Assembly (NCBI GenBank): GCA_021735645.1
Contig: JAIPGP010000006.1
Coordinates: 3,634-67,633, forward strand
Direction: 5' to 3'
DNA length: 64,000 nt
DNA from: Candidatus Cloacimonadota bacterium
GTDB lineage: Bacteria; Cloacimonadota; Cloacimonadia; Cloacimonadales; TCS61
Part shown: positions 1-64,000 of the stretch, in pieces
Numbering within the stretch: position 1 is the first letter of the stretch
Layout of the letters: each line of letters begins with the position of its first letter
Position numbers and translations under genes: made by a program
Notes under the pieces: model-generated
Told to the model about the DNA's origin: nothing
Database searches by the model: none
The model's input: only the letters and a program-made list of their open reading frames with translations

Positions 1-3000
1 TAAGAACCAGTTCCGTCCAGAACTACAATATCACCTTCATAAACTTCCTGATCTTCTCCAGCATTTGCCACAGGTGGAATATTTTCACCAGCCCCAGTTA
101 TTGCTGCTATTGGTAAAAGATTTGGAGGATAACCAATATCACCACCAGGATTAGTTAAAGTTGTATAGAAAACTGTATATATTGTATCTGCACTTGCATC
201 AAATACAAGAAAACCTACTGTTTCTTGCGACTCGCCCTGGATATTTATAGTTACAAGTGATTGACCACCTTCCTGACGAACATAACCTACTCCGCGACAT
301 TCGTCATTTACAAATGCACCTACAATATCTCCTATATTTGCAGGTTGCCCATCAATCGTAACATTTCCATAAGCTACTGTACTGTTTGTGAGATTAATCG
401 CAGTCCATCCAGGACCGTTATTTGCATTAACAACGGTTATATCAGATACTGATGTCACAGAATCTTCGACAGTGAATTCTATCGTCTCAACTACATTAGT
501 GGTTAATGATGTACTAAATGTTACTTCAAAACCAGTTATCTGTACTCCTATATCTACGGAAGGAATAGCACTCAAAATTAATTCATCTCCATCAACATCA
601 GAAACATAATTACTGAAATCTACTACCAGTTCTTCTCCCAGAATAAATGATATCGTTTCCGGAAGATTAATTACAGGTTCGTCATTTACTGGAGCAATAT
701 TTACTACAAAATCATCACTTACGCTATATTCGGAATCAAATGCTTCTACCTGGACTGCAGCTGAGCCATTCCAGTCAGCTACCGGTGAAATTGTTAAGAT
801 TTCTCCAGATAACTCAATAACTATCTGAGTCTCATTAGAAGTAATCTCGTATGTTAAAACATCCCCATCAACATCAACAATGTATTCTGCTAAATTTATC
901 ACAAATGGATCAAAATCTTCCAGAACGTCATAATCCAGAATATTCTCTACTATTTCCGGTGCGTCATTTATGGCGGTTATAGTAATCAATAAACTATCAC
1001 TAACCTCTTCACCATGTCCATCATTTGCTGTTACTACAAGCTCAGTAACTCCATTCCAGTTTAATACTGAAGATATAGTCAAGATATCTCCAGCTATCGA
1101 AGCAGCTACTTCCAGATCATTATATGCAACTGAATAATTCAAAACCGGGTCATTAGCATCACTGAAATGATTACTCAGAATGATGTTAAAATCATCAAAA
1201 TCCTCATTTCTGGGATAATCAAATAAGGGCAAAATCACTTCCGGAGAATAGTTTATTACATTGATGCTTCCCGATGTCAAATTAACAATCTCTGTGGTTT
1301 CATAACTAAATTCTGAAATATCAAGAGCAGAAATCCCCGCTGCTAAAGAGTTGAAATCAATCTTAATCAAAGCACCAACACCTTCAAGTGCTACTACTGA
1401 AGTTGCTGTAACTACGATATTATTGCCGTTATTTATGATATCTACCTCGGCTGATTCGGAAATAGTCTCTGCTAAGGAATACCCGATATATTCAACAAGA
1501 GAATTATCAAAATTCAAGGTAAAGCTGTAGCTGTTTACATCCCAGGCAAGTACAAGAGGAGTAGTTGAGACAATTGCTGTTCCAGAATCACCCAAATCAA
1601 TGTCTATATTATTTACTGCAATTTCTGATTCTTCCAGATTCCCAACCTGGCTGGAAACTGTAACATTCCAGGTAAAATCAGCTGTATATTCTCCATCATA
1701 AACTTCACCTATAACTATAAAATTACCAATCCCAAAATCATAGTCAAAGCTATTCAGTGCTGAACTGCTCTCCAGATTGTCATTTACATACCAATTATAG
1801 ATCAAGAGTGTATCATCTACATCTTCGGCTGTAATATCAAAAGTAATATTTATTGTAGTTGCCAAAGTATCTATCGTTTCATAAACATCTGGTAGTAAAG
1901 GGTTGTTGGCTATAATTACCGGTGCATCATTAACTTCTGATACAATTACATTGAAAGTCTGCTGGATTGCTCCACCATTATTATCATCAGCTGTCACACT
2001 TACTGTAGAAGTGCCATTCCAGTTCAATATTGAACTGATTCTCAGATAGGTGACATCTACGATCTCGGCATTAATTTCAGTATTTTCGAAAGTTATGTCA
2101 TAAGTTAATACATCACCATCAATATCTGTAAAATAATCATCCAAATTGAACTGGAAAGGATTGAAATCCTCAGAAACTTCATAATTGGTGATAACTTGGG
2201 ATACTTCAGGAGCATCATTTTCTGGTGTAACTGTAACAGTAAATGTGTCAGTCACAATCGCTCTATAATTATCATTTGCCGTTACTGTCACTTCTGTTGT
2301 ACCAAAGATATTTGCAATTGAGCTGATAGTCATTTCATTACCATTAATAGTTATCAATACTACAGCTTCATTATAATCTGCACTATAAGTTAATACATCA
2401 TCATTTGCATCTCTAAAATGAATATCAAGATCAATTACAATATCTTCAAAGTCTTCAAGTGAATCCCTGTCTGCCAATTCAAGAAAAACAACAGGAGCAA
2501 AATTCTCATATTCAATCGTAATGCTACCATCAGCAAGGTTTGTAATTTCATCAACTCCAAGTTGGAAATTATTCAAATCAAGAACCGTGTTGCCATTATT
2601 TGCAACTGGTGTAAATGTTATATATAATAATGCACCAGCACCACTGATATCTTCTGTACTTGTAAATTCAATGTAAAGTGAATCAGTTGAATTTGTTACA
2701 TTAATACTGCCTGGTTCTGAAATTGTCCCTGTAGTAGAATAATCTGTATAACTCACTACTGAACTGTCGTAATTTACAGATAAATGGTAACTGTCTATAT
2801 TCCATGCCGCTGAAATACCGGATTCTGTTTCAATAGCAATTTCTACTGGATTAACCTGATTTGTAGAATAATCACCAATAGAGAAATCAGTCTCTGATAT
2901 AGGAATTGTATAAGCCGCTATTGGTAATAAATTATCTGGTGATCCAATTTCATTTCCAGGACTTGTTATTGCTGTATAATCTACATTATAAGCCTGATTC

Positions 3001-6000
3001 GCACTGGCATCAAATACCTGGAAGTGGACCTGTTCAAACGCAATACCCTGAATGTTCATCGTCACTATTGTTCTGCCGGCATCATAAACCACTTCCTGAA
3101 ATGCCCGACATTCTTCACCAACAAATGCTCCTACGTAATCTCCAATTCCTGCCAGGTTATCATCAATAGTAACCAGCCCATAGGCAGTCGTACTATTCGT
3201 ATATATTACCAATTCCCAGTCTGGCCCTTCTGTTACGATGATTTCTACGTTATCACTTGCTTCCAGTGAATCATCACTAACTGTGAAAGTGATTTCCTCC
3301 ATCCCCGTCCAATCAACAGGTGCAGTAAATACAACTTCTAATCCACTAGTGATACCAACTGATATATTAGACGCTCCTGTCCAATTCAAAGATAATTCTG
3401 TGTTTGCACTTTCCACATCACTGATAAAATTGCCCAGGTCAATCGTTAAACCATCTCCATCATTTACAAGTATCGACATATTCTCTGGCAAGTCTATGAC
3501 TGGTCGATCATTTACAGGAGTTATTTCAATTTCAAATGTGTCACTTACTGCCGCAAAGTAACTATCTTCAGCAATGATTTCAATAATGGCAGTACCATTC
3601 CAGTTTTCTACTGGTGAAATTGTTAAAATTCCATCTTCTATCAGATATCCCACCTCACCACTTTGAATATTAGCTGAATAAGTCAGCGTGACATCATCAA
3701 CATCATCAAACATGCTATTCAAGTCAATTGTAAATTCATCAAAATCTTCTATCTTGCTGAAATTCTCAATTGGATCAATTAATACAGGTTCATCATTAAC
3801 TGCTGCTACTGTCACCTGTGAGACATCACTGATACTCTCTCCGTGACCATCATCTGCTGTAACTGTAAATTCTGCGATTCCATTCCAGTTTAAAACTGAT
3901 GAAACTGTTAATGTGTCATTACTTATAACTATTGCTATTTCAGCAGGATCGTAGACAGCAGAATAATTTAATTCTGCATCATTGGCATCACTGAAATGAT
4001 TACTTAAGATAATCTGAAAATCTAAGAAATCCTCGTTCCTGTTATAATCAAACAATGGCAAACTAACTACTGGGGCATAATTCACTACTGTCAAAGAACC
4101 ATTTGTTAAATCGCTAATATTCGTACCTTCATAATCAAAATTTGAGATAATCAAATCTGAAGTACCGGCAGCCAGACTGTTAAAGACAAGCTTGATCAAA
4201 GCTCCACCAGTATCAAAAACATTCTCACTTGTAACACTTACTCGAATACTATCTACATAATCATCTACCAGTATTTCTCTGCCCTCGGATAAAGTGTTTG
4301 TTATTTCATATCCTGTATAATCAACTAAATCACTATCAAAACTTAACGTGAAATTATAACCCGTTACTCCCCAGGCTGGTGCCAGTGGCGTGGTTGATAC
4401 TGTTACTGTCCCGGATTCCCCCAGATCAATTCCTATATTGTTTACTGTTATTGCCGCATCCTCTAGATTACCGGTAACACTAAACACAGATACATTCCAG
4501 GTTATGCTTGCCGTTTCCAGACCGTCTGTTACTTCACCCCTCACAGTATACTCACCAATCCCAAAATCATGATCAAAGTTAAAAGCAGATGAACTTAACT
4601 GCAAATCTCCATTAATATACCAGTTATAGGTTAATGTAATATCATCAACATCTGAAGCAGTAAGTTCAAAAGCAATGTTCGTGTCTACCTCTAATGGATC
4701 CAGGGTTTCATATACATCTATATCCGCGGGTAAATAAGATATAATCACTGGCCCATCATTAACTGGCTCAACTATTACATCAAAACTTTGATCTGTTAAA
4801 CCTCCATTACCATCATTAGCCGTCACAGTAAGTGTTGCTGTTCCATACCAGTCAGCAACTGAACTGATCCGAAGAGATACATCTTCAATTATTTCGGCTA
4901 ATACCTCAGTGCTATCAAAATTTACTGAATAACTCAATACATCTCCATCCACATCAGAAAAATAGCTGCTCAATCCAATCTGGAAAGGCAGAAAATCCTC
5001 TGCCCTGTACGCATCTGGAATAGCCGTCACAATAGATGGATCATCATTTTGCGACTCAACCGTAACAATAAATGTATCACTTACGGTTGCCCGATAATTA
5101 TCATTAGCTGTTACGATTACTTCCGTTGTGCCATACTGATTAAGAACAGAACTGATAGTCATTTGACTCCCGGCAATATCGACATTGATTTTAGCATTGT
5201 CTAATGCTGCTGTATAACTAAGCACATCACCATTTTCATCACTGAAATAGTTATTAAGATCTAATACAACGTCATCAAAATCTTCTAATAGAGGCTGATC
5301 AGGTAACGGCGGATCTTTAACTGTAGGTCCAAAATTCTCATAGACTACTGTGATGCTTCCATCAGTTGTACTAATGTTCTCACCACCCATTGAGAAATTA
5401 TACATATCTAAATTACTAAATCCATTATCTGTCACTGGCATAAAGGAAAGTTTTAATAAATCTCCACCACCACTAATTATTTCAGTATTACTATAACTAA
5501 TCTGCAGTAACCCTGCGATATCATCATTAACCGTCAAAGTTCCACCTTCTGAGATTGTTTCAGCTAAATTATAACCTGTATATTCCACCACACTATCATC
5601 GAAACTTAACGAAAAACTATACTCATTTATCAACCAGCCTGCCGAAATACCTGTTTCTGTTGAGATCGCCACTTCTACTGGTGTTACCTGATTTACTGTA
5701 TAATCTGTAATATAGAAATCCGCATCAGCCAAAGGTATTGACTCTGCCGCTATTGGCAATAAGTTGTCAGGAGGTTGCCCAATTGAAAATCCAGGATTAG
5801 TCTGGGTAAAATATTCTACATTATAAACCTGATTGGCACTGGCATCATAAACCCTGAAATTCACGGTCTCTACTGTGCCACCCTGAATATTTATTGTTGC
5901 TATTGTGATATTCTCTTCCACCTGTAATTCTACTTCCAGCATTCCACGACACTCTGAACCCACAAAAGCTCCCACATAATCTCCAATACCGGCGGGTTGA

Positions 6001-9000
6001 CCATCAATTGTTACTTCCGTATAGGCAATTGTTGAATTACTGTAGGTAATCGGATTCCAACCAGGTCCCTCTGCAACAATCACTTCAACGATATCATAAG
6101 AACTATCAGTTTCGTCGGATACTGTAAAAGTTACATTCTCAGAACCAGTCCATCCCTCAGGGGCTGTAATTGTAACAACCGAATCTTGTATTGTAATCAT
6201 GAGATTAATATTACCACTCCAGTCAATTGTCAACAAACTATCAGCACTTTCTACATCACTGATAAATCCTGACATATTCAATTCTAACCCATCACCATCG
6301 TCACTTAAAAAAGCTACATTATCCGGTAAGTTGATTACCGGAGCATCATTTACAGGAGTTACATCGATATTGAATTCATCAGTTACACTGGCTCCGTTAT
6401 CATCTTCAGCTTTCACCTGCACCGTTGCAGTACCATACCAGTTCTCTACCGATGAAATGGATAAGATACTGCCTGTTATTTCAAGTGCTAATTCTCCGTC
6501 TGTAAGAATACTGGTATATGTCAATGTATTATCCTCAACATCAAAGAAAACACTGTCTAATTCTACTGTGAAAGTCGCAAAATCTTCCAGCCTTGTCTTG
6601 TCTTCTATCTGACTGACGATTACAGGTATATCATTATCTGAAATTACAGTTACTAAAAATTCATCCTGGACAGATTGTAAGTATTCATCAGTGGCAGTTA
6701 CTGTCACTGATGATTCGCCAAACCAGTTCTCTATAGATGATATTGTTAATTCACCGGTTGCTTCATTTAATGATACATAAATTTCTGTAGAATCATTGCT
6801 TATTACATAGCTCAAAACATCACCATTGGGATCACTAAAATGATCGTCAAGATCAAAACTGAAATCTGCAAAATCCTCGGTTCTAGTATAATCTTCTATA
6901 ATCGCGCTCACTACCGGAGCATCATTTAATATTGTTATTGTTCCATTAGTTATTGTTGTAATAGGTGTTTCATTGAAGAAGAAATTTGATATTGTCAGTA
7001 TTGTAACTCCTGGCTCAAGAGTACTGAATGTCAATCCGGCTACCGCTCCTGCTCCTGTCAGATCCCCACCAGTATAACTAACTGAAATACTGTCTCCATA
7101 ATCCATTACATCAAAGTCCCCACCAGAGGATACAATACCTTCTGATATTGATATGTAATCTACAAATGCGCTGTTAAATCCCAGTGTAAAACTAAATGAG
7201 GTCACTCCCCAGCTTTCATCCAGATAACTTGTCAATATATTTGAACTGAAATTATTCCCGTTATGAACTGTTTTGTTTAGAATTGAGATCTGTGACTCTT
7301 CCAAGGTGGCACTGCCTACATAAGCAAATACATCCCAGATTATTACAACTGGATATTCTCCATCAGAAACTGCTGCTTTTACTGAATAATTTCCATTTTC
7401 GGTGAAGGTGTAGCTAAAGCTGCTGCTTATTTCTGGCTGTTCGTCTTCATCCACATACCAGCTATATACAAGACTTTCCGGTGCTGTATCAATATCTTCA
7501 ACTGTTATACTAAATAGTTGAAGGCTATCTAACGGTGCGTTAATATTTAAATCTTCAGGAAAATAAGATGTAATCTCAGGTGCATCATTCACCGCTGTCA
7601 CTATCACTAATACACTGTCACTTGCTACTGCTCTTCCCTGACTGTCATCTACTGTAAAGGTGATTATCTCACTGCCATTCCAATCGGGTACAGAACTGAA
7701 ACTTACTTCAAATCCATCAATTATCACTATGATGCTATCGTTACCAGTTGCACCTAAACTTAAGACATCTTCATCAATATCACTCACAAAAACTGAAAAA
7801 TCTTCTACAAGCGATTCATCTTCCAAAAATGTTAAGGAATCCGGTAACGCTATCACTGGTATATCATTTACAGGAGTTATTTCAACCATAAATGTATCTG
7901 AAACAGTTACATTGTAAGCATCTTCAGCTGTAACCACTACTTCTGTGCTGCCATTCCAGTTTTCTATCGACGATATTGTCATCTCTGAGCCATCTATTAA
8001 AATTCCTATTTCTGTGGCTGTATATTCTGCACTATATAATAACACATCTCCATTACGATCAGCAAAGTGATCATCCAGATCAATTACGTATTCTGTGAAA
8101 TCCTCAGGGTTACTCTGATCCGGTATAGGCAATTCTACAGTTGGTGCAAAATTCTGGTAAGTTATTGTTACTGTCCCTGCCTGAAGATTCGTTATTCCGG
8201 TAGTGTTATACACAAAATTGGCTGGTGTCACTAACGTCGTCGTATCTGCAGTTATACCTTCTACAATATCAAAACTTACTGCCAGCATTTCTCCCACATC
8301 AAATATAAAATCAGGTGACGGTGAATTAATAGTAAAACTTACTACTCCCAATTCTTCATCTATTCCAATTCCTGCATCTTCCACTACGGTATCCCCGCTT
8401 GAATAACCACTATAATTAAGTATTGAAGCATCATAGAGCAGATCAAATTCTATGCTTGTTACTTCCCAGCTTAAACCAATTCCTATATCATTAGTAACAT
8501 GTAATGTTACTCCATCCTTCTGATTACTTGCGGCATCACTCACACTGATCGCACTGTCAGTTATTAAAGGAGTCTCTCCATCAATATCAAATGCTCCTAT
8601 TGCCACGTTGGGAATTGTTACAGTTGTAAAAGCTACATCGCAGATTATTCCCTCAGAAGCGTCATATACTTTGAAATTTACTTCTTCAGCAGAACCACCT
8701 ATCCCTATCACTATTGTCAAATATGCTATTCCTTCTTCTACATTAACTTCCTGAAGTCCCCGGCACTCTCCTTCATAGAATGCCCCCACAATGTCTCCGT
8801 GCCTTGCCATTGTGCCATCTATTGTTACTATACCTAGAACTGTTCCAGATGATGTATATGTTACGCGATCCCATCCGGGTCCATTTACTACTGTTACCAA
8901 TACCTGGTCGCTTACTATTGAACGCCCAGCCTGATCATTAACATAAAATGTTAAATTCTCATAACCAGTCCAGTCTGGTCCAGCCTCAAATAATACTTCA

Positions 9001-11759
9001 AAATCATTAATTGTTACATTAACATTAACATCATTTTCAACTGTTAAGATCAATTCATCGGCATCAACATCACTCATATATTCACTGAAATCAATTATTA
9101 ATGAACCATTCTTTAAAAATGAAAAAGACTCTGGTAAATCAAACACCGGATCATCATTAACAGGGGTTACTTCTATATTAAAACTCTCTGTCACACTTGC
9201 ACCATCATCATCGGTTGCCATCACTTCCACTGTCACGTCTCCATACCATTGCGCTACTGAACCTATCGATAAGATACTGCCCGTAATATCTAAAGTTACT
9301 TCGCCTGAAACTAAATTCTCCTGATAATCCAGATTATTATCCTCAACATCAAAGAAAACACTGTCTAATTCTACCGTGAAAGTTGCAAAATCTTCCACCT
9401 TCGTGAAATTTCCTATATTATTGACTATAATCGGCAGATCGTTGTCTGAACTCACTATTACAGAAAATGCTTCTTGAACGAATGCGGCATATTCATCAGT
9501 AGCTGTCACCGTCACTGTTGAAGTGCCAAACCAGTTCAATATCGATGAAATAGTTATCTGACCATTAACTTCATTCAAAATTATTCCTATTTGTGTACTA
9601 TCAAAAACAGCTGAATAACTCAAGGAATCTCCGTTTGGATCATTAAAATGATCATCAAGATCAAAACTGAAATCTATAAAATCCTCATTCTTCGGTTTAT
9701 TTTCTATCTCCAAACTCACTATAGGAGCATCATTCACTACTTCCAAATTTCCGTTCGTCAGCTCTGTTATACCTGTCAAATTGTACTGAAAATTTGTGAT
9801 AGCCATGACTGTAGTTCCCGGCTCTAAGGTGTTAAAAGTTAATTCTGCTATTGCACCAGCTCCAACCACGCTACCTCCGCTATATGACACATTGATTGAA
9901 CCACCAGTACCTGTTAAGGAAAAACTTCCACCCGTTGATACAACTCCATTAGTAATAGAAGAATACTCAACCAGAGTGCTGTCAAAGGCTAAATTAAAAC
10001 TATATGATGTCACCCCCCAGTCTTCATTGATATTACTTGTTAAAATATCAAAGCTGAAACCTGCACCATTATGTACCGTCTTATTAAGTATCGATATCTG
10101 GGCACCATCAAGTGTGGCACTACCTATATAGGCAAACACATTCCAGGTGAATTCGGCTGTATATTCTCCATCATAAACCTCACCCCTTACGGTATAATTG
10201 GCACTTTCTGTAAATATATGATTGAAACTACTACCGGTCTCTCCAATCTGCTCAAATTCATCTATAAACCAGCTATAAACAAGATCACCACTATCTGTAT
10301 CAATATCTGTTACTGTAATGCTGAATAACTGCAGACTATCAACTGATACATTAACATCGAGATTTTCAGGACTGTTTGCTGTAATCACAGGTGCATCATT
10401 CACAGGCGTTACGATCACCTCTACTGAGTCAGTGCCAGTTGAACGACTTCGTCCATCATCAACCGTGAAATATACTATCTCACTACTATTCCAGTCTGCC
10501 AGTGCTCCAAAAGTGACAGTATATCCAACTATGTTAACTGTTACATTTACATTTTCGGATACTGTTAAAGAAGGAGTTCCTCCATCCACATCACTTATAT
10601 AGCTTGTGAAATCTACTTCTAAATTACCATCCTCTTCAAAACCGAAACTCGGCGGCAAATCTATCACAGGATCATCATTAACTGAAGCAATCACAATATC
10701 AAATGTGTCACTTACTGTTGCCGAATACAAATCTGTGGCAGTAATTATCACCGTTGTCTCTCCATACCAGTTTTCTATTGCACTTAATGTCATTATGGAA
10801 TCATTGATTGTTAGACCTATTTCTGTATCATCGTAAATTCCATTATAGCTTAATTCATCATTATTTTCATCACTGAAAAAAGAATTTAAATTAATATCAT
10901 ATGCAGTAAAATCTTCATCAATTTCCTGAGTAGGAATGCCTATAGCAACAGGAGGAAAATTCTCATAGGTGATTACAGCCTCACCATCATTCAAAGTCGT
11001 GATAGAATATACTGTTTCACCGGTATCTGTGTAATTGAAATTCTGCAGATCAAGTGCACTGCTACCCCCAATTCCCTGGGGAGAAAAGGTTAATCCAATA
11101 ATTGGATCAACACCAGAGATTGTCGTCCCTGAAGTAATGGTTACAATTATTGGTGATGATGTCCCAGTCACATTTATTTCGCTACCTGCAGATAGCATAT
11201 CAGCAGCGCTGTAACCTGAAAACTCCAATAGCGCATCTGTATAATGTACTTCAAATTCTATTTCCTTTATATTCCAGTCAACTGCAATTCCCTGATAACT
11301 CTCTACCTCAACAGTAAAATCTGTTACCTGGTTTCCAGCAGTACTTCCCAATGTTATCTCGGAATCTAATATCTCGGGAGTTATTCCATATAAATCTTCA
11401 TTGAAATCCCCCATACCGTGTGTTACTTCAAATGTCCCTGGCACGTCACAAATTACATCATTGCTGGCATCCCAGATACGAAATTTGAGAATTTCAGTTT
11501 CAAAAGTATTCCCTTGAATTGTTACCCCTTGCAATCTGCCAATGTCAACGCTGGAAGGATATCCAAGCATACGACACTCATCTCCTACAAAAGCTCCTAC
11601 CAAATCTGCTGATGTAGCAAGCACACTGTCTATTCGGATGTAACAATCAAGGTCTGTACCCAATCCAGTATAAACCACAACATTCCAATCTGGTGCTGCA
11701 ATTAAATATGACATTGTAAATAAAATAAAAATCACTGTTGCCAAGCGTAAAGGACTCAT
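1..11759 (-). CDS. Giant secreted scaffoldin-like surface protein (>3919 aa, 3' end beyond window): 8 cohesin-like domains, cadherin/tandem-95-like repeats, 5 'GAFV..ECRG' modules, PKD-like domain at window edge
   Basis: Not in the ORF track because there is no stop in the window. ATG at 11759 with GGAGG RBS (cctcc 11766-11770) gives MSPLRLATVIFILFTMSYLIAAPDWNVVVY (signal peptide). The frame at positions 1-80 (IPPVANAGEDQEVYEGDIVVLDGTGS) is the same frame. Spot translations throughout show VNDAP/EDF..F.DxDxD repeats and W.V.SY.F.L.FD...Y.G cohesin-like motifs. Confidence 0.9.
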   Translation of the reverse strand, partial: MSPLRLATVIFILFTMSYLIAAPDWNVVVYTGLGTDLDCYIRIDSVLATSADLVGAFVGDECRMLGYPSSVDIGRLQGVTIQGNTFETEILKFRIWDASNDVICDVPGTFEVTHGMGDFNEDLYGITPEILDSEITLGSTAGNQVTDFTVEVESYQGIAVDWNIKEIEFEVHYTDALLEFSGYSAADMLSAGSEINVTGTSSPIIVTITSGTTISGVDPIIGLTFSPQGIGGSSALDLQNFNYTDTGETVYSITTLNDGEAVITYENFPPVAIGIPTQEIDEDFTAYDINLNSFFSDENNDELSYNGIYDDTEIGLTINDSIMTLSAIENWYGETTVIITATDLYSATVSDTFDIVIASVNDDPVIDLPPSFGFEEDGNLEVDFTSYISDVDGGTPSLTVSENVNVTVNIVGYTVTFGALADWNSSEIVYFTVDDGRSRSTGTDSVEVIVTPVNDAPVITANSPENLDVNVSVDSLQLFSITVTDIDTDSGDLVYSWFIDEFEQIGETGSSFNHIFTESANYTVRGEVYDGEYTAEFTWNVFAYIGSATLDGAQISILNKTVHNGAGFSFDILTSNINEDWGVTSYSFNLAFDSTLVEYSSITNGVVSTGGSFSLTGTGGSINVSYSGGSVVGAGAIAELTFNTLEPGTTVMAITNFQYNLTGITELTNGNLEVVNDAPIVSLEIENKPKNEDFIDFSFDLDDHFNDPNGDSLSYSAVFDSTQIGIILNEVNGQITISSILNWFGTSTVTVTATDEYAAFVQEAFSVIVSSDNDLPIIVNNIGNFTKVEDFATFTVELDSVFFDVEDNNLDYQENLVSGEVTLDITGSILSIGSVAQWYGDVTVEVMATDDDGASVTESFNIEVTPVNDDPVFDLPESFSFLKNGSLIIDFSEYMSDVDADELILTVENDVNVNVTINDFEVLFEAGPDWTGYENLTFYVNDQAGRSIVSDQVLVTVVNGPGWDRVTYTSSGTVLGIVTIDGTMARHGDIVGAFYEGECRGLQEVNVEEGIAYLTIVIGIGGSAEEVNFKVYDASEGIICDVAFTTVTIPNVAIGAFDIDGETPLITDSAISVSDAASNQKDGVTLHVTNDIGIGLSWEVTSIEFDLLYDASILNYSGYSSGDTVVEDAGIGIDEELGVVSFTINSPSPDFIFDVGEMLAVSFDIVEGITADTTTLVTPANFVYNTTGITNLQAGTVTITYQNFAPTVELPIPDQSNPEDFTEYVIDLDDHFADRNGDVLLYSAEYTATEIGILIDGSEMTISSIENWNGSTEVVVTAEDAYNVTVSDTFMVEITPVNDIPVIALPDSLTFLEDESLVEDFSVFVSDIDEDVLSLGATGNDSIIVIIDGFEVSFSSVPDWNGSEIITFTVDDSQGRAVASDSVLVIVTAVNDAPEITSYFPEDLNINAPLDSLQLFSITVEDIDTAPESLVYSWYVDEDEQPEISSSFSYTFTENGNYSVKAAVSDGEYPVVIIWDVFAYVGSATLEESQISILNKTVHNGNNFSSNILTSYLDESWGVTSFSFTLGFNSAFVDYISISEGIVSSGGDFDVMDYGDSISVSYTGGDLTGAGAVAGLTFSTLEPGVTILTISNFFFNETPITTITNGTITILNDAPVVSAIIEDYTRTEDFADFSFDLDDHFSDPNGDVLSYVISNDSTEIYVSLNEATGELTISSIENWFGESSVTVTATDEYLQSVQDEFLVTVISDNDIPVIVSQIEDKTRLEDFATFTVELDSVFFDVEDNTLTYTSILTDGELALEITGSILSISSVENWYGTATVQVKAEDDNGASVTDEFNIDVTPVNDAPVINLPDNVAFLSDDGDGLELNMSGFISDVESADSLLTIDWSGNINLMITIQDSVVTITAPEGWTGSENVTFTVSDETDSSYDIVEVIVAEGPGWNPITYSNSTIAYTEVTIDGQPAGIGDYVGAFVGSECRGMLEVELQVEENITIATINIQGGTVETVNFRVYDASANQVYNVEYFTQTNPGFSIGQPPDNLLPIAAESIPLADADFYITDYTVNQVTPVEVAISTETGISAGWLINEYSFSLSFDDSVVEYTGYNLAETISEGGTLTVNDDIAGLLQISYSNTEIISGGGDLLKLSFMPVTDNGFSNLDMYNFSMGGENISTTDGSITVVYENFGPTVKDPPLPDQPLLEDFDDVVLDLNNYFSDENGDVLSYTAALDNAKINVDIAGSQMTISSVLNQYGTTEVIVTANDNYRATVSDTFIVTVESQNDDPSIVTAIPDAYRAEDFLPFQIGLSSYFSDVDGDVLSYSVNFDSTEVLAEIIEDVSLRISSVADWYGTATLTVTANDGNGGLTDQSFDVIVEPVNDGPVIISYLPADIDVYETLDPLEVDTNIAFELTASDVDDITLTYNWYINGDLQLSSSAFNFDHDFGIGEYTVRGEVTDGLETASITWNVSVFSVTGNLEDAAITVNNIGIDLGESGTVTVSTTPLAPAWGVTGYNFTLSFDSDLVDYTGYEITNTLSEGREILVDDYVDSIRVSVTSENVFDTGGALIKLVFNSLAAGTSDLIISNFDYEGTNISDLTNGSLTVVNYAPVVSLPLFDYNRNEDFLDFQIILSNHFSDANDAELNYSAVYDPAEIAIVISNDTLTVSSVLNWNGIAEFTVTADDGHGESISDVSQVTVAAVNDEPVLIDPIENFSKIEDFDEFTIDLNSMFDDVDDVTLTYSANIQSGEVGYLIEDGILTISPVENWNGTAIIEIIAEDSYFAAVSDTFEIEITPVNDRPVIDLPENMSILVNDGDGLTIDLGNFISDVESANTELSLNWTGASNISVGITSGLEVVFTAPVDWTGMEEITFTVSDDSLEASDNVEIIVTEGPDWELVIYTNSTTAYGLVTIDDNLAGIGDYVGAFVGEECRAFQEVVYDAGRTIVTMNIQGIAFEQVHFQVFDASANQAYNVDYTAITSPGNEIGSPDNLLPIAAYTIPISETDFSIGDYSTNQVNPVEIAIETESGISAAWNIDSYHLSVNYDSSVVSYTDYSTTGTISEPGSINVTNSTDSLYIEFTSTEDISGAGALLYITFTPVANNGNTVLDLNNFQLGVDEITNLADGSITIEYENFAPVVFLELADRDSLEDFEDIVIDLDIHFRDANDDVLTYSADYNEAVVLITINGNEMTISSIANIFGTTEVTVTANDNYRAIVTDTFTVTVTPENDAPEVSQVITNYEVSEDFNPFQFNLDDYFTDIDGDVLTYDITFENTEINAEIVDVTYLRISSILNWNGTSTVSVTADDNNGGAIQQTFNVIVSEVNDAPVIIANNPLLPDVYETIDTLATTINITFDITAEDVDDTLLIYNWYVNDNLESSSALNSFDYDFGIGNFIVIGEVYDGEYTADFTWNVTVSSQVGNLEESEIAVNNIDIDLGDSGTAIVSTTPLVLAWDVNSYSFTLNFDNSLVEYIGYSLAETISESAEVDIINNGNNIVVTATSVVALEGVGALIKIDFNSLAAGISALDISEFSYETTEIVNLTSGSINVINYSPEVILPLFDYPRNEDFDDFNIILSNHFSDANDPVLNYSVAYNDLEVAASIAGDILTISSVLNWNGVTELVVTANDGHGEEVSDSLLITITAINDAPEIVENILDYDVLEDFDPFVINLAEYIVDVDGDVLTYEITSNETQIVIELSGEILTISPVADWNGSAAVQVEAFDSEYSVSDDFVVNIAPVNDEPVINLPETISFILGEELVVDFSNYVSDVDGDELILSAIPSVDIGVQITGFEVTFSTSLTTNVVETIEFTVEDSVTSVSDITVVNANNGPGWTAINLTNSTVAYGNVTIDGQPANIGDIVGAFVNDECRGVGYVRQEGGQSLVTINIQGESQETVGFLVFDASADTIYTVFYTTLTNPGGDIGYPPNLLPIAAITGAGENIPPVANAGEDQEVYEGDIVVLDGTGS

Positions 11760-11892
11760 AAAACGCCTCCCATATATATCTTTTCTTTTTTTATCGCTCA
11801 ATAATATTTTCATTTCTTTTCTCTTCTTTTTCTTATAATTCATTTGTTCTCTTTTTATATTTTATCCTGATTCTAGCTCGTTTTTTAATATT

Positions 11893-11936
11893 TTCCCGGT
11901 CTCAAAAGCTCCGGGAACGGCTTAGCCGCTCCCGGA
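11893..11936 (-). terminator. Intergenic GC-rich stem-loop (terminator or mRNA-stabilising hairpin) between the two scaffold genes
   Basis: Minus-strand tccgggagcggc-taa-gccgttcccgga followed by gctttt, just downstream of the stop at 11948. An alternative pairing ttcccgg/ccgggaa is also present. Confidence 0.7.
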
Positions 11937-11947
11937 TTATTATAAGG

Positions 11948-14900
11948 TTACTTCATTAAAATAACCTTCTGAACTTCTTGGATTACTCCAGCACTAAAGC
12001 TTACAAAATATACGCCTGAGGTGCAACCTGTATTGCGATCATTCATACCGTTCCAGGTTATTATGTGATCTCCAGCAGGCAGCTCATTAGCAAGGATAGT
12101 CTTGATTAACTGACCCTTTACATTGTAAACCTTCACACTTACCATCTCATCTGTCTCAAGATGGAAACTGATGCTGGTCTCTGGATTGAATGGATTTGGA
12201 TAAATATTAGTTAGTCCATTCACTATGACTTCATCTTCCCCCATATTTACCGTTAAGAGCGGCATTCTATCATAATCCTCTCCAGGTTCTGAAATGATTA
12301 CTTCATTACACTCAAATACTGCTCTGCTCTTCGGATCATAGATTCTGAAGCTGATTTCTTCAGCCTTCTCACTGTTGATCACCAATGAAGATATGTTTAT
12401 GCCATTATAATCTCTTATGCGAGATACTCCACGGCATTCTTCTCCAGCAAAACCAGCTAAGATCATGCCTTCAGAATCTGTCATCTCGATCTGACTATAA
12501 ACTACCATGCTGTTTGTGTAGATAACCGGTTCCCAGATTGAATCATTCAATTCATCTGCTGATGTAATCAGGTTACGAGTTGCTCCTGGATAATAGAATG
12601 TTATTGGTTCCGATACTCTCACATAATATCCCTTGCCAGGTTCCAGATTTACCAGCGTATTATATGCTGATGGTAAACTCGGATCATAACTTGAGAATAT
12701 ATCTTTCACCTTCAGTAATGTTCCACCATCTATCAATTCGGCAAAAGCGGTCTCTACATCCATGGCATTCTGATTTACATAAGCTACCAGATTCCAGCCA
12801 CCACTTAGGTCTATAGGAGTCTGCAATGGGTCTAAAATAGCACCGGTTACATCAAGCTCAGAAACACCGTTAACTTTCACATAATAACCAGCACCATCCT
12901 CCAGAGTATGAAGTGTATTATAAGCTGCAGGTAATGATGGATCATAACTGCTGTAGATATCTTTTACTTTCAACAGATTCTCCATGATCGGAGCAAAAAC
13001 TGCCTCAACACTCATATCGGTAGGACGCACATAAAGAGATATTAAATTCCAGCCACCACTCAGATTCAATATCTGAGTTACATCTGTTGTGTTGGAACCA
13101 TTAAGCAGTATCTGATTTGGTGGATATCCTACAGAACCACCCGGATTTGACTGAATACTGGTCCCCACATTATAGATCATATCCTCACTGCTGTCCCAGA
13201 TTCTGAAATGTACGGTTTCTACAGTTTCTCCCTGCACTACCAAGGAAGCAATTGCTTCACGTGTCAGGATCTGTACTTCTGTTACCGCTCTACACTCTTC
13301 TCCTACAAAAGCTGCCACTAAATCACCTTCAACGGCATCTTCCCCTTCTATTGTTACTATAGCATACACTATCGTGCTGTTTGTGTATATTACCGGTGTC
13401 CAGCCCGGTCCCACTCCAGTACTCACTGCTAATGGTAAAGGATTAGAAACCGTTCCTATTGTTCCACCGGGGTAGGTCTGAGTAAAGTACTCAAGATCAT
13501 ATTCCGTGTCTGTCTCCAAATCCCAGAACTTGAAGTTCACTATCTCTACGATGTCACCAAATATCTGGAAGTTAACGCGTGATGCTCCATTTACTGTTCC
13601 CATCCCACGGCATTCACCTTCTACAAAGGCTCCTATCATATCTCCAGGGTCTGCTGAAAGTCCATCTACTGTTACATAACCATGAGCGTTTGTGAAATTA
13701 TCATAAGTTACTACTGCCCAGTCTGGAGCCAGAAGATAATGAATTGCCCAGGTAAGAGTTTCCACGTATTCACCATCTGTAATTTCTACTACTACCACAT
13801 ATTCACCTTCTTCTATAAATTCTGGTGTGAAGATATTACCCATTATTGGCATCAATTCGCCGTTTAATGTCCAACTGTAGCTCAATTCATTATCAACATC
13901 TGTGGCTTCTACACTAAACTCAATCACTGCATCGTCATAGATAGTTATATCTGTTTCCACTGGTAAGTATTCATTTACTACCGGAGCATCATTTACTTCG
14001 CCTACTATGATTTCTACATCGGCTGAGGCAGAAAGTCGTACTTCATTATCACTGACTGTAAAACTCAATATCTCGTTGCCATACCAGTCTTCTTCTGCAG
14101 AAAATGTTACAGCAAAACCCTCAATATCAACTGATACCATTAGATTTCCATCAACTGATAAAGTTAAAAATTCACTGTCTATATCATTGACGTACTCCGA
14201 GAAATCTACTACCAGAGTTTCATCTTCCAGGAAGCTGAATTCTGCCGGCAGTTCTATTACTGGTGTATCATTTACAGGTGTTACTTCGATATAGATCATG
14301 GCTATATCAGACATTGCTTCACCATCAGTTATATAGTACTCAAAGCTTACTGATCCATTGAAATCTGCTTCAGGAACGTACTCAAATGAACCATCTTCGT
14401 TTAAGGTGATATCTCTCTGATCTTCAATTACGCAAGTTAATAGTTCTGGATATTCATCGGGATCATAGTCATTTGCCAATACTCCAGATACTGCATCTAC
14501 CATCAATGTCTCATCTTCAATTACTGTATAATAGTCATCTACTGCTACTGGAGCAATATTAACATAACCATTCACGGTAACTGCTGCTGTATCCTCAGCA
14601 ACTCCATCTTCATCATCTGTTACCATTAAGGTAACTACATGTTCACCAGCACCAAATTCATAATCAATACTGGCTCCGGCTCCTATCATTTGACCATCAT
14701 AATACCATTCATATAGTACAATCTCACCATCAATATCACTACCACTTCCACTTAAGGTAACCATTGCCATGCCAGTTACTTCAGCATCTGCTGTATATGG
14801 TCCTCCAGCGTCTGCTACTGGCAGATCATTGACGCTGTTTACATTGATTGTTACTTCAGTTTCTGCTGAGAATTGATTCCCGTCAAAAGCAACATAAGTG

Positions 14901-17900
14901 AAACTTGCTACTCCATTCCAGTTGGCTGGTGCAGTATATTCAAAACTGCCATCCCAGCTTTCTTCGTTATAAATCAATGTGCCAATCACGGGTTCGTCAA
15001 GCATTAATGCTGTTAAAATTTCCGGATAACCATCATCAACATCATTTGCCAGGATGCCTTCTTCTGCTGATACTGTCAGTATCATATCTTCATCTACATT
15101 ATATGTGTCCGGATATGCAATTGGATTAGTTCCACCATAAGGTGCTACTGATACCTGTACATGATCACTGTCCGTTCCGTTTTCATTATCAGTTACTTCC
15201 AGGGTAATTGTGTAGTTGCCTGGTGCCAGTTCTACTTCAACTGTATTTCCATAGGCTTCTCCACCATTCCAACCCCAGTAATATTGAACTATCTCACCAT
15301 CAATGTCATAAGACCCACTGCCATCAAGATTTACCATTGCTGTTCCCAATGGCCCGGCTGTTGCATTGATCGGTGTTCCGGCTTCTGCTACCGGCAGATC
15401 ATTTACTGAGATCACTTCAACGGTAATATCATCCATGGCGATTGCTCTCTGCATTCCATCACTTACTATGAAAGTTAATACCTCAATACCATGATAGTTT
15501 TCAAGAGCTGTGAATGTTACTTCTGTGCCAGCAAAGCCCACGTTGATATTCTCGTTTCCAGTTACACTCAATCCTAATTCATCACCATCAATATCACTGA
15601 TGAATGGTGCAAAATCTACTATCAGTTCACCATCTTCTTCAAATGATAAATATTCCGGTAATTCTATCTCTGGAGCATCGTTTACTGGAGTTACCACTAC
15701 ATCAAATTCTGTTGTTACTTCTGATAGATCACTATAACCATCCCAGGCTGTTACCGTTACAGGTACTGTACCATTAAAGTTCTCTACTGAACTGATCTCC
15801 AGCATATTATCATAAGATTCTACTAAGATGCCTTCACCTGATTCCACGGTATAGATTAATACATCTTCATCATAATCTGATATATAGTTATCAAGATCAA
15901 GACTAAATGTCTCAAAATCTTCAAATACTACCTGTTCAGGTATCGGAACCTGCACATATGGTGCACTGTTATTGATTACACCAGGAAGTTCAACTTCAAT
16001 TTCCTCTTGGTTATAGACAAAGTCATAAACATCTAACACAGCCTGTCCACCATTTATCGATGAAAATTCCAGGTTGATCAAACTACCTTCACCCTCGATT
16101 GGAATTAATTCACGTCCACCTGAACTTTGCTGGCTCACAAACTTAATGTTCACTACATCACGGTCATACCAGACATCTAATTGACCATCAGGAATCACTA
16201 TTGTATTATCTAACGACCAGCCATCCAAACTTAATTCCATATCATCAAATGCTAACTTGAATTGATAACTGAATACATTCCACCCCGGATTAACATAAGA
16301 AGTTAATACATCTATATGGATCGGCTCACCAGGTGCGCCTGAACCAGAACCTACTGAGATGCTTGCTACGATCTCGGGAATTTCTGCATTCAGAACCGTT
16401 ATCACTACTTCATCACTAACTACATATTCACCATCACTTACTTCCAAAGTAAATTCAAAATCTGTTGCTTCATTAACTGAAGGAGCGATTAAAGTTGCAA
16501 TTGGACTGTCAGCATTTTCTATAATTATTCCTGCTGGAGCTATCCAGTTATATACCAGCTCTGTTCCTGCATCAGGATCGAATGAACCAGAGCCATCTAA
16601 TAGCAATAAATCACCCTCATTCACTGTCTGAGCTTCACCGGCATCTGCCACTGGTGGATGATTGACATTCAAGACTGTGATCACTACTTCATCACCATCT
16701 TCAAATTCACCATCACTAACTATTAATGTCAACGTGAAATCTTCATTAACAATTACTTCCGGTGCTGTAAAGCTGGGAGTTGCACTCAGAGGATCATCAA
16801 GCTCAATACCTGCCGGAGCTAACCATTCATAAGTTAAATCCTGTCCGTCAGGATCACTTGAGCCAGTTCCATCTAATTGCACTAATAACCCTTCATCCAA
16901 CATCTGATCTTCTCCAGCATCTGCCACTGGTGGATGATTGACATCGATCACTTCCACTGTTCCAGGGATCACATTCATGATCTCAGTAGAATTATACCGG
17001 AAATCTACTGCTGTGATTTCACTGATCCCGGCATTTACTGCCACAAATTCAAATGTTACCAGATTCCCGGCACCGGTGATAATCATTGCATCTGCATAAG
17101 CTACTGCCACTACTCCAGGTGCACTGTTATTCACCAGCAGCATGGCATTAGGATTGGGTACTTCTCCAGCACTAAATCCCACATATTCGTACGATTCTGC
17201 ATCATAATTAATATCAAATTCAAAGCTGATTATATTCCAGTAGTCATATAACTCGGTTGTGCTCACACTGATTGTAAATGTATCTTCTTCCAAAGCGATT
17301 GCAGAACCTACCGTGATCTCAGCTTCAAATATTGCCGGTCTCACTATCAAAGTAACTTCATCAGTATCGATTGCCCGTCCCATATAATCATTGATAGTAA
17401 AGGTCAATATTTCTTCTCCATACCATACTGGTGAATTAAAGGTTACCATATAACCATCTATCATCACTTCTATATTTACATTGCCTTCTACTGTCAATTC
17501 CAGTTCATCTCCATCAATATCACTGATATATTCAGTGAAATCTACGGCAAATTCTACGCCTTCATCCATTGTGAAACTCTCTGGTAATTCAATAACCGGT
17601 TCATCATTAACCGGCTCTACATATACCATAAAGCTGGTCTCAACAATATATTCACCATCACCTGCTGATACCTCCAGAAGTGTTTCACCATACCAGTTTT
17701 CAACTGATTCCAGTAAAAATGCTCCATTACCTAGATTAACAAGGAGTATTTCCTCTGCAGCAAATCCGATATCATAGGTTAGTACGTCTTCATCTACATC
17801 AGCAAAATTTCCAGAAATATCTAATTGATACGGCTCAAAATCTTCCTGTAAGTATATATCATCAAGTTCTTCAACTAATACCGGTGCATCATTTACCGGT

Positions 17901-20900
17901 AATACAGTCAACTCTACAGTTACTGTTTCACTGTAATCTATGCCATCATACGCTCTATATTCAAAGCTGTCTACACCAAACCAGTTTTCACTTGGCATAT
18001 ATTCAAATTCACCGTTGGCGTTAAACAAAAGTTCTCCAAAGCTTACATCACTCATCAGGCCAGCGGTTAATGCTTCTGGATACTGATCTGCATCGTAATC
18101 ATTATATAACACATTACCTGAAAGTATAGTGTCTTCATCTCCATCAAAGGAATCCGCTGTGGCAACCGGTGCAATGTTCTCATATCCAGATACTGTGACT
18201 ATAGTCATATCAGTTCCAAAACCACCTTCATCATCAGTTACTGTCAGCATTACATCAAATACTCCGGTAGCAAATATCGCTTCTGGCATCTCACCACTAA
18301 CGCTGCCACCTTCCCAGCTCCATTCCCAGGCAACTATCTCGCCATCGATGTCATATGAACCGCTGCCATCTAACATTACTGGAGCGTTCCCTTCTTCATC
18401 TGCCTGTTCATAATATGGCCCGTTTGCCTCAGCTACTGGCTCATCATTTACAGCTTCTACATTTACCATGAAATTACTCATTACGTCATATTCACCATCT
18501 GTTACGGTTACTCCCACATAGCTTTCACCATGCCAGTTTTCCAGAGATGTGATTTCAAACATGCCATTACCAAGATCAGCAATCTCAATTTCTGCGGCAT
18601 TATAATCAACTGCATAATTTAGCACTTCGTTATCTATATCACTGAAATAACCCACTAAACTGAATTCGTAAGGCTCAAAATCTTCTGCCAGATTAATATC
18701 TTCCGGCTGCATTAACAGCTCTGGTGCATCATTTACTGCTTCCACATATACCATGAAGCTGCTTTCTACTTCATATTCACCATCTGTTACAGTTACTCCT
18801 ACATAGCTCTCACCATTCCAGTCTGCGACTGGAGTAATTTCAAACATGCCATTACCCAGGTCAGCAATCTCAATTTCTGCGGCATTATAATTAACTGCAT
18901 AATTTAGCACTTCGTTATCAATATCGTAGAAATATCCAACCAGACTAAACTGATATGGCTCAAAATCTTCTACCAGATTAATACTTTCAGGCTGCATTAT
19001 CAGCTCTGGGGCATCATTCACAGCTTCCACATATACCATGAAGCTGCTTTCTACTTCATATTCACCATCTGTTACAGTTACTCCTACATAGCTCTCACCA
19101 TTCCAGTCTGCGAGTGAAATGATTTCAAACATGCCATTATCCAGGTCAGCAATCTCAATTTCTTCGACATTATAATTAACTGCATAATTCAGGAATTCGT
19201 TATCTATATCACTGAAATAACCTGCTAAACTGAATTCGTAAGGCTCAAAATCCTCTGCCAGATTAATATCTTCCGGCTGCATTACCAGCTCCGGTGCATC
19301 ATTCACAGCTTCCACAATTACAGTTACCATGTCCTCAGCAATCAATCTGTCCATCGCATCGTTTATAGTAAAGGTGAGAATCTCTTCTCCATTCCAGTCG
19401 GCTTCAGCACTGAATGTTACCATCAAACCACTGATGTCAACAATAACATTTTCATTACCCATTACTGAAAGATATAGCATATCTTCATCAATATCATTTA
19501 CGTATTGGGCAAAATCAATTTCCAGTGATCCGTCTTCGGTAAAACCAAACGATTCCGGTAACTCTATGGTAGGAGCATCATTCACTGCTTCCACATATAC
19601 AATGAAATTACTCATTACTTCATATTCACCATCTGTTACGGTTACTCCCACATAACTTTCACCATTCCAGTTTTCGAGTGAAATGATTTCAAACATGCCA
19701 TTACCCAGGTCAGCAATCTCAATTTCTTCGACATTATAATCAACTGCAAAATTTAGCACTTCGTTATCTATATCATTGAAATAATCTACAAGACTTAATT
19801 CATAAGTATCAAAATCCTCTTCCAGATAGACGTCTTCAAGTGCCATTACCTGTTCCGGTGCATCATTTACCGGCATTACTGTAATTGCCACTTCTGTCTC
19901 CGGGCTATAGGCTGCCCCATCAAATGCCCGATAACTGAACATATCTTCACCATTCCAGTTCGCTGCAGGTGTATATGTGAAACTGCCATCTTCCAGTAAT
20001 TCCAATACACCATTGCTTACATCTGCTACTAATTCAGCAGTTAAAGCTGCTGGATATTGATCAGGATCCTGGTCATTAGCAAGTACATTATCTATCAGTA
20101 CTTCATCTTCAAATACCTCAAATGCATCTGCTACTGCCACTGGAGCAATATTGTCATAATCTGATACATTTACGGTTGTATTTGCTTCTCCAATACCACC
20201 GTCATTATCTGTAACTGTCAAATATACCGTAGTTTCTCCAACAGCAAACAACGCCAAAAGTGTTTCGCCTTCTCCAGAACCACCTTCCCAGTTCCATTCC
20301 CAGGATACTATCTCACCATCAATGTCATAAGAACCACTGCCATCAAGCATGATCTCTACAAAACCAGAACCATCTGCCTGTCCACTATAAGGTCCACCAG
20401 GCATTGCTACTGGATTGTCATTTACCGGTGTAACAATGATAATTACTTCCGTTACAAGACTATATGCTGCGCCATCAAATGCCCGATAGCTGAACATATC
20501 TTCACCATTCCAGTTCTCCGCTGGTGTATAGGTAAAGCTGCCATCAGCCATTAATTCTAATACTCCATTGCTCACATCCTGTTCAAGTTCTGCTGTTAAT
20601 GCATCAGGATACTGATCTGGATCATAATCATTTGCCAGTACATTATTCATCAGCAATTCATCTTCAAAGACTGCAAATTCATCAGCTACTGCCTCCGGAG
20701 CAATATTGTCATAATCTGATACATTTACGGTTGTACTTGCTTCTCCAATACCACCCTCATTATCAGTTATTGTTAATAATATTGGAGTTTCGCCTACTGC
20801 AAACATGGTTGTAACATTATCACCTTCTGCTGATCCACCTTCCCAGGTCCAAACCCAGGATACTATCTCCCCATCAATGTCATATGATCCACTGGCATCA

Positions 20901-23900
20901 AGTATGATTTCAGCAAATCCTTCTGCATTTGCCTGTCCACTGTAAGGACCATTTGCCATTGCTACTGGATTATCATTCACTGATTCAACTATTATCAGTA
21001 TGTCATCACTGGCAGATAATCTACTCATTTCGTCTTCTACCATAAAGGTCAAAGTCTCTTCACCAAACCAGTCCTCACTAGCTGTAAATATTACTGTATA
21101 ACCTTCTATAGCTGCAGCTATTTCTGTACCACCTTCTACTGTTAAGGTTAGCATATCTTCATCTATATCATTGAGGTATTCTGTGAAATCTACTTCCAGA
21201 CTACCATCTTCAGCAAATATAAAACTATCTGGTAATTCGATCTCCGGTGCATCATTGACCGGATTGACTATAAGATGGAATGTATCAGATGCCTGCTCAA
21301 AACTATCACTCACAAATATTGTGATATCAAGCTCACCATTCCAGTCTAAAACCGATGATAAAGTTAAAATACCATTGCTGATATCTATTTCAACGGCTTC
21401 AGGATTATACTCTGCCCAGTAATTATAAAGATCGCCATCCGGATCCGTAAAATAATCCGCTAAAGTTAACATCTCTGGAGCAAAATCCTCATCAAGTTCC
21501 ATATCAGGAATATCATTATATACATAAGGAGCATCATTTACGCCTATCACCAGCACTTCAAAGGTATCACTCACAAATGCCCTGTCCATATTATCAGAAG
21601 CGGTGACTGTTACTATTGCTGTGCCTGCCCAGTTTTCCACACTTGCCAGATACATCATATTATCAGTAAAGGTTACCATGATCTCTTCTGCATTGAAGTC
21701 TGCTGTATAAGTTAATACGTCTCCATCAACATCACCAAAGTTTTCGCTTAGATCAAATGAAGTCTCTGCAAAATCTTCAAAAAATTCCTGATTCTCAATT
21801 TCTGCTACTACATAAGGCGCATCATTCACACTCATCACCTGCACCTCAAAAGCATCAGCTACAATGTCTCTGCCTATTTCATCAGATGCTGTGATTGTCA
21901 CTTCTGTTGTTCCATTCCAGTTTTCCACGCTGGCTAGATAAAGAATGTTATCTGTTATTGTTACTATGATTTCCTCATTATTGTATTCTGCACTATAACT
22001 TAATACATCTCCATCTACATCACCAAAGTTTGCATTCAGATCAGCATTTACTGCTATTTCCTCGAAATCTTCCGCCAATTCCTGATCTGCCAGTTCTTCT
22101 AATATATAGGGAGCATCATTCACTGCTTCCACAACTATATCTACATTCACTTCCGCGACAGCTCTACCCTGGTTATCTGTTACGCCAATTACGATTGCAT
22201 CTGTACCATTCCAGTTATCTCCTGCACTAAAAGTGATCACAAAACCTTCAATCGCACTGATGATATTATCCACATCAGCCAGATACATTTCTAATTCGTC
22301 GTCATCTACATCACTTATATATTCAGTAAAATCTACCTGAATACTTTCATCTTCATTGAAAATGATCTCTGGCTCAGCATAAGTGAATACTGGAGCATCA
22401 TTTATGGCATTTACGATTACCAGTACATCATCGCTGGCTGTTAAACGCTCCTGATTATCATCAACAATAAAAGTCAATGTTTCCATACCATTCCAGTTTT
22501 CTGCCGCTGTAAAGAACACTACACCACCCATTATTTGTACTGTGATGTTCTCATTGCCCGTAACCGTTAAAGTAAGATCATTCAGGTCAGGATCAGAGAT
22601 ATAACCTTCCCCGATAAAATCAACTCCCAGATTCCCATCTTCATCAAACATAAAGTAATCCGGTAATACGATCTCTGGGGCTGCATTGCCGTTTTCCACC
22701 GTGATCACTACTTCGTCTGCCTCACTCCAGGCTTCTCCATCACTTACTATCAATGTGATCGTATAAGGTGTCGATTCGCTTACATCCGGTGCCGTGAAAG
22801 TTGGAATCGCTGAGGTCGGGTCGCTTAACACTATTCCCTCAGGAGCACCCCATAAAAATTCCAGATCCGGAATGAATATTGTTGTTACTGTAAATACATA
22901 AGGATCAAATCCGTCGCCAACCTGCGTATCAGCCACAAACGCAACTTCACCCTCTACATCATAAACCATGTCTGCACTGGCATCATAGTATTTGAAGGTA
23001 ACTACATCTCCGCTGGTCGTATTACTGAAAATCGCCGGCATATAAAATGTTCTGTTGAAATATTCCATGTATTGAACGGTGTTATCACTCTGCTGTGCTA
23101 TGCCTCGGCATTCATCACCAACAAATGCTCCTATCATATCATTTAAATCATTTATCTCTACTCCATCTACTTCCACTACTCCCCAAACTGTAAAACTATA
23201 TTCATAATCATGATAATCAAATATCCAGTCTGGTTCACGGCTTACCTCGCCATCTGGATCATAAGAAGCCGTTCCATTGAGCTGTACCAGATCTCCTTCT
23301 ATTACTGTCTGATCCTCTCCCGCATCTGCTACTGGAGGTAAATTGCCATTTTCTACTGTGATCACTACTTCATCAGCTTCACTCCAGCTTTCGCCGTCAC
23401 TCACTATTAATGAAATAGTGTAATCTGTTGTCTCTGTTACTTCCGGAGCTGTAAATGTAGGCATCACCGCCGTTACATCACTTAGCACTATATCTAATGG
23501 TGCTGTCCAGATAAAATCTAAATTCGACGTAATTACCGTCGATACTTCAAATACTACCGGATCATTTCCATCGCCATAAGTCATATCGGCTACAAAATCT
23601 AATGTCCCTGCTACTTCATATTCCATATCTGTTTCTGCATCATAATAAAGAAAATCTATCGTCTCGCCACTGGTTTGATTGCTATATACTTCCGGCAGGA
23701 ATATTATATGATCAAAATACTGGGTATAATCAAATACATTACCATTTGCTTCACTGGCTATTCCTCGGCATTCTCCATCTACAAAACAGCCCAGTATTCC
23801 TGTCGTTATATCCACTTCCACCCCATCCAGTTCTACTATTCCCCAGATCGAGCAGCTGTATTCATAATCTGCATAATTAAATGACCAGTCTGGTAAACGG

Positions 23901-26206
23901 CTTTCCTCGCCATCCGGATCATATGAACCACTACCATTTAACTGGACTAGATCTCCCTCGGTTACTGTCTGATCTGCCCCGGCATCTGCTACTGGCGGCA
24001 TATTACCTAAAGCTGCTTCCAAAAATACCATGGTATTGCCATTTATCGTATAATTTCCTGTCCAGGGCGGTATTGGTGTTGCTGTGATTTCCGTTAATTC
24101 CACTCCCAGGCTCGCATCCCAGATCCGATATATTACCGGATGATTCATTATATATCCATTCAAGACAGTCGCATTTTGATCCATATCCATAGATGTCACT
24201 ATTGTATAAGGTGATGCACCCTCTACTACTGTCGCTCCCACACACACTTCTGTTCCACCAGTAGTTACATCAAACACAGCTACTTCATCCCCTGGTTCTA
24301 ATGCTGCTCCTCCAGCAGTTGTGGCATAAGCACTTATTGTATGACCTAAAAATGGCGTGTTAGGTAATCCTTCCCAGACTGCTGCAAAGTGAGGTTCAGC
24401 AGGTCCTGTTGTACTTACTTCAAATACTACCGGATCATTTCCGTCGCCATATGTCATATCTGCTACAAAATCTAATGTCCCTGATACTTCATATTCCATA
24501 TCTGTTTCTGCATCATAATAAAGAAAATCTATCGTCTCGCCACTGGTTTGATTACTGTAAACCTCCGGCAGGAATATTATATGATCAAAATACTGGGTAT
24601 AATCAAATACATTACCGTTTGCTTCACTGGCTATTCCCCGGCATTCTCCATTTACAAAACAGCCCAGTATTCCTGTCGTTATATCCACTTCCACCCCATC
24701 CAGTTCTACTATACCCCAGATTGAGCAGCTGTATTCATAATCTGCATAATTAAATGACCAGTCAGGTAAGTCACGGCTCGTATTAGCCTGGCTTAACATA
24801 TTTGCAATATTTGTCTCTGTACTCTCTGACGCTAATGTCAAAGGCTCAGGATAATTCAATTGCTCCGGTGCATTCATCTTCAGCATATAACCGCCTAAAG
24901 GCTGCAGAGTTGTCAAACTTCCCAGCCAGCCCGGTCCGGTATAATACATCGCACTTTGCGTCTGACTCTTAATATTGGAACCCTCACTCAGTGAGGCTAA
25001 AGCATAATTGATGTTTTCAGATGCCTGAGGAGCATATGATATCCAGTTCCAGCCCGAAGTTAAACTATAAGTAAGCTCTGAAATTTCTACTGGCGTTCCT
25101 GTATAGTCCAGAGTAGTAGCAGTATTTACTCCTAATTTATAAAAAGTGTTATTGTTGATTGAGGTTAATGATCCCAGCCAGCCAGGACCGGGATAATACA
25201 TGGCACTTTGCGTCTGGCTTTTTATATTAGTAGCATTTGCCCCAATAGAAGCCAGTACATTGTTTGTGGTCATATTATCACCAGCTACATTAAGCGAAAA
25301 CCAGTTCCAGCCAGGTACCATATTCTTATTAACTGTTATCTCTTGGGGCCCACCTAAAAATGTGATCGTCCCAGCTTCCAGATTTAATAAATTTGCTGAA
25401 TTATATCTGAAATAATCTAAGCTGGCTAACGCCTCGCCCTCTATGCCTTCCGGACTAAATTCTAAGCTGCATAATGTACCTGCTCCTGTGATCGGCATCA
25501 CATTCGCATAGCCTACTATAATTACGCCAGGTTCCGTTTCATTAGCTATTAAATTCCCCGGATTTGGCACATCTCCCAAAGCATAGCTCCCGGCATATGT
25601 CATCATACTTACATCATATAATAATGCAAACTGAAAAGATATCGCTCCCATATCACTGGTTAATTCACTAGTCAATATTGACAGATTAAAGTTTTCTTCC
25701 AAGCCAACTTCAGGAGAATCCACTGTGATTACTACATCTGAAAATGGATTAGGTACTACTACTTCTACATTGCCATCTACCAGATTGCCATCTAATAAAA
25801 AGGTAGAATTGTACTTGAAATCATACAGGTCCAAAATCGTCTCTCCTGCACTTATGGCACTAAATTCTATTATTACCAGATTCCCTGCTCCAGAAATATT
25901 CAGATAGTTTGCATATGCTACCCGTAATGTCCCCGGCTCAAATTCATTAGCTATCAGGTTTGCTGGAAGAGGCATCTCTCCCAAAGATATGCCCTCATAC
26001 TGAATCAGGCTCTCATCAAATGACAAATCAAACTGGAATGCTATCACATCCCATTCATCTAATACTTCCGTCGTGGTTAAATTGATCTGAAATGTGTCGC
26101 CTTCTTCTACCATCGCATCTGATACTGTGATTATGGTATTCTCGAATTGACCATAAATAAACATAATTGATAATAAAAGAAAACAAAAAACTATAACTCG
26201 TTTCAT
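11948..26206 (-). CDS. 4752-aa acidic secreted scaffoldin-like protein: about 4 cohesin-like domains, about 30 cadherin-like (tandem-95)/PKD/Ig repeats, ECRG modules, GWN(W/L)IS domains, C-terminal FlgD-Ig/T9SS-like sorting domain
   Basis: Signal peptide MKRVIVFCFLLLSIMFIYG. Cohesin-like stretches (e.g. WDVIAFQFDLSFDESLIQYEG...ISGAGNLVIIEF) at about 26143-25756, 25742-25355, 17328-16950 and 16372-15965. Repeated VNDAP and DxDxD Ca-binding motifs. C-terminus YPNPFNPETSISF...VYNVKGQ...SGVYF. RBS GGAGG upstream. Confidence 0.92.
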   Translation of the reverse strand: MKRVIVFCFLLLSIMFIYGQFENTIITVSDAMVEEGDTFQINLTTTEVLDEWDVIAFQFDLSFDESLIQYEGISLGEMPLPANLIANEFEPGTLRVAYANYLNISGAGNLVIIEFSAISAGETILDLYDFKYNSTFLLDGNLVDGNVEVVVPNPFSDVVITVDSPEVGLEENFNLSILTSELTSDMGAISFQFALLYDVSMMTYAGSYALGDVPNPGNLIANETEPGVIIVGYANVMPITGAGTLCSLEFSPEGIEGEALASLDYFRYNSANLLNLEAGTITFLGGPQEITVNKNMVPGWNWFSLNVAGDNMTTNNVLASIGANATNIKSQTQSAMYYPGPGWLGSLTSINNNTFYKLGVNTATTLDYTGTPVEISELTYSLTSGWNWISYAPQASENINYALASLSEGSNIKSQTQSAMYYTGPGWLGSLTTLQPLGGYMLKMNAPEQLNYPEPLTLASESTETNIANMLSQANTSRDLPDWSFNYADYEYSCSIWGIVELDGVEVDITTGILGCFVNGECRGIASEANGNVFDYTQYFDHIIFLPEVYSNQTSGETIDFLYYDAETDMEYEVSGTLDFVADMTYGDGNDPVVFEVSTTGPAEPHFAAVWEGLPNTPFLGHTISAYATTAGGAALEPGDEVAVFDVTTGGTEVCVGATVVEGASPYTIVTSMDMDQNATVLNGYIMNHPVIYRIWDASLGVELTEITATPIPPWTGNYTINGNTMVFLEAALGNMPPVADAGADQTVTEGDLVQLNGSGSYDPDGEESRLPDWSFNYADYEYSCSIWGIVELDGVEVDITTGILGCFVDGECRGIASEANGNVFDYTQYFDHIIFLPEVYSNQTSGETIDFLYYDAETDMEYEVAGTLDFVADMTYGDGNDPVVFEVSTVITSNLDFIWTAPLDIVLSDVTAVMPTFTAPEVTETTDYTISLIVSDGESWSEADEVVITVENGNLPPVADAGEDQTVIEGDLVQLNGTASYDPDGEVSREPDWIFDYHDYEYSFTVWGVVEVDGVEINDLNDMIGAFVGDECRGIAQQSDNTVQYMEYFNRTFYMPAIFSNTTSGDVVTFKYYDASADMVYDVEGEVAFVADTQVGDGFDPYVFTVTTIFIPDLEFLWGAPEGIVLSDPTSAIPTFTAPDVSESTPYTITLIVSDGEAWSEADEVVITVENGNAAPEIVLPDYFMFDEDGNLGVDFIGEGYISDPDLNDLTLTVTGNENITVQIMGGVVFFTAAENWNGMETLTFIVDDNQERLTASDDVLVIVNAINDAPVFTYAEPEIIFNEDESIQVDFTEYISDVDDDELEMYLADVDNIISAIEGFVITFSAGDNWNGTDAIVIGVTDNQGRAVAEVNVDIVVEAVNDAPYILEELADQELAEDFEEIAVNADLNANFGDVDGDVLSYSAEYNNEEIIVTITDNILYLASVENWNGTTEVTITASDEIGRDIVADAFEVQVMSVNDAPYVVAEIENQEFFEDFAETSFDLSENFGDVDGDVLTYTADFNAEEIMVTFTDNMMYLASVENWAGTAIVTVTASDNMDRAFVSDTFEVLVIGVNDAPYVYNDIPDMELDEDFAPEMLTLADYFTDPDGDLYNYWAEYNPEAVEIDISNGILTLSSVLDWNGELDITIFVSDSFEQASDTFHLIVNPVNDAPEIELPDSFIFAEDGSLEVDFTEYLNDIDEDMLTLTVEGGTEIAAAIEGYTVIFTASEDWFGEETLTFMVEDEMSRLSASDDILIIVESVNDNPVAMANGPYSGQANAEGFAEIILDASGSYDIDGEIVSWVWTWEGGSAEGDNVTTMFAVGETPILLTITDNEGGIGEASTTVNVSDYDNIAPEAVADEFAVFEDELLMNNVLANDYDPDQYPDALTAELEQDVSNGVLELMADGSFTYTPAENWNGEDMFSYRAFDGAAYSLVTEVIIIVTPVNDNPVAMPGGPYSGQADGSGFVEIMLDGSGSYDIDGEIVSWEWNWEGGSGEGETLLALFAVGETTVYLTVTDNDGGIGEANTTVNVSDYDNIAPVAVADAFEVFEDEVLIDNVLANDQDPDQYPAALTAELVADVSNGVLELLEDGSFTYTPAANWNGEDMFSYRAFDGAAYSPETEVAITVMPVNDAPEQVMALEDVYLEEDFDTYELSLVDYFNDIDNEVLNFAVDYNVEEIEIADLGNGMFEIISLENWNGESYVGVTVTDGEYEVMSNFIVYVEAVNDAPTIELPESFGFTEDGSLEIDFAQYVNDIDEDMLYLSVMGNENVIVDISGLMVTFSAEADWNGEEILTFTINDAMDRLIAEDMVTVIVEAVNDAPELVMQPEDINLAEDFEPYEFSLAGYFSDIDNEFLNYAVNYNVEEIEIADLDNGMFEIISLADWNGESYVGVTVTDGEYEVESSFMVYVEAVNDAPELIMQPESINLVEDFEPYQFSLVGYFYDIDNEVLNYAVNYNAAEIEIADLGNGMFEITPVADWNGESYVGVTVTDGEYEVESSFMVYVEAVNDAPELLMQPEDINLAEDFEPYEFSLVGYFSDIDNEVLNYAVDYNAAEIEIADLGNGMFEITSLENWHGESYVGVTVTDGEYDVMSNFMVNVEAVNDEPVAEANGPYYEQADEEGNAPVMLDGSGSYDIDGEIVAWEWSWEGGSVSGEMPEAIFATGVFDVMLTVTDDEGGFGTDMTIVTVSGYENIAPVATADSFDGDEDTILSGNVLYNDYDADQYPEALTAGLMSDVSFGELLFNANGEFEYMPSENWFGVDSFEYRAYDGIDYSETVTVELTVLPVNDAPVLVEELDDIYLQEDFEPYQLDISGNFADVDEDVLTYDIGFAAEEILLVNLGNGAFLLESVENWYGETLLEVSAGDGEYIVETSFMVYVEPVNDEPVIELPESFTMDEGVEFAVDFTEYISDIDGDELELTVEGNVNIEVMIDGYMVTFNSPVWYGEEILTFTINDYMGRAIDTDEVTLIVRPAIFEAEITVGSAIALEEDTFTISVSTTELYDYWNIISFEFDINYDAESYEYVGFSAGEVPNPNAMLLVNNSAPGVVAVAYADAMIITGAGNLVTFEFVAVNAGISEITAVDFRYNSTEIMNVIPGTVEVIDVNHPPVADAGEDQMLDEGLLVQLDGTGSSDPDGQDLTYEWLAPAGIELDDPLSATPSFTAPEVIVNEDFTLTLIVSDGEFEDGDEVVITVLNVNHPPVADAGEAQTVNEGDLLLLDGSGSFDPDAGTELVYNWIAPAGIIIENADSPIATLIAPSVNEATDFEFTLEVSDGEYVVSDEVVITVLNAEIPEIVASISVGSGSGAPGEPIHIDVLTSYVNPGWNVFSYQFKLAFDDMELSLDGWSLDNTIVIPDGQLDVWYDRDVVNIKFVSQQSSGGRELIPIEGEGSLINLEFSSINGGQAVLDVYDFVYNQEEIEVELPGVINNSAPYVQVPIPEQVVFEDFETFSLDLDNYISDYDEDVLIYTVESGEGILVESYDNMLEISSVENFNGTVPVTVTAWDGYSDLSEVTTEFDVVVTPVNDAPEIELPEYLSFEEDGELIVDFAPFISDIDGDELGLSVTGNENINVGFAGTEVTFTALENYHGIEVLTFIVSDGMQRAIAMDDITVEVISVNDLPVAEAGTPINATAGPLGTAMVNLDGSGSYDIDGEIVQYYWGWNGGEAYGNTVEVELAPGNYTITLEVTDNENGTDSDHVQVSVAPYGGTNPIAYPDTYNVDEDMILTVSAEEGILANDVDDGYPEILTALMLDEPVIGTLIYNEESWDGSFEYTAPANWNGVASFTYVAFDGNQFSAETEVTINVNSVNDLPVADAGGPYTADAEVTGMAMVTLSGSGSDIDGEIVLYEWYYDGQMIGAGASIDYEFGAGEHVVTLMVTDDEDGVAEDTAAVTVNGYVNIAPVAVDDYYTVIEDETLMVDAVSGVLANDYDPDEYPELLTCVIEDQRDITLNEDGSFEYVPEADFNGSVSFEYYITDGEAMSDIAMIYIEVTPVNDTPVIELPAEFSFLEDETLVVDFSEYVNDIDSEFLTLSVDGNLMVSVDIEGFAVTFSAEEDWYGNEILSFTVSDNEVRLSASADVEIIVGEVNDAPVVNEYLPVETDITIYDDAVIEFSVEATDVDNELSYSWTLNGELMPIMGNIFTPEFIEEGEYVVVVEITDGEYVETLTWAIHYLLAPDWAVVTYDNFTNAHGYVTVDGLSADPGDMIGAFVEGECRGMGTVNGASRVNFQIFGDIVEIVNFKFWDLETDTEYDLEYFTQTYPGGTIGTVSNPLPLAVSTGVGPGWTPVIYTNSTIVYAIVTIEGEDAVEGDLVAAFVGEECRAVTEVQILTREAIASLVVQGETVETVHFRIWDSSEDMIYNVGTSIQSNPGGSVGYPPNQILLNGSNTTDVTQILNLSGGWNLISLYVRPTDMSVEAVFAPIMENLLKVKDIYSSYDPSLPAAYNTLHTLEDGAGYYVKVNGVSELDVTGAILDPLQTPIDLSGGWNLVAYVNQNAMDVETAFAELIDGGTLLKVKDIFSSYDPSLPSAYNTLVNLEPGKGYYVRVSEPITFYYPGATRNLITSADELNDSIWEPVIYTNSMVVYSQIEMTDSEGMILAGFAGEECRGVSRIRDYNGINISSLVINSEKAEEISFRIYDPKSRAVFECNEVIISEPGEDYDRMPLLTVNMGEDEVIVNGLTNIYPNPFNPETSISFHLETDEMVSVKVYNVKGQLIKTILANELPAGDHIITWNGMNDRNTGCTSGVYFVSFSAGVIQEVQKVILMK
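18450..19305 (-). repeat. Three near-identical 285-bp (95-aa) cadherin-like units, with a further similar copy at about 19585-19870
   Basis: Anchor gcatcatt at 18726, 19011 and 19296 (period 285). Protein repeat VNDAPEL.MQPE.INL.EDFEPY.FSL.GYF.DIDNE.LNYAV.YN. Confidence 0.9.
19870..20970 (-). repeat. Tandem 555-bp duplication (PKD-like plus Ig pair)
   Basis: ctgatacatttacggttgta at 20161 and 20716. Protein VNDNPVAM..GPYSGQA...WNGEDMFSYRAFDGAAYS occurs twice. Confidence 0.85.
23540..24768 (-). repeat. Two near-identical ~355-bp copies of an ECRG module (about 23540-23898 and 24411-24768)
   Basis: LPDWSFNYADYEYSCSIWGIVELDGVEVDITTGILGCFV(N/D)GECRG...DPVVFEVST appears twice, with a DNA offset of about 873 bp. 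Confidence 0.9.
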
Positions 26207-26252
26207 GTATCCCTCCTGTTAATTTTTCTTTTTTTTTTAAAAAACTTTTCCC

Positions 26253-26320
26253 TTTTTTGGAAGCACCCTCATGCGTCCAAAAAAAAGAAAAATACCAGGG
26301 CGGACAATTGCCCGCCCCGG
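26253..26320 (-). terminator. Terminator-like hairpin plus a second hairpin between the dockerin gene and the 4752-aa scaffold gene
   Basis: Minus-strand ccggggcgggc-aatt-gtccgccctgg followed by tatttttc. A second stem ttttttgga/tccaaaaaa lies at 26253-26284. Confidence 0.7.
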
Positions 26321-26333
26321 CATTAATTCGCTC

Positions 26334-29300
26334 TTATTTGAGCATGATCATCTTATGAGTCTCATTAAGTTCGCCTATCTTCACTTTGTAGAAATATACT
26401 CCTGAAGATACCGGACGATTGCTGTTGTCTTTACCACTCCATTCAAAGTAATATGTTCCACCTGCTACCGTCTCATTTACAAGGCTGTTTACTAACTGAC
26501 CCTTTACATTATAAATACTAACTTTCACTGGTGTGTTATCATTTGCCACAGCCAGCGCGATTGTAGTACTTGGATTAAACGGATTAGGATAATTGCCCAA
26601 TACTGCATTTACTACTGGGACACTTTCCAGATCCTCTACATAATATGTGTTCTCTGCACTGATTCCATTGCTGGTTACAGTCATTACGAATTCTCCGCTT
26701 TCTGCCAATTTCTCAAATGGAATTCGCAGGAATTCGCCACTGATTGCTTCTGCATTTGCCAAAGCTAAAGCATTGCCATTTACAGCGTGCAGATAATCTA
26801 CTACTGGTTCATTGAAACTGATCAAATCCGTTTCTGTGCTTACACTGAATCCATAAAGGTCGCCAGTTGTACTGAATACTAATTCACCATTCTCTACCGT
26901 CATGGTCACTTCAGCTGCTGGAGTCTCAATTCTGGCTTCTACTGGGAATTCTGTGATCATACCAACTGCATACTGTAATACAAGTGCGGCATCATAAGCT
27001 TCAGGATCACCATTGCCATCTACGTCTCCTGCGATTAATTCCCAGGTCCATGGTAAAGGAGCTCCCACTGGATTCATACCTACTGTGAACTGAAGAATGT
27101 TAGCTGCATCAAACGCATCTACTATCTCGTCACCTGTTACGTCGCCATACATATAGGCTGCACCTACTGTCATGGTGATTGGTACTATGATCTCTGTATT
27201 ATAAAGATCATTGCTGGTGATCATGATCTCACCCATCATCACATCGCCATCTACAAGACCGGTTGCATCAAAGTTCAAGGTGTGCATATCCGCTCCAGCA
27301 CCTACTGATACTACTCCATCAACCATCATGTCGCCACCAAAGGTTACCCAGGGGTTGATCGGAATTGTATAATCTACTACCAGATAGGGAGGATTAGCTT
27401 CATTCCAGCCATCAATTAAAGTATAATATGTAGTTCCAGCATCACGTGGTGATGCTCCAACTGCAAACCAGTCATTTGACAAAGCTGCCTGCATATCTGC
27501 ATTTGCTGTTGTTCCAAGTGGATACATATACCAGCCAGGTACAAAAGTGCTGGATTCATTATTATATGAATAAGCGATACCTGAAGGATTACCGGCAATG
27601 ATATGCTGCTGCAAAGTTGCTGCTGCTGTTGTCAGTGGATCAAGTGTACATGGTGTTAGTGACCAGTATGGGAAATATGTGTCATTTACATAAACATTAG
27701 CTTCAATGCTATTTATAATTGCCCCATCTGGAATTCCAGAGACATCAAACATCATCCAGCCATTTTGGGTATCAATAGCATTTACAGCACTATTAGCTGT
27801 GAAAGCTGCACCATCAGTACTACCTGTCCAGTAATCTACACTCTGTGGCATTACTTCTGCTACGGCACGACCCTCATAATAAATGATCTCAGCTTCATAT
27901 TCCAGATCAAGATCACCAAGATTACCAATACTTAAATCATAATCTGCCATACCATCTACTGGTACCATTACATCAAATTCCATTGGATCTACTGTGATCT
28001 CAGCTGTTGGAATGCTGCCGGTAATGGTCAAATCTGCGGACACTACTGCTGATGCGTCTCCATCTGTGAATACTATGTCAGCAAAGTATGTGAGACCTGG
28101 AAGCTCGATAGCATTAAAGGTTGCTGTGATATTTACACTTGCTCCCGGTGCTAAGGTTCCATTTGCTGGATCTATGGCTAACCAGGAATTAGCAGGGCAT
28201 AATTCATATATTGCTACCGTGTAACTGCTCTGATTGAGAGAGCCGATAACAAAAGTGCCATCAGCATAATCTAAAGATGTGAAAAGTCCACCAGCTATAT
28301 CACCCACAGCACCTACATCTTCAAGTACGTCATGAATCACGCCTGTCTCTAAACCTGTTGCGATATTATACTGAACGATCACACACTGGTCACCCAGACC
28401 ACCCTGGCTGAATCCATATAAATAGGGTCCGCCATCTGAATAGTTATCATAAGCCAGTCCATATAAAGATACCCAAACTGTACCTATTGCAAAACTATCC
28501 ATTATGCTACCGTCGCGACCTACCAGAGTAATATCTGTGCTCCAGTTATTTACCCAGAATGCATCATTATCATCATCATAAGCAATTGCTCTAACAGCAA
28601 CTGGGGAAGCTATGGTTGAAACTAAAGTCTGAGTCTCAAAATCCATCTGCCAGATGCTGTTACTGGCTGCTCCACCATAGAAGTATTGTCCATCATAAGC
28701 TAGGTCACGAAGACCTGATACTCCGGGAATTGAGAAGGTTTCAATGAAGTTTCCATCAATATCAAATTTGTTGATGAGTGCGCTTGCCCAGACAGCTGTG
28801 TAGAAATAAGTACCATCAAATTCAATACCGGCTTGACTTACGATTGTTGGGTCAGCAATAAATGTATCCAGTAAATCCCACATATCGCGAGTTTCTGGCA
28901 CTTCATACTTCTGAGTGTGGTTCGGAGTGACATCTGCATCATCACTGATCAAATCTGCTGGAATTGGTTTCGCTACTATGGGACTATTCCGAACCTGCTC
29001 CTGAATAGAGCCTGCCCAATAGAAATTGGCATCTCCATCATTGCTCAAAGTTATAGTGTGATCTGAGGTTAACCCATAATCAAGTGTCTCACTCAATTCG
29101 GTTGGTGTTACGCTTACATCAACTGTTCCAAGCTCTACTATTACATGATTACTCTCTGGTGACTCACCTTCATCATATTCTGTTGTTACATAATACTCAT
29201 AAATTCCAGCATCAAGGCCAGGATCATTATAGGTTGTCTCTGTTACTGTGGCTAATAGAACGTTATCTTTATACACTTTGTAATTACCTGTGAAATCACG

Positions 29301-32300
29301 AACACTTTCGCCAATTCCTGCCAGACTGAATTCTACTCTGCTGTCTACTTCTATTGGAGTTGGATTCCAGGTTTTGGGCTGAGCTAATATAAGGTCTTCA
29401 TTTCTGTCACCTGAGATTACGCCCCAGATATTCCAGTTATAATTAAGACCGTACAATAAATTCATCGATCCCCAGGTTACTCCACCATCTTCTGACAGTA
29501 AATCTCCGTATTCACTTACGGCTGGTCCTGCATCACAACCGGCAGGATAAGGATTGACATCTGTGAAGGATACATAATAACCTATCCATAACTCTTGGCT
29601 GGCATCTATCATTACTGGTGTATTCAATTCTATATTGTTCCAAGCCATTCCTGTTGGTGTATAACCCTGCTCCAATACTACATTAGCAGCATTATCTCCA
29701 CTCCATACATAAAGTGTCATTACATCAGGAAGATCATTGATATAAACTGTAACGTTATCCATTATCATTCCGTCATATACTGAAAGTTCTGCCGGAGTAA
29801 ATCTCGCTGCTACTGTAAATGTTCCACCAGATGCCATACCTATCGCATCTGCATTGGTCATATTATCCCAGTGAAGCGCGTCTGCTGGCAGGAAATTCGG
29901 GGCTGTCCACTCAAGACCTATATCGTAATTGTTAACTGTAGCGGTCAGGTTCAGAGGGGGTAACATGTTTATGTCAAGTGCAAAGTCCTGGGTTGCTACT
30001 TCATCAACTATAATTGTTACTGGTGCCATCGCCCCAATATATCTTGGATTTGTGCAATATGCATCATAAGCTCCAGTTAATATATCTGGAATCATATAAT
30101 ATCCAGTTGCATCAGTCATGCCCATGCTTTCACCACAAGTAACTAAGGCACCAGATACCGGATCACCACTAAAGGCATCAGTTACTGTTCCTTCAAGGCT
30201 TCCCATATCCGGAGGAGGTAACAGATCAAAATGAACTTCATAGTATGGATTTGGATGATAAGTTGAATATCCTTCATGGCAGATATAATAGGTACCTGCG
30301 GGTACTACAACTGTGTAGCTGAGATCATCCTGACCTATCCAGGAAGCCATTGTGTTGCCTGAACCCCAGGTGCTGCAGCCATCATCATCATAAGCTACCC
30401 GAGTATAATTGCTGTCATATAAGTTCATGTATGTATCAAATTCAGAACCGCAGGAATGTAATTCCATCGTACCTGGAGTATCCAGCTCAAACATAAACCA
30501 AATATCCTCGCCTGAATGTGATCCTACTAATCCAAGTGCAGTACTGTCATCTGTGTAAAGACTTATATCTCCTGACATAAAGTAGGGGAATGCGTCAATT
30601 ACAATTGGGTTATCGATCGTATTTCCAATATCTGAGAATACTTCCAAAGCAAAGTTTACGGTCGTTGTCTCATTTTCAGACACTTCCACATTAAGCTCCG
30701 AAGCTGGTAAATATCCCTCAGCTGTTGCTGTTACGGTATATAAACCTGATTCCAGATTCTCAAATAAATAATATCCGGCCGCATCTGTAATTTCCTGTAA
30801 TCCACCGGCTGATACTATTGCTCCTTCTATCGCTGCTCCACCATCAAGCGCTGTTACGGTTCCCTGCAGGTTACCAAAGGTTGGTGGTTCATTTGCTTCT
30901 ATAGAAATATCAAATGCTGTGAATTGGGGAGCTGGATAAGTTGATATAACTATATAATAGGTATTACCCATAGTCATTATCACTTCTTCCAGGAATGGAT
31001 TGCCGGCATAACCGGTTGCTGAAGCTATACATACTGCTCCTGGATCATCTACAAATCCCTGAATTACAAAAAGTCCTACCCAGGTTGCGGTGTTGGTCAA
31101 GGTAATATCTAAGGACATGTTCTCTGTCGGTGTATATGAAAATACAAAATCATCACCATTCATATAACTGCTGGTACAAGCCATTGTGCTGTTATAATCA
31201 TCGCCATAACCCTCGGTTGTCATTCCGGTCTGAATAAATGGTACGCTATCAATAATATAAGGATCTGCACAACTTGTTCCGGCTGTCTCAAATACTTCCA
31301 GAGCAATATCAACTGTTGTCGTCTGTCCTGCTAATATTTCCACTCCGAATTCTGTATATGTGGTATAACCATAAGCTGTTGCCACTACATCATAAAATCC
31401 TGTTTCCAGACTCTCAAAGTAATAATAACCAGCTGCATCTGTTGTTTGACTGAAACCTCCAGCGGTTACAACTGTTCCTTCAATCGGAAGTCCTGTACCG
31501 AAATCTGTGATCGTGCCATCAAGACTGCCCATGTCCGGAGGAGGAAGAAGATCAAAATGAACTTCAAAATATGGATTCGGATGATAGGTCGAATATCCTT
31601 CATGACCTATATAATAGGTTCCTGCTGGAATTACTGTATCTGCTATCCAAGAAGCGGCACCACTACCTGATCCCCAGGAACTGCAACCATCATCATTATA
31701 AGCGATACGTGCTAAATTTGAGTCATATAAATGAAGATAAGTATCAAATTCTGATCCGCAACTGTGAAGCTGCATTGTGGCTGGTCCATCAAGCTCAAAC
31801 ATAAAGTAAACATCTTCTCCTGAACGTGATCCCACTAAGCCTGCACCTGTACTGTAGTCCGTATAAAGGCTTATATCGCCAGACATGAAATAAGGAAACG
31901 CATCGATTATGATTGGGTCTTCTATGGTATCACCAATAGGATCAAATAATTCCAAAGCAAAATCCTGGGTAACCGTCTGACCAGCCAGAATCTCTAAACC
32001 TGGAGCAGCTCCATTAAAATATCCTGCATAAGCTGCTGTCACATTATAAATTCCTGTCTCTACATCAGCAAAATAATAATATCCAGCTGCATCCGTTAAC
32101 ATGGAAAGTGTCCCTACTGTTACTGTAGCTCCTTCTAAGGGAGCTCCGGTATCAAGGTCTGTTACCGTGCCATCAAGATTTCCAAATTCCGGAGGTCCAC
32201 CACCGGTGATGGTTAATACATAATCTCCATAACTTGTGCTATAGCCATATACCCTGGCATAATAAGTGCCTGCTGGAAGTACATCCCAGAATAAAGCACT

Positions 32301-32645
32301 CTGCACTCCATAATAATCATCATTGTATCCAAGATAAGTAGCATCATCACATTCATCCCAAACTTCCAGCTTGGTGTCAAATGTTGAACCTGCTAAGGAT
32401 ACTTCTACATCATAATAATCCATATCAAGTACAAATTCATACCACACCTCATCATAGGCTTCAAGGGTAGAACCTGTCACAGCAGGATCATTGATGTTCA
32501 AATAAGGCAATGCCTCGTCACATGTGTCTCCAGGTTCCCGACTACTACTCTGGGTCCTGGGAGTTGCCGGGGACTCAACCTTGGCGGATAAAGCAATACT
32601 GCTTAATAACATCAAGGCTAAAACTACTAATAAAAACTTTTTCAT
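26334..32645 (-). CDS. 2103-aa secreted dockerin-bearing multidomain protein (PPC-like domains, 4 carboxypeptidase-regulatory-like domains, FN3-like, beta-propeller, type I-like dockerin, FlgD-Ig/T9SS-like C-terminus)
   Basis: Signal peptide. FDTKLEVW/FDTYLHLYD...YNDD PPC-like motifs. G(N/S)L.GT(V/I)TD repeats. Propeller-like segment AGIEFDGTYFY...RDLAYDGQYFY...RAIAYD. Duplicated Ca-loop dockerin YGDVTGDEIVDAFDAANILQ...GDVDGNGDPEAYDAALVLQY (about 27149-26938). C-terminal NYPNPFNP...IYNVKGQ...SSGVYFY. Confidence 0.92.
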   Translation of the reverse strand: MKKFLLVVLALMLLSSIALSAKVESPATPRTQSSSREPGDTCDEALPYLNINDPAVTGSTLEAYDEVWYEFVLDMDYYDVEVSLAGSTFDTKLEVWDECDDATYLGYNDDYYGVQSALFWDVLPAGTYYARVYGYSTSYGDYVLTITGGGPPEFGNLDGTVTDLDTGAPLEGATVTVGTLSMLTDAAGYYYFADVETGIYNVTAAYAGYFNGAAPGLEILAGQTVTQDFALELFDPIGDTIEDPIIIDAFPYFMSGDISLYTDYSTGAGLVGSRSGEDVYFMFELDGPATMQLHSCGSEFDTYLHLYDSNLARIAYNDDGCSSWGSGSGAASWIADTVIPAGTYYIGHEGYSTYHPNPYFEVHFDLLPPPDMGSLDGTITDFGTGLPIEGTVVTAGGFSQTTDAAGYYYFESLETGFYDVVATAYGYTTYTEFGVEILAGQTTTVDIALEVFETAGTSCADPYIIDSVPFIQTGMTTEGYGDDYNSTMACTSSYMNGDDFVFSYTPTENMSLDITLTNTATWVGLFVIQGFVDDPGAVCIASATGYAGNPFLEEVIMTMGNTYYIVISTYPAPQFTAFDISIEANEPPTFGNLQGTVTALDGGAAIEGAIVSAGGLQEITDAAGYYLFENLESGLYTVTATAEGYLPASELNVEVSENETTTVNFALEVFSDIGNTIDNPIVIDAFPYFMSGDISLYTDDSTALGLVGSHSGEDIWFMFELDTPGTMELHSCGSEFDTYMNLYDSNYTRVAYDDDGCSTWGSGNTMASWIGQDDLSYTVVVPAGTYYICHEGYSTYHPNPYYEVHFDLLPPPDMGSLEGTVTDAFSGDPVSGALVTCGESMGMTDATGYYMIPDILTGAYDAYCTNPRYIGAMAPVTIIVDEVATQDFALDINMLPPLNLTATVNNYDIGLEWTAPNFLPADALHWDNMTNADAIGMASGGTFTVAARFTPAELSVYDGMIMDNVTVYINDLPDVMTLYVWSGDNAANVVLEQGYTPTGMAWNNIELNTPVMIDASQELWIGYYVSFTDVNPYPAGCDAGPAVSEYGDLLSEDGGVTWGSMNLLYGLNYNWNIWGVISGDRNEDLILAQPKTWNPTPIEVDSRVEFSLAGIGESVRDFTGNYKVYKDNVLLATVTETTYNDPGLDAGIYEYYVTTEYDEGESPESNHVIVELGTVDVSVTPTELSETLDYGLTSDHTITLSNDGDANFYWAGSIQEQVRNSPIVAKPIPADLISDDADVTPNHTQKYEVPETRDMWDLLDTFIADPTIVSQAGIEFDGTYFYTAVWASALINKFDIDGNFIETFSIPGVSGLRDLAYDGQYFYGGAASNSIWQMDFETQTLVSTIASPVAVRAIAYDDDNDAFWVNNWSTDITLVGRDGSIMDSFAIGTVWVSLYGLAYDNYSDGGPYLYGFSQGGLGDQCVIVQYNIATGLETGVIHDVLEDVGAVGDIAGGLFTSLDYADGTFVIGSLNQSSYTVAIYELCPANSWLAIDPANGTLAPGASVNITATFNAIELPGLTYFADIVFTDGDASAVVSADLTITGSIPTAEITVDPMEFDVMVPVDGMADYDLSIGNLGDLDLEYEAEIIYYEGRAVAEVMPQSVDYWTGSTDGAAFTANSAVNAIDTQNGWMMFDVSGIPDGAIINSIEANVYVNDTYFPYWSLTPCTLDPLTTAAATLQQHIIAGNPSGIAYSYNNESSTFVPGWYMYPLGTTANADMQAALSNDWFAVGASPRDAGTTYYTLIDGWNEANPPYLVVDYTIPINPWVTFGGDMMVDGVVSVGAGADMHTLNFDATGLVDGDVMMGEIMITSNDLYNTEIIVPITMTVGAAYMYGDVTGDEIVDAFDAANILQFTVGMNPVGAPLPWTWELIAGDVDGNGDPEAYDAALVLQYAVGMITEFPVEARIETPAAEVTMTVENGELVFSTTGDLYGFSVSTETDLISFNEPVVDYLHAVNGNALALANAEAISGEFLRIPFEKLAESGEFVMTVTSNGISAENTYYVEDLESVPVVNAVLGNYPNPFNPSTTIALAVANDNTPVKVSIYNVKGQLVNSLVNETVAGGTYYFEWSGKDNSNRPVSSGVYFYKVKIGELNETHKMIMLK

Positions 32646-33272
32646 AAAGTCTCTCCTTTGAAATTGAAAATTAACTTCTTAAAATTAAGGTCATTACTCG
32701 AAGACAGACAAAAAATTGCCTGCTCCATCTTTACTGCGATAGTGTCGGTTAAATCTTTGCGTTCTCTTTCGTCTTCTTCTATTGCTAAATTATTTCTCAT
32801 TATCAAGTTACTTCCCTGTATCTCCTTCAATTTTTCTTTAACCCCGTCTTCGCTTTCCCATATCTATTCTTTAGTCTCTCACTCTTACCGTTTTTCCATA
32901 TTCAAAAAAAACTGTCAAATATTTATTTCTACTCTCTCTCATTATATCTAAAAACCCCTTTCAATCGCTAATTCAATATCTCTCATTATCACAATACCTT
33001 CCAGTTTTTAGATGCCAAATTCTAATTTGAGAATTACATCGATTAATAACTGAAAATAAATAATTTAACACTTTCTAATGCCCTCCCGCCAGATTTCTGC
33101 TCCTGGCTTATGCTTATGCCCTGCTACTTTTATTTCCGCTGCCTGATTCATTACAGAATGCTCACGTTACTTTACTCAGCATTCCCCTAATTTCTCCATA
33201 GACCTGGTTTAATTGCTCTCTCTCTATAATTGACTTCTCTTTCACTCTGATTCAAGTTATCGATTTTTCTTA

Positions 33273-34337
33273 TTATCTGTCAATAACTTTTCCTTTTATA
33301 GATAACCTTTTACTGCTCTGCGTCGGACAATTGCTTATTACTGTGATATATCTGGTGAAATCTCCTACTGACCGTTCCAGATTGAGCCGCAGCAGTATCC
33401 TGCCCTCTCCTCCCGCTGGTACCCGCTCATCATAACTTAATATTTCTACAAAACTCGATAATTTGATATCGCGGATCAGCAAGTCCCCATTTCCCGGATT
33501 GCTGAAAGAAAATTCACACTCTATCTCCTCACTGTAATGCGCTTCTCCAAAATTGATCAGTGTCTGCCTGAACCTGATCCCGGGTGCATGCGACTTTTGC
33601 TCATCTGTCCAGGAATCAAAATCCTCTGACTGTGAATAAGATATCAGCAAGTTTCCTATGGTCTTATCCGGATTATTGCTGTCCCAGAATTTTACCCGCA
33701 TCCGCTTGAAGCCATACTTCCCGGACTTATCACCCTGAAATGTTGTATAGATAAAACTGCTCTCTCCCACCGCCAGTGGATTGGCTGCAATTTCTAACTT
33801 CAGATTATCATCTAACTCGCTTTTATCAAACTCCAGTTCCATCTCATGACTGCCATTGTTGCGGATCATAATCGAATCCCGGCGTATCTCAGTGTCCAGG
33901 ACTTCTCCAAAATTAAATTCCGCCCGGTTTAACTGCAAATCTCCAATCTTCTTCCGCAACAGCGTAGGATCTGCTATCACCCTTCCACGTATCCGCAGCA
34001 CTGCCTCCCGTGGCTCACCATTCGTCTGCACCCGCACTGTCTTTTGAAAAATCCCACCCCGATTCTTCGGATCAAATTTGATCATTATAAATCCCTGCTC
34101 TCCAGGTAATACCTCTCCAGTTGACCAACTGGGTGTAGTACAACCTCAGGAAGCATGTACATCAATCAGCAGTAACGGCTCATCTCCTGTATTAGTATAG
34201 ATGAAATTGTATTCCACCTCACCATCCTTCTCATATATCATTCCAAAATCATATTCCCGCAGCAACGGTGTAAATCCCGCCACTCCCAGCAATAAATTAA
34301 TACTCAATAATACCACTACTAAAATAATACTTCGCAT
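33273..34337 (-). CDS. Exported DUF1573/Ig-like domain protein, candidate selenoprotein (in-frame UGA at 34148-34146, motif S-U-G-C-T)
   Basis: The ORF-track pieces 34146..34370 and 33273..34085 are in one frame, joined through VHAS-TGA-GCTTPSW, which matches the DUF1573 consensus V..SCGCT.P.W. ATG at 34337 has a GGAGGT RBS and is followed by a signal peptide. A hairpin follows the UGA. Confidence 0.82.
34117..34132 (-). promoter_or_regulatory. Candidate bacterial SECIS element
   Basis: Minus-strand ccagtt-GGTC-aactgg begins 13 nt after the UGA and its apical loop starts with G, as in the bacterial SECIS model. Confidence 0.7.
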
Positions 34338-34349
34338 CAAACCTCCACA

Positions 34350-34385
34350 TTTCACGACTTCACGTCTCACGTCTCACGATTTCAT
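34350..34385. repeat. Short heptamer tandem repeat (tctcacg)n
   Basis: tttcacga-cttcacg-tctcacg-tctcacg-atttcat, lying between the M23 stop and the DUF1573 RBS. Confidence 0.6.
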
Positions 34386-35152
34386 ATCTTCAACATCTTC
34401 ACAAACTCGCCAAATGACGTACCACGATAATGCAAACGGTGACGCGGATCATACGATGTGCCATCCAGATATCTCATCTCCAAATGCAAATGAGATGCCT
34501 TGCCGGAGCGTATCAAATTACCCGTTACTCCCGTTAAACCCAATACCGTGTCCCCATGCACCTCTTCTCCAATTTCCACCTTCACCTCATTCAAATGCAC
34601 ATATGTGGATGTGATACCCTCAGGATATAGCACGGTCACCAGCTTGCCATATTCCACCTGCACACTGTCCGCGGCTCCCGCAGCATTCGTGCAGGCTACC
34701 CACTCAAGATGATTGGGATTATGGCTGACATCTATCACTACTCCATAATCAGATAAGGGATATACCGGCGTGTTCTCTGGCACAAAAAGATCTAAACCCT
34801 CGTGTATCCGCTTAATCCCGTTTCCGCCCCGCCGACTGCCATAATGATCCTCATTACGGTTATGTACATATTCATTGATCAAATCCTGTAAACTGCGGTC
34901 TTCTCCCCGAATGCCATCCCAGAACGGTGACTTGTAACGCGTGAAGCTATCCACAAATTCCGGGGTCAATAACACCTGACGCTCGGTCAATTTCAGGGGA
35001 TGATACACTACCAGAGAATCTCCGGCACCAGACAATATCATGATCCTGCCTAATGCCACTTCCAGATTCTTGATCCGGACCTGATCAAATACTATTATAC
35101 TTATTAATATTATGACAAGTAATAAAGCCAGCAACATACTTCTGCTTCCCAT
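34382..35152 (-). CDS. M23 family metallopeptidase with N-terminal membrane anchor
   Basis: HEGLD (HxxxD), YVHL and HLHLE (HxH) zinc motifs, and a hydrophobic N-terminus. Confidence 0.9.
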   Translation of the reverse strand: MGSRSMLLALLLVIILISIIVFDQVRIKNLEVALGRIMILSGAGDSLVVYHPLKLTERQVLLTPEFVDSFTRYKSPFWDGIRGEDRSLQDLINEYVHNRNEDHYGSRRGGNGIKRIHEGLDLFVPENTPVYPLSDYGVVIDVSHNPNHLEWVACTNAAGAADSVQVEYGKLVTVLYPEGITSTYVHLNEVKVEIGEEVHGDTVLGLTGVTGNLIRSGKASHLHLEMRYLDGTSYDPRHRLHYRGTSFGEFVKMLKI

Positions 35153-35792
35153 CTTGCCTCCTGTTCACAAATTTTATCACCTTCTTTTTTCTGGCAATCC
35201 TTTTCTAATTCCGTCACCTGCACACCAGGTACACTAAGGCAACTTCGTACACTAAGTCTACTGTGCCCCCTTAGTCAACTACATTTTCTTTATTATTCAT
35301 ACGATCTTCTCGGTTAAATCCATTTTGTGCTGTAGTACCTTACCGATAATATTCTGTCACTTTTTGGCAGAAAAGATTTTCAGCCACTGACTTAACTGCC
35401 GAAAATAATGCCAGAATAAATCCGTTCTTTTCTTACATTGTCGGTGCTGTCCGTGACGTCCGTGGTTGATAATCTTTCAATTGGTTTCGGTTTATCCGAG
35501 TTAGTCTTTTTCAAAGAGTGCTAATCCCGATTATCGGAATGAGTGCAGATGGATTTACCCATCACAGTTCGCTGTTCACTAGCTGAGTTTTTGTTTTTGG
35601 CTGCCTGCTGCTTTATCTCCGGTGGATTCAGATGATTTTCTTCCCGACCGCTCCTCTTTTATGCACTGCTGATATTTTCGTTACAAGCCGGATCAGGGTC
35701 ATTTCCACTTCACATACTACTGCCGTATCCTTTTAGCAGCCGTTATTTTCTTTACTTTAGAGGGTCCCACATTGTGATGCTGCATTTAAGTC

Positions 35793-35822
35793 TTGACAGT
35801 TAAACGGCTTAATAAAATTTTT
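35793..35822 (+). promoter_or_regulatory. Probable sigma70-type promoter of the rplM operon
   Basis: TTGACA at about 35793 followed by an AT-rich -10 region (taaaatttt) and a AAGGAG RBS. Confidence 0.5.
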
Positions 35823-35853
35823 GCAGTCTCGAAAGTTTTATTAAGGAGTCGAA

Positions 35854-36288
35854 ATGAAAACACTGATACCAAAAGCGGATCAAATCCAGCAAAATTGGTA
35901 CGTAGTTGATGCGACTGACCAGGTACTGGGGCGTCTTGCCACCCAGGTGGCAACGTTGATTCGTGGCAAGAACAAGCCATATTTTTCCCCGCACCTGGAT
36001 ACTGGGGATTTTGTAATCGTCATCAATGCAGAAAAGGTTCGTCTTACCGGCAACAAAGAATTGCAGAAGACTTACCAGCGTTACAGCGGTTACCCCGATG
36101 GGTTAAAAACCATATCTTACAAGCGGATGTTGGCAGAGAAGCCGGAAGAGATCATCACCCACGCTGTAAAAGGTATGCTGCCCAAAAATATCCTCGGCAG
36201 ACAATTGTTGCAAAAACTCAAAGTCTATGCTGGTGACACACACCCACATCAGGCCCAGAAGCCTGAAAAAATCTCAATTGAATATTAG
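35854..36288 (+). CDS. rplM: 50S ribosomal protein L13
   Basis: [14 protein letters not shown]...[24 protein letters not shown]; KGMLPKN; HPHQAQKP. Confidence 0.99.
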
Positions 36289-36299
36289 GAGGAATTTTA

Positions 36300-36686
36300 A
36301 TGCAGTATTTTGATGCAGTTGGTCGCAGAAAAAATGCCGTAGCCCGGGTAAGATTGACCCCCGGTACCGGCAAGCGGACCGCGAACGGCAGAACCATGAA
36401 GAACTACCTCTCCCGCGAAACACTGGAAATGGTAGTGGAACAGCCACTTAATATCGTCAATCTATCCGATAAAGTGGATATCAAAGTCAATGTTAACGGC
36501 GGAGGTCTTTCCGGTCAGGCTGGAGCAATTCGACACGGTATTTCCCGTGCGTTGATCAAGTATGATGAAGAACTACGCAGCGCTCTGAAAAAAGGTGGAT
36601 TTCTGACTCGTGACCCTCGTATGGTTGAACGTAAAAAACCCGGACAACCCAAGGCACGTAAAAGATTCCAGTTCTCAAAACGTTAA
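36300..36686 (+). CDS. rpsI: 30S ribosomal protein S9
   Basis: [10 protein letters not shown]; [19 protein letters not shown]; [25 protein letters not shown]. Confidence 0.99.
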
Positions 36687-36709
36687 AAAAGCTATGTTAG
36701 CAGTTCAAT

Positions 36710-36769
36710 CAGACCTGTACTCGGCAAAGCGGTGTCCTCTATTCAGAGGATTGTATTGCCCGGGGTCTG
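36710..36769 (+). promoter_or_regulatory. Structured rpsB leader (probable S2 autoregulatory element)
   Basis: Outer stem cagacc/ggtctg, inner ggcaa/ttgcc, and a tcctct-attc-agagga hairpin next to GGTG, directly upstream of rpsB. Confidence 0.55.
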
Positions 36770-36798
36770 TGGTTTTATAACCGTATTAAGGAGATAGT

Positions 36799-37563
36799 AT
36801 GTCAGTTGTAACTATGAAGCAACTTCTCGAAAGTGGCGTTCACTTTGGTCATCAAACCTATAAGTGGAACCCCAAGATGGATAAATATATCTTTATCAAA
36901 AGAAATGGTATCCATATTCTTGACCTTAAGCAAACTCTGGACGCTGTGAATGAAGCCTATATGTTCATTCGCGAAGTAGTCACTCAAGGTCAATCAGTAC
37001 TTTTTGTCGGTACCAAAAAGCAGGCTAAAGATGCCGTGCTGAAAGCTGCAAACAAATCTGCTTCTTTCTTTGTGTCCAACAGATGGTATGGCGGTATGTT
37101 AACTAATATGAAGACTATTCGCCGCCGGATTGAAAAACTGGATTATTTTGAACAAATAACTCAGGATGGAACTATCAGTCAATTCACTAAGCTTGAGCAT
37201 AATAAACTCAAAAAAGAATATGTCAAGATCAATAATGCTTTGGGCGGAATCCGTAAGATGGATGTCCTGCCGGGAGCCGTTTTTATCGTCGATATTTACA
37301 AAGAAAGTATCGCCATAAATGAAGCCCGTAAACTTGGTATTCCCGTCGTGGCAATGGTGGACACAAACTGCGATCCCGACCTCGTGGATTATGTGATACC
37401 AGCTAATGACGATGCCATCAGGGCTATTGATCTGATCTGTGATATAATGGCAAGTGCTGTGGTGGAAGGACGTGGCATCCTCACCGAGGGCGCCAGTAAT
37501 CCTGACGCTAATGCCATTCCTCAAGCTGAAGAACCAGAAACAAAGACTGATACAGAAAATTAA
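36799..37563 (+). CDS. rpsB: 30S ribosomal protein S2
   Basis: MKQLLESGVHFGHQT.KWNPKM; VGTKKQA; RWYGGMLTN; DTNCDP; PANDDAIRAI. Confidence 0.99.
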   Translation: MSVVTMKQLLESGVHFGHQTYKWNPKMDKYIFIKRNGIHILDLKQTLDAVNEAYMFIREVVTQGQSVLFVGTKKQAKDAVLKAANKSASFFVSNRWYGGMLTNMKTIRRRIEKLDYFEQITQDGTISQFTKLEHNKLKKEYVKINNALGGIRKMDVLPGAVFIVDIYKESIAINEARKLGIPVVAMVDTNCDPDLVDYVIPANDDAIRAIDLICDIMASAVVEGRGILTEGASNPDANAIPQAEEPETKTDTEN

Positions 37564-37597
37564 AAAACACGAACCTGCGGGTTCTTAGTGAATATAA

Positions 37598-37625
37598 CGG
37601 AACCGGAAAATATTTTCCGGTTCCG
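37598..37625. repeat. Perfect 28-bp palindrome between rpsB and tsf
   Basis: cggaaccggaaaatattttccggttccg is its own reverse complement. Confidence 0.85.
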
Positions 37626-37670
37626 AATTACGAAAGTAATTAAACAGATTAATTCTGAAGGGAGTTTAAT

Positions 37671-38264
37671 ATGGAGATTTCTGCAAAAGAAGTAATGGAA
37701 CTTAGAAAAACTACCGGGGCTGGTATGATGGATTGCAAGAAAGCCCTGCTGGAGACAAATGGCGATAAAACAGCCGCTATAAAATATCTGCGCGAAAAAG
37801 GTATCAGTAAGGCAGCAAAAAAAGCCGAAAGAGCTACACGCGAAGGTCTTATATATTCTTATATTCATGCCAATGGCAAACTTGGCGTGCTGCTGGAAAT
37901 GAATTGCGAAACTGATTTCGTGGCACGTAATGAGATTTTTGTCGAGCTTTGCAAAAATCTGGCTATGCACATCGCTGCCACTGACCCGATCGCTATCGAC
38001 GAAAGCGGTTTAGACCAGGCTAAAATTGATGCTGAAGCGGAAATTTATCGCAATAAAGCACTCAATGACGGCAAACCGGAACAAATCATAGACCGTATTG
38101 TCAGCGGTCAGGTCGAAAAATATAAAAAATCTATCTGCCTGCTGAGTCAGGAATTCGTCAAAGACCCGGATAAAACTGTTCACGACGTTATCACTGAAGC
38201 TATCGTTACTCTCGGAGAAAATATCCAGGTCGGCAGATTTATCAGATATTCTCTTGGTGCCTGA
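37671..38264 (+). CDS. tsf: Translation elongation factor Ts (short form)
   Basis: ELRKTTGAGMMDCKKAL; EMNCETDFVA; LAMHIAA. Confidence 0.98.
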   Translation: MEISAKEVMELRKTTGAGMMDCKKALLETNGDKTAAIKYLREKGISKAAKKAERATREGLIYSYIHANGKLGVLLEMNCETDFVARNEIFVELCKNLAMHIAATDPIAIDESGLDQAKIDAEAEIYRNKALNDGKPEQIIDRIVSGQVEKYKKSICLLSQEFVKDPDKTVHDVITEAIVTLGENIQVGRFIRYSLGA

Positions 38265-38266
38265 TC

Positions 38267-38983
38267 ATGTCAATCTTCAAACCTGGTAGCGTTATTCTTA
38301 AACTCTCCGGCGAAGTTCTTGCCGGCAAGCGTGGTTTCGGCTTCGATTATGATGTAGTTGACCAGCTCGCAGAAGGAATCATCGCTGTGCGAAACCAGGG
38401 CTTCCGGATTGGTATTGTCATCGGCGGCGGAAATATCTTCCGCGGTTCCTCCAGCATTGGTAAAACTATTAGTCGCTTTACGGCTGATAATATGGGAATG
38501 CTCGCCACTATTCAGAATACACTTCTGATGGCTGATATTCTCAATAACAAAAACTACCGTGCGGAAATTTTCTCGGCTGTGCAATGCGATAAAATCGTCA
38601 GATTCTTTACTGCTGAAACTGCTATGCATTCTTTCCTGAAAGGTAATATCTGCTTCTTTTGTGCCGGAACGTCAAACCCCTTCTTCACTACTGATACCGC
38701 TGCTGTTCTGCGCGCCATTGAAATGGATGCTGACCTTGTCCTTAAAGGTACAAAAGTAGATGGCGTTTATACTTCCGATCCCAAAAAAAATAAAAATGCC
38801 GTCCTGTTAAAAGATGTTACCTATGACCAGGCTCTGGCAGAAAAATTGCAGATCATGGATATGACTGCCTTTTCGCTCGCCAGAGATAATATGATGCCTA
38901 TCAAGATATTTAATATCTCAGACCCGGCTATGATTCTGAAAGCTATCCTCGAACCCAGTGTCGGCACCCTCGTGCATGCCTGA
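38267..38983 (+). CDS. pyrH: UMP kinase
   Basis: LKLSGEVLAG; VIGGGNIFRG; ADNMGMLAT; NPFFTTDTAAVLRA; KGTKVDGVY. Confidence 0.98.
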   Translation: MSIFKPGSVILKLSGEVLAGKRGFGFDYDVVDQLAEGIIAVRNQGFRIGIVIGGGNIFRGSSSIGKTISRFTADNMGMLATIQNTLLMADILNNKNYRAEIFSAVQCDKIVRFFTAETAMHSFLKGNICFFCAGTSNPFFTTDTAAVLRAIEMDADLVLKGTKVDGVYTSDPKKNKNAVLLKDVTYDQALAEKLQIMDMTAFSLARDNMMPIKIFNISDPAMILKAILEPSVGTLVHA

Positions 38984-39019
38984 GTTTAGCAGGGGTATTC
39001 ACCCCAAAGGAGTTATATT

Positions 39020-39577
39020 ATGATGGATGAAATTATTCTCGATTTTGAGATGAAACTGGAAGCCTCCTATGATGCCATGCTCAGAAAATTCGCTACTACC
39101 AGAACCGGAAGAGCTAATACTTCCGCACTCGATAATATTTCTATCGATTATTATGGGCAGCAGTCACCTGTGAAACAGCTTTGTAATATCACCATCCCGG
39201 AACCCAGACTTATCGTGATCCAGCCCTGGGACAAAACTTCTTTGCCCCTCATCGAAAAGGCTATCCTCGCCTCTAATATCGGCGTTACCCCCGAAAATGA
39301 CGGCAATGTGATCAGACTGCCTTTCCAGCCACTCACCGAAGAAACACGCAAAGACATCGTTAAACAAATCCGAAAAATGGCGGAAGAAGGTAAAGTGGCT
39401 ATCAGAAATATCAGACGTGACGCTAATGATGAACTGAAAAGCCTCGAAAAAACCAGCGATATCACCGAAGATGACCTTAAAATGGGTCTGAAAAATATCC
39501 AGGATATCACTGATAAATGGACTAATAAAATCTCCGAGGTTGCTAAAACCAAGGAAAGCGAAATTATGGAAGTCTGA
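39020..39577 (+). CDS. frr: Ribosome recycling factor
   Basis: TRTGRAN; YYG; IQPWDK; LTEETRK; KVAIRNIRRDAN. Confidence 0.98.
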   Translation: MMDEIILDFEMKLEASYDAMLRKFATTRTGRANTSALDNISIDYYGQQSPVKQLCNITIPEPRLIVIQPWDKTSLPLIEKAILASNIGVTPENDGNVIRLPFQPLTEETRKDIVKQIRKMAEEGKVAIRNIRRDANDELKSLEKTSDITEDDLKMGLKNIQDITDKWTNKISEVAKTKESEIMEV

Positions 39578-39584
39578 GCATAAT

Positions 39585-39779
39585 ATGAATAATAAGAATG
39601 TGAAAAAAGTAATTTATTTTATTACCAGCGAGTGTATTCAATGCGGCATCTGCGTTGATGTATGCCCTATTGATGATGCTATTGAAGAAGGTGAAAACCA
39701 GTATATAATCACTAACGCCTGCATTAATTGCGGAAAATGTAAAGCCGCCTGCCCTATTGAAGCTATCGAAGGCAAATAA
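39585..39779 (+). CDS. 2[4Fe-4S] ferredoxin
   Basis: CIQCGICVDVCP and CINCGKCKAACP motifs. Start reassigned to ATG 39585, after the frr stop. Confidence 0.93.
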   Translation: MNNKNVKKVIYFITSECIQCGICVDVCPIDDAIEEGENQYIITNACINCGKCKAACPIEAIEGK

Positions 39780-39805
39780 TCTGGATTGCTTTCTGATTGA
39801 TATCT

Positions 39806-39833
39806 AAACCTCCCGCTACGGGAGGTTTTTTTT
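39806..39833 (+). terminator. Rho-independent terminator, probably bidirectional
   Basis: aaacctcccg-cta-cgggaggttt followed by a T-tract, between convergent genes. Confidence 0.9.
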
Positions 39834-40857
39834 ATTTATAATATTTTCGCCGAAATCCGGAGACCCACTCACCTTTAGGTAAAAATAACTTCTTTACTAG
39901 CCCGGTAATAAACCCGCTGCCATAAGCCAGCACCTGAGTAAACAATGTCAACACCGAAAGACAGCCCACCAGCAGTGAATGATTACGTATCGCAGACTGG
40001 GTGAAGGAGAATAAGGCGACAAATACGCCCAATACGGCTTCCAATAAGAGCAAAGAGCGGAGGATATTAAAAAAGACAGCCCCCACCACCGTGCCCAGAA
40101 ATATTATCAAAATCACCGCCGGCAGTGCATGAACCGGCTTTAACATCGCCCGGTCAATTGTGCCTAAATTTATCCGTGTCACGCCCCAGTTGAATATCTG
40201 CTTGAAAAACCGCCTCAAATTCGTGCGGCGCTTATGAAATACCTGCAGCTCCGGTAAAAATATCACCCGAAATCCGGCTTTGTAAATCCGGTTGGAAAAT
40301 TCCATATCCTGACCGTGCCTCAAAGCATTCATGCCGCCTATCTTTTCATATACCCGCCGGCGAATTCCCATATTGAAACTGCGGGGATAATATTTAGCAA
40401 CACTTCTTTTGGCTGAACCGCGAGTTCCACCTGTTCCTATGAAGGAAGTCATGGAATAATTCACTGCCTTCAAAAATGGCGGGAAATCTTCCCTTTGCGT
40501 ATCTGGTCCCCCAAAAGCATCAAAACTGTCCTCACTCAAAGCGACCTGCAATTTACTTATATAATCTGCAGGCACAGTGCAGTCAGAATCTATAAAAACC
40601 ATTAACTCGCCTGCCGCTTCTGCCATGCCCCTGTTTCGGGCGGCTCCGGGTCCCTGATTCTGCTGATGAAAATACCTTATCTGCAGCTTACCTGTATATT
40701 GTGCCAAAACCTCATTTAATTCATCTGTAGAGCCATCATCCACTATGATGATCTCAAAACCGGTTTTTATATCCTGGTTACAAAAGGATGATAGAAATTC
40801 TGCTATTTCCTCCGCCCTATTATAAACTGGAACAATTATTGATATTAGTTTATTCAT
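39832..40857 (-). CDS. GT2 family glycosyltransferase with C-terminal TM helices
   Basis: ISIIVPVYNR; IIIVDDGSTD; GPGAARNRG; FIDSDC; PRSFNMG. Confidence 0.93.
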   Translation of the reverse strand: MNKLISIIVPVYNRAEEIAEFLSSFCNQDIKTGFEIIIVDDGSTDELNEVLAQYTGKLQIRYFHQQNQGPGAARNRGMAEAAGELMVFIDSDCTVPADYISKLQVALSEDSFDAFGGPDTQREDFPPFLKAVNYSMTSFIGTGGTRGSAKRSVAKYYPRSFNMGIRRRVYEKIGGMNALRHGQDMEFSNRIYKAGFRVIFLPELQVFHKRRTNLRRFFKQIFNWGVTRINLGTIDRAMLKPVHALPAVILIIFLGTVVGAVFFNILRSLLLLEAVLGVFVALFSFTQSAIRNHSLLVGCLSVLTLFTQVLAYGSGFITGLVKKLFLPKGEWVSGFRRKYYK

Positions 40858-43387
40858 TATATGCTTTATTCTTTCTCTTATTTCTTATATTGTATGCTGC
40901 CAGCCCGATCAGCAGCAGCCAGGCAATGATATGAGCTATTTTGGATAGCCAGAGATAACGAAGATAAGTATCAGGCTCAAATACAAAACTCACTTCCTGC
41001 TCGCCCGTCTTCTCCAGCAGTACACTCCGCAGCACATGATCGGTTTTATAAATTTCCTGCTCCTCTCCATCTACATAACATTTCCAGCCCCGGGGATAAT
41101 AAATTTCCGAAACGACTAAAAGTGCCGGCACTTCATGAGAAACTCGATAGCTCATCCGGTTATAAGAAGCTTCTTCCAGCTCTATGTTACCCTGCTGCGG
41201 CTGGCTGATATTCACTCCGGGGTCTTCTTCCAGAAGAGCTGTTTTATAAGCATCAAACTGAGGATCATTCAAGGCTGCAAAACGCTCCTGACGCTCTGTA
41301 ACCACCTGATAATTCTCCACAAACCAGGCTGGTCTCGCCTCAAAATCTGTCTTATAGGTAATCATCTCTTTGGATTTATCATAATAATACACCTGCAGAT
41401 GATCTTCCGGTAATGCCTGCTTGCTGATAATATATTTTGTGTTCAGCATCTTAAGGATATTCCAGTTTAAAGGCAATTTAGGATCATTGCCTTTATACAG
41501 GCAAAACTCTATGATATCCTGATATATCCGTAACTTGGCAGCATTATATCCGCCAATGGAATTGTGATAATAGGAATAATCATTGGAATTAAAGGGATTT
41601 TCCGTGATCGGAAATACCCGGTAATAACTCTCATCCTGCAGTAGTTTCTGATTGGTTTTTGTCAGTCTGAAATGGGCGTTCTCCAGAGCAGTCGGATTGT
41701 TCAAGTCACCTTCTGACCGTATCATATAAGGCACCTGATCAGCCAGCATCAAACCAAAAAGCAATATCATGAAGAAAGCAGGCTTGAGCTTTCCGGTAAT
41801 TTGCAGCCAGACAACCAGTGTCATCGCCAAAGTAAATAAAATCAGCCTCAGTCCATCTGAATGCATCATATCCAGACGAGCTGATGCTATTAAAGCTGCC
41901 GTTTCACTACCATACTGAGATACTTCATCACCCTTGATCATATTAAATGAACTACCAAATAAATATGGTACGAGACCAGCTATTATTAGTAAAATCCCCA
42001 CTGTGATGATAGTTTTCTTCAGTTTAATATTCTCTTGAGGAGGTAAAGATTGAGTGATATCGTGCTTCAAACCCGGTACATATACCAATGTAATACTTGG
42101 CTTAGATATATTCCATGTTAAAATACTCTCCAGCCCAAAACCCGCATAGATCACCGTAAGCAGGAACATCACCAGCTGCAGCATCGCCGGCACTCTGAAT
42201 TTATTAAATGCCGGAACATAATTAAAGAATATATCATAAAAAGCCTGAAAATGCCTGCCAAATGAAAGTAGCAGACACAACAAAAACAATCCGCTGAATA
42301 GCTTGATAACCGGCTTTTTCCAGTTTGCCAGTAAGCCTGCCAATGCTAGAAATACCAGTATTATCCCGATATAATCATAGGTTTGAGTAAAAGGCATATA
42401 ACCCCAGTAACCCGGAATCTTCTTACCGGTAAGCTGTGGTACGGCACTGCCATTATACAGCTCCTGCGAAGTACCCCCAAAAAAGTGCGGCATTACCCAA
42501 TTAAATACTGCCAGCGGATGCATTGACCACCGGGTCGCATAGCCGGTATCCAGCCCGCTGGAATCCTCTTCCCCTGTGCCACCCCGAATTGAATATGGCG
42601 TGTATTCACCGGCGACAAATAAAGGCTGAGCCACCATGCCAATTATCAATGCACAAGCGGGTATTAATAGCAGTATTTTCTTTACCAAAAGACTCATTTT
42701 TCCGCTTTTTATCATATTTATCAGATAGAAAAGTCCCAGGAATATCAGGATTATTATCTGGTAAAATATCACCTGATAATGATGCGTTCTTATCTGAACA
42801 GAAAAACTAAATATAAATCCCAACAGCCATAAAAGATTCTTCTTATTAATGAAACTTACAAAGAAAAAGATCACTAGCGGCATATACATCACCGGTCGGA
42901 ATTTCTGAAAATGACCTATTGATAAAATGGACATATAATGCGGGATCAAGATAAATCCCAAAGCACAAAATGCCGATGTCCACCAGCTTAGCTTAAAAAA
43001 TCTCAGAAGATAGAACATCCCGATAAAGCCCACCAGATACAGCCAGATATTCAAATAAATAATTTTGCTCAGGTACCGGTGAATAATAGTATCAAAACTG
43101 AATGCTTCACCACTTCTCCGGTGATAAATTGGCATCCCGGAAAAAACCGTCTTATTCCAGAGTACATTCTCATCAGTGTCTTTCTGAAATTCAAGATATT
43201 GATGGTTTCCACCCACAGACCCGATTACATCCACCCCCCCTGGACGAAGTCCCTCGAATGCCATTGGATACAAAATTGCCAGTAACATTATAAAACATAA
43301 CCCAAATAGAATAAGATTCCTCCACTTTGTGATACCTGACCAGCGGTTTCCTCTCGATATACTCTCTGCCTTATTCTTCCTTTTCAT
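40850..43387 (-). CDS. YfhO-family polytopic membrane protein (GT-C-like)
   Basis: Many TM segments; W..TVFSGMP; YSIRG; YWG.MPFT; FNKFRVP; IGGYNAAKL; SEIYYPRGW. Confidence 0.88.
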   Translation of the reverse strand: MKRKNKAESISRGNRWSGITKWRNLILFGLCFIMLLAILYPMAFEGLRPGGVDVIGSVGGNHQYLEFQKDTDENVLWNKTVFSGMPIYHRRSGEAFSFDTIIHRYLSKIIYLNIWLYLVGFIGMFYLLRFFKLSWWTSAFCALGFILIPHYMSILSIGHFQKFRPVMYMPLVIFFFVSFINKKNLLWLLGFIFSFSVQIRTHHYQVIFYQIIILIFLGLFYLINMIKSGKMSLLVKKILLLIPACALIIGMVAQPLFVAGEYTPYSIRGGTGEEDSSGLDTGYATRWSMHPLAVFNWVMPHFFGGTSQELYNGSAVPQLTGKKIPGYWGYMPFTQTYDYIGIILVFLALAGLLANWKKPVIKLFSGLFLLCLLLSFGRHFQAFYDIFFNYVPAFNKFRVPAMLQLVMFLLTVIYAGFGLESILTWNISKPSITLVYVPGLKHDITQSLPPQENIKLKKTIITVGILLIIAGLVPYLFGSSFNMIKGDEVSQYGSETAALIASARLDMMHSDGLRLILFTLAMTLVVWLQITGKLKPAFFMILLFGLMLADQVPYMIRSEGDLNNPTALENAHFRLTKTNQKLLQDESYYRVFPITENPFNSNDYSYYHNSIGGYNAAKLRIYQDIIEFCLYKGNDPKLPLNWNILKMLNTKYIISKQALPEDHLQVYYYDKSKEMITYKTDFEARPAWFVENYQVVTERQERFAALNDPQFDAYKTALLEEDPGVNISQPQQGNIELEEASYNRMSYRVSHEVPALLVVSEIYYPRGWKCYVDGEEQEIYKTDHVLRSVLLEKTGEQEVSFVFEPDTYLRYLWLSKIAHIIAWLLLIGLAAYNIRNKRKNKAYNE

Positions 43388-44890
43388 CTATTTACCCCCA
43401 TATTCCTTTTTTATTAATGCTTTTATATTTGCCGGCTTACTCCATTTTTTTAGAGACTGTCTTATCCGCTGTAGTTCCGTATCCTCAAAAAAACCTATGA
43501 CTGCCAAAATTACCGGATACAGAAGCAAAATAACTAAATCTACCAATATACTTAGAAAAACATTCATTTCTGGAATCAGCAGCCAGGCATATAATAACCC
43601 GATACCAATCAGAAAAGCTTTTAAATATTTGACAACCTCATAATTTGAATAACCATACTTTTTATTTATCATCAGGCAGACGATAACAGCTACTCCCTGT
43701 GAAACTGCTGTTGTGAGAGCCGCACCTAATGAGCCTAAGGAAGGGATTATCAAAAAATTCAGTAAAATATTCAAAATACCAGTGCCTACTGCAATATAGG
43801 CAATCAAATCTGTCCGCTTCATCTTTGCCATTGGCATATTCAGCATTGAGCGTATACCATATAATATGATGCCCGCCACTAAATAAGGCACAATATACAA
43901 TGAATTATAATAGTCAACATTGTCTGTTAAAAATTTTATCACGGTTTTACTGACTATACTTAATAATAACCCGCTGTAGATGGCAATAAAGGTGAAATAG
44001 GTAATAGATTTATCAAAAAATCGGTCATGCTTTACGGCTTCTATTTCGCTATAATACTTGAAATTATATGATTTCAAAAATGATCGCACAATGAATAACT
44101 TGATCAAACTGGATACTTTATATGCTAATGAATACTGCCCCACATCTGCCAGACTGTAATAATGCTTCAATATAAACCTGTCACTCAAAGTCATCACTAT
44201 CGCAAAAACACTGGATACTGCTATCGGAAATGAATATTTCAAAAGCTTGCTAAATATCTCATATTCTATCACAAACTTTATCTCTTTCAAAAGATACGGC
44301 ATTATGAATATCAGCACAATCACATTACCGCAGATCTGACCCAGAAACACTCCTTCAAGTCCCATATCAAGCTGCGTGATAAAAAATATCGTCGTCAATA
44401 ACACTATGCCCAGATTTAATAATACATATCGCGTCTGCTTGACCACTAATTGTTGTATCTGCATTAATAATATGCTGCGCATGATCACTACCCGGAACAG
44501 AATATTTACTAAATATGTAACTGTCAGTCCCAGCGATATTTTTACATCAAATATCTGCAAAGAATAATAGTGGATCATGACAAATGCTAATATCAGGCAA
44601 AGCGTTGTGGATATTAACGAAAATATCAGTGTTGTAAAAAATAGCGACTTCTGCCGTTCTTTGCCTTCATCATCCCAATACCAGCGGTTAAAACCACTCT
44701 CTACTCCAAAAGATGATAAGGTGATTATTATTTCTGCCAGTATCTCAAAAAGTGCCAGTAATCCATATATCTCTATGGAAAACTGACGGGCATATAAAGG
44801 CAGTAAGATAAAACCTACAAGCTTCACTGCCACATTGCCTATCCCATAATAGAAAGTCTGCTTAACTGAGCTTCTGATCTTATCTAACAC
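43388..44890 (-). CDS. Wzx-type oligosaccharide flippase
   Basis: About 14 TM helices; GFILLPLYAR..S...YG; LLKYSFP; SDRFIL....L..VGQYSLAYK. Confidence 0.88.
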   Translation of the reverse strand: MLDKIRSSVKQTFYYGIGNVAVKLVGFILLPLYARQFSIEIYGLLALFEILAEIIITLSSFGVESGFNRWYWDDEGKERQKSLFFTTLIFSLISTTLCLILAFVMIHYYSLQIFDVKISLGLTVTYLVNILFRVVIMRSILLMQIQQLVVKQTRYVLLNLGIVLLTTIFFITQLDMGLEGVFLGQICGNVIVLIFIMPYLLKEIKFVIEYEIFSKLLKYSFPIAVSSVFAIVMTLSDRFILKHYYSLADVGQYSLAYKVSSLIKLFIVRSFLKSYNFKYYSEIEAVKHDRFFDKSITYFTFIAIYSGLLLSIVSKTVIKFLTDNVDYYNSLYIVPYLVAGIILYGIRSMLNMPMAKMKRTDLIAYIAVGTGILNILLNFLIIPSLGSLGAALTTAVSQGVAVIVCLMINKKYGYSNYEVVKYLKAFLIGIGLLYAWLLIPEMNVFLSILVDLVILLLYPVILAVIGFFEDTELQRIRQSLKKWSKPANIKALIKKEYGGK

Positions 44891-44896
44891 TTTGCT

Positions 44897-45637
44897 TTAA
44901 AACTCGCAACACATTACTATGATATCCTGGGCAGATGGATTCTGACGTAAATACCGGTTTCTTAATAGCGTCAATGGATTCATTGTGGAGGTTCGCCGCC
45001 CATACATGGCATAAGTGAACCACTTCATTTTGAATCCTGCTCCCAGGAGACTTTTAGCTAAGGTATAAGGCGTAAACCAGAAATAATGATCTGTATTGAT
45101 TAATTCATAATGCTTCCCGTTTTGCCGATTGCTCTTTTTGAAAGCATTGGGAACGGTTATTATTAATTCTTTACTGATTGCTTGGCAGTTCTCATGCAGC
45201 TTACTTAAAAAAATACCCGGACTGGCAATATGCTCCAAAGTCTCCGGCAAAAATACATAGTCAAATCCTCCCGCTGATAGAAATTCAGGTAAAGACTCAG
45301 TTATATTGGCATATTTCACCGTATATTGAGGATAACGCTCATTGATGTAGTTTATGGCTTCTTTATCTATATCGACCCCTACTACTTCGCTGCCGGATTC
45401 ATGCAGCAGTTTATGCAGCCATTTCCCCTGCTCTATCTTCTCATCTATCAATCCTAAATGATCACAACATCCTATATGCAATATTTTCTTTGCCCGGGCA
45501 AGCTCTGTTAACATCCTGAACCGGTCTACTAAATCAGATACCTGTGCACCGGTTTCAAACTTATAGCTCGAAGCAAATGACTCGCCCCGCAAATACCGCT
45601 CCGCAGTCTTATCAATCTCAAATCTATCAAAATTCAT
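44897..45637 (-). CDS. Class I SAM-dependent methyltransferase (glycan-locus associated)
   Basis: KILHIGC; VVGVDID; FDYVFLPETLEH; IITVPNA. Confidence 0.85.
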   Translation of the reverse strand: MNFDRFEIDKTAERYLRGESFASSYKFETGAQVSDLVDRFRMLTELARAKKILHIGCCDHLGLIDEKIEQGKWLHKLLHESGSEVVGVDIDKEAINYINERYPQYTVKYANITESLPEFLSAGGFDYVFLPETLEHIASPGIFLSKLHENCQAISKELIITVPNAFKKSNRQNGKHYELINTDHYFWFTPYTLAKSLLGAGFKMKWFTYAMYGRRTSTMNPLTLLRNRYLRQNPSAQDIIVMCCEF

Positions 45638-45754
45638 TTATCCTCCGCATTACGTACTCTGCAATTAATTCTTTCAATTATTATCGGTCAATTAATTTCC
45701 TCCAAACCAATTTTATGATTGACATCTCTGCTGTTTTTCTGCGTAAAGTTTTTT

Positions 45755-46672
45755 ATGAAAGTTATTAAAATGCTCTGCCTCACTCAATCAAGACAGTTCG
45801 AAATCGGACTGAAAAACATCTTTGACCAGATTCCATTTCTAGAAGTTACAGTTATTAACAGAAATGACCCGGAATGGAAAGGCTCTATTATTAAACAATT
45901 TCGCCTGCTTAAAAAACATGACATTCTATATTGCTTCTTTGCCCAAACAAAAATTTACTACCTGCTCTTCTATAAAGCAGCAAATCTTAAAATCATTAAT
46001 CACTATATCGGCTCTGACCTCTATAAAACTATTAAACACTACCGCTTCTGGAAATATCTGCCTGTCGTGAATAAACTCAGCCACTCCATATGCGTTAGCT
46101 CTCTACTTGCCAATGAACTAAATGATTATGGCATCTCTGCTAAAATTCTCCCCTTCACTAATCTTAACCTCCAAAAAAGACCCATCGTATACCCTGATCA
46201 AAAAACCGCTATTGTCTATCTGCCTGACTCATATAGAGAGTTTTATAATTATAAACTAATTACTGGACTTGTTACTGCCTTCCCTGATGTAAACTTTATT
46301 TTCTTTCCAAGTACTCTAAGTCTTGATAACTTGCCAGCCAATATTAAAACTGTTAAGTTTGTACCTCGTGAAAATATGTTTCAATTCCTTAGCTCATGCC
46401 GTGTATTTATAAGATTACCTCTCCATGATGGTTTACCTAACACTCTCCTGGAAGCTCTTTCAATTGGCAGATGGTGTATCTGGAATTTTGATTTTCCTTA
46501 TACAGTAAAATCTTCTTCACTGGAAGATCTTATCTGCAAGTTTGATTTATTGATTAATAAGTCTGATATTAATCAGAAGGCGATTGATCATATTATAAAT
46601 AATTATTCATTCTCAAATATCACTCAACGTTATACCAATTACTTTAATAATTATGTAACCGATAACTTCTAA
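45755..46672 (+). CDS. GT-B/GT4-like glycosyltransferase, oriented opposite to its neighbours
   Basis: HYIGSDL and VFIRLPLHDGLPNTLLEALSIG motifs. The likely start is ATG 45755; the ORF track starts at 45719. Confidence 0.75.
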   Translation: MKVIKMLCLTQSRQFEIGLKNIFDQIPFLEVTVINRNDPEWKGSIIKQFRLLKKHDILYCFFAQTKIYYLLFYKAANLKIINHYIGSDLYKTIKHYRFWKYLPVVNKLSHSICVSSLLANELNDYGISAKILPFTNLNLQKRPIVYPDQKTAIVYLPDSYREFYNYKLITGLVTAFPDVNFIFFPSTLSLDNLPANIKTVKFVPRENMFQFLSSCRVFIRLPLHDGLPNTLLEALSIGRWCIWNFDFPYTVKSSSLEDLICKFDLLINKSDINQKAIDHIINNYSFSNITQRYTNYFNNYVTDNF

Positions 46673-47895
46673 ATTATACTGCTCAATTCCCTATACATGT
46701 CCACTAATCCCCTACTGCATTTTTCCCAGTTATATTTCTCCATGATCGCCTGCTTACCTTTTATTTTCATTCCTTGTCTCAGGTCTTTATCCCGGTAGAG
46801 TTTCCTTACCTGTCTTGCTAAATCCTGGTGATCATCACTCATATATGTCAATCCTGCCCCCGTCTCATTCAGTATCCGTTCTAATGACCGGCAATTCGTA
46901 GATATAACGGGAACTTCATAATACATATACTGATATATTTTGTTGGGACTGGAATTATCTGTCTGAATCGATTTCTTATGAGGAATAATGCCAATGTCAC
47001 TCAACTTGAAATAATCCGGTAGTCTCTCCGGCGGTTGCCAGCCTTCAAAAATTACCTTATTCTGGATTCCTAATTCTTTCACCAATCTTTGCAGCTCATG
47101 TTTTATCTTGCCTGTGCCGACTATACTAACAACTAAATTTTCAATTTCTTCTAATTCGCTCACTGCTCGCAATAATGTGTCTATCCCACGATGCCAGTCA
47201 AATGCTCCTATATAAGAAAGCACAAATTTCCCTCTATATTTCTCAAAAAGTGATTTGTTTTCTTCTGGCTCTTGAAAGGATGAAATTTCTAGACAATTCT
47301 CGCAAACTACTATCTTTTCAGTTTCAATGTCTCCTGATATTCTGCTTTTCATCTCATCTACAACAACTACTGCTTTATCGAGTTGTGAAAGCCATTTCTT
47401 TTCTGTTCGCTGCCATTTCTTTACAGATATCAATATATTCCCCGGAAATGTATTGGAAAACTTGTAATACTTCAAAGCATCTGCATAATTTTCATGCAAA
47501 TCCCCGCAGACTTTAACTAAACCTCCCAGCTTCTTCCTCGCTTTCAAACCTGCTCCCACCAGATACAAATCATGGATATGCAGTATATCTATATCATACT
47601 TCTTTACGAAATTAACCATTTTCCCGCACCAGTAGTATGTATAAATATCTAATATTGTATTGGTCAATGCCCGTAACTTACGACTTAATTTTCGATTTAT
47701 CTTTATCCTGATTACTTTTGCACCATAAAAATCTGATTCCTCTTTCTCTTCTCCAAATCTGAAACATAGTAGATATACTGCAAATCCTGCCGCTACTAAA
47801 CTCCTGATCTCCTTCCCTACCCTGGCATCCGGTGGAAATCGATCATCCAGCACCATACCTATTTTATATTTTTTCTTGTTATCCATTTCTTTCAA
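46669..47895 (-). CDS. GT4 family glycosyltransferase
   Basis: FPPDARV.KE; HIHDL; DLHENY; YIGAF...RGID; SDIGIIP; SPNKIYQYM; YNW. Confidence 0.92.
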   Translation of the reverse strand: MKEMDNKKKYKIGMVLDDRFPPDARVGKEIRSLVAAGFAVYLLCFRFGEEKEESDFYGAKVIRIKINRKLSRKLRALTNTILDIYTYYWCGKMVNFVKKYDIDILHIHDLYLVGAGLKARKKLGGLVKVCGDLHENYADALKYYKFSNTFPGNILISVKKWQRTEKKWLSQLDKAVVVVDEMKSRISGDIETEKIVVCENCLEISSFQEPEENKSLFEKYRGKFVLSYIGAFDWHRGIDTLLRAVSELEEIENLVVSIVGTGKIKHELQRLVKELGIQNKVIFEGWQPPERLPDYFKLSDIGIIPHKKSIQTDNSSPNKIYQYMYYEVPVISTNCRSLERILNETGAGLTYMSDDHQDLARQVRKLYRDKDLRQGMKIKGKQAIMEKYNWEKCSRGLVDMYRELSSII

Positions 47896-48009
47896 TACCT
47901 CTATCTTCTTCTATTTTTTATTAATAATGTTGTCAAATTATATCTAACCTCTCCCCCGCTATCCCTGTTAATAATGTTAACTAAGTTCTGCCATCCACCC
48001 AAATTTTAA

Positions 48010-48230
48010 TTAATTTCTGCAGCTAAGTCATATGTGCACCGCAGGGTATTTCCACGTGGGGCGCAGATGACGACCATTACCAAACGATTCCAGCTCGATG
48101 CATTTTTTAGATTGAAATTTTGACAAGGTTAGATAATTAGTTGTTGCTCTCGCTCCGCGAAGATCGTCCATAGCCTTGACACAGACTGAACTTCTCGCCA
48201 CCACCAGTGGTGCAAGCCCTACTTAACTGG
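48010..48230 (-). ncRNA. Candidate structured non-coding RNA, possibly the non-coding end of an IS110-family element lacking its transposase
   Basis: GC-richer island in AT-rich intergenic DNA with nested complementarity (tgcacc 48035-48040 / ggtgca 48209-48214; caagg/ccttg; gacga/tcgtc) and no ORF. The family assignment is from recollection only. Confidence 0.35.
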
Positions 48231-48734
48231 TCAATTATTATTTAAACTCCTGCTATGAAGTCATACTTAATATCGTTCGTTCGTCTTGATTAAAAACTTT
48301 GTCAATTCCGTAACTGCCCCTCTATATACAATTTATACTTTATCTCTATTATAATCTCCATAATTTACTGCAATTAAACCCCTTACATCTTGTTCAACTG
48401 TTTCTTACTTCATCTACCACACCCAGAGTGGCCCCCCTGTGGCTTCCCTGTGGCTTTATCACTGTTATGGTCAATTACTGTAACATTAGTTCTCTTTTAA
48501 TTATTGCTGTTTTTCTGGAACATGAACCCAATTCATCATATCCAATAATCTCCGCAAAGAACTTTTAAAAAACTACCTCTTTCCCGGTCAAATAATAAAT
48601 AGTTTGACAATAATAAATCGATTTCGCCATATACATTTATGCTAATCAAGTCAGCCTGAAGTGTTTGCAGAATATATTGTTATTAGTAATTTCATCAACT
48701 GGTTAGTCTGATAATTATTTTTCATGGAGGAGTT

Positions 48735-49277
48735 ATGATGCTCATTAGGAAGTTTTTTTTGTTTCTGCTATTAATTCTATTTATTTTACCCGTTTCTGCG
48801 GCTATCGGCTGGGGAAATTCGGAAATTGTTTTCCTTTCTTCCACAACTGATGATAGTAATCATGTTGGTTCTGGTATTTCAGAAATGATCTTTTTATCTT
48901 CGATGGAGGAGGTTTTTCATATCGGCGAAGGAATTTCTGAGATAGTGCTGTTAAGTTCACTGCATTATGGCGATGTGGATAATAATTCGGAAGTGGAAAG
49001 TCTTGATGCTTCCCTGATCCTGCAATACGTGATAGGATTCGATCCTGCTCCTGCTGCACCTTTACCCTGGGAAGACTGGAGAATCACAGTGGCAGATGTG
49101 AGTGGCAGCGGTTCTATTGGAGCTTATGACGCCGCGCTGATCTTGCGCTATGTGCTTGATTTAATCGATATCTTCCCGGTAGAAGGTGAACCCATAATTG
49201 ATAGAGTAAGGATTGAACAAATGAAACGCGAATTTATTAACTCGCAATACAATAATAATGGAGGAGAAATAAAATGA
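48735..49277 (+). CDS. Small secreted dockerin protein with three G.G.SE..(F/L)LSS repeats
   Basis: Signal peptide; repeats GWGNSEIVFLSS, GSGISEMIFLSS and GEGISEIVLLSS; dockerin YGDVDNNSEVESLDASLILQY...ADVSGSGSIGAYDAALILRY (48966-49184). GGAGG RBS, with TTGACA at about 48604. Confidence 0.88.
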   Translation: MMLIRKFFLFLLLILFILPVSAAIGWGNSEIVFLSSTTDDSNHVGSGISEMIFLSSMEEVFHIGEGISEIVLLSSLHYGDVDNNSEVESLDASLILQYVIGFDPAPAAPLPWEDWRITVADVSGSGSIGAYDAALILRYVLDLIDIFPVEGEPIIDRVRIEQMKREFINSQYNNNGGEIK

Positions 49278-50359
49278 AAAAGATACTGATTGTTTTGATC
49301 ATATTATCAGGAGTATATTTATATTGTAATGAACCACCGGTTGTCAGTAATATTATTGTGGAACAGCGAGACGATGGCAGTTATCTGGTTGATATTTATT
49401 ATGATCTGGAAGATGCTGATGGAGATAGCATGCTGGTAAGCGTTAGTGCTTCTGATGATGAAGGTATTTCTTGGAATTATGTGATCGTTTCTGTGGAAGG
49501 TGATATTGGTAATGATATTGTATCCGGTAACGGGAAGCAGGTGATCTGGGATTTTGCTGTTGATCATCCTGAAGTCTTGAATATACCTACAATGATCAGA
49601 ATCACTGCTGATGACCGTAATGGTGAAGGTATTGAAAGCATGATCTTCGTGGAAGGTGGTTTATTTGAGATGGGTGACCAGTTTAATGAGGGAAATGATG
49701 ATGAATTACCGGTTCATAATGTAACTCTAAGCAATTTCTATATAGGTCAGTATGAAGTTACGCAGGGTGAATATGAAGCCGTTATGGGCAGCAATCCGGC
49801 TCATAGTTATGGAGTTGGCGATTATTATCCTGTATATTACGTGACCTGGTATAATGCAGTGCAATATTGCAATGCTTTGAGTGAGATTGAAGGCTTAACA
49901 CCCTGCTATAATTTGTCTGACTGGAGTTGTGATTTTAGTGTTGATGGTTATAGATTGCCCACTGAAGCGGAATGGGAATATGCCGCGCGAGGTGGCTTGA
50001 ATTGGGAAGATAATTATCGTTACAGCGGAACAACGGACAATTTGGGAGATTATGCCTGGTATTATAATAATTCAGGTTCACAGACTCATGAAGTCGGAAC
50101 AAAGGAACCAAACCAGCTTAACATTTATGATATGAGCGGTAACGTTTGTGAATGGTGTAATGATTGGTATTCCAGTAGTTATTATGGCTCAAGCCCCAGT
50201 AGTGATCCAACTGGACCTGATAACGGGTCTGAACGTATGGTTCGTGATGGCTTCTGGAATAACTATGCCAGTTACTGCCGTGTAGCTGATCGTCACGGCG
50301 ACCATCCCAGCACTAGTCAAGACAGTGTGGGCTTCCGCATCCTCAGGACAGCAGAATAA
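49274..50359 (+). CDS. Secreted FGE-sulfatase/SUMF1-like (CLec-fold) protein with N-terminal Ig-like domain; C-terminus resembles a DGR variable region
   Basis: GGLFEMGD; P.H.VTL..FYIGQYEVTQ; YRLPTEAEWEYAARGG; PNQL.IYDMSGNVCEWC.DWY; terminal GFRI.R. ATGA overlap with the dockerin gene. Confidence 0.93.
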   Translation: MKKILIVLIILSGVYLYCNEPPVVSNIIVEQRDDGSYLVDIYYDLEDADGDSMLVSVSASDDEGISWNYVIVSVEGDIGNDIVSGNGKQVIWDFAVDHPEVLNIPTMIRITADDRNGEGIESMIFVEGGLFEMGDQFNEGNDDELPVHNVTLSNFYIGQYEVTQGEYEAVMGSNPAHSYGVGDYYPVYYVTWYNAVQYCNALSEIEGLTPCYNLSDWSCDFSVDGYRLPTEAEWEYAARGGLNWEDNYRYSGTTDNLGDYAWYYNNSGSQTHEVGTKEPNQLNIYDMSGNVCEWCNDWYSSSYYGSSPSSDPTGPDNGSERMVRDGFWNNYASYCRVADRHGDHPSTSQDSVGFRILRTAE

Positions 50360-50378
50360 TTATGAATAATAAATTTGA

Positions 50379-50507
50379 ATTAAAAAACTAGAGAGGTACA
50401 GTAACCCTGTAAACGATTCCTGCCTTAACCCCTGGCATCGGATGAAAAACTATTCTAATGAAACCCAGGAATCAACCGGGTTCCGGTGTGCTCGAACTGT
50501 GCAGTAG
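50379..50507 (+). pseudogene. Orphan 3' fragment of a second FGE/CLec gene
   Basis: Open frame ...RYSNPVNDSCLNPWHRMKNYSNETQESTGFRCARTVQ* ends in the family-typical GFRCAR. There is no 5' part. Confidence 0.6.
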
Positions 50508-50539
50508 ATCGCAATAGGAGTATTTGATAAGGAGTTACA

Positions 50540-53500
50540 GTGAAATCAAGATTGATTCTGTTCATCATGTTTGTGCTGGCGTTATCTATCTTAAAGGCAA
50601 TTTCAAATATTAACAGCTTTGAGGTAATGTATAATAATGGACAAACTGTTTTGGACAGGACTATTCTTGCCACAGAATCAGATAGTGTATTTCAGCAAGT
50701 GCTGCCTGTGATAGATGGTGAGGAATATTTTGCCCTGAGCAGCAGCAACTGCGAAGTGGAAATCAGTTCAGTAATGAGATTACGTGATCTGGAATTTTCA
50801 ATTCTCACAGTATATCCTTCCGAAAATTTGCTGCCTGGAGACAGTCTTCAGATTGTTTTAGAGGGAAATTGTCAGGCTGAAGTGGAATTATCCAGTCCTG
50901 CCGAATCATTTCTCAAGATGTATATCAGCCTTTTTCCTGAAATGGCTGAACGTGAAAACTGGCGGGAACTTGAGCCAGCCCAGCCTAATATCCTCTATAT
51001 TTATCCCGATATCAGCGAACCTTCTTTCTGGCAGGCTTTTGATTATTTACTGGAATGGAAAAAACAAAAAGGTTTTAAGGTTTATCAGTATGCTGTAGAT
51101 AATGAACCCAGTTCGTCTATAAAAGACTATATCCAAAATGCTTATGACTCCTGGGAAGAACCACCGGAATACGTCTGCCTCGTTGGTGATGCCGGAGGTG
51201 ATTATAATGTCCCTACTGCTTATTTTTCAGGAGGTGAAGGTGACCATTACTACACTACCCTGGCAGGTGATGACCAAATTGCCGATATTCATATCGGTCG
51301 ACTTTCTTTTGATAATATTTTGCAGTGGCAATCCATTGTATATAAAACTATTATGTATGAAAAAGAACCCTATCTGGATAACCCCGACTGGTTCAGCCGG
51401 GCTTTACTGGTTGGTGACCCCACTTCTTCAGGCATGTCGTGTGTTTATACCAATATCAATATCCGCGAATTGATTGAGCATAACTATCCGGAATATGATT
51501 ATCTGGAAATATATGAATATCCCTTCCAGCCAACAATGCAAACGAAGATAGATTTGGGAGTCAGTTACTTCAATTATCGTGGATATGGCGGCATGAGCGG
51601 CTGGTATGATGGCACGGCAAACGGGCTGTATAATGGTATGATGCTCCCATTTGCGGTAATCAGTACCTGTGCAACCGGTGATTTTGCCGGCACTGAAGGC
51701 TGCCGCAGTGAAGTGTTTCTCCAAACCGGCTCTGTGTCTAATCCCAGAGGAGCTATTGGAGCCATCGGCACCGCTACTATCACTACCCATACCTGCTTTA
51801 ATAACTGCTTTGTTACCGGTGTGGCTTATGGCTTATTTGCTGACAAACTGCTGACTATGGGCGCCGCTCATACGAGAGGTAAAACTGCTTTATGGCTGAA
51901 TTATCCCCAAAATCCGGATCAGGCAGCAACAAAATTCTCTTACTGGAATAATCTGATGGGTTGTCCGGCAGTGGCAATCTGGCAGGGCTTCCCCCGCGAA
52001 TTATCTGTTATCAGAGAAGATATTTACTCCACCAGCATGAATAATATTAGTATCCAGGTTCTCAATGAATATTCCGATCCAGCCTGTGAGATGTATTGCT
52101 GCCTCTATAATACTGCAAATGATGAACAGTATTTTTGCTATAGTGACCAGAGCGGCTATGCCAATTTTAGCATGGCAGACCTGGACTCTGATGAATTTAT
52201 TCTCACTGTGAGTGGAAATAATTTTTATCCCTGCCAGGATACTATTTATATTTCAGCAGATTTTGACCTGTATATCAATGACCTCACTTTCTATGACAAC
52301 AGCAGTAATGGCAGTTTTGAGCCTGGTGAAACAGGATCAGTAGGCTTTGAGATCATCAATTGCAGTGATGCCGTTATCGCTCCTCTGGAAATATCTGTTT
52401 TCAGTAATTCCGCAGAGATCATCGTTAGTGATGGAGAAATTGTGATTGATCAGCTTGAACCTGATGCAACCCTATTTATCGATGATATCGGATTGCTGTT
52501 TCAAAATAGCATCACGAATGATCAGCCCCAATTTATCGGCGTCTCGGTTCAATCAGATAACTACTCATTTTATGATACCTACCAACTGCCGGTTACTTTT
52601 TTGGAATTCACTTTAAGTGATTATGATTTTACGGATGATAATAATAATTTACCGGAACCCGGGGAAGTGATCAGTTTCGATTATTGTATTACGAATTCAG
52701 GTGATTGTAATTTAGATGATATTAGCCTGCAATTTACTACTGCCAGCAATATCGTCTGGGTTTCTGACCAGATTATTTCCCTGGGAAGCCTGCAACCGGG
52801 TGATTCTTATCAATCTGCTGAATCGATTTCACTTGATATTGCCCAGGCATTCATTGCCGGAAATAATGAAACTTTGCTCCTGAAATTGAGTAATCCCACC
52901 GGATTTGAACAATATATTGATCTGGAATTCTGCATTGGGGAATCCGGTATTGATCAGCCCACAGGTCCTGATGCTTTCGGATATTGCATCTATGATGAAT
53001 ATGATCAGGAATATCTGGATGTTGATTATGACTGGGTGGAAATTAATGATTACACTGAATTATTTCTCCCGGATAATGGTGATCAAGGTGCATCTTGCCG
53101 GGTGATGCTGCCCTTCAATTTTCGCTATTATGACCAGGACTATGACTGCATTACTGTGTGCTCCAATGGCTGGGTGGCTCCCGGGGATACTGAAAGTGCC
53201 TCCTTTATGAATTGGGCTATCCCCGGCGAAGGTGGAATCTCTCCTGTCATTGCTGTTTTCTGGGATGATCTGGTTAATGCAGATAATAGTGGTATCTATA
53301 CTTACTACTCTCAGGATGATAATTACTTCGTGATCGAATGGGATAGATTACGTAATGACTGGGATAACAGTCTGGAAACATTTGAATTGATTATCTATGA
53401 CAGGCAGTTCTTTCCCAGCTCTAATGGTAATAATCTGCTCAAATTTCAATATAAGGATTTTAATAATACTAATACCGGTAACTATACGGGTACTCACTTA

Positions 53501-55621
53501 GCCAATCACGGACAGTTTGCTACTATAGGTATTGAAGATCAAACCGGTATGTATGGTCTGCAATATACTTATAATGACGATTATCCTGATACCGGGGCAG
53601 AACTTAGCAGCGAAAGCGCTTTGATGATTGGTGGACAGCCGGTCCCTGCCGAATCTGCCTGGATTGTGATAGATGATTGCCATTATTTCAATTCTGCAGG
53701 TGAAAACCTTGTCACTCCGGGTGACTCGATCTCTATCGTGCTCGATTTGTGGAATATTGGCAGTGAAGCTACTCAAGACATCCTCCTGGAACTTTATTGT
53801 GAGAATCTTGATCATATTGATCTGATAGATAATGAACTTTTGATTGGGGAAATTCCACCTCTTACATTGATCGAGGGAATTGCCGGATTAAATTTCTTTA
53901 TCAGTGAAAATTACCCTCCACTGGAAGAATTGCAGTTTGATCTGATAATTAGCTCAAATAGTATGTCGTGGAACTATGGTCTAAATGTTCGGGTTACAGC
54001 TCCATTAATAGATTTTAACGCTGATTATATTGAATTCGGTGAAGTATTTTGTAATTATGAAGCTTATTACGAACTGATTATTGAAAATGATGGCACTGCA
54101 AATCTTCAAGTTTCTGATGTGTATAGCTCTACACCGGAGTTAACTGCTGACTTTTCTCCTATGCTGATTGAACCCGGTGAAACGCAATCCCTTAACCTGA
54201 CATTGCTGACAGATGAGATCGGTGATTTTAATGCAAATCTTACCATAATCAGTAATTCCATCACCTCCAATTCATATATTTTGCCGGTAACTGCTGTAGT
54301 AGTATCGCCACCAGTTATTGTAGTAGATAGCAGTTTGCACTATTTTGAGGCAGAACTTGATGAATTAAACACCTTCCCTATTGATATCAGTAATGCCGGA
54401 GATGGTACTTTATATGTTTCCGCTCATTTGGAAGGATTTTATAATTCAGGAAATGGAGCTTTATTCAGCGGGGGCTACCTGAACCTTTCAGAACCGGTTA
54501 TCACAGGCTCTGAATTCACTATTGAAGCCTGGGCTCGTATTGATGGTCCTGGTTTCCACGTTCATGAATCCAATCCTATCTATGAACAGAGAGATAGCGA
54601 TCCTGAAGATTACCGGGCAATTATGGTTCTCTTTGCCAGATCAAGTTCTGGCTATACTGTTTTCTCTATGCAGGCTGTAAATAGTACTGGCGTTGTATTA
54701 GTAACTCCTGCTCCACCATTCGGAGGATGGCATCACTATGCCGTCACCGTTGATGACGATTTTGTTAACCTGTTTCTGGACGGACAACTCATGGTCACCG
54801 AAATTAATAATGAAAGTGGTGGCTATACTTCCGGGGTAGATTTTACCGGAATTGGATCTCATAGATATAGTGGAATATTAAAAGCATCATATAACGGCAT
54901 GATCGATGAAGTAAGGTTCTGGGATAGAGTCCTTACTCCTCAGGAAATACTCGATCATCAATATCACAGTGTTGACCCTGATTCAGATAACCTTACTGCC
55001 TGCTGGACATTTAATAATCTAAATAACTGGCAGGATATCACCAATTGCGGGATATATACTACTCCTGTTTCATCGGTAGATCATTTTCAATCTGAGGCAC
55101 CCATTAACGATTGGAGCAGTATCGATTCGCAGTCCCTCATCATTGAAGGTGGAGAAAATGGCTTGATTAATCTTATCATAGATACCTCCTGGCTTACTCT
55201 GGGAGACACTTATCAGACAAACCTGATATTAGAAACTAATGATCCCGAAACTGCAGAGATCACTATTCCTGTAGAAGTATCAGTGGTTCCCTCCTCAGAT
55301 AATGAAGATGAAATTATCTCTCATAACCGGCTTGAGCAAAATTATCCTAATCCTTTCCGCTGCAATTCAGATTCCCGAATTGTTACTACTATCGATTATG
55401 CTTTAACTCCGGAAGTAGCAGAAGCTGAAATCATAATCTATAATATCAAAGGGCAAAAAGTTAAAAACTTTATCCTTGATCCGAAAACCCAAACGCTGGG
55501 AAGTATCTCCTGGAATGGATATAATAATCAAAATAGACAGGTCGGCAGCGGAGTATATTGCTATGTATTGAAATCTGACAACAAGATTAACTGTCAGAAG
55601 AAGCTGTTATTACTCAGATAG
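50540..55621 (+). CDS. C25 (gingipain-family) peptidase-like multidomain protein with Ig-like, nidogen-like and LamG domains and a FlgD-Ig/T9SS-like C-terminus
   Basis: WKKQKGF; IKDYIQNAY; PEYVCLVGD; GDHYY; HIGRLS; YEKEP; NYRGY; TCATG; GAIGAIG; NLMG. LamG-like FTIEAW...WHHYAVT...GMIDEVRFW. C-terminal QNYPNPF...IYNIKGQ...SGVY. Confidence 0.92.
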   Translation: MKSRLILFIMFVLALSILKAISNINSFEVMYNNGQTVLDRTILATESDSVFQQVLPVIDGEEYFALSSSNCEVEISSVMRLRDLEFSILTVYPSENLLPGDSLQIVLEGNCQAEVELSSPAESFLKMYISLFPEMAERENWRELEPAQPNILYIYPDISEPSFWQAFDYLLEWKKQKGFKVYQYAVDNEPSSSIKDYIQNAYDSWEEPPEYVCLVGDAGGDYNVPTAYFSGGEGDHYYTTLAGDDQIADIHIGRLSFDNILQWQSIVYKTIMYEKEPYLDNPDWFSRALLVGDPTSSGMSCVYTNINIRELIEHNYPEYDYLEIYEYPFQPTMQTKIDLGVSYFNYRGYGGMSGWYDGTANGLYNGMMLPFAVISTCATGDFAGTEGCRSEVFLQTGSVSNPRGAIGAIGTATITTHTCFNNCFVTGVAYGLFADKLLTMGAAHTRGKTALWLNYPQNPDQAATKFSYWNNLMGCPAVAIWQGFPRELSVIREDIYSTSMNNISIQVLNEYSDPACEMYCCLYNTANDEQYFCYSDQSGYANFSMADLDSDEFILTVSGNNFYPCQDTIYISADFDLYINDLTFYDNSSNGSFEPGETGSVGFEIINCSDAVIAPLEISVFSNSAEIIVSDGEIVIDQLEPDATLFIDDIGLLFQNSITNDQPQFIGVSVQSDNYSFYDTYQLPVTFLEFTLSDYDFTDDNNNLPEPGEVISFDYCITNSGDCNLDDISLQFTTASNIVWVSDQIISLGSLQPGDSYQSAESISLDIAQAFIAGNNETLLLKLSNPTGFEQYIDLEFCIGESGIDQPTGPDAFGYCIYDEYDQEYLDVDYDWVEINDYTELFLPDNGDQGASCRVMLPFNFRYYDQDYDCITVCSNGWVAPGDTESASFMNWAIPGEGGISPVIAVFWDDLVNADNSGIYTYYSQDDNYFVIEWDRLRNDWDNSLETFELIIYDRQFFPSSNGNNLLKFQYKDFNNTNTGNYTGTHLANHGQFATIGIEDQTGMYGLQYTYNDDYPDTGAELSSESALMIGGQPVPAESAWIVIDDCHYFNSAGENLVTPGDSISIVLDLWNIGSEATQDILLELYCENLDHIDLIDNELLIGEIPPLTLIEGIAGLNFFISENYPPLEELQFDLIISSNSMSWNYGLNVRVTAPLIDFNADYIEFGEVFCNYEAYYELIIENDGTANLQVSDVYSSTPELTADFSPMLIEPGETQSLNLTLLTDEIGDFNANLTIISNSITSNSYILPVTAVVVSPPVIVVDSSLHYFEAELDELNTFPIDISNAGDGTLYVSAHLEGFYNSGNGALFSGGYLNLSEPVITGSEFTIEAWARIDGPGFHVHESNPIYEQRDSDPEDYRAIMVLFARSSSGYTVFSMQAVNSTGVVLVTPAPPFGGWHHYAVTVDDDFVNLFLDGQLMVTEINNESGGYTSGVDFTGIGSHRYSGILKASYNGMIDEVRFWDRVLTPQEILDHQYHSVDPDSDNLTACWTFNNLNNWQDITNCGIYTTPVSSVDHFQSEAPINDWSSIDSQSLIIEGGENGLINLIIDTSWLTLGDTYQTNLILETNDPETAEITIPVEVSVVPSSDNEDEIISHNRLEQNYPNPFRCNSDSRIVTTIDYALTPEVAEAEIIIYNIKGQKVKNFILDPKTQTLGSISWNGYNNQNRQVGSGVYCYVLKSDNKINCQKKLLLLR

Positions 55622-55624
55622 TTC

Positions 55625-56620
55625 TTATATTCGATTGATCTTCTTCAAAGATTTGTATTTCTGAGAATACATGCGGCAGGCATTTATCAGGTTGTCCTGT
55701 TTGTGGAAGATTTGAGCGTATTTCTGGAAAATCGGGATTTCTGTGATCTTGTAGAGAACTTTTAGCTGGGCTATATGCAATCTCTGGTACTGGATAGTAG
55801 CTGGGTCTATTTCCGGATACCACTCTGCCTGGCAATGATTATAGCGGCTCCAGTAGCCCAGATCATAGACCGGCAATATATCTGCCACAGTCTGTATCCC
55901 GGAATCAAATAGTATTCTGGCAGTCTTGTCATCTGGAAATACTCTCACATAATCATAAATGCCCAACAAGGCAAATATCATCCCATTCAGAACCATAGTA
56001 GGCAATTCTGCGGTATATTCTTCATAAAAAGGAGCCTGATCGATCAGAATTGTCACCCCGCCCTCTTTGACTGGCAGGCTGAAAGGTTGCAAAGCCAGCT
56101 TGGCAAGATCTGCCCAGTCATCGTTACCTGTAAGCTGAAAACCCCGCAGCAGAATATTTATCGCTCTTGCCTGCGAAAAAGCAGATTGCCAGGGTCCGGG
56201 ATTTTGATATTGCGGTAATGGCACCTTAGTGAGCCAGCGGGCACCCAGTTTGCGGCTCTCTTCGGCATTAGTCTCAAACCAGCGGGGATAATGTAAAAAC
56301 CTTTCTCTGTCCTCTTCTTTGCCGCTTTTCAACCAGGTGTGAAATACCGCCAGCCCCATCTGACCAATGGTAATAGGGAAATATATATATTCTTCTCCCT
56401 CCACATCTATATAGGTCTTGTTAACCGGTATGCCATTTTCATCAAAATGGCTCAGCAGTTTCTGGTCTTTACCACCAGCAACCCGCTTTTCGTCAAACAT
56501 GAAATAATAATATCCCAGGTCACTGCTGGTGACATCTTTAGCTATTGCATAACGTGTTTTGGGGGTATTAATATCATGCAGGAATTTATTGATCATAAAA
56601 GATTTCTTTTTCATACTCAT
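55625..56620 (-). CDS. D-glucuronyl C5-epimerase family protein
   Basis: PITIGQMGL; PWQSAFSQARAI..LLR; GGV; FYEEY...VLNGMIFALLGIYDY; YD.G.WSRY; Y..LHI.QL. Confidence 0.85.
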   Translation of the reverse strand: MSMKKKSFMINKFLHDINTPKTRYAIAKDVTSSDLGYYYFMFDEKRVAGGKDQKLLSHFDENGIPVNKTYIDVEGEEYIYFPITIGQMGLAVFHTWLKSGKEEDRERFLHYPRWFETNAEESRKLGARWLTKVPLPQYQNPGPWQSAFSQARAINILLRGFQLTGNDDWADLAKLALQPFSLPVKEGGVTILIDQAPFYEEYTAELPTMVLNGMIFALLGIYDYVRVFPDDKTARILFDSGIQTVADILPVYDLGYWSRYNHCQAEWYPEIDPATIQYQRLHIAQLKVLYKITEIPIFQKYAQIFHKQDNLINACRMYSQKYKSLKKINRI

Positions 56621-57897
56621 AGTATCTCTCCGAAGAATTCCGCTAGTTTGGCAGTTAACTGCCTGCGGTGAAATTGATTGATGTACTCCCTGTCTATTTC
56701 CGGCTCTTTGCCGTTTTGCCAGTCATTATAGGCATTATTAAATATCTCCAGCCAGTCTGATTCCGCAGCATACACCTTGCCGCAACCGCTGTTTGCAATG
56801 ATCTGGGCTGTATCTCCTGTAGCATCTCCCGCGCCCAGCACCGGACGCTGCACTGCGATATACTCAAATATTTTACCTGGAATATGACCCTTATAATCTG
56901 CCAGCTTTTCCAGAAAAATCAGGTTTAATGATGCTGATTTCATCTTTGCTAAAGCCTTGTGATGCGGCAGGTATCCGCTTATCTGCAGGTTTTCTGCCGG
57001 AATATATTGCCTGATCCGGCTGATTATTTCCGGGTTCACTTTGCCTATCAGTACCAGACGCGTGACCTGCCTTTTATCCCCATCTTCCAGAAAGCTCTCT
57101 AATCCGGCAAAGAACTCCTGATAGTATCTATTTGCCGTGATCCCTCCTGCATGCAAAAGCGTGAAACCTTTCTCCGGCTCAGGCGGTATTCCCATCACCT
57201 CATCATCAAAGCCATTGGTGATCGTACAACAGAGTTTCGCCTTATCTATGGGTAAAAGCTCCTGAAACATGCGACTGGCAGTAGTGATTCCATCGCAATC
57301 CTGCACTACCTTCTTTTCCAGAAATTCGTCCCACCACCGGGCTATCGCCATACGTGGAGCATTTCTGTAATAATGTATTTTCGTCCAGGGATCACGGAAA
57401 TCAGCTATCCATTTGAGTTTATATTTTTTCTGAAGTTTTTGTGCGATCAGATGCGTGGTAGGCGGTGGGGAACTGGAATAGATAAGCTCAATATTTTCTT
57501 CTCTAATTATTCTGCCGGCAGCCTGCACAGCAGATGGCAGCCAACCGATCTTGGCATCAGGAATAAATATATTCAGCCTGAACCAGTGAGCCAGTCTCGT
57601 TTTCCAGTTCAGGTTCTTATTCGCCAGCACTGCAACCGGAATATTCTCTTCTTTCCTGCCGGTAAATTTATTATATAGCAGATCAGGTTCCCAATTAGCT
57701 GTTTTAATAATCCGTATTTCTGCGGGTATTTCATCTATCAAGCTCTGGTCGTAAGCGGGAAAATTGCCTTTATTAACTGTCAGCACTATAGGCTGCCAGC
57801 CAAATTCCGACAGATATTTGACGAATTTAAGGATTCTCTGTACGCCGGGACCCCCAGCCGGGGGCCAGTAATAGGTGATGATCAGAACTCTACGCAT
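56617..57897 (-). CDS. GT4 family glycosyltransferase
   Basis: RVLIITYYWPPAGGPGVQR..KFVKYL; FIPDAKIGW; SSPPP; WIADFRDPW; ITNGFD; PGKIFEY. Start reassigned to ATG 57897. Confidence 0.92.
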   Translation of the reverse strand: MRRVLIITYYWPPAGGPGVQRILKFVKYLSEFGWQPIVLTVNKGNFPAYDQSLIDEIPAEIRIIKTANWEPDLLYNKFTGRKEENIPVAVLANKNLNWKTRLAHWFRLNIFIPDAKIGWLPSAVQAAGRIIREENIELIYSSSPPPTTHLIAQKLQKKYKLKWIADFRDPWTKIHYYRNAPRMAIARWWDEFLEKKVVQDCDGITTASRMFQELLPIDKAKLCCTITNGFDDEVMGIPPEPEKGFTLLHAGGITANRYYQEFFAGLESFLEDGDKRQVTRLVLIGKVNPEIISRIRQYIPAENLQISGYLPHHKALAKMKSASLNLIFLEKLADYKGHIPGKIFEYIAVQRPVLGAGDATGDTAQIIANSGCGKVYAAESDWLEIFNNAYNDWQNGKEPEIDREYINQFHRRQLTAKLAEFFGEIL

Positions 57898-58462
57898 CGT
57901 CGTCTGCTGAAGCTCCCTTCTTTGCTGCCCGTTTCTGCCGCTCTCCTGCACCTACTGCCACACTGCTCACAAATTCATCCAGTTCCGCCTGCGGCACCAT
58001 CTCAATTATTGCATTCAATATCTCCAGCATCTTAGGAAATGCCAAAGTCAGCTCATGCACTTTGATTTCACCCCCATCTCCGAAATAACTGATGTCCAGT
58101 ATCCGCTGCCGCGCTTTGATAAGTTTGATCGAAACAAAGTCCTGCCACATAATAATCACGTTTTTCTTCAATAGATAAGTAAATTCCAGACTATCTTCTC
58201 TAAAAATCAGCCTGTTTATGGTAAACAGGTTTCTCAGCAGCGAATTCAATGCAAAAAAAATGATCAGAAAAGGAACTATCTTAGTGAAAGTAGATGAATC
58301 CGCATTGGTCTTATTCAAGATCAGCCAGCCTCCATAAAATATCGCCAGCCAGGAAAAAATAATCGTAAACCAGCGGATTAGCTGGTTAAACCAGTAGGAG
58401 CGGGGAAATCCCTTCCGCTCATTTATATTCAGATATTCTTCATAATGGTTCATATTCCGCAC
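57890..58462 (-). CDS. Hypothetical membrane protein (2 TM helices plus a soluble, possibly PH-like domain)
   Basis: Two hydrophobic segments; overlaps both neighbours in operon fashion. Confidence 0.75.
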   Translation of the reverse strand: MRNMNHYEEYLNINERKGFPRSYWFNQLIRWFTIIFSWLAIFYGGWLILNKTNADSSTFTKIVPFLIIFFALNSLLRNLFTINRLIFREDSLEFTYLLKKNVIIMWQDFVSIKLIKARQRILDISYFGDGGEIKVHELTLAFPKMLEILNAIIEMVPQAELDEFVSSVAVGAGERQKRAAKKGASADDDA

Positions 58463-59280
58463 TTCTCAATATACTCGCTCAAATCTTCTGCCACGGAAGG
58501 CGGAGCACTGAAAAAACCGAAAAAATTCAAATCTGAGCCATGTCCGTGAAAATCACTGCCTCCCGTCTTCAACAGTCCATTATCATCTGCCAGCTTTTTG
58601 TATCTGGCAGTTTCCTCATTTGTATGCCGACTGTAAAAAACTTCCAGACCCTGAATCCCAATATCGATCAAATACTGAACCATATCGTCATCACGGTAAA
58701 TATAAGGATGAGCCAGCACGGATACTCCACCCGCCTTTTTGATCGCTTCGATAACTTTCTCTGACGAAGGTGCCGGTTTGGCAACATAGCAGCTTTGCCC
58801 TTCACCAATATAATTATCAAACACATCCTTGGTATCACGGCAGTGCCCGGCATCAATTAATGCCCGGGCTATATGCGGTCTGCCTACCATATTCAGTTTG
58901 CCGGTAAGATTGATCACATCCCGGAAATCTAGGGACTTTCCTTCTTTTGCTAATAATTTCACTATCTTCTTTGCCCGCTGCAGTCTTCCCTTTTCAATGC
59001 TATGCAGAAATGATTTGAATCCCTTATTCTTGATGTCAAATCCATAACCAAGTATATGCACATCTCTGCCCCAGCAGAGCGAACTCACCTCCACACCCGG
59101 TAGTATCCTGACATCATAATGAGCTGCCAGCTTCATGCCCTGAATGCAACCTTCTATTGTATCATGATCTGTGATGGATATCAGGTCATAACTGTATTGC
59201 TGCAGTAATTCCAGTAATTCCCGCGGTGAAAACACCCCATCCGAATAGCTGGTGTGGATATGTAAATCGAGCTTAACCAT
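58450..59280 (-). CDS. PHP-domain phosphoesterase (TrpH/YciV-like)
   Basis: DLHIHT..SDG; ITDHDT; PGVEVS; VHILGY; GRPHIA; LAHP; TGGSDFHG. Confidence 0.93.
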   Translation of the reverse strand: MVKLDLHIHTSYSDGVFSPRELLELLQQYSYDLISITDHDTIEGCIQGMKLAAHYDVRILPGVEVSSLCWGRDVHILGYGFDIKNKGFKSFLHSIEKGRLQRAKKIVKLLAKEGKSLDFRDVINLTGKLNMVGRPHIARALIDAGHCRDTKDVFDNYIGEGQSCYVAKPAPSSEKVIEAIKKAGGVSVLAHPYIYRDDDMVQYLIDIGIQGLEVFYSRHTNEETARYKKLADDNGLLKTGGSDFHGHGSDLNFFGFFSAPPSVAEDLSEYIEKCGI

Positions 59281-59546
59281 ACACCATTATACCCCTTTTT
59301 ATACTTTTTCTCACTAATAAACCTTTTCTCTTTTTGTCCTGATAATGTAAAGTAAAAGCTGTTATTTGTTACCCTGAATATCCTTTTATCTTACAAACTA
59401 CCTGTAGCAATATCCTGAAAGTAAAATAAAAATTGGCTGTCAGTTAACCAGAAACGCTTACTGTACCCCGGAAGTGTGGCACTGGTAAATACCAATTCAC
59501 CAAAGGAAAAAAGTGACTCCAGAAATCTATCATTCATTTTCGGAAT

Positions 59547-60180
59547 TCTTACATTACATTATCCGTGGAATCCGTGGCTAAAATCATGAAACTGGGAAAT
59601 GAATATTTTTAGCACCAAAAAAGACTAACAAAACGAACTGAAGAAAGTAGAATCTTGAGCAATTCTTTAATTTTTCGTGTCATTTCGTGGCTTCTTGATA
59701 GAGCGTAATCTATGAAGCCTATTCGTGGTTCAAAATCTTACATTACATTCCTCTGTGTCCTCTGTGGTAAATAATCTTACATTACATTCCTCGTTGCAAT
59801 CCTATCTCACCTAACGGATCGACACATTAACACGGTTAATATACTCCAAATATCCGCGTTAATCTGCATTATCCGTGCCATCCGTGTTCGATGTTTCAAT
59901 ATTCAACAGCCCTGACTTAGTTTATTTTTTAGCAGAACCACATTACATTCTTCCGTGTGGTCAGTGTGTTCCGTGGTTAAATATCTTACATTACATTCCT
60001 CTGTGCAAAATAATCTTACATTACATTTCTCGTTGCAATCCTATCTCACCTAACGGATCGACACATTAACACGGTTAATGTACTCCAAATATCCGCGTTA
60101 ATCTGCGTTATCCGTGCCATCCGTGTTCTATATTTCAATATTCAACAGCCCTGACTTAGCTTTTTTTTTCAGCAGATCCA
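59547..60180. repeat. Intergenic repeat cluster: ~170-bp direct repeat (about 59769-59940 and 60008-60180), six (ct)tacattacatt motifs, and tccgtg/tctgtg iterations
   Basis: Direct alignment of the two copies shows only scattered substitutions. Motif copies at about 59547, 59735, 59774, 59940 (partial), 59983 and 60013. Confidence 0.9.
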
Positions 60181-60325
60181 CCTGTTCCTGATAAATTTAA
60201 TAAACTTATTGACACAATTTACCTGAAAATACTATTCTTCGTTGGCAGTTATGTAAGTTTCAGAATTGTTTTACCGAATAGCAGTCACATATCCGGGTAG
60301 AATAAATTCTGTAAGGGAGATAAAT

Positions 60326-60748
60326 TTGGGCACTCATCAAATTATGCTGGTGATTCTTAGTGTTGTTTTAGTGGGCGTTGCAGTCGCTTTGGGTATCTTC
60401 ATTTTCCAGAATCAGTCCCAAAACACTAACCGGCAGCTTCTTGTTAATGACCTTAATTTTCTGGGTACTGAAGCCCTGAGATTCTGGCGTACTCCGCCCA
60501 GTATGGGGGGCGGTGCTCCTGATATCAATTCTCAAGACCAGGAAAAACTGGAATTTTACCTGCACTGGGCTGGAAATACAAATCAAACTGCTTCCGGCAC
60601 CTATACTATCCAAGCGTATGATGACGGCAGGATCATCGTGGTAGGAACCGGCACTGAAGTGGGAAATGATAACACAAACCCAGTTCGAGCTATTTTAACT
60701 GTGAGCACTCGGACAGATACTCTTATGAGGATTACTTTAGAAAACTAA
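60326..60748 (+). CDS. Pilin-like protein with N-terminal hydrophobic helix (MG..Q.L....GV...G.A...G type)
   Basis: TTG 60326 after an AAGGGAG RBS gives (M)GTHQIMLVILSVVLVGVAVALGIFIF...NRQ.LVNDL...A.RFWRTP.SMGGG. TTGACA-N18-TATTCT lies upstream at about 60209. Confidence 0.7.
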   Translation: MGTHQIMLVILSVVLVGVAVALGIFIFQNQSQNTNRQLLVNDLNFLGTEALRFWRTPPSMGGGAPDINSQDQEKLEFYLHWAGNTNQTASGTYTIQAYDDGRIIVVGTGTEVGNDNTNPVRAILTVSTRTDTLMRITLEN

Positions 60749-60782
60749 GCGCTTTTTACACTGCAGTCGAACAGCAATAAAC

Positions 60783-60957
60783 TTATCAAAAAGATAACAA
60801 TATCTTCTCCATATATCAAAATGATAACACATCCTCTGATCACCGGAACTAACCTGCATAATTTTTTTTATAACATTATCTCGCTATACACCAATAAGTT
60901 ACAGTAGGTGTACCACCGCATTAATACACTAAATTTAGTTGTGGTACGCTGATTGCT
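60783..60957 (+). promoter_or_regulatory. Sigma54-type promoter with two upstream activator-like sites and an IHF-like site
   Basis: TGGTACG-CTGA-TTGCT at 60942-60957 (GG-N10-GC). TATCAAAA(A/T)GATAAC at 60784 and 60814. An IHF-like CAAtaagTTA at about 60892-60901 is preceded by an A/T tract. Confidence 0.72.
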
Positions 60958-60995
60958 CTATTAATCAGTAAAAATAATAATGTGGAGGCAAGAAA

Positions 60996-61067
60996 ATGAA
61001 AACAAGAAAGCTGATTACACGCTGGAATGAGAGAAAAGAAAGATACTCAAAAAGAAGTGAAAGATGA
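60996..61067 (+). CDS. Small basic peptide MKTRKLITRWNERKERYSKRSER (23 aa)
   Basis: GGAGG RBS; first ORF after the sigma54-type promoter; similar to the ORF at 61126-61188. Confidence 0.55.
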   Translation: MKTRKLITRWNERKERYSKRSER

Positions 61068-61129
61068 AAAAGAGTAAACTGGTATTAGGACAGAAGAAAA
61101 AAGAAAAAAATCAAGGAGGATCAAGATGA
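61064..61129 (+). CDS. Small Lys-rich linker ORF MKKSKLVLGQKKKEKNQGGSR (21 aa)
   Basis: ATGA overlaps at both ends. The frame depends on the lengths of the A-runs. Confidence 0.3.
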   Translation: MKKSKLVLGQKKKEKNQGGSR

Positions 61130-61188
61130 AACGAATTTCAATACTCAGCAAGTGGCAAGAGAGACGCGAAAGATACTGCAGGGGGTAA
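61126..61188 (+). CDS. Small basic peptide MKRISILSKWQERRERYCRG (20 aa)
   Basis: AAGGAGG RBS; shares W-x-E-R-[KR]-E-R-Y with the ORF at 60996-61067. Confidence 0.55.
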   Translation: MKRISILSKWQERRERYCRG

Positions 61189-61215
61189 TCATGTCACTTC
61201 CAGTTAAACCGTAAG

Positions 61216-61249
61216 AACCGGCAATTAGACAAACCTGCCGGTTTTTTTT
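61216..61249 (+). terminator. Rho-independent terminator
   Basis: aaccggca...tgccggtt followed by a T-tract. Confidence 0.85.
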
Positions 61250-61285
61250 ATAGTTTTATCCTCGTAACCATATCGTCCCGTTAAT

Positions 61286-61735
61286 TTACCTTAAAACAAA
61301 GTATGAGATATAATAAAGAATAGCACCTAAAGCAAGTAAAGCAGTAAGCAACAGTTGAGAAGTTTTTTTAAATTGTATTTCATTAGGAGTTAAGGGGCGT
61401 TTTTCCCCTCTCAGTTTCTTCTCTTTGGATGATCCTATCATTACCCCCAGTGCCAAACCAAAAGCAGGACCTAAAGCAATAGCAATAACAGTATTTTTGA
61501 GAGCAATACCCAGCGGAATGGATATAGCATAACCTAATGGCAAAAAAGCAGCAATATGTTTATGCGTTACCTGTCCTTCAACTTCTCCCTCCAATAATTT
61601 CTCATTCTCTTTCTTGATCTTTGCCGCCATTAATATCACTATCCCGATCACTAACAGGAAAGCAACCATCATTATCGTGATAATGGAGCTGCTACTAAAC
61701 AGCAGATGCAAAATATCCCTGCTTCCAGAATTCAT
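61286..61735 (-). CDS. Hypothetical membrane protein (about 4 TM helices)
   Basis: Hydrophobic segments and G-rich TM motifs (ALGPAFGLALG). ATG 61735 follows an AGGAGGG RBS. Confidence 0.75.
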   Translation of the reverse strand: MNSGSRDILHLLFSSSSIITIMMVAFLLVIGIVILMAAKIKKENEKLLEGEVEGQVTHKHIAAFLPLGYAISIPLGIALKNTVIAIALGPAFGLALGVMIGSSKEKKLRGEKRPLTPNEIQFKKTSQLLLTALLALGAILYYISYFVLR

Positions 61736-62153
61736 AAACCCTCCTGTCTTCACCTTAACTTGCAGAACTTTCTATCTATTAACAAATCTCACTCTCTCGC
61801 TTATTCAGGTCAATCTTTTTCTAAATGACCTCGCATCCCCCCGAAATTTCTCAGGATTTTTGTTTTCATCTTCACCCTGAAAGGGTGTAACTTCAAAAGA
61901 TAATAACCTGTAAATCTATATTAATTTACGTGTTATGTGTTGTTATTAGTAAATAAAGCAGGGGGATGCCAGGTTTCTAAATAACCTGATACCCCTCCGC
62001 CGAACTATTTCTTCACTTCCCGCCGGATAGAAACCGTGTTTTATTGAGATTGAGAAAATGGGTATAATTTCGACTCCCTGAGAATTGTCGGATTTCTGTG
62101 TTGTTGGCATCATTCAATTTGATATAGTATCGTTAATACACTTCACAGAAAAT

Positions 62154-62190
62154 ATATACCGGCAGGAAATAAAATTCCCTGCCGGTATAT
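62154..62190 (-). terminator. Terminator hairpin downstream of the PPIase
   Basis: 13-bp stem atataccggcagg/cctgccggtatat, followed by attttct on the minus strand. Confidence 0.8.
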
Positions 62191-62215
62191 GTTAAATAAC
62201 AGATGAAAAAAAACT

Positions 62216-62962
62216 TTATAGCATCTCCACCAGATATTTTTTTCTCAACTGATTGATCTTGCTGAGATATGCTTCTCTCTGCAGGTTGGTGACCAGCTCT
62301 TTTTGCACCTGGTCTTTCACCTGGTCAAATTCAGCGGTTTGCCCTTCAGTAATGCTGTTCAGTTTTATGAGGTGAAAGCCAAACTGGGTTTCAACGGGCT
62401 GGGAGATTTCGTTAATTCTTAGACTGAAAGCCACGTTATCATATTCCGGCACCATCTGTCCTTTGGCATAGCTGCCCAGATTGCCACCTCTTTCATTTGA
62501 AGGGCAGTTTGAATGTTTTTTAGCAGCATCTTCAAAGCTGATTTCTTTATTAACTATCTGCTCTCTGAGCTGCAGGCACAATTCTTCATTATCTACAAGG
62601 ATATGGCTTGTATCCGCCATTGCCTGGGTACCGAATCTGGTGGGGTCCTGGTTAAAAAAAGCTTCAACTTCAGCATCAGTGACATTTTTCACTGTTATAG
62701 TACTATTGATATTCATTTGTGTAAGTATAAAATCACGGGCTTTTGCCAATTCCTGACGGAATTCCTCAGTATCGTCCAGTTTACGTTCCACTGCATCACT
62801 CAGGAATAATTCCTGGTTGATCAGTTCATTGAGTACATGCTTGACGCCTTCTTCACTTTTGTATTGGGCAGCAGTTTGCGGTTCAAGTTTCTGAATGAAA
62901 TTTTCCACATCATATAACGATATTTCTTTGCCATTAACTTTAGCTAAAATTCTATTTTCCAT
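62216..62962 (-). CDS. Parvulin-type peptidyl-prolyl isomerase (no signal peptide)
   Basis: SHILV; FEDAAKKHSNCPS.ERGGNLG; GQMVPEY..AF; PVETQFGFHLIK. Confidence 0.93.
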   Translation of the reverse strand: MENRILAKVNGKEISLYDVENFIQKLEPQTAAQYKSEEGVKHVLNELINQELFLSDAVERKLDDTEEFRQELAKARDFILTQMNINSTITVKNVTDAEVEAFFNQDPTRFGTQAMADTSHILVDNEELCLQLREQIVNKEISFEDAAKKHSNCPSNERGGNLGSYAKGQMVPEYDNVAFSLRINEISQPVETQFGFHLIKLNSITEGQTAEFDQVKDQVQKELVTNLQREAYLSKINQLRKKYLVEML

Positions 62963-63133
62963 TCCATTTCTCCTTAATACTTTTGTGCCTGATTATTGAA
63001 AGTAGTGATATGTGTCAAATGGTATCCCGAAAAATTTCCCTACCTTTCTGAGTGAAATTAATTTTCTTGACTCTAAAATAACAAGATGGAATATTTAATA
63101 TAGCATAATGCAAATTGTTATGGGAGAATAGAT

Positions 63134-64000
63134 ATGGCGATAAAAATATTAGAAAATAAGAAATTTCTGCAACAGTGCCTTGATATTGCCGAAGTAATGT
63201 TTATTGCCCTGGACAGGAATGGCATCGTGACTCTGGCGAATAAAAAAGCCGCTGAAATACTTGAAGTCCCCCTGGTAGAAATAGTCGGCTATAACTGGTT
63301 TGAGAAATTTATCCCCGATTCTGAGCAGAAAGAAATCCAATCGGTATTTCAGAAAATATTAGCAGAAAAACTGCAAAATGTTGAGTATTATGAGAGTAAT
63401 GTGGTTACCGGCAGTGGAGAGGTGAAAACTATCGCCTGGCATAATTCCGTTTTATATGAACAAGAGGGACAAATAAGTGGTATTCTGGGTTCGGGTGAAG
63501 ATATCACAGATCAAAAACAGCTCAGCTCAGAACTGATCAGGAATGAACTTCACCTGCATAAAATATTTGATATCCTGCCTATAGGTTTGTGGATAGCTGA
63601 TGAGAACGGCAAATTACTGATCAGCAATCCTGCTGGAGTAAAAATCTGGGGAGCAGAGCCACATGTAGGGATAGAAGAATATGGCATTTTTAAAGCTTAC
63701 CGCCTGCCTTCACATGAAGAAATTCTACCTGAAGACTGGGCACTGGCACATACAATCAAAGAGGGGATTACTGTAGAGAATGAGCTTTTGGAAATTGAGG
63801 CTTTTGACGGCAGAAAAAAACTGATCTTGAATTATACTGCCCCGGTTATTGATGATAACGGCAGGGTAATGGGTGCAATTATCGTCAATCAGGATGTAAC
63901 TGAAGAAAAACAGCTGGAACAAAACCTTGCTGAAAGTGAGGAGCGATTTCAACTGGCAATGCAGGCAACAAAAGATGGTCTCTTTGACTGGAATTTGATT
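63134..64000 (+). CDS. Multi-PAS-domain sensor protein (5' part; output domain beyond the window)
   Basis: ATG 63134 after GGGAG gives MAIKILENKKFLQQCLDIAEVMFIALDRNG.VTLANKKAAEIL.....IVGYNWFEKFIP...GSGEDITDQK. The window ends in SEERFQLAMQATKDGLFDWNL in the same frame. Confidence 0.88.
   Translation, partial: MAIKILENKKFLQQCLDIAEVMFIALDRNGIVTLANKKAAEILEVPLVEIVGYNWFEKFIPDSEQKEIQSVFQKILAEKLQNVEYYESNVVTGSGEVKTIAWHNSVLYEQEGQISGILGSGEDITDQKQLSSELIRNELHLHKIFDILPIGLWIADENGKLLISNPAGVKIWGAEPHVGIEEYGIFKAYRLPSHEEILPEDWALAHTIKEGITVENELLEIEAFDGRKKLILNYTAPVIDDNGRVMGAIIVNQDVTEEKQLEQNLAESEERFQLAMQATKDGLFDWNLI

Follow-up and report, generated by a model that had tools for sequence, protein, structure and literature searches.

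Giant cadherin-stalk scaffoldins and a likely cell-surface cohesin-dockerin assembly system in a lake-water Cloacimonadota bacterium

Results

Three giant genes and a small dockerin protein

We consider it likely that part of a cell-surface cohesin-dockerin assembly system, cellulosome-like but not cellulolytic, is specified by the locus described here, in which genes 2 and 3 would encode non-catalytic scaffoldins with four and at least nine cohesins, respectively. The locus lies in a 64,000-nucleotide stretch of DNA (the whole of which is referred to as the window) from the 95% complete genome of a Cloacimonadota bacterium from lake water. ORF calling placed three giant, co-oriented genes on the minus strand, as described in a first-pass annotation of the window, and the two dockerins which that annotation had positioned at 27149-26938 and 48966-49184 were recovered in gene 1 and in a small ORF on the plus strand:

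26334..32645 (minus): gene 1, 2,103 aa; signal peptide, dockerin, T9SS C-terminal domain (CTD)
26955..27158 (minus): gene 1 dockerin, aa 1830-1897, subtype with PLPW-TW linker; from Dockerin_1, a genome-trained HMM and alignment
26592..26954 (minus): conserved module of ~120 aa between dockerin and CTD of gene 1
26337..26591 (minus): T9SS-type CTD of gene 1; FlgD_ig 35.0 bits (cutoff 27), Por_Secre_tail 26.0 bits (cutoff 27), CTD HMM
26291..26324 (minus): terminator-like hairpin directly 3' of the gene 1 stop codon; 15 base pairs including 9 GC, then a T-run
11948..26206 (minus): gene 2 scaffoldin, 4,752 aa; signal peptide, 4 cohesins, 6 ECRG modules, ~31 cadherin/PKD-like Ig repeats, T9SS CTD
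11951..12202 (minus): T9SS-type CTD of gene 2; FlgD_ig 48.6 and Por_Secre_tail 30.5 bits, both above the cutoff of 27
3..11843 (minus): gene 3 scaffoldin, 3,947 aa inside the window and continuing past its edge
48735..49277 (plus): dockerin-only secreted protein, 180 aa; dockerin at ~48960-49166, Dockerin_1 36.6 bits; 4 bp overlap with the next gene

Signal peptides were present on all three giant proteins. In gene 1, the signal peptide is followed by four units of a PPC-like plus a CarboxypepD_reg domain, by fn3/BACON-like and unassigned regions, and then by the dockerin, the ~120-aa module and the CTD. A Pfam scan of this protein for a catalytic domain found none, and the protein is probably non-catalytic and substrate-binding. 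The ~120-aa module, which had no match in Pfam, is the X of a Doc-X-CTD cassette common to other dockerin proteins: of 11 paralogs with dockerin and CTD among the blastp matches listed, 10 share it at 32-52% identity across ~280 aa. Since the strong terminator-like hairpin lies 3' of gene 1, a single operon of all three genes cannot be taken for granted; their order is kept in two relatives, one a congener and the other from a sister genus. Gene 3 comprises at least 5,158 aa within the contig and runs off the contig end, and its C-terminus is missing from the assembly here and in two relatives. The T9SS-like CTD proposed at first pass was thus seen on genes 1 and 2, the end of gene 3 lying off the contig. 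Likewise in line with that annotation, no glycoside hydrolase or CBM family was recognised in the three giants by Pfam at E<=0.01; the only related entry was Sde0182_C, as a whole-protein score without any passing stretch.

Cohesin modules of genes 2 and 3

An iterative HMM seeded with the Pfam Cohesin match detected exactly four modules in gene 2 and eight in the window part of gene 3, each of ~130 aa, in agreement with the approximately 12 cohesin-like domains (about 4 and 8) counted at first pass:

25748..26146 (minus): gene 2 cohesin 1, group II
25349..25747 (minus): gene 2 cohesin 2, group II
16937..17335 (minus): gene 2 cohesin 3, group II; Pfam Cohesin 36.5 bits; copy folded and used in complex prediction
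15962..16375 (minus): gene 2 cohesin 4, group I; clusters with the cohesins of gene 3
10956..11375 (minus): gene 3 cohesin 1, by HMM
9723..10112 (minus): gene 3 cohesin 2, by HMM
8148..8567 (minus): gene 3 cohesin 3, by HMM
6915..7307 (minus): gene 3 cohesin 4, by HMM
5331..5735 (minus): gene 3 cohesin 5, by HMM
4071..4469 (minus): gene 3 cohesin 6, by HMM
2499..2903 (minus): gene 3 cohesin 7, by HMM
1242..1640 (minus): gene 3 cohesin 8, by HMM

A ninth gene 3 cohesin lies just left of the window (contig C98:3057-3434), which brings the total on both genes to 13. With a single seed, phmmer found the modules at E-values of 2.5e-9 to 1e-31, with the exception of gene 3 copy 7 (4.7e-8). The whole gene 2 protein scored 75.4 bits against Pfam Cohesin, and the whole-protein scan of gene 3 gave no Cohesin match at E<=0.01; when the modules were compared singly at E<=1, 10 of the 12 matched (best 36.5 bits), including 6 of the 8 of gene 3, the other two failing even at this threshold. 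A profile of all 12 modules matched the solved cohesins 1g1k and 2vn5 at E 1e-5, and for a profile made from the gene 3 modules alone the top seven matches were all cohesins (best E 6e-4). Fold prediction covered one module, gene 2 cohesin 3, whose AF2 model reached a pLDDT of 95.2, the gene 3 cohesins resting on sequence profiles. In a Foldseek search of the PDB with this model, the matches listed down to rank 49 were all cohesin or cohesin-like, with E-values from 8e-10 and query-normalised TM scores of 0.63-0.84; they included the archaeal non-cellulosomal cohesin 2xdh (E 2.6e-9, TM 0.81, 18% sequence identity). Because of these E-values and the fold result, chance can be excluded as the source of the matches. 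Judged by profiles and the predicted fold, the modules of genes 2 and 3 are genuine cohesins.

Stalk repeats and ECRG modules

In gene 3, three cadherin-like Ig repeats separate one cohesin from the next; in gene 2, the intervening runs are much longer. Both scaffoldins contain interspersed copies of a further module, ECRG, predicted to be a transthyretin/CBM20-like beta-sandwich:

17342..22657 (minus): gene 2 main stalk, aa 1184-2955; cadherin-like/Big_9/PKD Ig repeats
13775..15973 (minus): gene 2 second Ig-repeat stalk, aa 3412-4144
22952..24760 (minus): gene 2 N-terminal ECRG block, three modules (aa 483-575, 774-866, 994-1085) interleaved with PKD-like repeats
12305..13720 (minus): gene 2 C-terminal ECRG block, three modules (aa 4163-4240, 4269-4348, 4558-4634)
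5811..6059 (minus): representative gene 3 ECRG, aa 1929-2011; copy that was folded
11439-11687, 8628-8873, 2976-3218, 165-407 (minus): other gene 3 ECRG copies in the window

Gene 3 is built as a super-repeat of ECRG, cohesin, three Ig, cohesin and three Ig, present four times. The cadherin-like nature of the repeats, as first annotated, was borne out by Pfam scores for Big_9, Cadherin_4 and Cadherin_5 of 473.7, 371.5 and 354.6 bits in gene 2 and of 159.6, 75.6 and 109.5 bits in the window part of gene 3. We counted ~31 cadherin/PKD-like repeats in gene 2 and ~29 in gene 3. The stalks are very acidic (19% acidic residues), and in the main stalk of gene 2 xNDxP motifs recur with a period of ~94 aa; from these periodic motifs and the composition we infer that the stalks are rigid and Ca-binding.

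Dockerins and predicted binding

The gene 1 dockerin scored 20.4 bits against Dockerin_1 in the whole-protein scan, below the cutoff of 22.9, and 25.3 bits in the genome scan. A profile of 38 dockerin copies from the genome matched solved dockerins at E 6e-16 to 4e-14, and both F-hand loops are kept in all 38 of them; by sequence, these are canonical two-F-hand modules. The motifs APLPW, AYDAAL and FPVE, noted before as an unusual trait shared by the two window dockerins, indeed all occur in both when aligned, but they are family-wide rather than unusual: among the 38 dockerins, APLPW occurs in 19, PxPW in 32, AYDAAL in 9 and FPVE in 23, and the FPVE end is also found in the solved clostridial dockerin 4uyp_B.

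Complex modelling was run for one pair. The prediction for gene 2 cohesin 3 with the gene 1 dockerin and two Ca scored 0.33 compared to 0.01 for the best of three controls, with 100% contact agreement between runs and a partner pLDDT of at least 88. Of 80 solved complexes, 58 reach the mark for this score, as do 2 of 110 mismatched pairs, and the range up to 0.60 holds 7 of the 80 solved complexes together with both passing mismatches. Solved cohesin-dockerin complexes exist, so the pass may reflect likeness to these only. This one prediction lends weak support to cohesin-dockerin binding at the locus. Binding may be of more than one specificity, as the cohesins fall into two groups and the dockerins into several subtypes.

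Genome census, cargo and secretion machinery

The genome encodes 34 cohesins on 11 ORFs (35 matches in a HMMER genome scan) and 39 ORFs with one dockerin each, and no ORF carries both module types. A CTD ends 9 of the 11 cohesin ORFs and 17 of the 39 dockerin ORFs; the other 22 dockerin proteins are without CTD, and two secretins are encoded in the genome. Peptidase_C25 domains were found on 5 of the 22 CTD-less and 3 of the 17 CTD-bearing dockerin proteins, M14 carboxypeptidases on 4 of the 22, and InhA-like domains on 2 of the 17. Peptidyl-arginine deiminase (PAD), GH18, GH57 and CotH occur on single dockerin proteins, Chlam_PMP adhesin-like repeats on three, and LTD or CBM20 domains on some that we read as binding proteins. 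These tallies cover the first 25 of 28 and the first 25 of 35 families, and among the families listed the cargo consists mostly of peptidases and binding proteins. No match to GH9 or GH5 cellulases was found in the genome, the cellulase negative covering these two families, as the control of a GH48 search matched nowhere; Pfam scans of the scaffoldins detected no CBM3. The proposed platform for proteases, adhesins and lectins rather than a cellulosome fits this picture, and overall the observations of the first-pass annotation are confirmed and its interpretation is partly supported. As for type IX secretion, SprA scored 449 bits (cutoff 200), and the PorU-like (384 bits) and PorV-like (155 bits) matches were each below their curated cutoffs.

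Cohesin and dockerin genes adjoin in at least four places of the genome (contigs C98, C110, C128 and C130). On C110, two dockerin-bearing C25 peptidases are followed by a gene-1-type dockerin protein and a scaffoldin with five cohesins. Of four dockerin proteins of the gene 1 type, gene 1 itself and the one on C80 are without catalytic or recognised binding domain, the one on C110 bears LTD and CBM20, and the one on C111 an InhA-like MAM and CarboxypepD_reg.

Cohesin-like modules were found in 90 of 121 genomes of the phylum. Typical genomes, such as G003, are poor in dockerins, and in a few related genomes the two numbers rise together, as the counts of cohesin and dockerin matches per genome show:

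G000 (source genome): 34 cohesins (35 in the HMMER scan), 35 dockerins
G099: 33 cohesins, 39 dockerins
G043: 34 cohesins, 47 dockerins
G088: 15 cohesins, 33 dockerins
G010: 12 cohesins, 4 dockerins
G003: 4 cohesins, 1 dockerin

Discussion

In the assembly system that we favour, Sec would carry all three giant proteins over the inner membrane, and CTD-bearing proteins would, by analogy with CTD biology in Bacteroidota, pass the outer membrane via type IX secretion and remain on the surface. There, the acidic Ig repeats with their periodic xNDxP motifs would bind Ca and extend as stalks of perhaps ~0.1-0.2 micrometre, and the cohesins would capture the 39 single-dockerin proteins via Ca-dependent F-hands. 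We infer this capture from homology, co-expansion and one weak complex prediction. The resulting complex would most likely hold protein-, chitin- and starch-degrading enzymes plus adhesive modules on particulate organic matter near the cell.

A different, and in our view unlikely, reading is that these are mainly adhesins or matrix proteins: the giants would make cells stick to particles or to one another, and cohesin-dockerin pairs would chiefly cross-link surface proteins into a mesh or aggregate cells, with enzyme display being secondary. The dockerin proteins with a CTD of their own fit cross-linking or adhesion as well as enzyme recruitment, and the many acidic cadherin/PKD-like repeats, the Chlam_PMP repeats and the gene-1-type proteins, two of them without catalytic or recognised binding domain and two with LTD plus CBM20 or MAM plus CarboxypepD_reg, point the same way. 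However, C25 or M14 peptidases make up at least 12 of the dockerin proteins and others carry PAD, GH18 or GH57, which adhesion alone explains poorly. Adhesion and enzyme display are compatible, and both may hold.

It is quite improbable that the cohesin-like modules are structural beta-sandwich spacers which have lost dockerin binding, the dockerins acting elsewhere or as Ca-binding stabilisers. Such a loss would suit the weak complex score, as without a strong prior such passes are more often wrong, the two modules that escape Pfam Cohesin, and the many genomes of the phylum with cohesin-like modules and typically few dockerins. It does not suit the joint climb of both numbers in the same few genomes, the adjoining genes, or the strict separation of the two modules on different proteins, a pattern expected of partners in trans. 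A true cellulosome for plant cell-wall cellulose is barely credible: the cohesin fold matches are clostridial cellulosomal cohesins and the dockerins resemble cellulosomal type I dockerins, but GH9, GH5 and CBM3 were not found in the searches above and the cargo listed comprises peptidases, GH18 and GH57.

The assembly system proposed here shares with the clostridial cellulosome the logic of many cohesins per scaffoldin and one dockerin per enzyme, as well as the cohesin fold (TM 0.63-0.84) of the type I pairs, with scaffoldins such as CipA and ScaB, and the two F-hand repeats with near-symmetric helices of the type I dockerin. Cellulosomal scaffoldins are anchored by SLH or sortase; in contrast, the host here is a diderm with T9SS CTD anchoring, cadherin-like Ig repeats replace short linkers between cohesins, and the dockerin linker, which contains PLPW, exceeds its clostridial counterpart by 4-7 residues. 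The fold of gene 2 cohesin 3 is also close to that of Archaeoglobus fulgidus 2xdh, an archaeal module that occurs singly and outside any giant scaffoldin. In Porphyromonas gingivalis, gingipains, which are C25 peptidases with a CTD, are surface-displayed by the T9SS, a display reportedly treated by Lasica and co-workers in 2017, who are cited by Williams et al. 2021. C25 peptidases with a CTD and SprA/Sov, PorU-like and PorV-like proteins are encoded here, too, but many C25 peptidases carry a dockerin in addition or instead, and dedicated cohesin scaffoldins are present, which would therefore add a second, protein-protein layer of surface organisation.

Among non-cellulosomal systems, the 'Planctosome' of freshwater Planctomycetes was proposed to degrade polypeptides and likewise has M14 carboxypeptidases as dockerin cargo and lamin-tail-domain proteins (Andrei et al. 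2019, ISME J, PMC6461901). It belongs to another phylum and is a simple system in which an anchor and an adaptor carry single cohesins; its description, as far as consulted, mentions no T9SS CTD, and it is without giant multi-cohesin cadherin stalks. The surface cohesin-dockerin concept is not new in Cloacimonadota, as the first-pass annotation had half anticipated: for Ca. Stygibacter, Williams et al. 2021 (Front Microbiol, PMC8542988) proposed a cellulosome-like, CTD-anchored complex for the breakdown of protein, chitin and starch, not cellulose, with dockerins on GH18, GH57 and gingipain-like C25 peptidases and a large non-catalytic scaffoldin in which cohesins stand in tandem and a CTD serves to attach it to the cell surface. 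The main text of that paper presents one scaffoldin of 3,755 aa, and the words cadherin and carboxypeptidase are absent from it; its S8 peptidase cargo is absent among the cargo families listed here. Compared to this main text, the present genome has 11 cohesin proteins, including the two scaffoldins of 4,752 and >5,158 aa with ~30 Ig repeats each, as well as M14 and PAD cargo, and what the locus adds are scaffoldins of giant size on cadherin-like stalks, a division of the cohesins into two groups, dockerin proteins both CTD-bearing and CTD-less, and the ECRG module.

Organisation of the three-gene locus

The left half of the window carries three giant genes on the minus strand, of which gene 1 encodes a dockerin protein and genes 2 and 3 encode cohesin scaffoldins:

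26334-32645, minus strand: gene 1, ORF of 2,103 aa
26291-26324, minus strand: strong terminator-like hairpin with 15 pairs and a T-run, 3' of gene 1 and between genes 1 and 2
11948-26206, minus strand: gene 2, ORF of 4,752 aa
3-11843, minus strand: gene 3, ORF with 3,947 aa inside the window, open at the window edge

The genes are separated by gaps of 127 and 104 bp. Between genes 2 and 3 there is no hairpin comparable to the one after gene 1, and promoter-like sites at the locus are not commoner than in shuffled sequence. Gene 3 reaches the first base of the contig and encodes at least 5,158 aa; it stops within a repeat module at the contig end, and its C-terminus is thus unassembled. No overlap of at least 15 bases was found between this contig end and any other contig.

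Gene 1 encodes four CarboxypepD_reg domains, followed by a dockerin, a conserved module of about 120 aa and a C-terminal domain (CTD) of the type used in type IX secretion (T9SS). Pfam revealed no catalytic domain in this protein, and its remaining segments gave sub-threshold hints of PPC, fn3 and BACON at most. The product of gene 2 starts with a signal peptide, two cohesins, three copies of an uncharacterised beta-sandwich module termed ECRG together with PKD-like repeats, about 19 Ig repeats and a third cohesin, and continues with two Ig repeats, a fourth cohesin, about eight Ig repeats, three ECRG copies and a CTD. Gene 3 is built from four copies of a super-repeat of about 940 aa (ECRG, cohesin, three Ig repeats, cohesin, three Ig repeats), after which come an ECRG copy, an Ig repeat, a ninth cohesin and seven ECRG copies up to the contig end. 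The totals of about 31 and 29 Ig repeats in genes 2 and 3 are approximate, as they derive from merged intervals and the 'big' and 'pkd' HMMs matched the same repeats.

The stalk repeats of gene 2 matched the Pfam families Big_9 (473.7 bits), Cadherin_4 (371.5 bits) and Cadherin_5 (354.6 bits), contain 20 xNDxP motifs at a spacing of about 94 aa and are part of a strongly acidic protein (19% D+E versus 1.4% K+R). These properties are consistent with cadherin-like stalks that would be stiffened by Ca. A single cadherin domain is about 4.5 nm long, and on this basis the stalks may extend over 0.1-0.2 micrometre.

Cohesin modules of genes 2 and 3

The first-pass annotation had counted about eight and four cohesin-like domains on the two stalks. 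An iterative HMM seeded with the best match of gene 2 returned exactly these numbers, eight modules in the windowed part of gene 3 and four in gene 2 (the single seed alone gave E-values between 5e-8 and 1e-31), and the ninth cohesin of gene 3 lies to the left of the window on the same contig. The name 'cohesin-like' proved equally apt. Gene 2 matched Pfam Cohesin (PF00963) with 75.4 bits at a cutoff of 24.1, and a whole-protein scan of gene 3 gave no Cohesin match at E<=0.01. When the 12 modules were scanned singly at E<=1, ten matched, namely all four of gene 2 and six of the eight of gene 3, with cohesin 3 of gene 2 scoring best (36.5 bits) and a best E-value of 4.1e-6 among the modules of gene 3. 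A profile of all 12 modules matched solved cellulosomal cohesins at E values of about 1e-5; with a profile made from the eight gene 3 cohesins only, the top seven PDB matches were cohesins (best E 6e-4). The AlphaFold2 (AF2) model of gene 2 cohesin 3 (pLDDT 95.2, pTM 0.89) retrieved exclusively cohesins or cohesin-like structures among all Foldseek rows listed to rank 49 of the PDB search, with E-values from 8e-10 and TM scores of 0.63-0.84; these include the archaeal non-cellulosomal cohesin 2xdh. This module is thus predicted to adopt the nine-stranded beta-sandwich (jelly-roll) fold of cohesins, and the copies in gene 3 are putative cohesins by sequence only.

A tree of the cohesins of the source genome (G000) separates two groups. 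Group I comprises all nine cohesins of gene 3, cohesin 4 of gene 2 and single cohesins on contigs C58 and C128, and group II comprises cohesins 1-3 of gene 2 and those on contigs C110, C43, C69, C130, C5 and C24. A partial match of the cohesin HMM to gene 2 (aa 4226-4280) was dropped as the region is an ECRG module.

Dockerins and their possible pairing with cohesins

Two dockerins are encoded in the window:

aa 1830-1897 of gene 1, minus strand: dockerin scoring 20.4 bits by hmmscan and 25.3 bits in the genome scan against Dockerin_1 (PF00404; cutoff 22.9)
ORF 48735-49277, plus strand: dockerin of a 180-aa protein, Dockerin_1 36.6 bits, over the cutoff

In the scan of the whole genome, 33 of 35 dockerin matches were above the cutoff, two of these only when summed with frame neighbours. 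Both F-hand Ca-binding loops, i.e. the tandem repeat typical of dockerins, are present in all 38 aligned dockerins, and the dockerin profile matched solved type I dockerins with E-values of 6e-16 to 4e-14. The two dockerins of the window had been singled out for an APLPW linker, an AYDAAL helix and an FPVE end. These motifs are real but not special to the window, as they are traits of a genome-wide dockerin family: a census of the 38 aligned dockerins found APLPW in 19, the broader PxPW in 32, AYDAAL in nine and FPVE in 23, and the FPVE end also occurs in the solved ScaB dockerin 4uyp_B. The sole distinctive trait is the linker, which exceeds that of solved dockerins by 4-7 residues. Subtypes among the dockerins include PLPW-ExWR, PLPW-TW (gene 1), one with a long LPELDPLPW linker and one with a short linker.

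A complex prediction for gene 2 cohesin 3, the gene 1 dockerin and two Ca ions gave weak support for binding, with a score of 0.33 compared to 0.01 for the best control. Of 80 solved complexes, 58 passed the mark for a complex, as did two of 110 mismatched pairs; both of these mismatches, but only seven of the 80 solved complexes, passed it with a score of at most 0.60. The runs agreed in 100% of contacts with a partner pLDDT of at least 88. Since cohesin-dockerin complexes have already been solved, the score shows likeness at most.

The ECRG module

The ECRG module is about 82-110 aa long, and its invariant residues are W, F, Glu-Cys-Arg, F and D. The source genome has 86 copies spread over 19 ORFs, with six in gene 2 and 12 in gene 3; 11 copies lie in the window. 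One copy of gene 3 was folded:

5811-6059, minus strand: ECRG copy of gene 3, AF2 pLDDT 90.8, confident beta-sandwich

None of the 11 copies matched Pfam save for one row at chance level, and no match was obtained among PDB sequences (best E 0.63). Foldseek returned nothing at E<=1e-3, the best row being the CBM20 structure 1cqy with an E-value of 2e-3 and TM scores of 0.35-0.40. A wide VIA search reached a best Z of 7.9, which is in the range that the tool calls common, and its rows were a mixture of transthyretin-like, CBM20/26/41 and pilin CnaB sandwiches. In the ESM Atlas, the module matched unnamed clusters only, which stem from Cloacimonadota and Bacteroidota. The modelled likeness to CBM20 and transthyretin-like sandwiches is weak and appears to be generic.

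Export signals

The giants had been proposed to leave the cell via a T9SS-like CTD. Genes 1 and 2 do end in a domain of this type, and gene 3 stops at the contig end. The C-terminus of gene 2 matched Por_Secre_tail with 30.5 bits and FlgD_ig with 48.6 bits (cutoff 27), and that of gene 1 matched FlgD_ig with 35.0 bits and Por_Secre_tail with 26.0 bits, just below the cutoff of 27. Both proteins thus carry the C-terminal sorting domain expected of putative T9SS cargo. The final residues of gene 3 before the contig end belong to an ECRG module, and its assembled part has no CTD.

A CTD HMM trained on the genome found 230 ORFs with a C-terminal CTD, which points to a very large predicted T9SS secretome for a genome of 3.77 Mb. 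Among T9SS components, SprA was above its cutoff (449 bits, summed), and PorU-like (383.7 bits, cutoff 420) and PorV-like (154.9 bits, cutoff 250) proteins were below theirs. By a crude hydrophobicity test, signal peptides are present in 20 of 22 dockerin ORFs without and 16 of 17 with a CTD; none of these ORFs, in either set, has a lipobox. The genome, in which 22 dockerin proteins end without a CTD, also encodes two secretins.

Genome-wide inventory and cargo

The source genome (3.77 Mb, 95.4% complete) belongs to Cloacimonadota. The best match of its RpsB was 89% identical and came from a Cloacimonadota MAG, the top 18 rows (64-89% identity) were Cloacimonadota, Cloacimonas or Cloacimonetes MAGs with the exception of row 14 ('uncultured bacterium'), and matches from other phyla started at 55% identity.

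In this genome, 34 cohesins are distributed over 11 ORFs, and 39 ORFs have one dockerin each; no ORF carries both modules. The total is 34 rather than 35 as the match at aa 4226-4280 of gene 2 is excluded; the 35th match of the genome scan, a partial one in a 2,570-aa frame on contig C101, was not counted. Nine of the 11 cohesin ORFs end with a CTD; it is absent from gene 3, which is truncated, and from a 154-aa protein with a single cohesin. Gene 2 and the scaffoldins on C43 (eight cohesins) and C110 (five cohesins) are large, non-catalytic proteins with tandem cohesins and a CTD. The dockerin proteins fall into two classes: 17 of 39 end with a cassette of about 280 aa consisting of dockerin, the module of about 120 aa and CTD (Doc-X-CTD), and 22 end with the dockerin. 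The module of about 120 aa (gene 1, 26592-26954, minus strand) has no Pfam match and has an equivalent between dockerin and CTD in 16 other proteins. Among the blastp matches listed, 10 of 11 paralogs with dockerin and CTD shared 32-52% identity with the cassette over about 280 aa.

The cargo counts cover the first 25 families of each of two tallies with 28 and 35 families. Within these, the dockerin proteins comprise Peptidase_C25 (8 of 39), M14 (four), Chlam_PMP (three), InhA-like and LTD proteins (two each), and PAD, GH18, GH57, CotH and CBM20 (once each); S8 peptidases are absent among the families listed. Genes for cohesins and dockerins occur in clusters. On contig C110, two dockerin-bearing C25 peptidases and an LTD/CBM20 protein with a dockerin of the gene 1 type precede the 5-cohesin scaffoldin. 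On contig C130 (11722-14920), the gene for a 538-aa dockerin protein is followed directly by genes for two small single-cohesin proteins of 154 aa (without CTD) and 345 aa (with CTD), a group that resembles the system in minimal form.

Distribution among relatives

The cohesin profile matched in 90 of 121 sampled Cloacimonadota genomes, covering 34 of 46 genera. Counts of at least 12 were confined to five genomes, namely the source genome (34) and the related genomes G099 (33), G043 (34), G088 (15) and G010 (12). Dockerin matches, counted in five chosen genomes, numbered 39 in G099, 47 in G043, 33 in G088, four in G010 and one in G003, a typical genome. According to these counts, the two modules expand together in most cases, G010 being the exception.

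The order of genes 1, 2 and 3 is kept in G099 and G043 (loci L186-L190), and in both the gene 3 ortholog is also cut at a contig end (contigs G099:C5 and G043:C50). Short-read assemblies seem to be interrupted regularly at such long internal repeats, and scaffoldins of this kind are therefore probably under-reported in MAGs. Among 1.84 billion representative proteins, the cohesin profile matched 3,730 with E<=1e-3, of which 93 reached E<=1e-30. Since many of these proteins have 5-13 matching stretches, multi-cohesin giants are not unique.

Relation to known systems and possible function

Gram-positive cellulosomes are the best-known case of cohesin-dockerin assembly. The locus had been read as a display platform rather than a cellulosome, and the second half of this statement agrees with our results: GH9 and GH5 gave no match in the 95.4%-complete genome and no CBM family was listed for genes 2 and 3 (Pfam, E<=0.01), so that neither the dockerin-borne GH5/GH9 cellulases nor the scaffoldin CBM3 of a strict cellulosome were found. 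The InterPro superfamily label 'CBM2/CBM3' covers cohesin modules too. The 'CBM2/CBM3 domains' of the 2021 paper on Ca. Stygibacter (PMC8542988) may thus be cohesins themselves.

In Ca. Stygibacter, likewise a member of Cloacimonadota, Williams et al. 2021 (PMC8542988) reported dockerins on GH18, GH57, S8 and C25 enzymes together with a scaffoldin of 3,755 aa that has cohesins in tandem and a CTD, and they inferred a cellulosome-like complex acting on protein, starch and chitin. Compared to the cargo described in that main text, we found GH18 (one), GH57 (one) and C25 (8 of 39) here, with S8 not among the families listed; gene 2 and the C43 and C110 scaffoldins are likewise large, non-catalytic and CTD-ended with tandem cohesins. 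A peptidase-loaded 'planctosome' has also been proposed (Andrei et al. 2019, PMC6461901). The observation of cohesin-dockerin giants is confirmed, and the interpretation put forward in the first-pass annotation is largely right and already published in outline. The concept is in print for the phylum, and the locus is a more elaborate example of this cellulosome-like type, which adds depth and no new principle. New details are the conserved locus of three genes with its two giant scaffoldins on cadherin stalks, the two cohesin groups, the two export classes of dockerin proteins, the peptidase-dominated cargo and the ECRG module. The main text of PMC8542988 mentions neither cadherin nor carboxypeptidase, and its supplements may hold more. 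Titles and opening lines of abstracts retrieved by literature searches contained no description of giant cadherin-type scaffoldins, which the supplements of PMC8542988 may list.

A more far-reaching reading, which we consider improbable, is that of a hierarchically wired, T9SS-built 'proteolysome' instead of a simple enzyme rack. In such a structure, cohesins of groups I and II would differ in dockerin specificity, and CTD-anchored, non-catalytic adaptors with a PLPW-TW dockerin, such as gene 1 and its counterpart adjoining the C110 scaffoldin, would plug into the scaffoldin encoded alongside. These adaptors would cross-link the cadherin stalks of 0.1-0.2 micrometre into a surface mesh. The 22 CTD-less dockerin enzymes might reach the surface solely as passengers of their cohesin partners in T9SS export, or by some other route, and the ECRG module with its invariant Glu-Cys-Arg could serve as a substrate- or glycan-binding element.

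The source organism, an uncultured diderm of the FCB group, has a system of a scale comparable to that of cellulosomes (34 cohesins and 39 dockerins), which is predicted to be anchored via type IX secretion and to carry mainly peptidases. This supports the cohesin-dockerin principle as a general way to arrange extracellular enzymes on particles, and would help to explain how Cloacimonadota carry out the primary degradation of proteinaceous detritus, both in digesters and in anoxic waters. In addition, the Doc-X-CTD cassette, the two groups of cohesins and the dockerin subtypes, of which there are at least three, provide reagents for specificity tests and for protein-scaffold engineering.

Neighbouring genes in the window

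Upstream of gene 1 (33273-35152, minus strand), a 270-aa DUF1573/HYDIN-like Ig protein and a 256-aa M23 peptidase are encoded. The housekeeping cluster rpsB-tsf-pyrH-frr (36799-39577, plus strand) is flanked by polysaccharide-synthesis genes (39832-47895 and 55625-57951) for GT2 and GT4 glycosyltransferases, a Polysacc_synt flippase, a methyltransferase and a glucuronyl C5-epimerase-like protein; the 845-aa ORF at 40850-43387 had no Pfam match. The gene for the 180-aa secreted dockerin-only protein (48735-49277, plus strand), of which a 192-aa dockerin frame in G099 may be an ortholog, overlaps by 4 bp with a gene for an FGE-sulfatase-domain protein (49274-50359). The latter is followed by the gene for a 1,693-aa C25 peptidase (50540-55621, plus strand) with Laminin_G_3 and CTD and without a dockerin.

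What the first reader, a model, noticed from the sequence alone, without database searches (positions are those of the whole stretch)
48735..50359. Candidate new display system: three-donor-strand dockerin adaptor coupled to an incomplete-Ig CLec head
Seen: the 180-aa protein consists only of a signal peptide, three 12-residue beta-strand-like repeats (GWGNSEIVFLSS, GSGISEMIFLSS, GEGISEIVLLSS; 48807-48960), a dockerin and a short tail. It is translationally coupled (ATGA) to an FGE/CLec protein. That protein's N-terminal Ig-like domain (PVVSNIIVEQ / LVDIYYDLED / MLVSVSASDD / KQVIWD / MIRITADD) runs straight into the FGE domain and appears to lack a final G strand. Neither protein has the C-terminal sorting domain. 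Known: donor-strand complementation completes Ig folds in chaperone-usher and type V pili. Inference: each adaptor captures up to three heads by strand donation and plugs them into scaffold cohesins, giving a highly multivalent, antibody-like array of binding heads that may also be co-exported with the scaffold.
Basis: inference. Interest (0 to 1): 0.88.

Follow-up and report, generated by a model that had tools for sequence, protein, structure and literature searches.

The report
Repeat-peptide dockerin adaptor for lectin-like heads
A small secreted protein with three short strand-like repeats and a dockerin sits beside a lectin-like binding protein and probably clips it onto the cell's cellulosome-like scaffold, by adding a strand to the edge of a complete Ig-like domain and not by filling in a broken one.

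Summary
The sequence features are real. The 180-aa protein has a signal peptide, three ~20-aa repeats and a Pfam dockerin. It overlaps (ATGA) a 361-aa protein made of an N-terminal Ig-like domain and a non-catalytic FGE/C-type-lectin-fold head.

The claim that the Ig domain lacks a G strand is not supported:
- AF2 predicts seven strands for the domain alone, pLDDT 74-89.
- The domain is a widespread autonomous module, in tandem arrays of up to 27 copies.
- It occurs in 89 of 201 genomes of the order; the adaptor occurs in two genera only.

A weaker form of the idea survives:
- The repeats are predicted disordered alone.
- One complex prediction scores 0.77 against a best control of 0.01. It lays repeat 2 antiparallel to strand G.
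- The adaptor gene is followed by an Ig-FGE gene in 5 of 6 genomic loci and 10 of 11 informative metagenomic loci.
- The Ig "handle" stays 69-80% identical where the heads fall to 29-31%.

The head is closest to the DGR variable protein TvpA. The cohesin-dockerin system of this genus is already published. Stoichiometry, export route and cohesin binding are untested.

The parts
48726..48732 (+). Shine-Dalgarno-like GGAGGAG before the adaptor gene
   Evidence: read
48735..49277 (+). adaptor gene, 180 aa: signal peptide, three repeats, dockerin, short tail
48735..48800 (+). signal peptide (residues 1-22; cleavage site inferred near VSA/A)
   Evidence: hydrophobic N-terminus; helix 2-23; conserved LPVxAA
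48807..48842 (+). repeat 1 core (GWGNSEIVFLSS, residues 25-36)
48864..48899 (+). repeat 2 core (GSGISEMIFLSS, residues 44-55). The predicted interface footprint is residues 41-57 and 59
48921..48956 (+). repeat 3 core (GEGISEIVLLSS, residues 63-74), directly abutting the dockerin
48966..49190 (+). type I dockerin-like domain. Pfam covers residues 78-141; genome paralogues align to about residue 152, ending FPVE
49260..49266 (+). Shine-Dalgarno-like GGAGGAG for the second gene, inside the end of the adaptor gene
49274..50359 (+). Ig-FGE gene, 361 aa; its start overlaps the adaptor stop (ATGA)
49328..49618 (+). N-terminal Ig-like 'handle' domain (residues 19-115): seven predicted strands, no Pfam or NCBIfam family
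49565..49618 (+). F-G loop and strand G (residues 98-115, includes LNIPTM). This is the main predicted contact with the repeat, and the motif is specific to the two genera that have the adaptor
49634..50347 (+). FGE-sulfatase / C-type-lectin-fold head (residues 121-358). The first catalytic Cys of true FGEs is replaced
50234..50344 (+). hypervariable C-terminal stretch of the head (residues about 321-357), with NNC-type codon variation among orthologues
50540..55621 (+). context: C25 (gingipain-family) peptidase, 1693 aa, with T9SS C-terminal domain
11948..26206 (-). context: 4752-aa surface protein with two Pfam cohesin stretches, many Big_9/cadherin/PKD domains and a T9SS C-terminal domain. 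It is a candidate docking scaffold

Best explanation
This is a two-gene module of the cohesin-dockerin (cellulosome-like) surface system of a Candidatus Stygibacter-like Cloacimonadota bacterium.

Gene 1 encodes a small secreted adaptor. It has three tandem ~20-residue repeats that are disordered on their own, followed by a type I dockerin.

Gene 2 encodes a secreted protein with a complete N-terminal Ig-like 'handle' domain. Its head is a non-catalytic FGE/C-type-lectin fold of the kind used as variable ligand-binding proteins by diversity-generating retroelements.

Proposed mechanism: a repeat binds the handle by beta-strand augmentation, lying antiparallel to strand G at the open A/G edge of the sandwich. 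This is like a beta-zipper and is not the completion of a broken fold. The dockerin then plugs the loaded adaptor into cohesins of T9SS-anchored scaffold proteins, so that lectin-like binding heads sit beside the degradative enzymes.

Shown from sequence and searches: domain content, repeats, gene overlap, synteny, the conserved handle with divergent heads, and cohesins and dockerins in the genome.

Predicted by model only: the repeat-handle contact and its geometry.

Inferred: cohesin binding, how many heads bind each adaptor, surface location, and the ligand of the head.
For: 1. Architecture.
2. The repeat unit is conserved and its copy number varies among homologues. A motif count gives 4-9 in the 14 metagenomic loci.
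3. The repeats are low-confidence and unstructured alone (pLDDT 31-45).
4. Complex prediction, Ig-FGE residues 19-361 with adaptor residues 22-80: ipSAE 0.77, 0.83, 0.77 against controls 0.00, 0.01, 0.00. The tool's mark was reached by 58 of 80 solved complexes and 2 of 110 mismatched pairs. The verdict was 'supports binding; does not show it'.
5. The interface is adaptor 41-57 and 59, which is exactly one conserved repeat unit. On the other chain it is residues 19-31, 37/39/41/43, 63-64, 94-95 and 98-115. The register is a regular antiparallel ladder: residue numbers sum to 157-158 from 104:54 to 113:44.
6. Synteny: an Ig-FGE gene is the next gene in 5 of 6 adaptor loci in 5 genomes. It is also next in 10 of 11 informative metagenomic loci; 3 of the 14 loci end too soon to tell.
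7. In the window's own genome the handle domain occurs in 2 of 7894 ORFs of at least 80 aa. Both directly follow a dockerin gene. The other 21 FGE matches have no dockerin ORF within 26 kb or on their contig.
8. The handle is 69-80% identical among proteins of the two genera even where the FGE core is only 29-31% identical. The lowest-error contact residues (101-106) lie in a motif, LNIP[TA]M, present in 6 of 6 handles of those genera and in 0 of 8 others aligned.
9. The locus with the longest adaptor (288 aa, about 9 motifs) is followed by two tandem Ig-FGE genes (L090).
10. Docking partners exist: 21 cohesin matches in the genome, some in the window's 4752-aa CTD protein.
11. The cellulosome-like system of Ca. 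Stygibacter is described in PMC8542988 (passages read).
Against: - The contact is one model from one tool. Partner pLDDT is only 46-51. The three runs agree in 'at least 0%' of contacts; this could mean that different repeats were used or that placement is inconsistent, and I cannot tell which. My own alignments were used, so the calibration holds only roughly.
- The handle is predicted complete without the peptide. It works without this adaptor in most genomes that have it: 89 of 201 genomes have the domain, while adaptor-type loci were found in 5 genomes of 2 genera. None of 24 loci from other genera had an adaptor in the ±1.5 kb fetched.
- One adaptor locus is followed by a NeuB-family gene instead (L045/L082).
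- One genome of the genus (G083, 90% complete) has a handle-type Ig-FGE but no adaptor was found with this query.
- The window's genome has three repeats but only one handle of the conserved type.
- Repeat 3 runs straight into the dockerin, so it may not be free.
- Neither protein has a T9SS C-terminal domain, so their route across the outer membrane is unknown. However, 22 of 39 dockerin ORFs in the genome share this.
- Many metagenomic loci are resamplings of the same populations, so the synteny counts are not independent.
Confidence: 0.5

Rival explanations
1. The repeats are only a variable-length, acidic, flexible spacer, or a small dockerin-only protein that competes for or regulates cohesin sites. 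On this view the adjacency to Ig-FGE reflects co-regulation of two independent secreted proteins, not binding.
For: The repeats are predicted unstructured alone. Copy number varies freely. One adaptor locus has no FGE neighbour. The handle is complete and widespread without the adaptor.
Against: A spacer would not need a conserved 12-residue core with both faces hydrophobic. The complex score is 0.77 against 0.01 for the best control, and the footprint equals one repeat unit. The handle is conserved at 69-80% while the heads diverge to about 30%. Synteny holds in 5 of 6 and 10 of 11 loci.
Confidence: 0.2
2. One reading: the Ig domain is an incomplete fold lacking strand G. It is unstable alone and is completed by a donated adaptor strand, as in chaperone-usher or type V pilins.
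For: A repeat is predicted to pair as a beta strand with the Ig domain. Block pLDDT of the strand G region is the lowest within the domain (74, against 79-89 for the rest).
Against: Seven strands including G (107-113) are predicted without the partner. The peptide pairs beside G and does not replace it. The domain family forms tandem arrays of up to 27 units and single N-terminal copies before many other head types. It occurs in 89 of 201 genomes of the order, mostly without an adaptor.
Confidence: 0.06
3. The adaptor is a periplasmic escort. It holds the Ig-FGE protein through the repeats and binds, through its dockerin, a cohesin of a T9SS cargo while still in the periplasm, so that both CTD-less proteins ride out with the scaffold.
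For: Both proteins have Sec-type signal peptides but no CTD. The cohesin proteins carry CTDs. 22 of 39 dockerin ORFs have no CTD and need some route out.
Against: No data here bear on export. Piggy-back export through the T9SS is, to my recollection, not established. This is an extension of the best explanation, not an alternative to the binding step.
Confidence: 0.12
4. The repeats assemble with each other, within or between molecules, into a beta-sheet or amyloid-like fibre that carries dockerins. The Ig-FGE neighbour is unrelated to them.
For: The short repeats have hydrophobic cores on both faces, and the ~19-20-aa period is reminiscent (recalled) of functional-amyloid repeats.
Against: AF2 predicts no strand pairing among the repeats. 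No longer proteins carry the repeats. The specific complex score with the handle and the synteny are not explained.
Confidence: 0.05

Closest known systems
Cellulosome-like cohesin-dockerin complex of Candidatus Stygibacter (PMC8542988) and cellulosomal adaptor scaffoldins
   Same: The genus, the dockerin type and CTD-anchored proteins with cohesins are the same. As in adaptor scaffoldins, a small protein would link cargo to a scaffold through its dockerin.
   Different: Known adaptors capture cargo with cohesin modules (recalled). This one has no cohesin, only short peptide repeats. Its cargo has no dockerin and is a lectin-like protein, not an enzyme. The passages of PMC8542988 that I read do not mention it; the terms formylglycine and sulfatase occur 0 times.
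Tandem beta-zipper binding of disordered bacterial fibronectin-binding repeats to fibronectin F1 modules (recalled, not searched here)
   Same: Disordered tandem repeats, each adding an antiparallel strand to the edge of an already complete beta-sandwich domain. This is the geometry predicted, and the repeats are unstructured alone.
   Different: There, several motifs bind consecutive domains of one host protein. Here each target protein has a single handle domain, both partners are the bacterium's own, and they are encoded side by side.
Donor-strand complementation in chaperone-usher pili and strand exchange in type V pili
   Same: A short strand from one polypeptide pairs with the Ig-like fold of another.
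   Different: Those pilins lack a strand or have one removed, and are unstable alone (recalled). Here the fold is predicted complete and the peptide adds an extra edge strand beside G. There is no usher, chaperone or pilin family signal.
TvpA (PDB 2Y3C), variable protein of the Treponema denticola diversity-generating retroelement
   Same: TvpA is the best solved relative of the head by sequence (E 4.9e-47) and by fold (Foldseek rank 1, TM 0.72 by target). The C-terminal stretch is hypervariable with NNC-type codon changes among orthologues. A sister genome has a true DGR on an FGE-type target, with 24 of 24 TR/VR mismatches at template adenines.
   Different: No template repeat for this gene was found in the window's assembly. 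Against the sister genome's TR, only 22 of 36 mismatches fall on adenines. TvpA has no such N-terminal handle or adaptor to my knowledge (recalled).
Formylglycine-generating enzyme (for example PDB 6MUJ, 2Q17) and PorK/GldK
   Same: Same Pfam family and fold.
   Different: The first of the two catalytic cysteines is replaced (query WNNYASYC against YLCHDSYC in 6MUJ). Scores are far below the NCBIfam cut-offs for GldK (102 against 350) and for the other equivalogs.

Membership tests
Type I dockerin (PF00404) | Profile match above the curated cut-off | tested here: met
   36.6 bits against a cut-off of 22.9, residues 78-141. 39 paralogous dockerin matches in the genome.
Type I dockerin (PF00404) | Duplicated calcium-binding loop plus helix segments | tested here: met
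   Two D-x-D/S-x-N/G...D-A-x-L-I-L-x-Y segments (residues about 80-98 and 120-139) are seen in the sequence and conserved in alignment A1. Assigning them to calcium binding is recalled knowledge.
Type I dockerin (PF00404) | Binds a cohesin | not testable with these tools
   Cohesins are present but no binding test was run.
Catalytic formylglycine-generating enzyme | FGE-sulfatase fold | tested here: met
   PF03781 E 1.4e-51; Foldseek hits to FGEs.
Catalytic formylglycine-generating enzyme | Pair of copper-binding catalytic cysteines | tested here: not met
   In the alignment to 6MUJ, the first Cys position holds Asn in the query. Not filed as an FGE enzyme.
DGR variable protein (TvpA-like C-type-lectin fold) | CLec/FGE fold with a variable region at the C-terminus | tested here: met
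   TvpA is the top hit by sequence and by fold. The last 41 residues are 27-49% identical where the handle is 69-80%. NNC-type codon variation is seen.
DGR variable protein (TvpA-like C-type-lectin fold) | Cognate template repeat with adenine-specific mismatches, plus a reverse transcriptase | tested here: not met
   No TR for the window's VR-like stretch, or for any of 22 FGE 3' ends, was found in the 95%-complete assembly. Two RVT_1 genes exist elsewhere. An unassembled TR cannot be excluded.
Donor-strand-complemented pilin (chaperone-usher, type V) | Ig-like fold missing a strand when alone | tested here: not met
   Seven strands including G are predicted alone. The family is autonomous and tandemly repeated.
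Donor-strand-complemented pilin (chaperone-usher, type V) | Foreign strand occupies the vacant position in the sheet | tested here: inconclusive
   The model places the repeat as an extra strand antiparallel to G and touching A and B.
Tandem beta-zipper type binding | Disordered repeats that add an edge strand to a complete domain | tested here: met
   Model evidence only: repeats have pLDDT 31-45 alone and form an antiparallel ladder with strand G in the complex.
T9SS cargo | C-terminal sorting domain | tested here: not met
   No Por_Secre_tail/FlgD_ig hit in either protein. The adaptor ORF is among the 22 of 39 dockerin ORFs without a CTD.

The most novel reading that the evidence does not exclude
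The tandem repeats are a valency ruler. Each ~20-residue unit captures one lectin-like head through a conserved Ig 'handle', and adaptors with 3 to about 9 units load several heads onto one cohesin site. The heads may differ and may be diversified by a retroelement. Together with the T9SS-anchored scaffolds, this would give an antibody-like, multivalent and exchangeable array of binding heads on the surface of an uncultured anaerobe. Cargo would be recruited by peptide strand augmentation instead of a cohesin, and possibly exported by riding on the scaffold.
Probability: 0.25. Interest if true: 0.85.

Novelty: new variant of a known kind. Interest (0 to 1): 0.62.

Why it matters
If the predicted contact is real, it is a new way of loading cargo onto a cohesin-dockerin scaffold. 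Short linear strand motifs in a disordered adaptor would replace a cohesin module. It would also connect two systems so far treated apart: cellulosome-like complexes and C-type-lectin-fold variable proteins of the DGR type.

It would suggest how an uncultured particle-degrading anaerobe targets its enzyme complex to substrates or to other cells.

It also offers a compact peptide-tag and Ig-handle pair for protein display. Searches for 'donor strand' with 'dockerin' and for 'diversity-generating retroelement' with 'dockerin' each found one paper. By their listed titles, and the one abstract shown, both look unrelated; I did not read them.

Tried and rejected
- Incomplete-Ig reading: rejected.
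- Catalytic FGE: rejected on the missing cysteine.
- GldK/PorK membership: rejected, scores far below the cut-offs.
- Active DGR target in this assembly: not supported. No TR was found by an adenine-tolerant ungapped scan of the whole genome for the window's stretch or for 22 FGE 3' ends. A scan around the two RT genes found only a trivial self-overlap.
- G133:C166, a possible TR: it turned out to be the 3' end of another FGE gene.
- Fused longer proteins carrying the repeats: none among 88 candidates. The tool itself calls this weak evidence.
- Upstream genes of Ig-FGE genes in other genera: fn3, Kre9_KNH-like, RmuC or nothing; no dockerin and no repeats.
- Promoter and terminator scan: nothing above the shuffle background, and no terminator between the two genes on the + strand.
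- ESM Atlas by features: scores 0.79-0.80, at chance level. By structure: the handle precedes FGE, Fib_succ_major, Lcl_C, caspase and Kre9_KNH heads. These are leads only.
- RNA runs: no RNA holder was listed.
- AF2 of the adaptor gave a poor model even for the dockerin (mean pLDDT 49). 'Disordered repeats' therefore rests on weak ground.
- Supplements of PMC8542988 were not seen. They may list these genes.
Full report
**What is there**

Two genes on the + strand overlap by ATGA. ORF 48735-49277 encodes 180 aa and ORF 49274-50359 encodes 361 aa. Each is preceded by GGAGGAG.

Pfam finds a type I dockerin at residues 78-141 of the first protein (E 5.1e-9, above the cut-off). It finds an FGE-sulfatase domain at residues 121-358 of the second (E 1.4e-51). 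Nothing else is found in either protein, in particular no T9SS C-terminal domain.

The next gene downstream (50540-55621) is a 1693-aa C25 peptidase with such a domain. Further upstream on the other strand lie giant surface proteins. One, of 4752 aa, carries two Pfam cohesin stretches and a T9SS C-terminal domain.

Source names on homologues place the window in or near Candidatus Stygibacter, Cloacimonadota.

**The repeats**

At DNA level they repeat with spacing 60 and 57 nt.

The conserved unit is longer than 12 residues, about 19-20 residues including an N/G-H-V/I-G lead-in and an acidic tail.

A word-based search found 16 proteins, the window's own included. Two of them share only the dockerin. 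In the others the number of units varies. A simple motif count gave 4-9 in the 14 metagenomic loci.

The motif occurs nowhere else in the six-frame translation of the 3.77-Mb genome. No longer protein carrying it was found, which is weak evidence. The repeats are therefore real, conserved and confined to this small family.

**The Ig-like domain**

AF2 of the whole protein (19-row alignment, mean pLDDT 76.8) gives strands 23-31, 38-46, 53-60, 74-76, 79-82, 85-93 and 107-113. Block pLDDT is 74-89 across the domain.

An exhaustive profile-free search with residues 19-120 found 1666 cluster representatives at E up to 0.001. These include proteins with up to 27 tandem copies of a unit that matches query positions about 3-97. 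The domain is therefore an autonomous module.

It has no Pfam or NCBIfam name. By structure the Atlas shows it in front of several different head families (lead only).

In a sample of 201 genomes of the order, 89 have the domain. The adaptor was found only in the window's genus (4 of 4 other genomes gave matches, 3 with adaptor-type loci) and in one further genus. None of the 24 loci from other genera had an adaptor in the ±1.5 kb fetched.

The premise of an incomplete fold is not supported.

**Does the adaptor nevertheless bind it?**

Alone, the adaptor is modelled poorly (mean pLDDT 49). The repeats score 31-45 and have no secondary structure. The dockerin is also poor, so this is weak evidence of disorder.

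The scores were 0.77, 0.83 and 0.77. The controls were 0.00 and 0.01 (partner replaced) and 0.00 (the Ig-FGE chain replaced).

The tool's mark was reached by 58 of 80 solved complexes and by 2 of 110 mismatched pairs. The verdict was that the model supports binding but does not show it.

Partner pLDDT was 46-51, and the runs agreed in 'at least 0%' of contacts.

In the best run the contact is entirely with the Ig-like domain. On that chain it covers residues 19-25, 27-31, 37, 39, 41, 43, 63-64, 94-95 and 98-115. On the adaptor it covers residues 41-57 and 59, which is one whole repeat unit (repeat 2).

The lowest-error pairs form a regular antiparallel ladder: 113 with 44, 112 with 45, 109 with 48, 104 with 54. 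The peptide therefore lies beside strand G at the edge it shares with strand A. This is strand augmentation of a complete domain, not replacement of a missing strand.

The zero contact agreement could mean that different, equivalent repeats were used in different runs. It could also mean inconsistent placement. I cannot tell which.

**Independent support from comparative data**

- In genomes, an Ig-FGE gene is the next gene in 5 of 6 adaptor loci. These are the window, G071:C27, G133:C31, G149:C352 and G032:C36. The exception, G071:C5, is followed by a NeuB-family gene.
- In metagenome contigs there were 14 adaptor loci. Three end too soon after the gene to tell. Of the other 11, 10 have an Ig-FGE gene next, and one is the same NeuB locus. 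Several of these are clearly the same populations resampled, so the counts are not independent.
- In the window's own genome the handle domain occurs in only two ORFs: the window's gene and C59:1828-2994. The second also directly follows a dockerin gene. That gene is of another kind: signal peptide, Ig-like domain, dockerin, T9SS C-terminal domain. The other 21 FGE matches have no dockerin ORF nearby.
- Among the proteins of the two genera the handle is 69-80% identical to the window's, even where the FGE core is only 29-31% identical. The handle appears to be a conserved module on exchangeable heads.
- The loop motif LNIP[TA]M holds the residues with the lowest predicted error in the interface. 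It is present in 6 of 6 handles of these genera and in none of the 8 others aligned.
- The locus with the longest adaptor (288 aa) has two Ig-FGE genes in tandem.

**The head**

Its best solved relative is TvpA of Treponema denticola, a variable protein of a diversity-generating retroelement. This holds by sequence (E 4.9e-47) and by fold (Foldseek rank 1).

Against a true FGE, the first catalytic cysteine is replaced. I therefore read the head as a binding domain and not an enzyme.

Its last ~40 residues are much more variable than the rest: 27-49% identity. At DNA level, three orthologues differ mainly in the first two positions of codons ending in C or T, between nearly identical flanks.

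A sister genome has a complete DGR on another FGE-type gene, with an Avd-like ORF, an RT and a TR. There, 24 of 24 TR/VR mismatches lie at template adenines. Against that TR, the window's stretch has 36 mismatches in 124, of which 22 are at adenines. It is related but is not that element's target.

No template repeat was found in the window's 95%-complete assembly, although two RVT_1 genes exist. 'DGR-type head' is therefore a statement of kinship. Current hypermutation is not shown.

**The docking side**

The genome has 39 ORFs with this dockerin type and 21 cohesin matches in about eight proteins.

A cellulosome-like complex with dockerin-bearing enzymes and a CTD-anchored scaffoldin has already been proposed for Ca. 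Stygibacter. I read passages of PMC8542988. The words formylglycine and sulfatase do not occur in it.

Of the 39 dockerin ORFs, 22 end with the dockerin and have no CTD. The adaptor is thus typical in this respect, and the export route of that whole class is an open question.

**Verdict**

The structural premise (an incomplete Ig fold) is wrong. The functional idea survives in a modified form: a dockerin adaptor that captures lectin-like heads through its strand-like repeats. That form has moderate computational support from one strong but single complex model, from synteny, and from a conserved handle whose clade-specific motif lies in the interface.

I put it at about 0.5. The valency claim (three heads per adaptor) and co-export are untested.

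The system is a new variant within a known kind. Cohesin-dockerin display is known, including in this genus, and so are strand augmentation by disordered repeats and C-type-lectin-fold variable heads. By the searches, I did not find their combination described in the held library.

Noticed in passing
L095/L104 (G071:C88, about 4313-8300): A complete diversity-generating retroelement in a sister genome: a 573-aa FGE-type target, a 119-aa Avd-like ORF, a 336-aa RT and a 124-nt TR. All 24 TR/VR mismatches are at template adenines.
   Followed up: yes
window 50234-50344: The 3' end of the FGE gene varies among orthologues mostly in the first two codon positions (NNC-type), between near-identical flanks. 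This looks like a former or current DGR variable region, but no template repeat was found in this assembly.
   Followed up: partly
own genome, contig C59:539-2994: A second pair of genes. The first encodes a ~411-aa protein with signal peptide, Ig-like domain, dockerin and T9SS C-terminal domain. It is directly followed by the only other gene in the genome with the same handle domain plus FGE. The upstream protein has an 'HIYLSS' stretch after its dockerin, of unknown meaning.
   Followed up: partly
own genome, contig C147:1980-4887: An RVT_1 reverse transcriptase gene lies next to an FGE-family gene (a DGR-like arrangement), but no TR/VR pair was detected. A second RVT_1 lies at the end of contig C139.
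   Followed up: partly
own genome, 39 dockerin ORFs: Two classes. 22 ORFs end with the dockerin (no CTD). 17 carry a T9SS C-terminal domain, mostly with the ORF ending 184-216 aa after the dockerin (one at 554). How the CTD-less class crosses the outer membrane is open.
   Followed up: partly
window 3-32645 (- strand): Three giant surface proteins in a row: more than 3947 aa, 4752 aa and 2103 aa. The 4752-aa protein has cohesins, many Big_9/cadherin/PKD domains and a CTD. The 2103-aa protein has CarboxypepD_reg repeats, a weak dockerin and a CTD.
   Followed up: partly
L090 (metagenome contig, 3941-7295): The longest adaptor (288 aa, about 9 repeat motifs) is followed by two tandem Ig-FGE genes, 75% and 67% identical to the window's.
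   Followed up: no
L045 / L082 (G071:C5): The closest adaptor homologue (64% identity) sits after the same glycosyltransferase as in the window. It is followed by NeuB-family and acetyltransferase genes instead of Ig-FGE, and the C25 peptidase gene lies inverted upstream. This is a rearranged version of the locus.
   Followed up: partly
P0137 and others: The unnamed ~95-aa handle domain forms arrays of up to 27 copies in proteins of up to 5686 aa. According to the Atlas structure search it also precedes Fib_succ_major, Lcl_C, caspase and Kre9_KNH heads. It appears to be an undescribed, widespread domain family.
   Followed up: no
window 40850-43387 (- strand): An 845-aa ORF in the polysaccharide-synthesis gene cluster has no Pfam family at E up to 0.01.
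   Followed up: no
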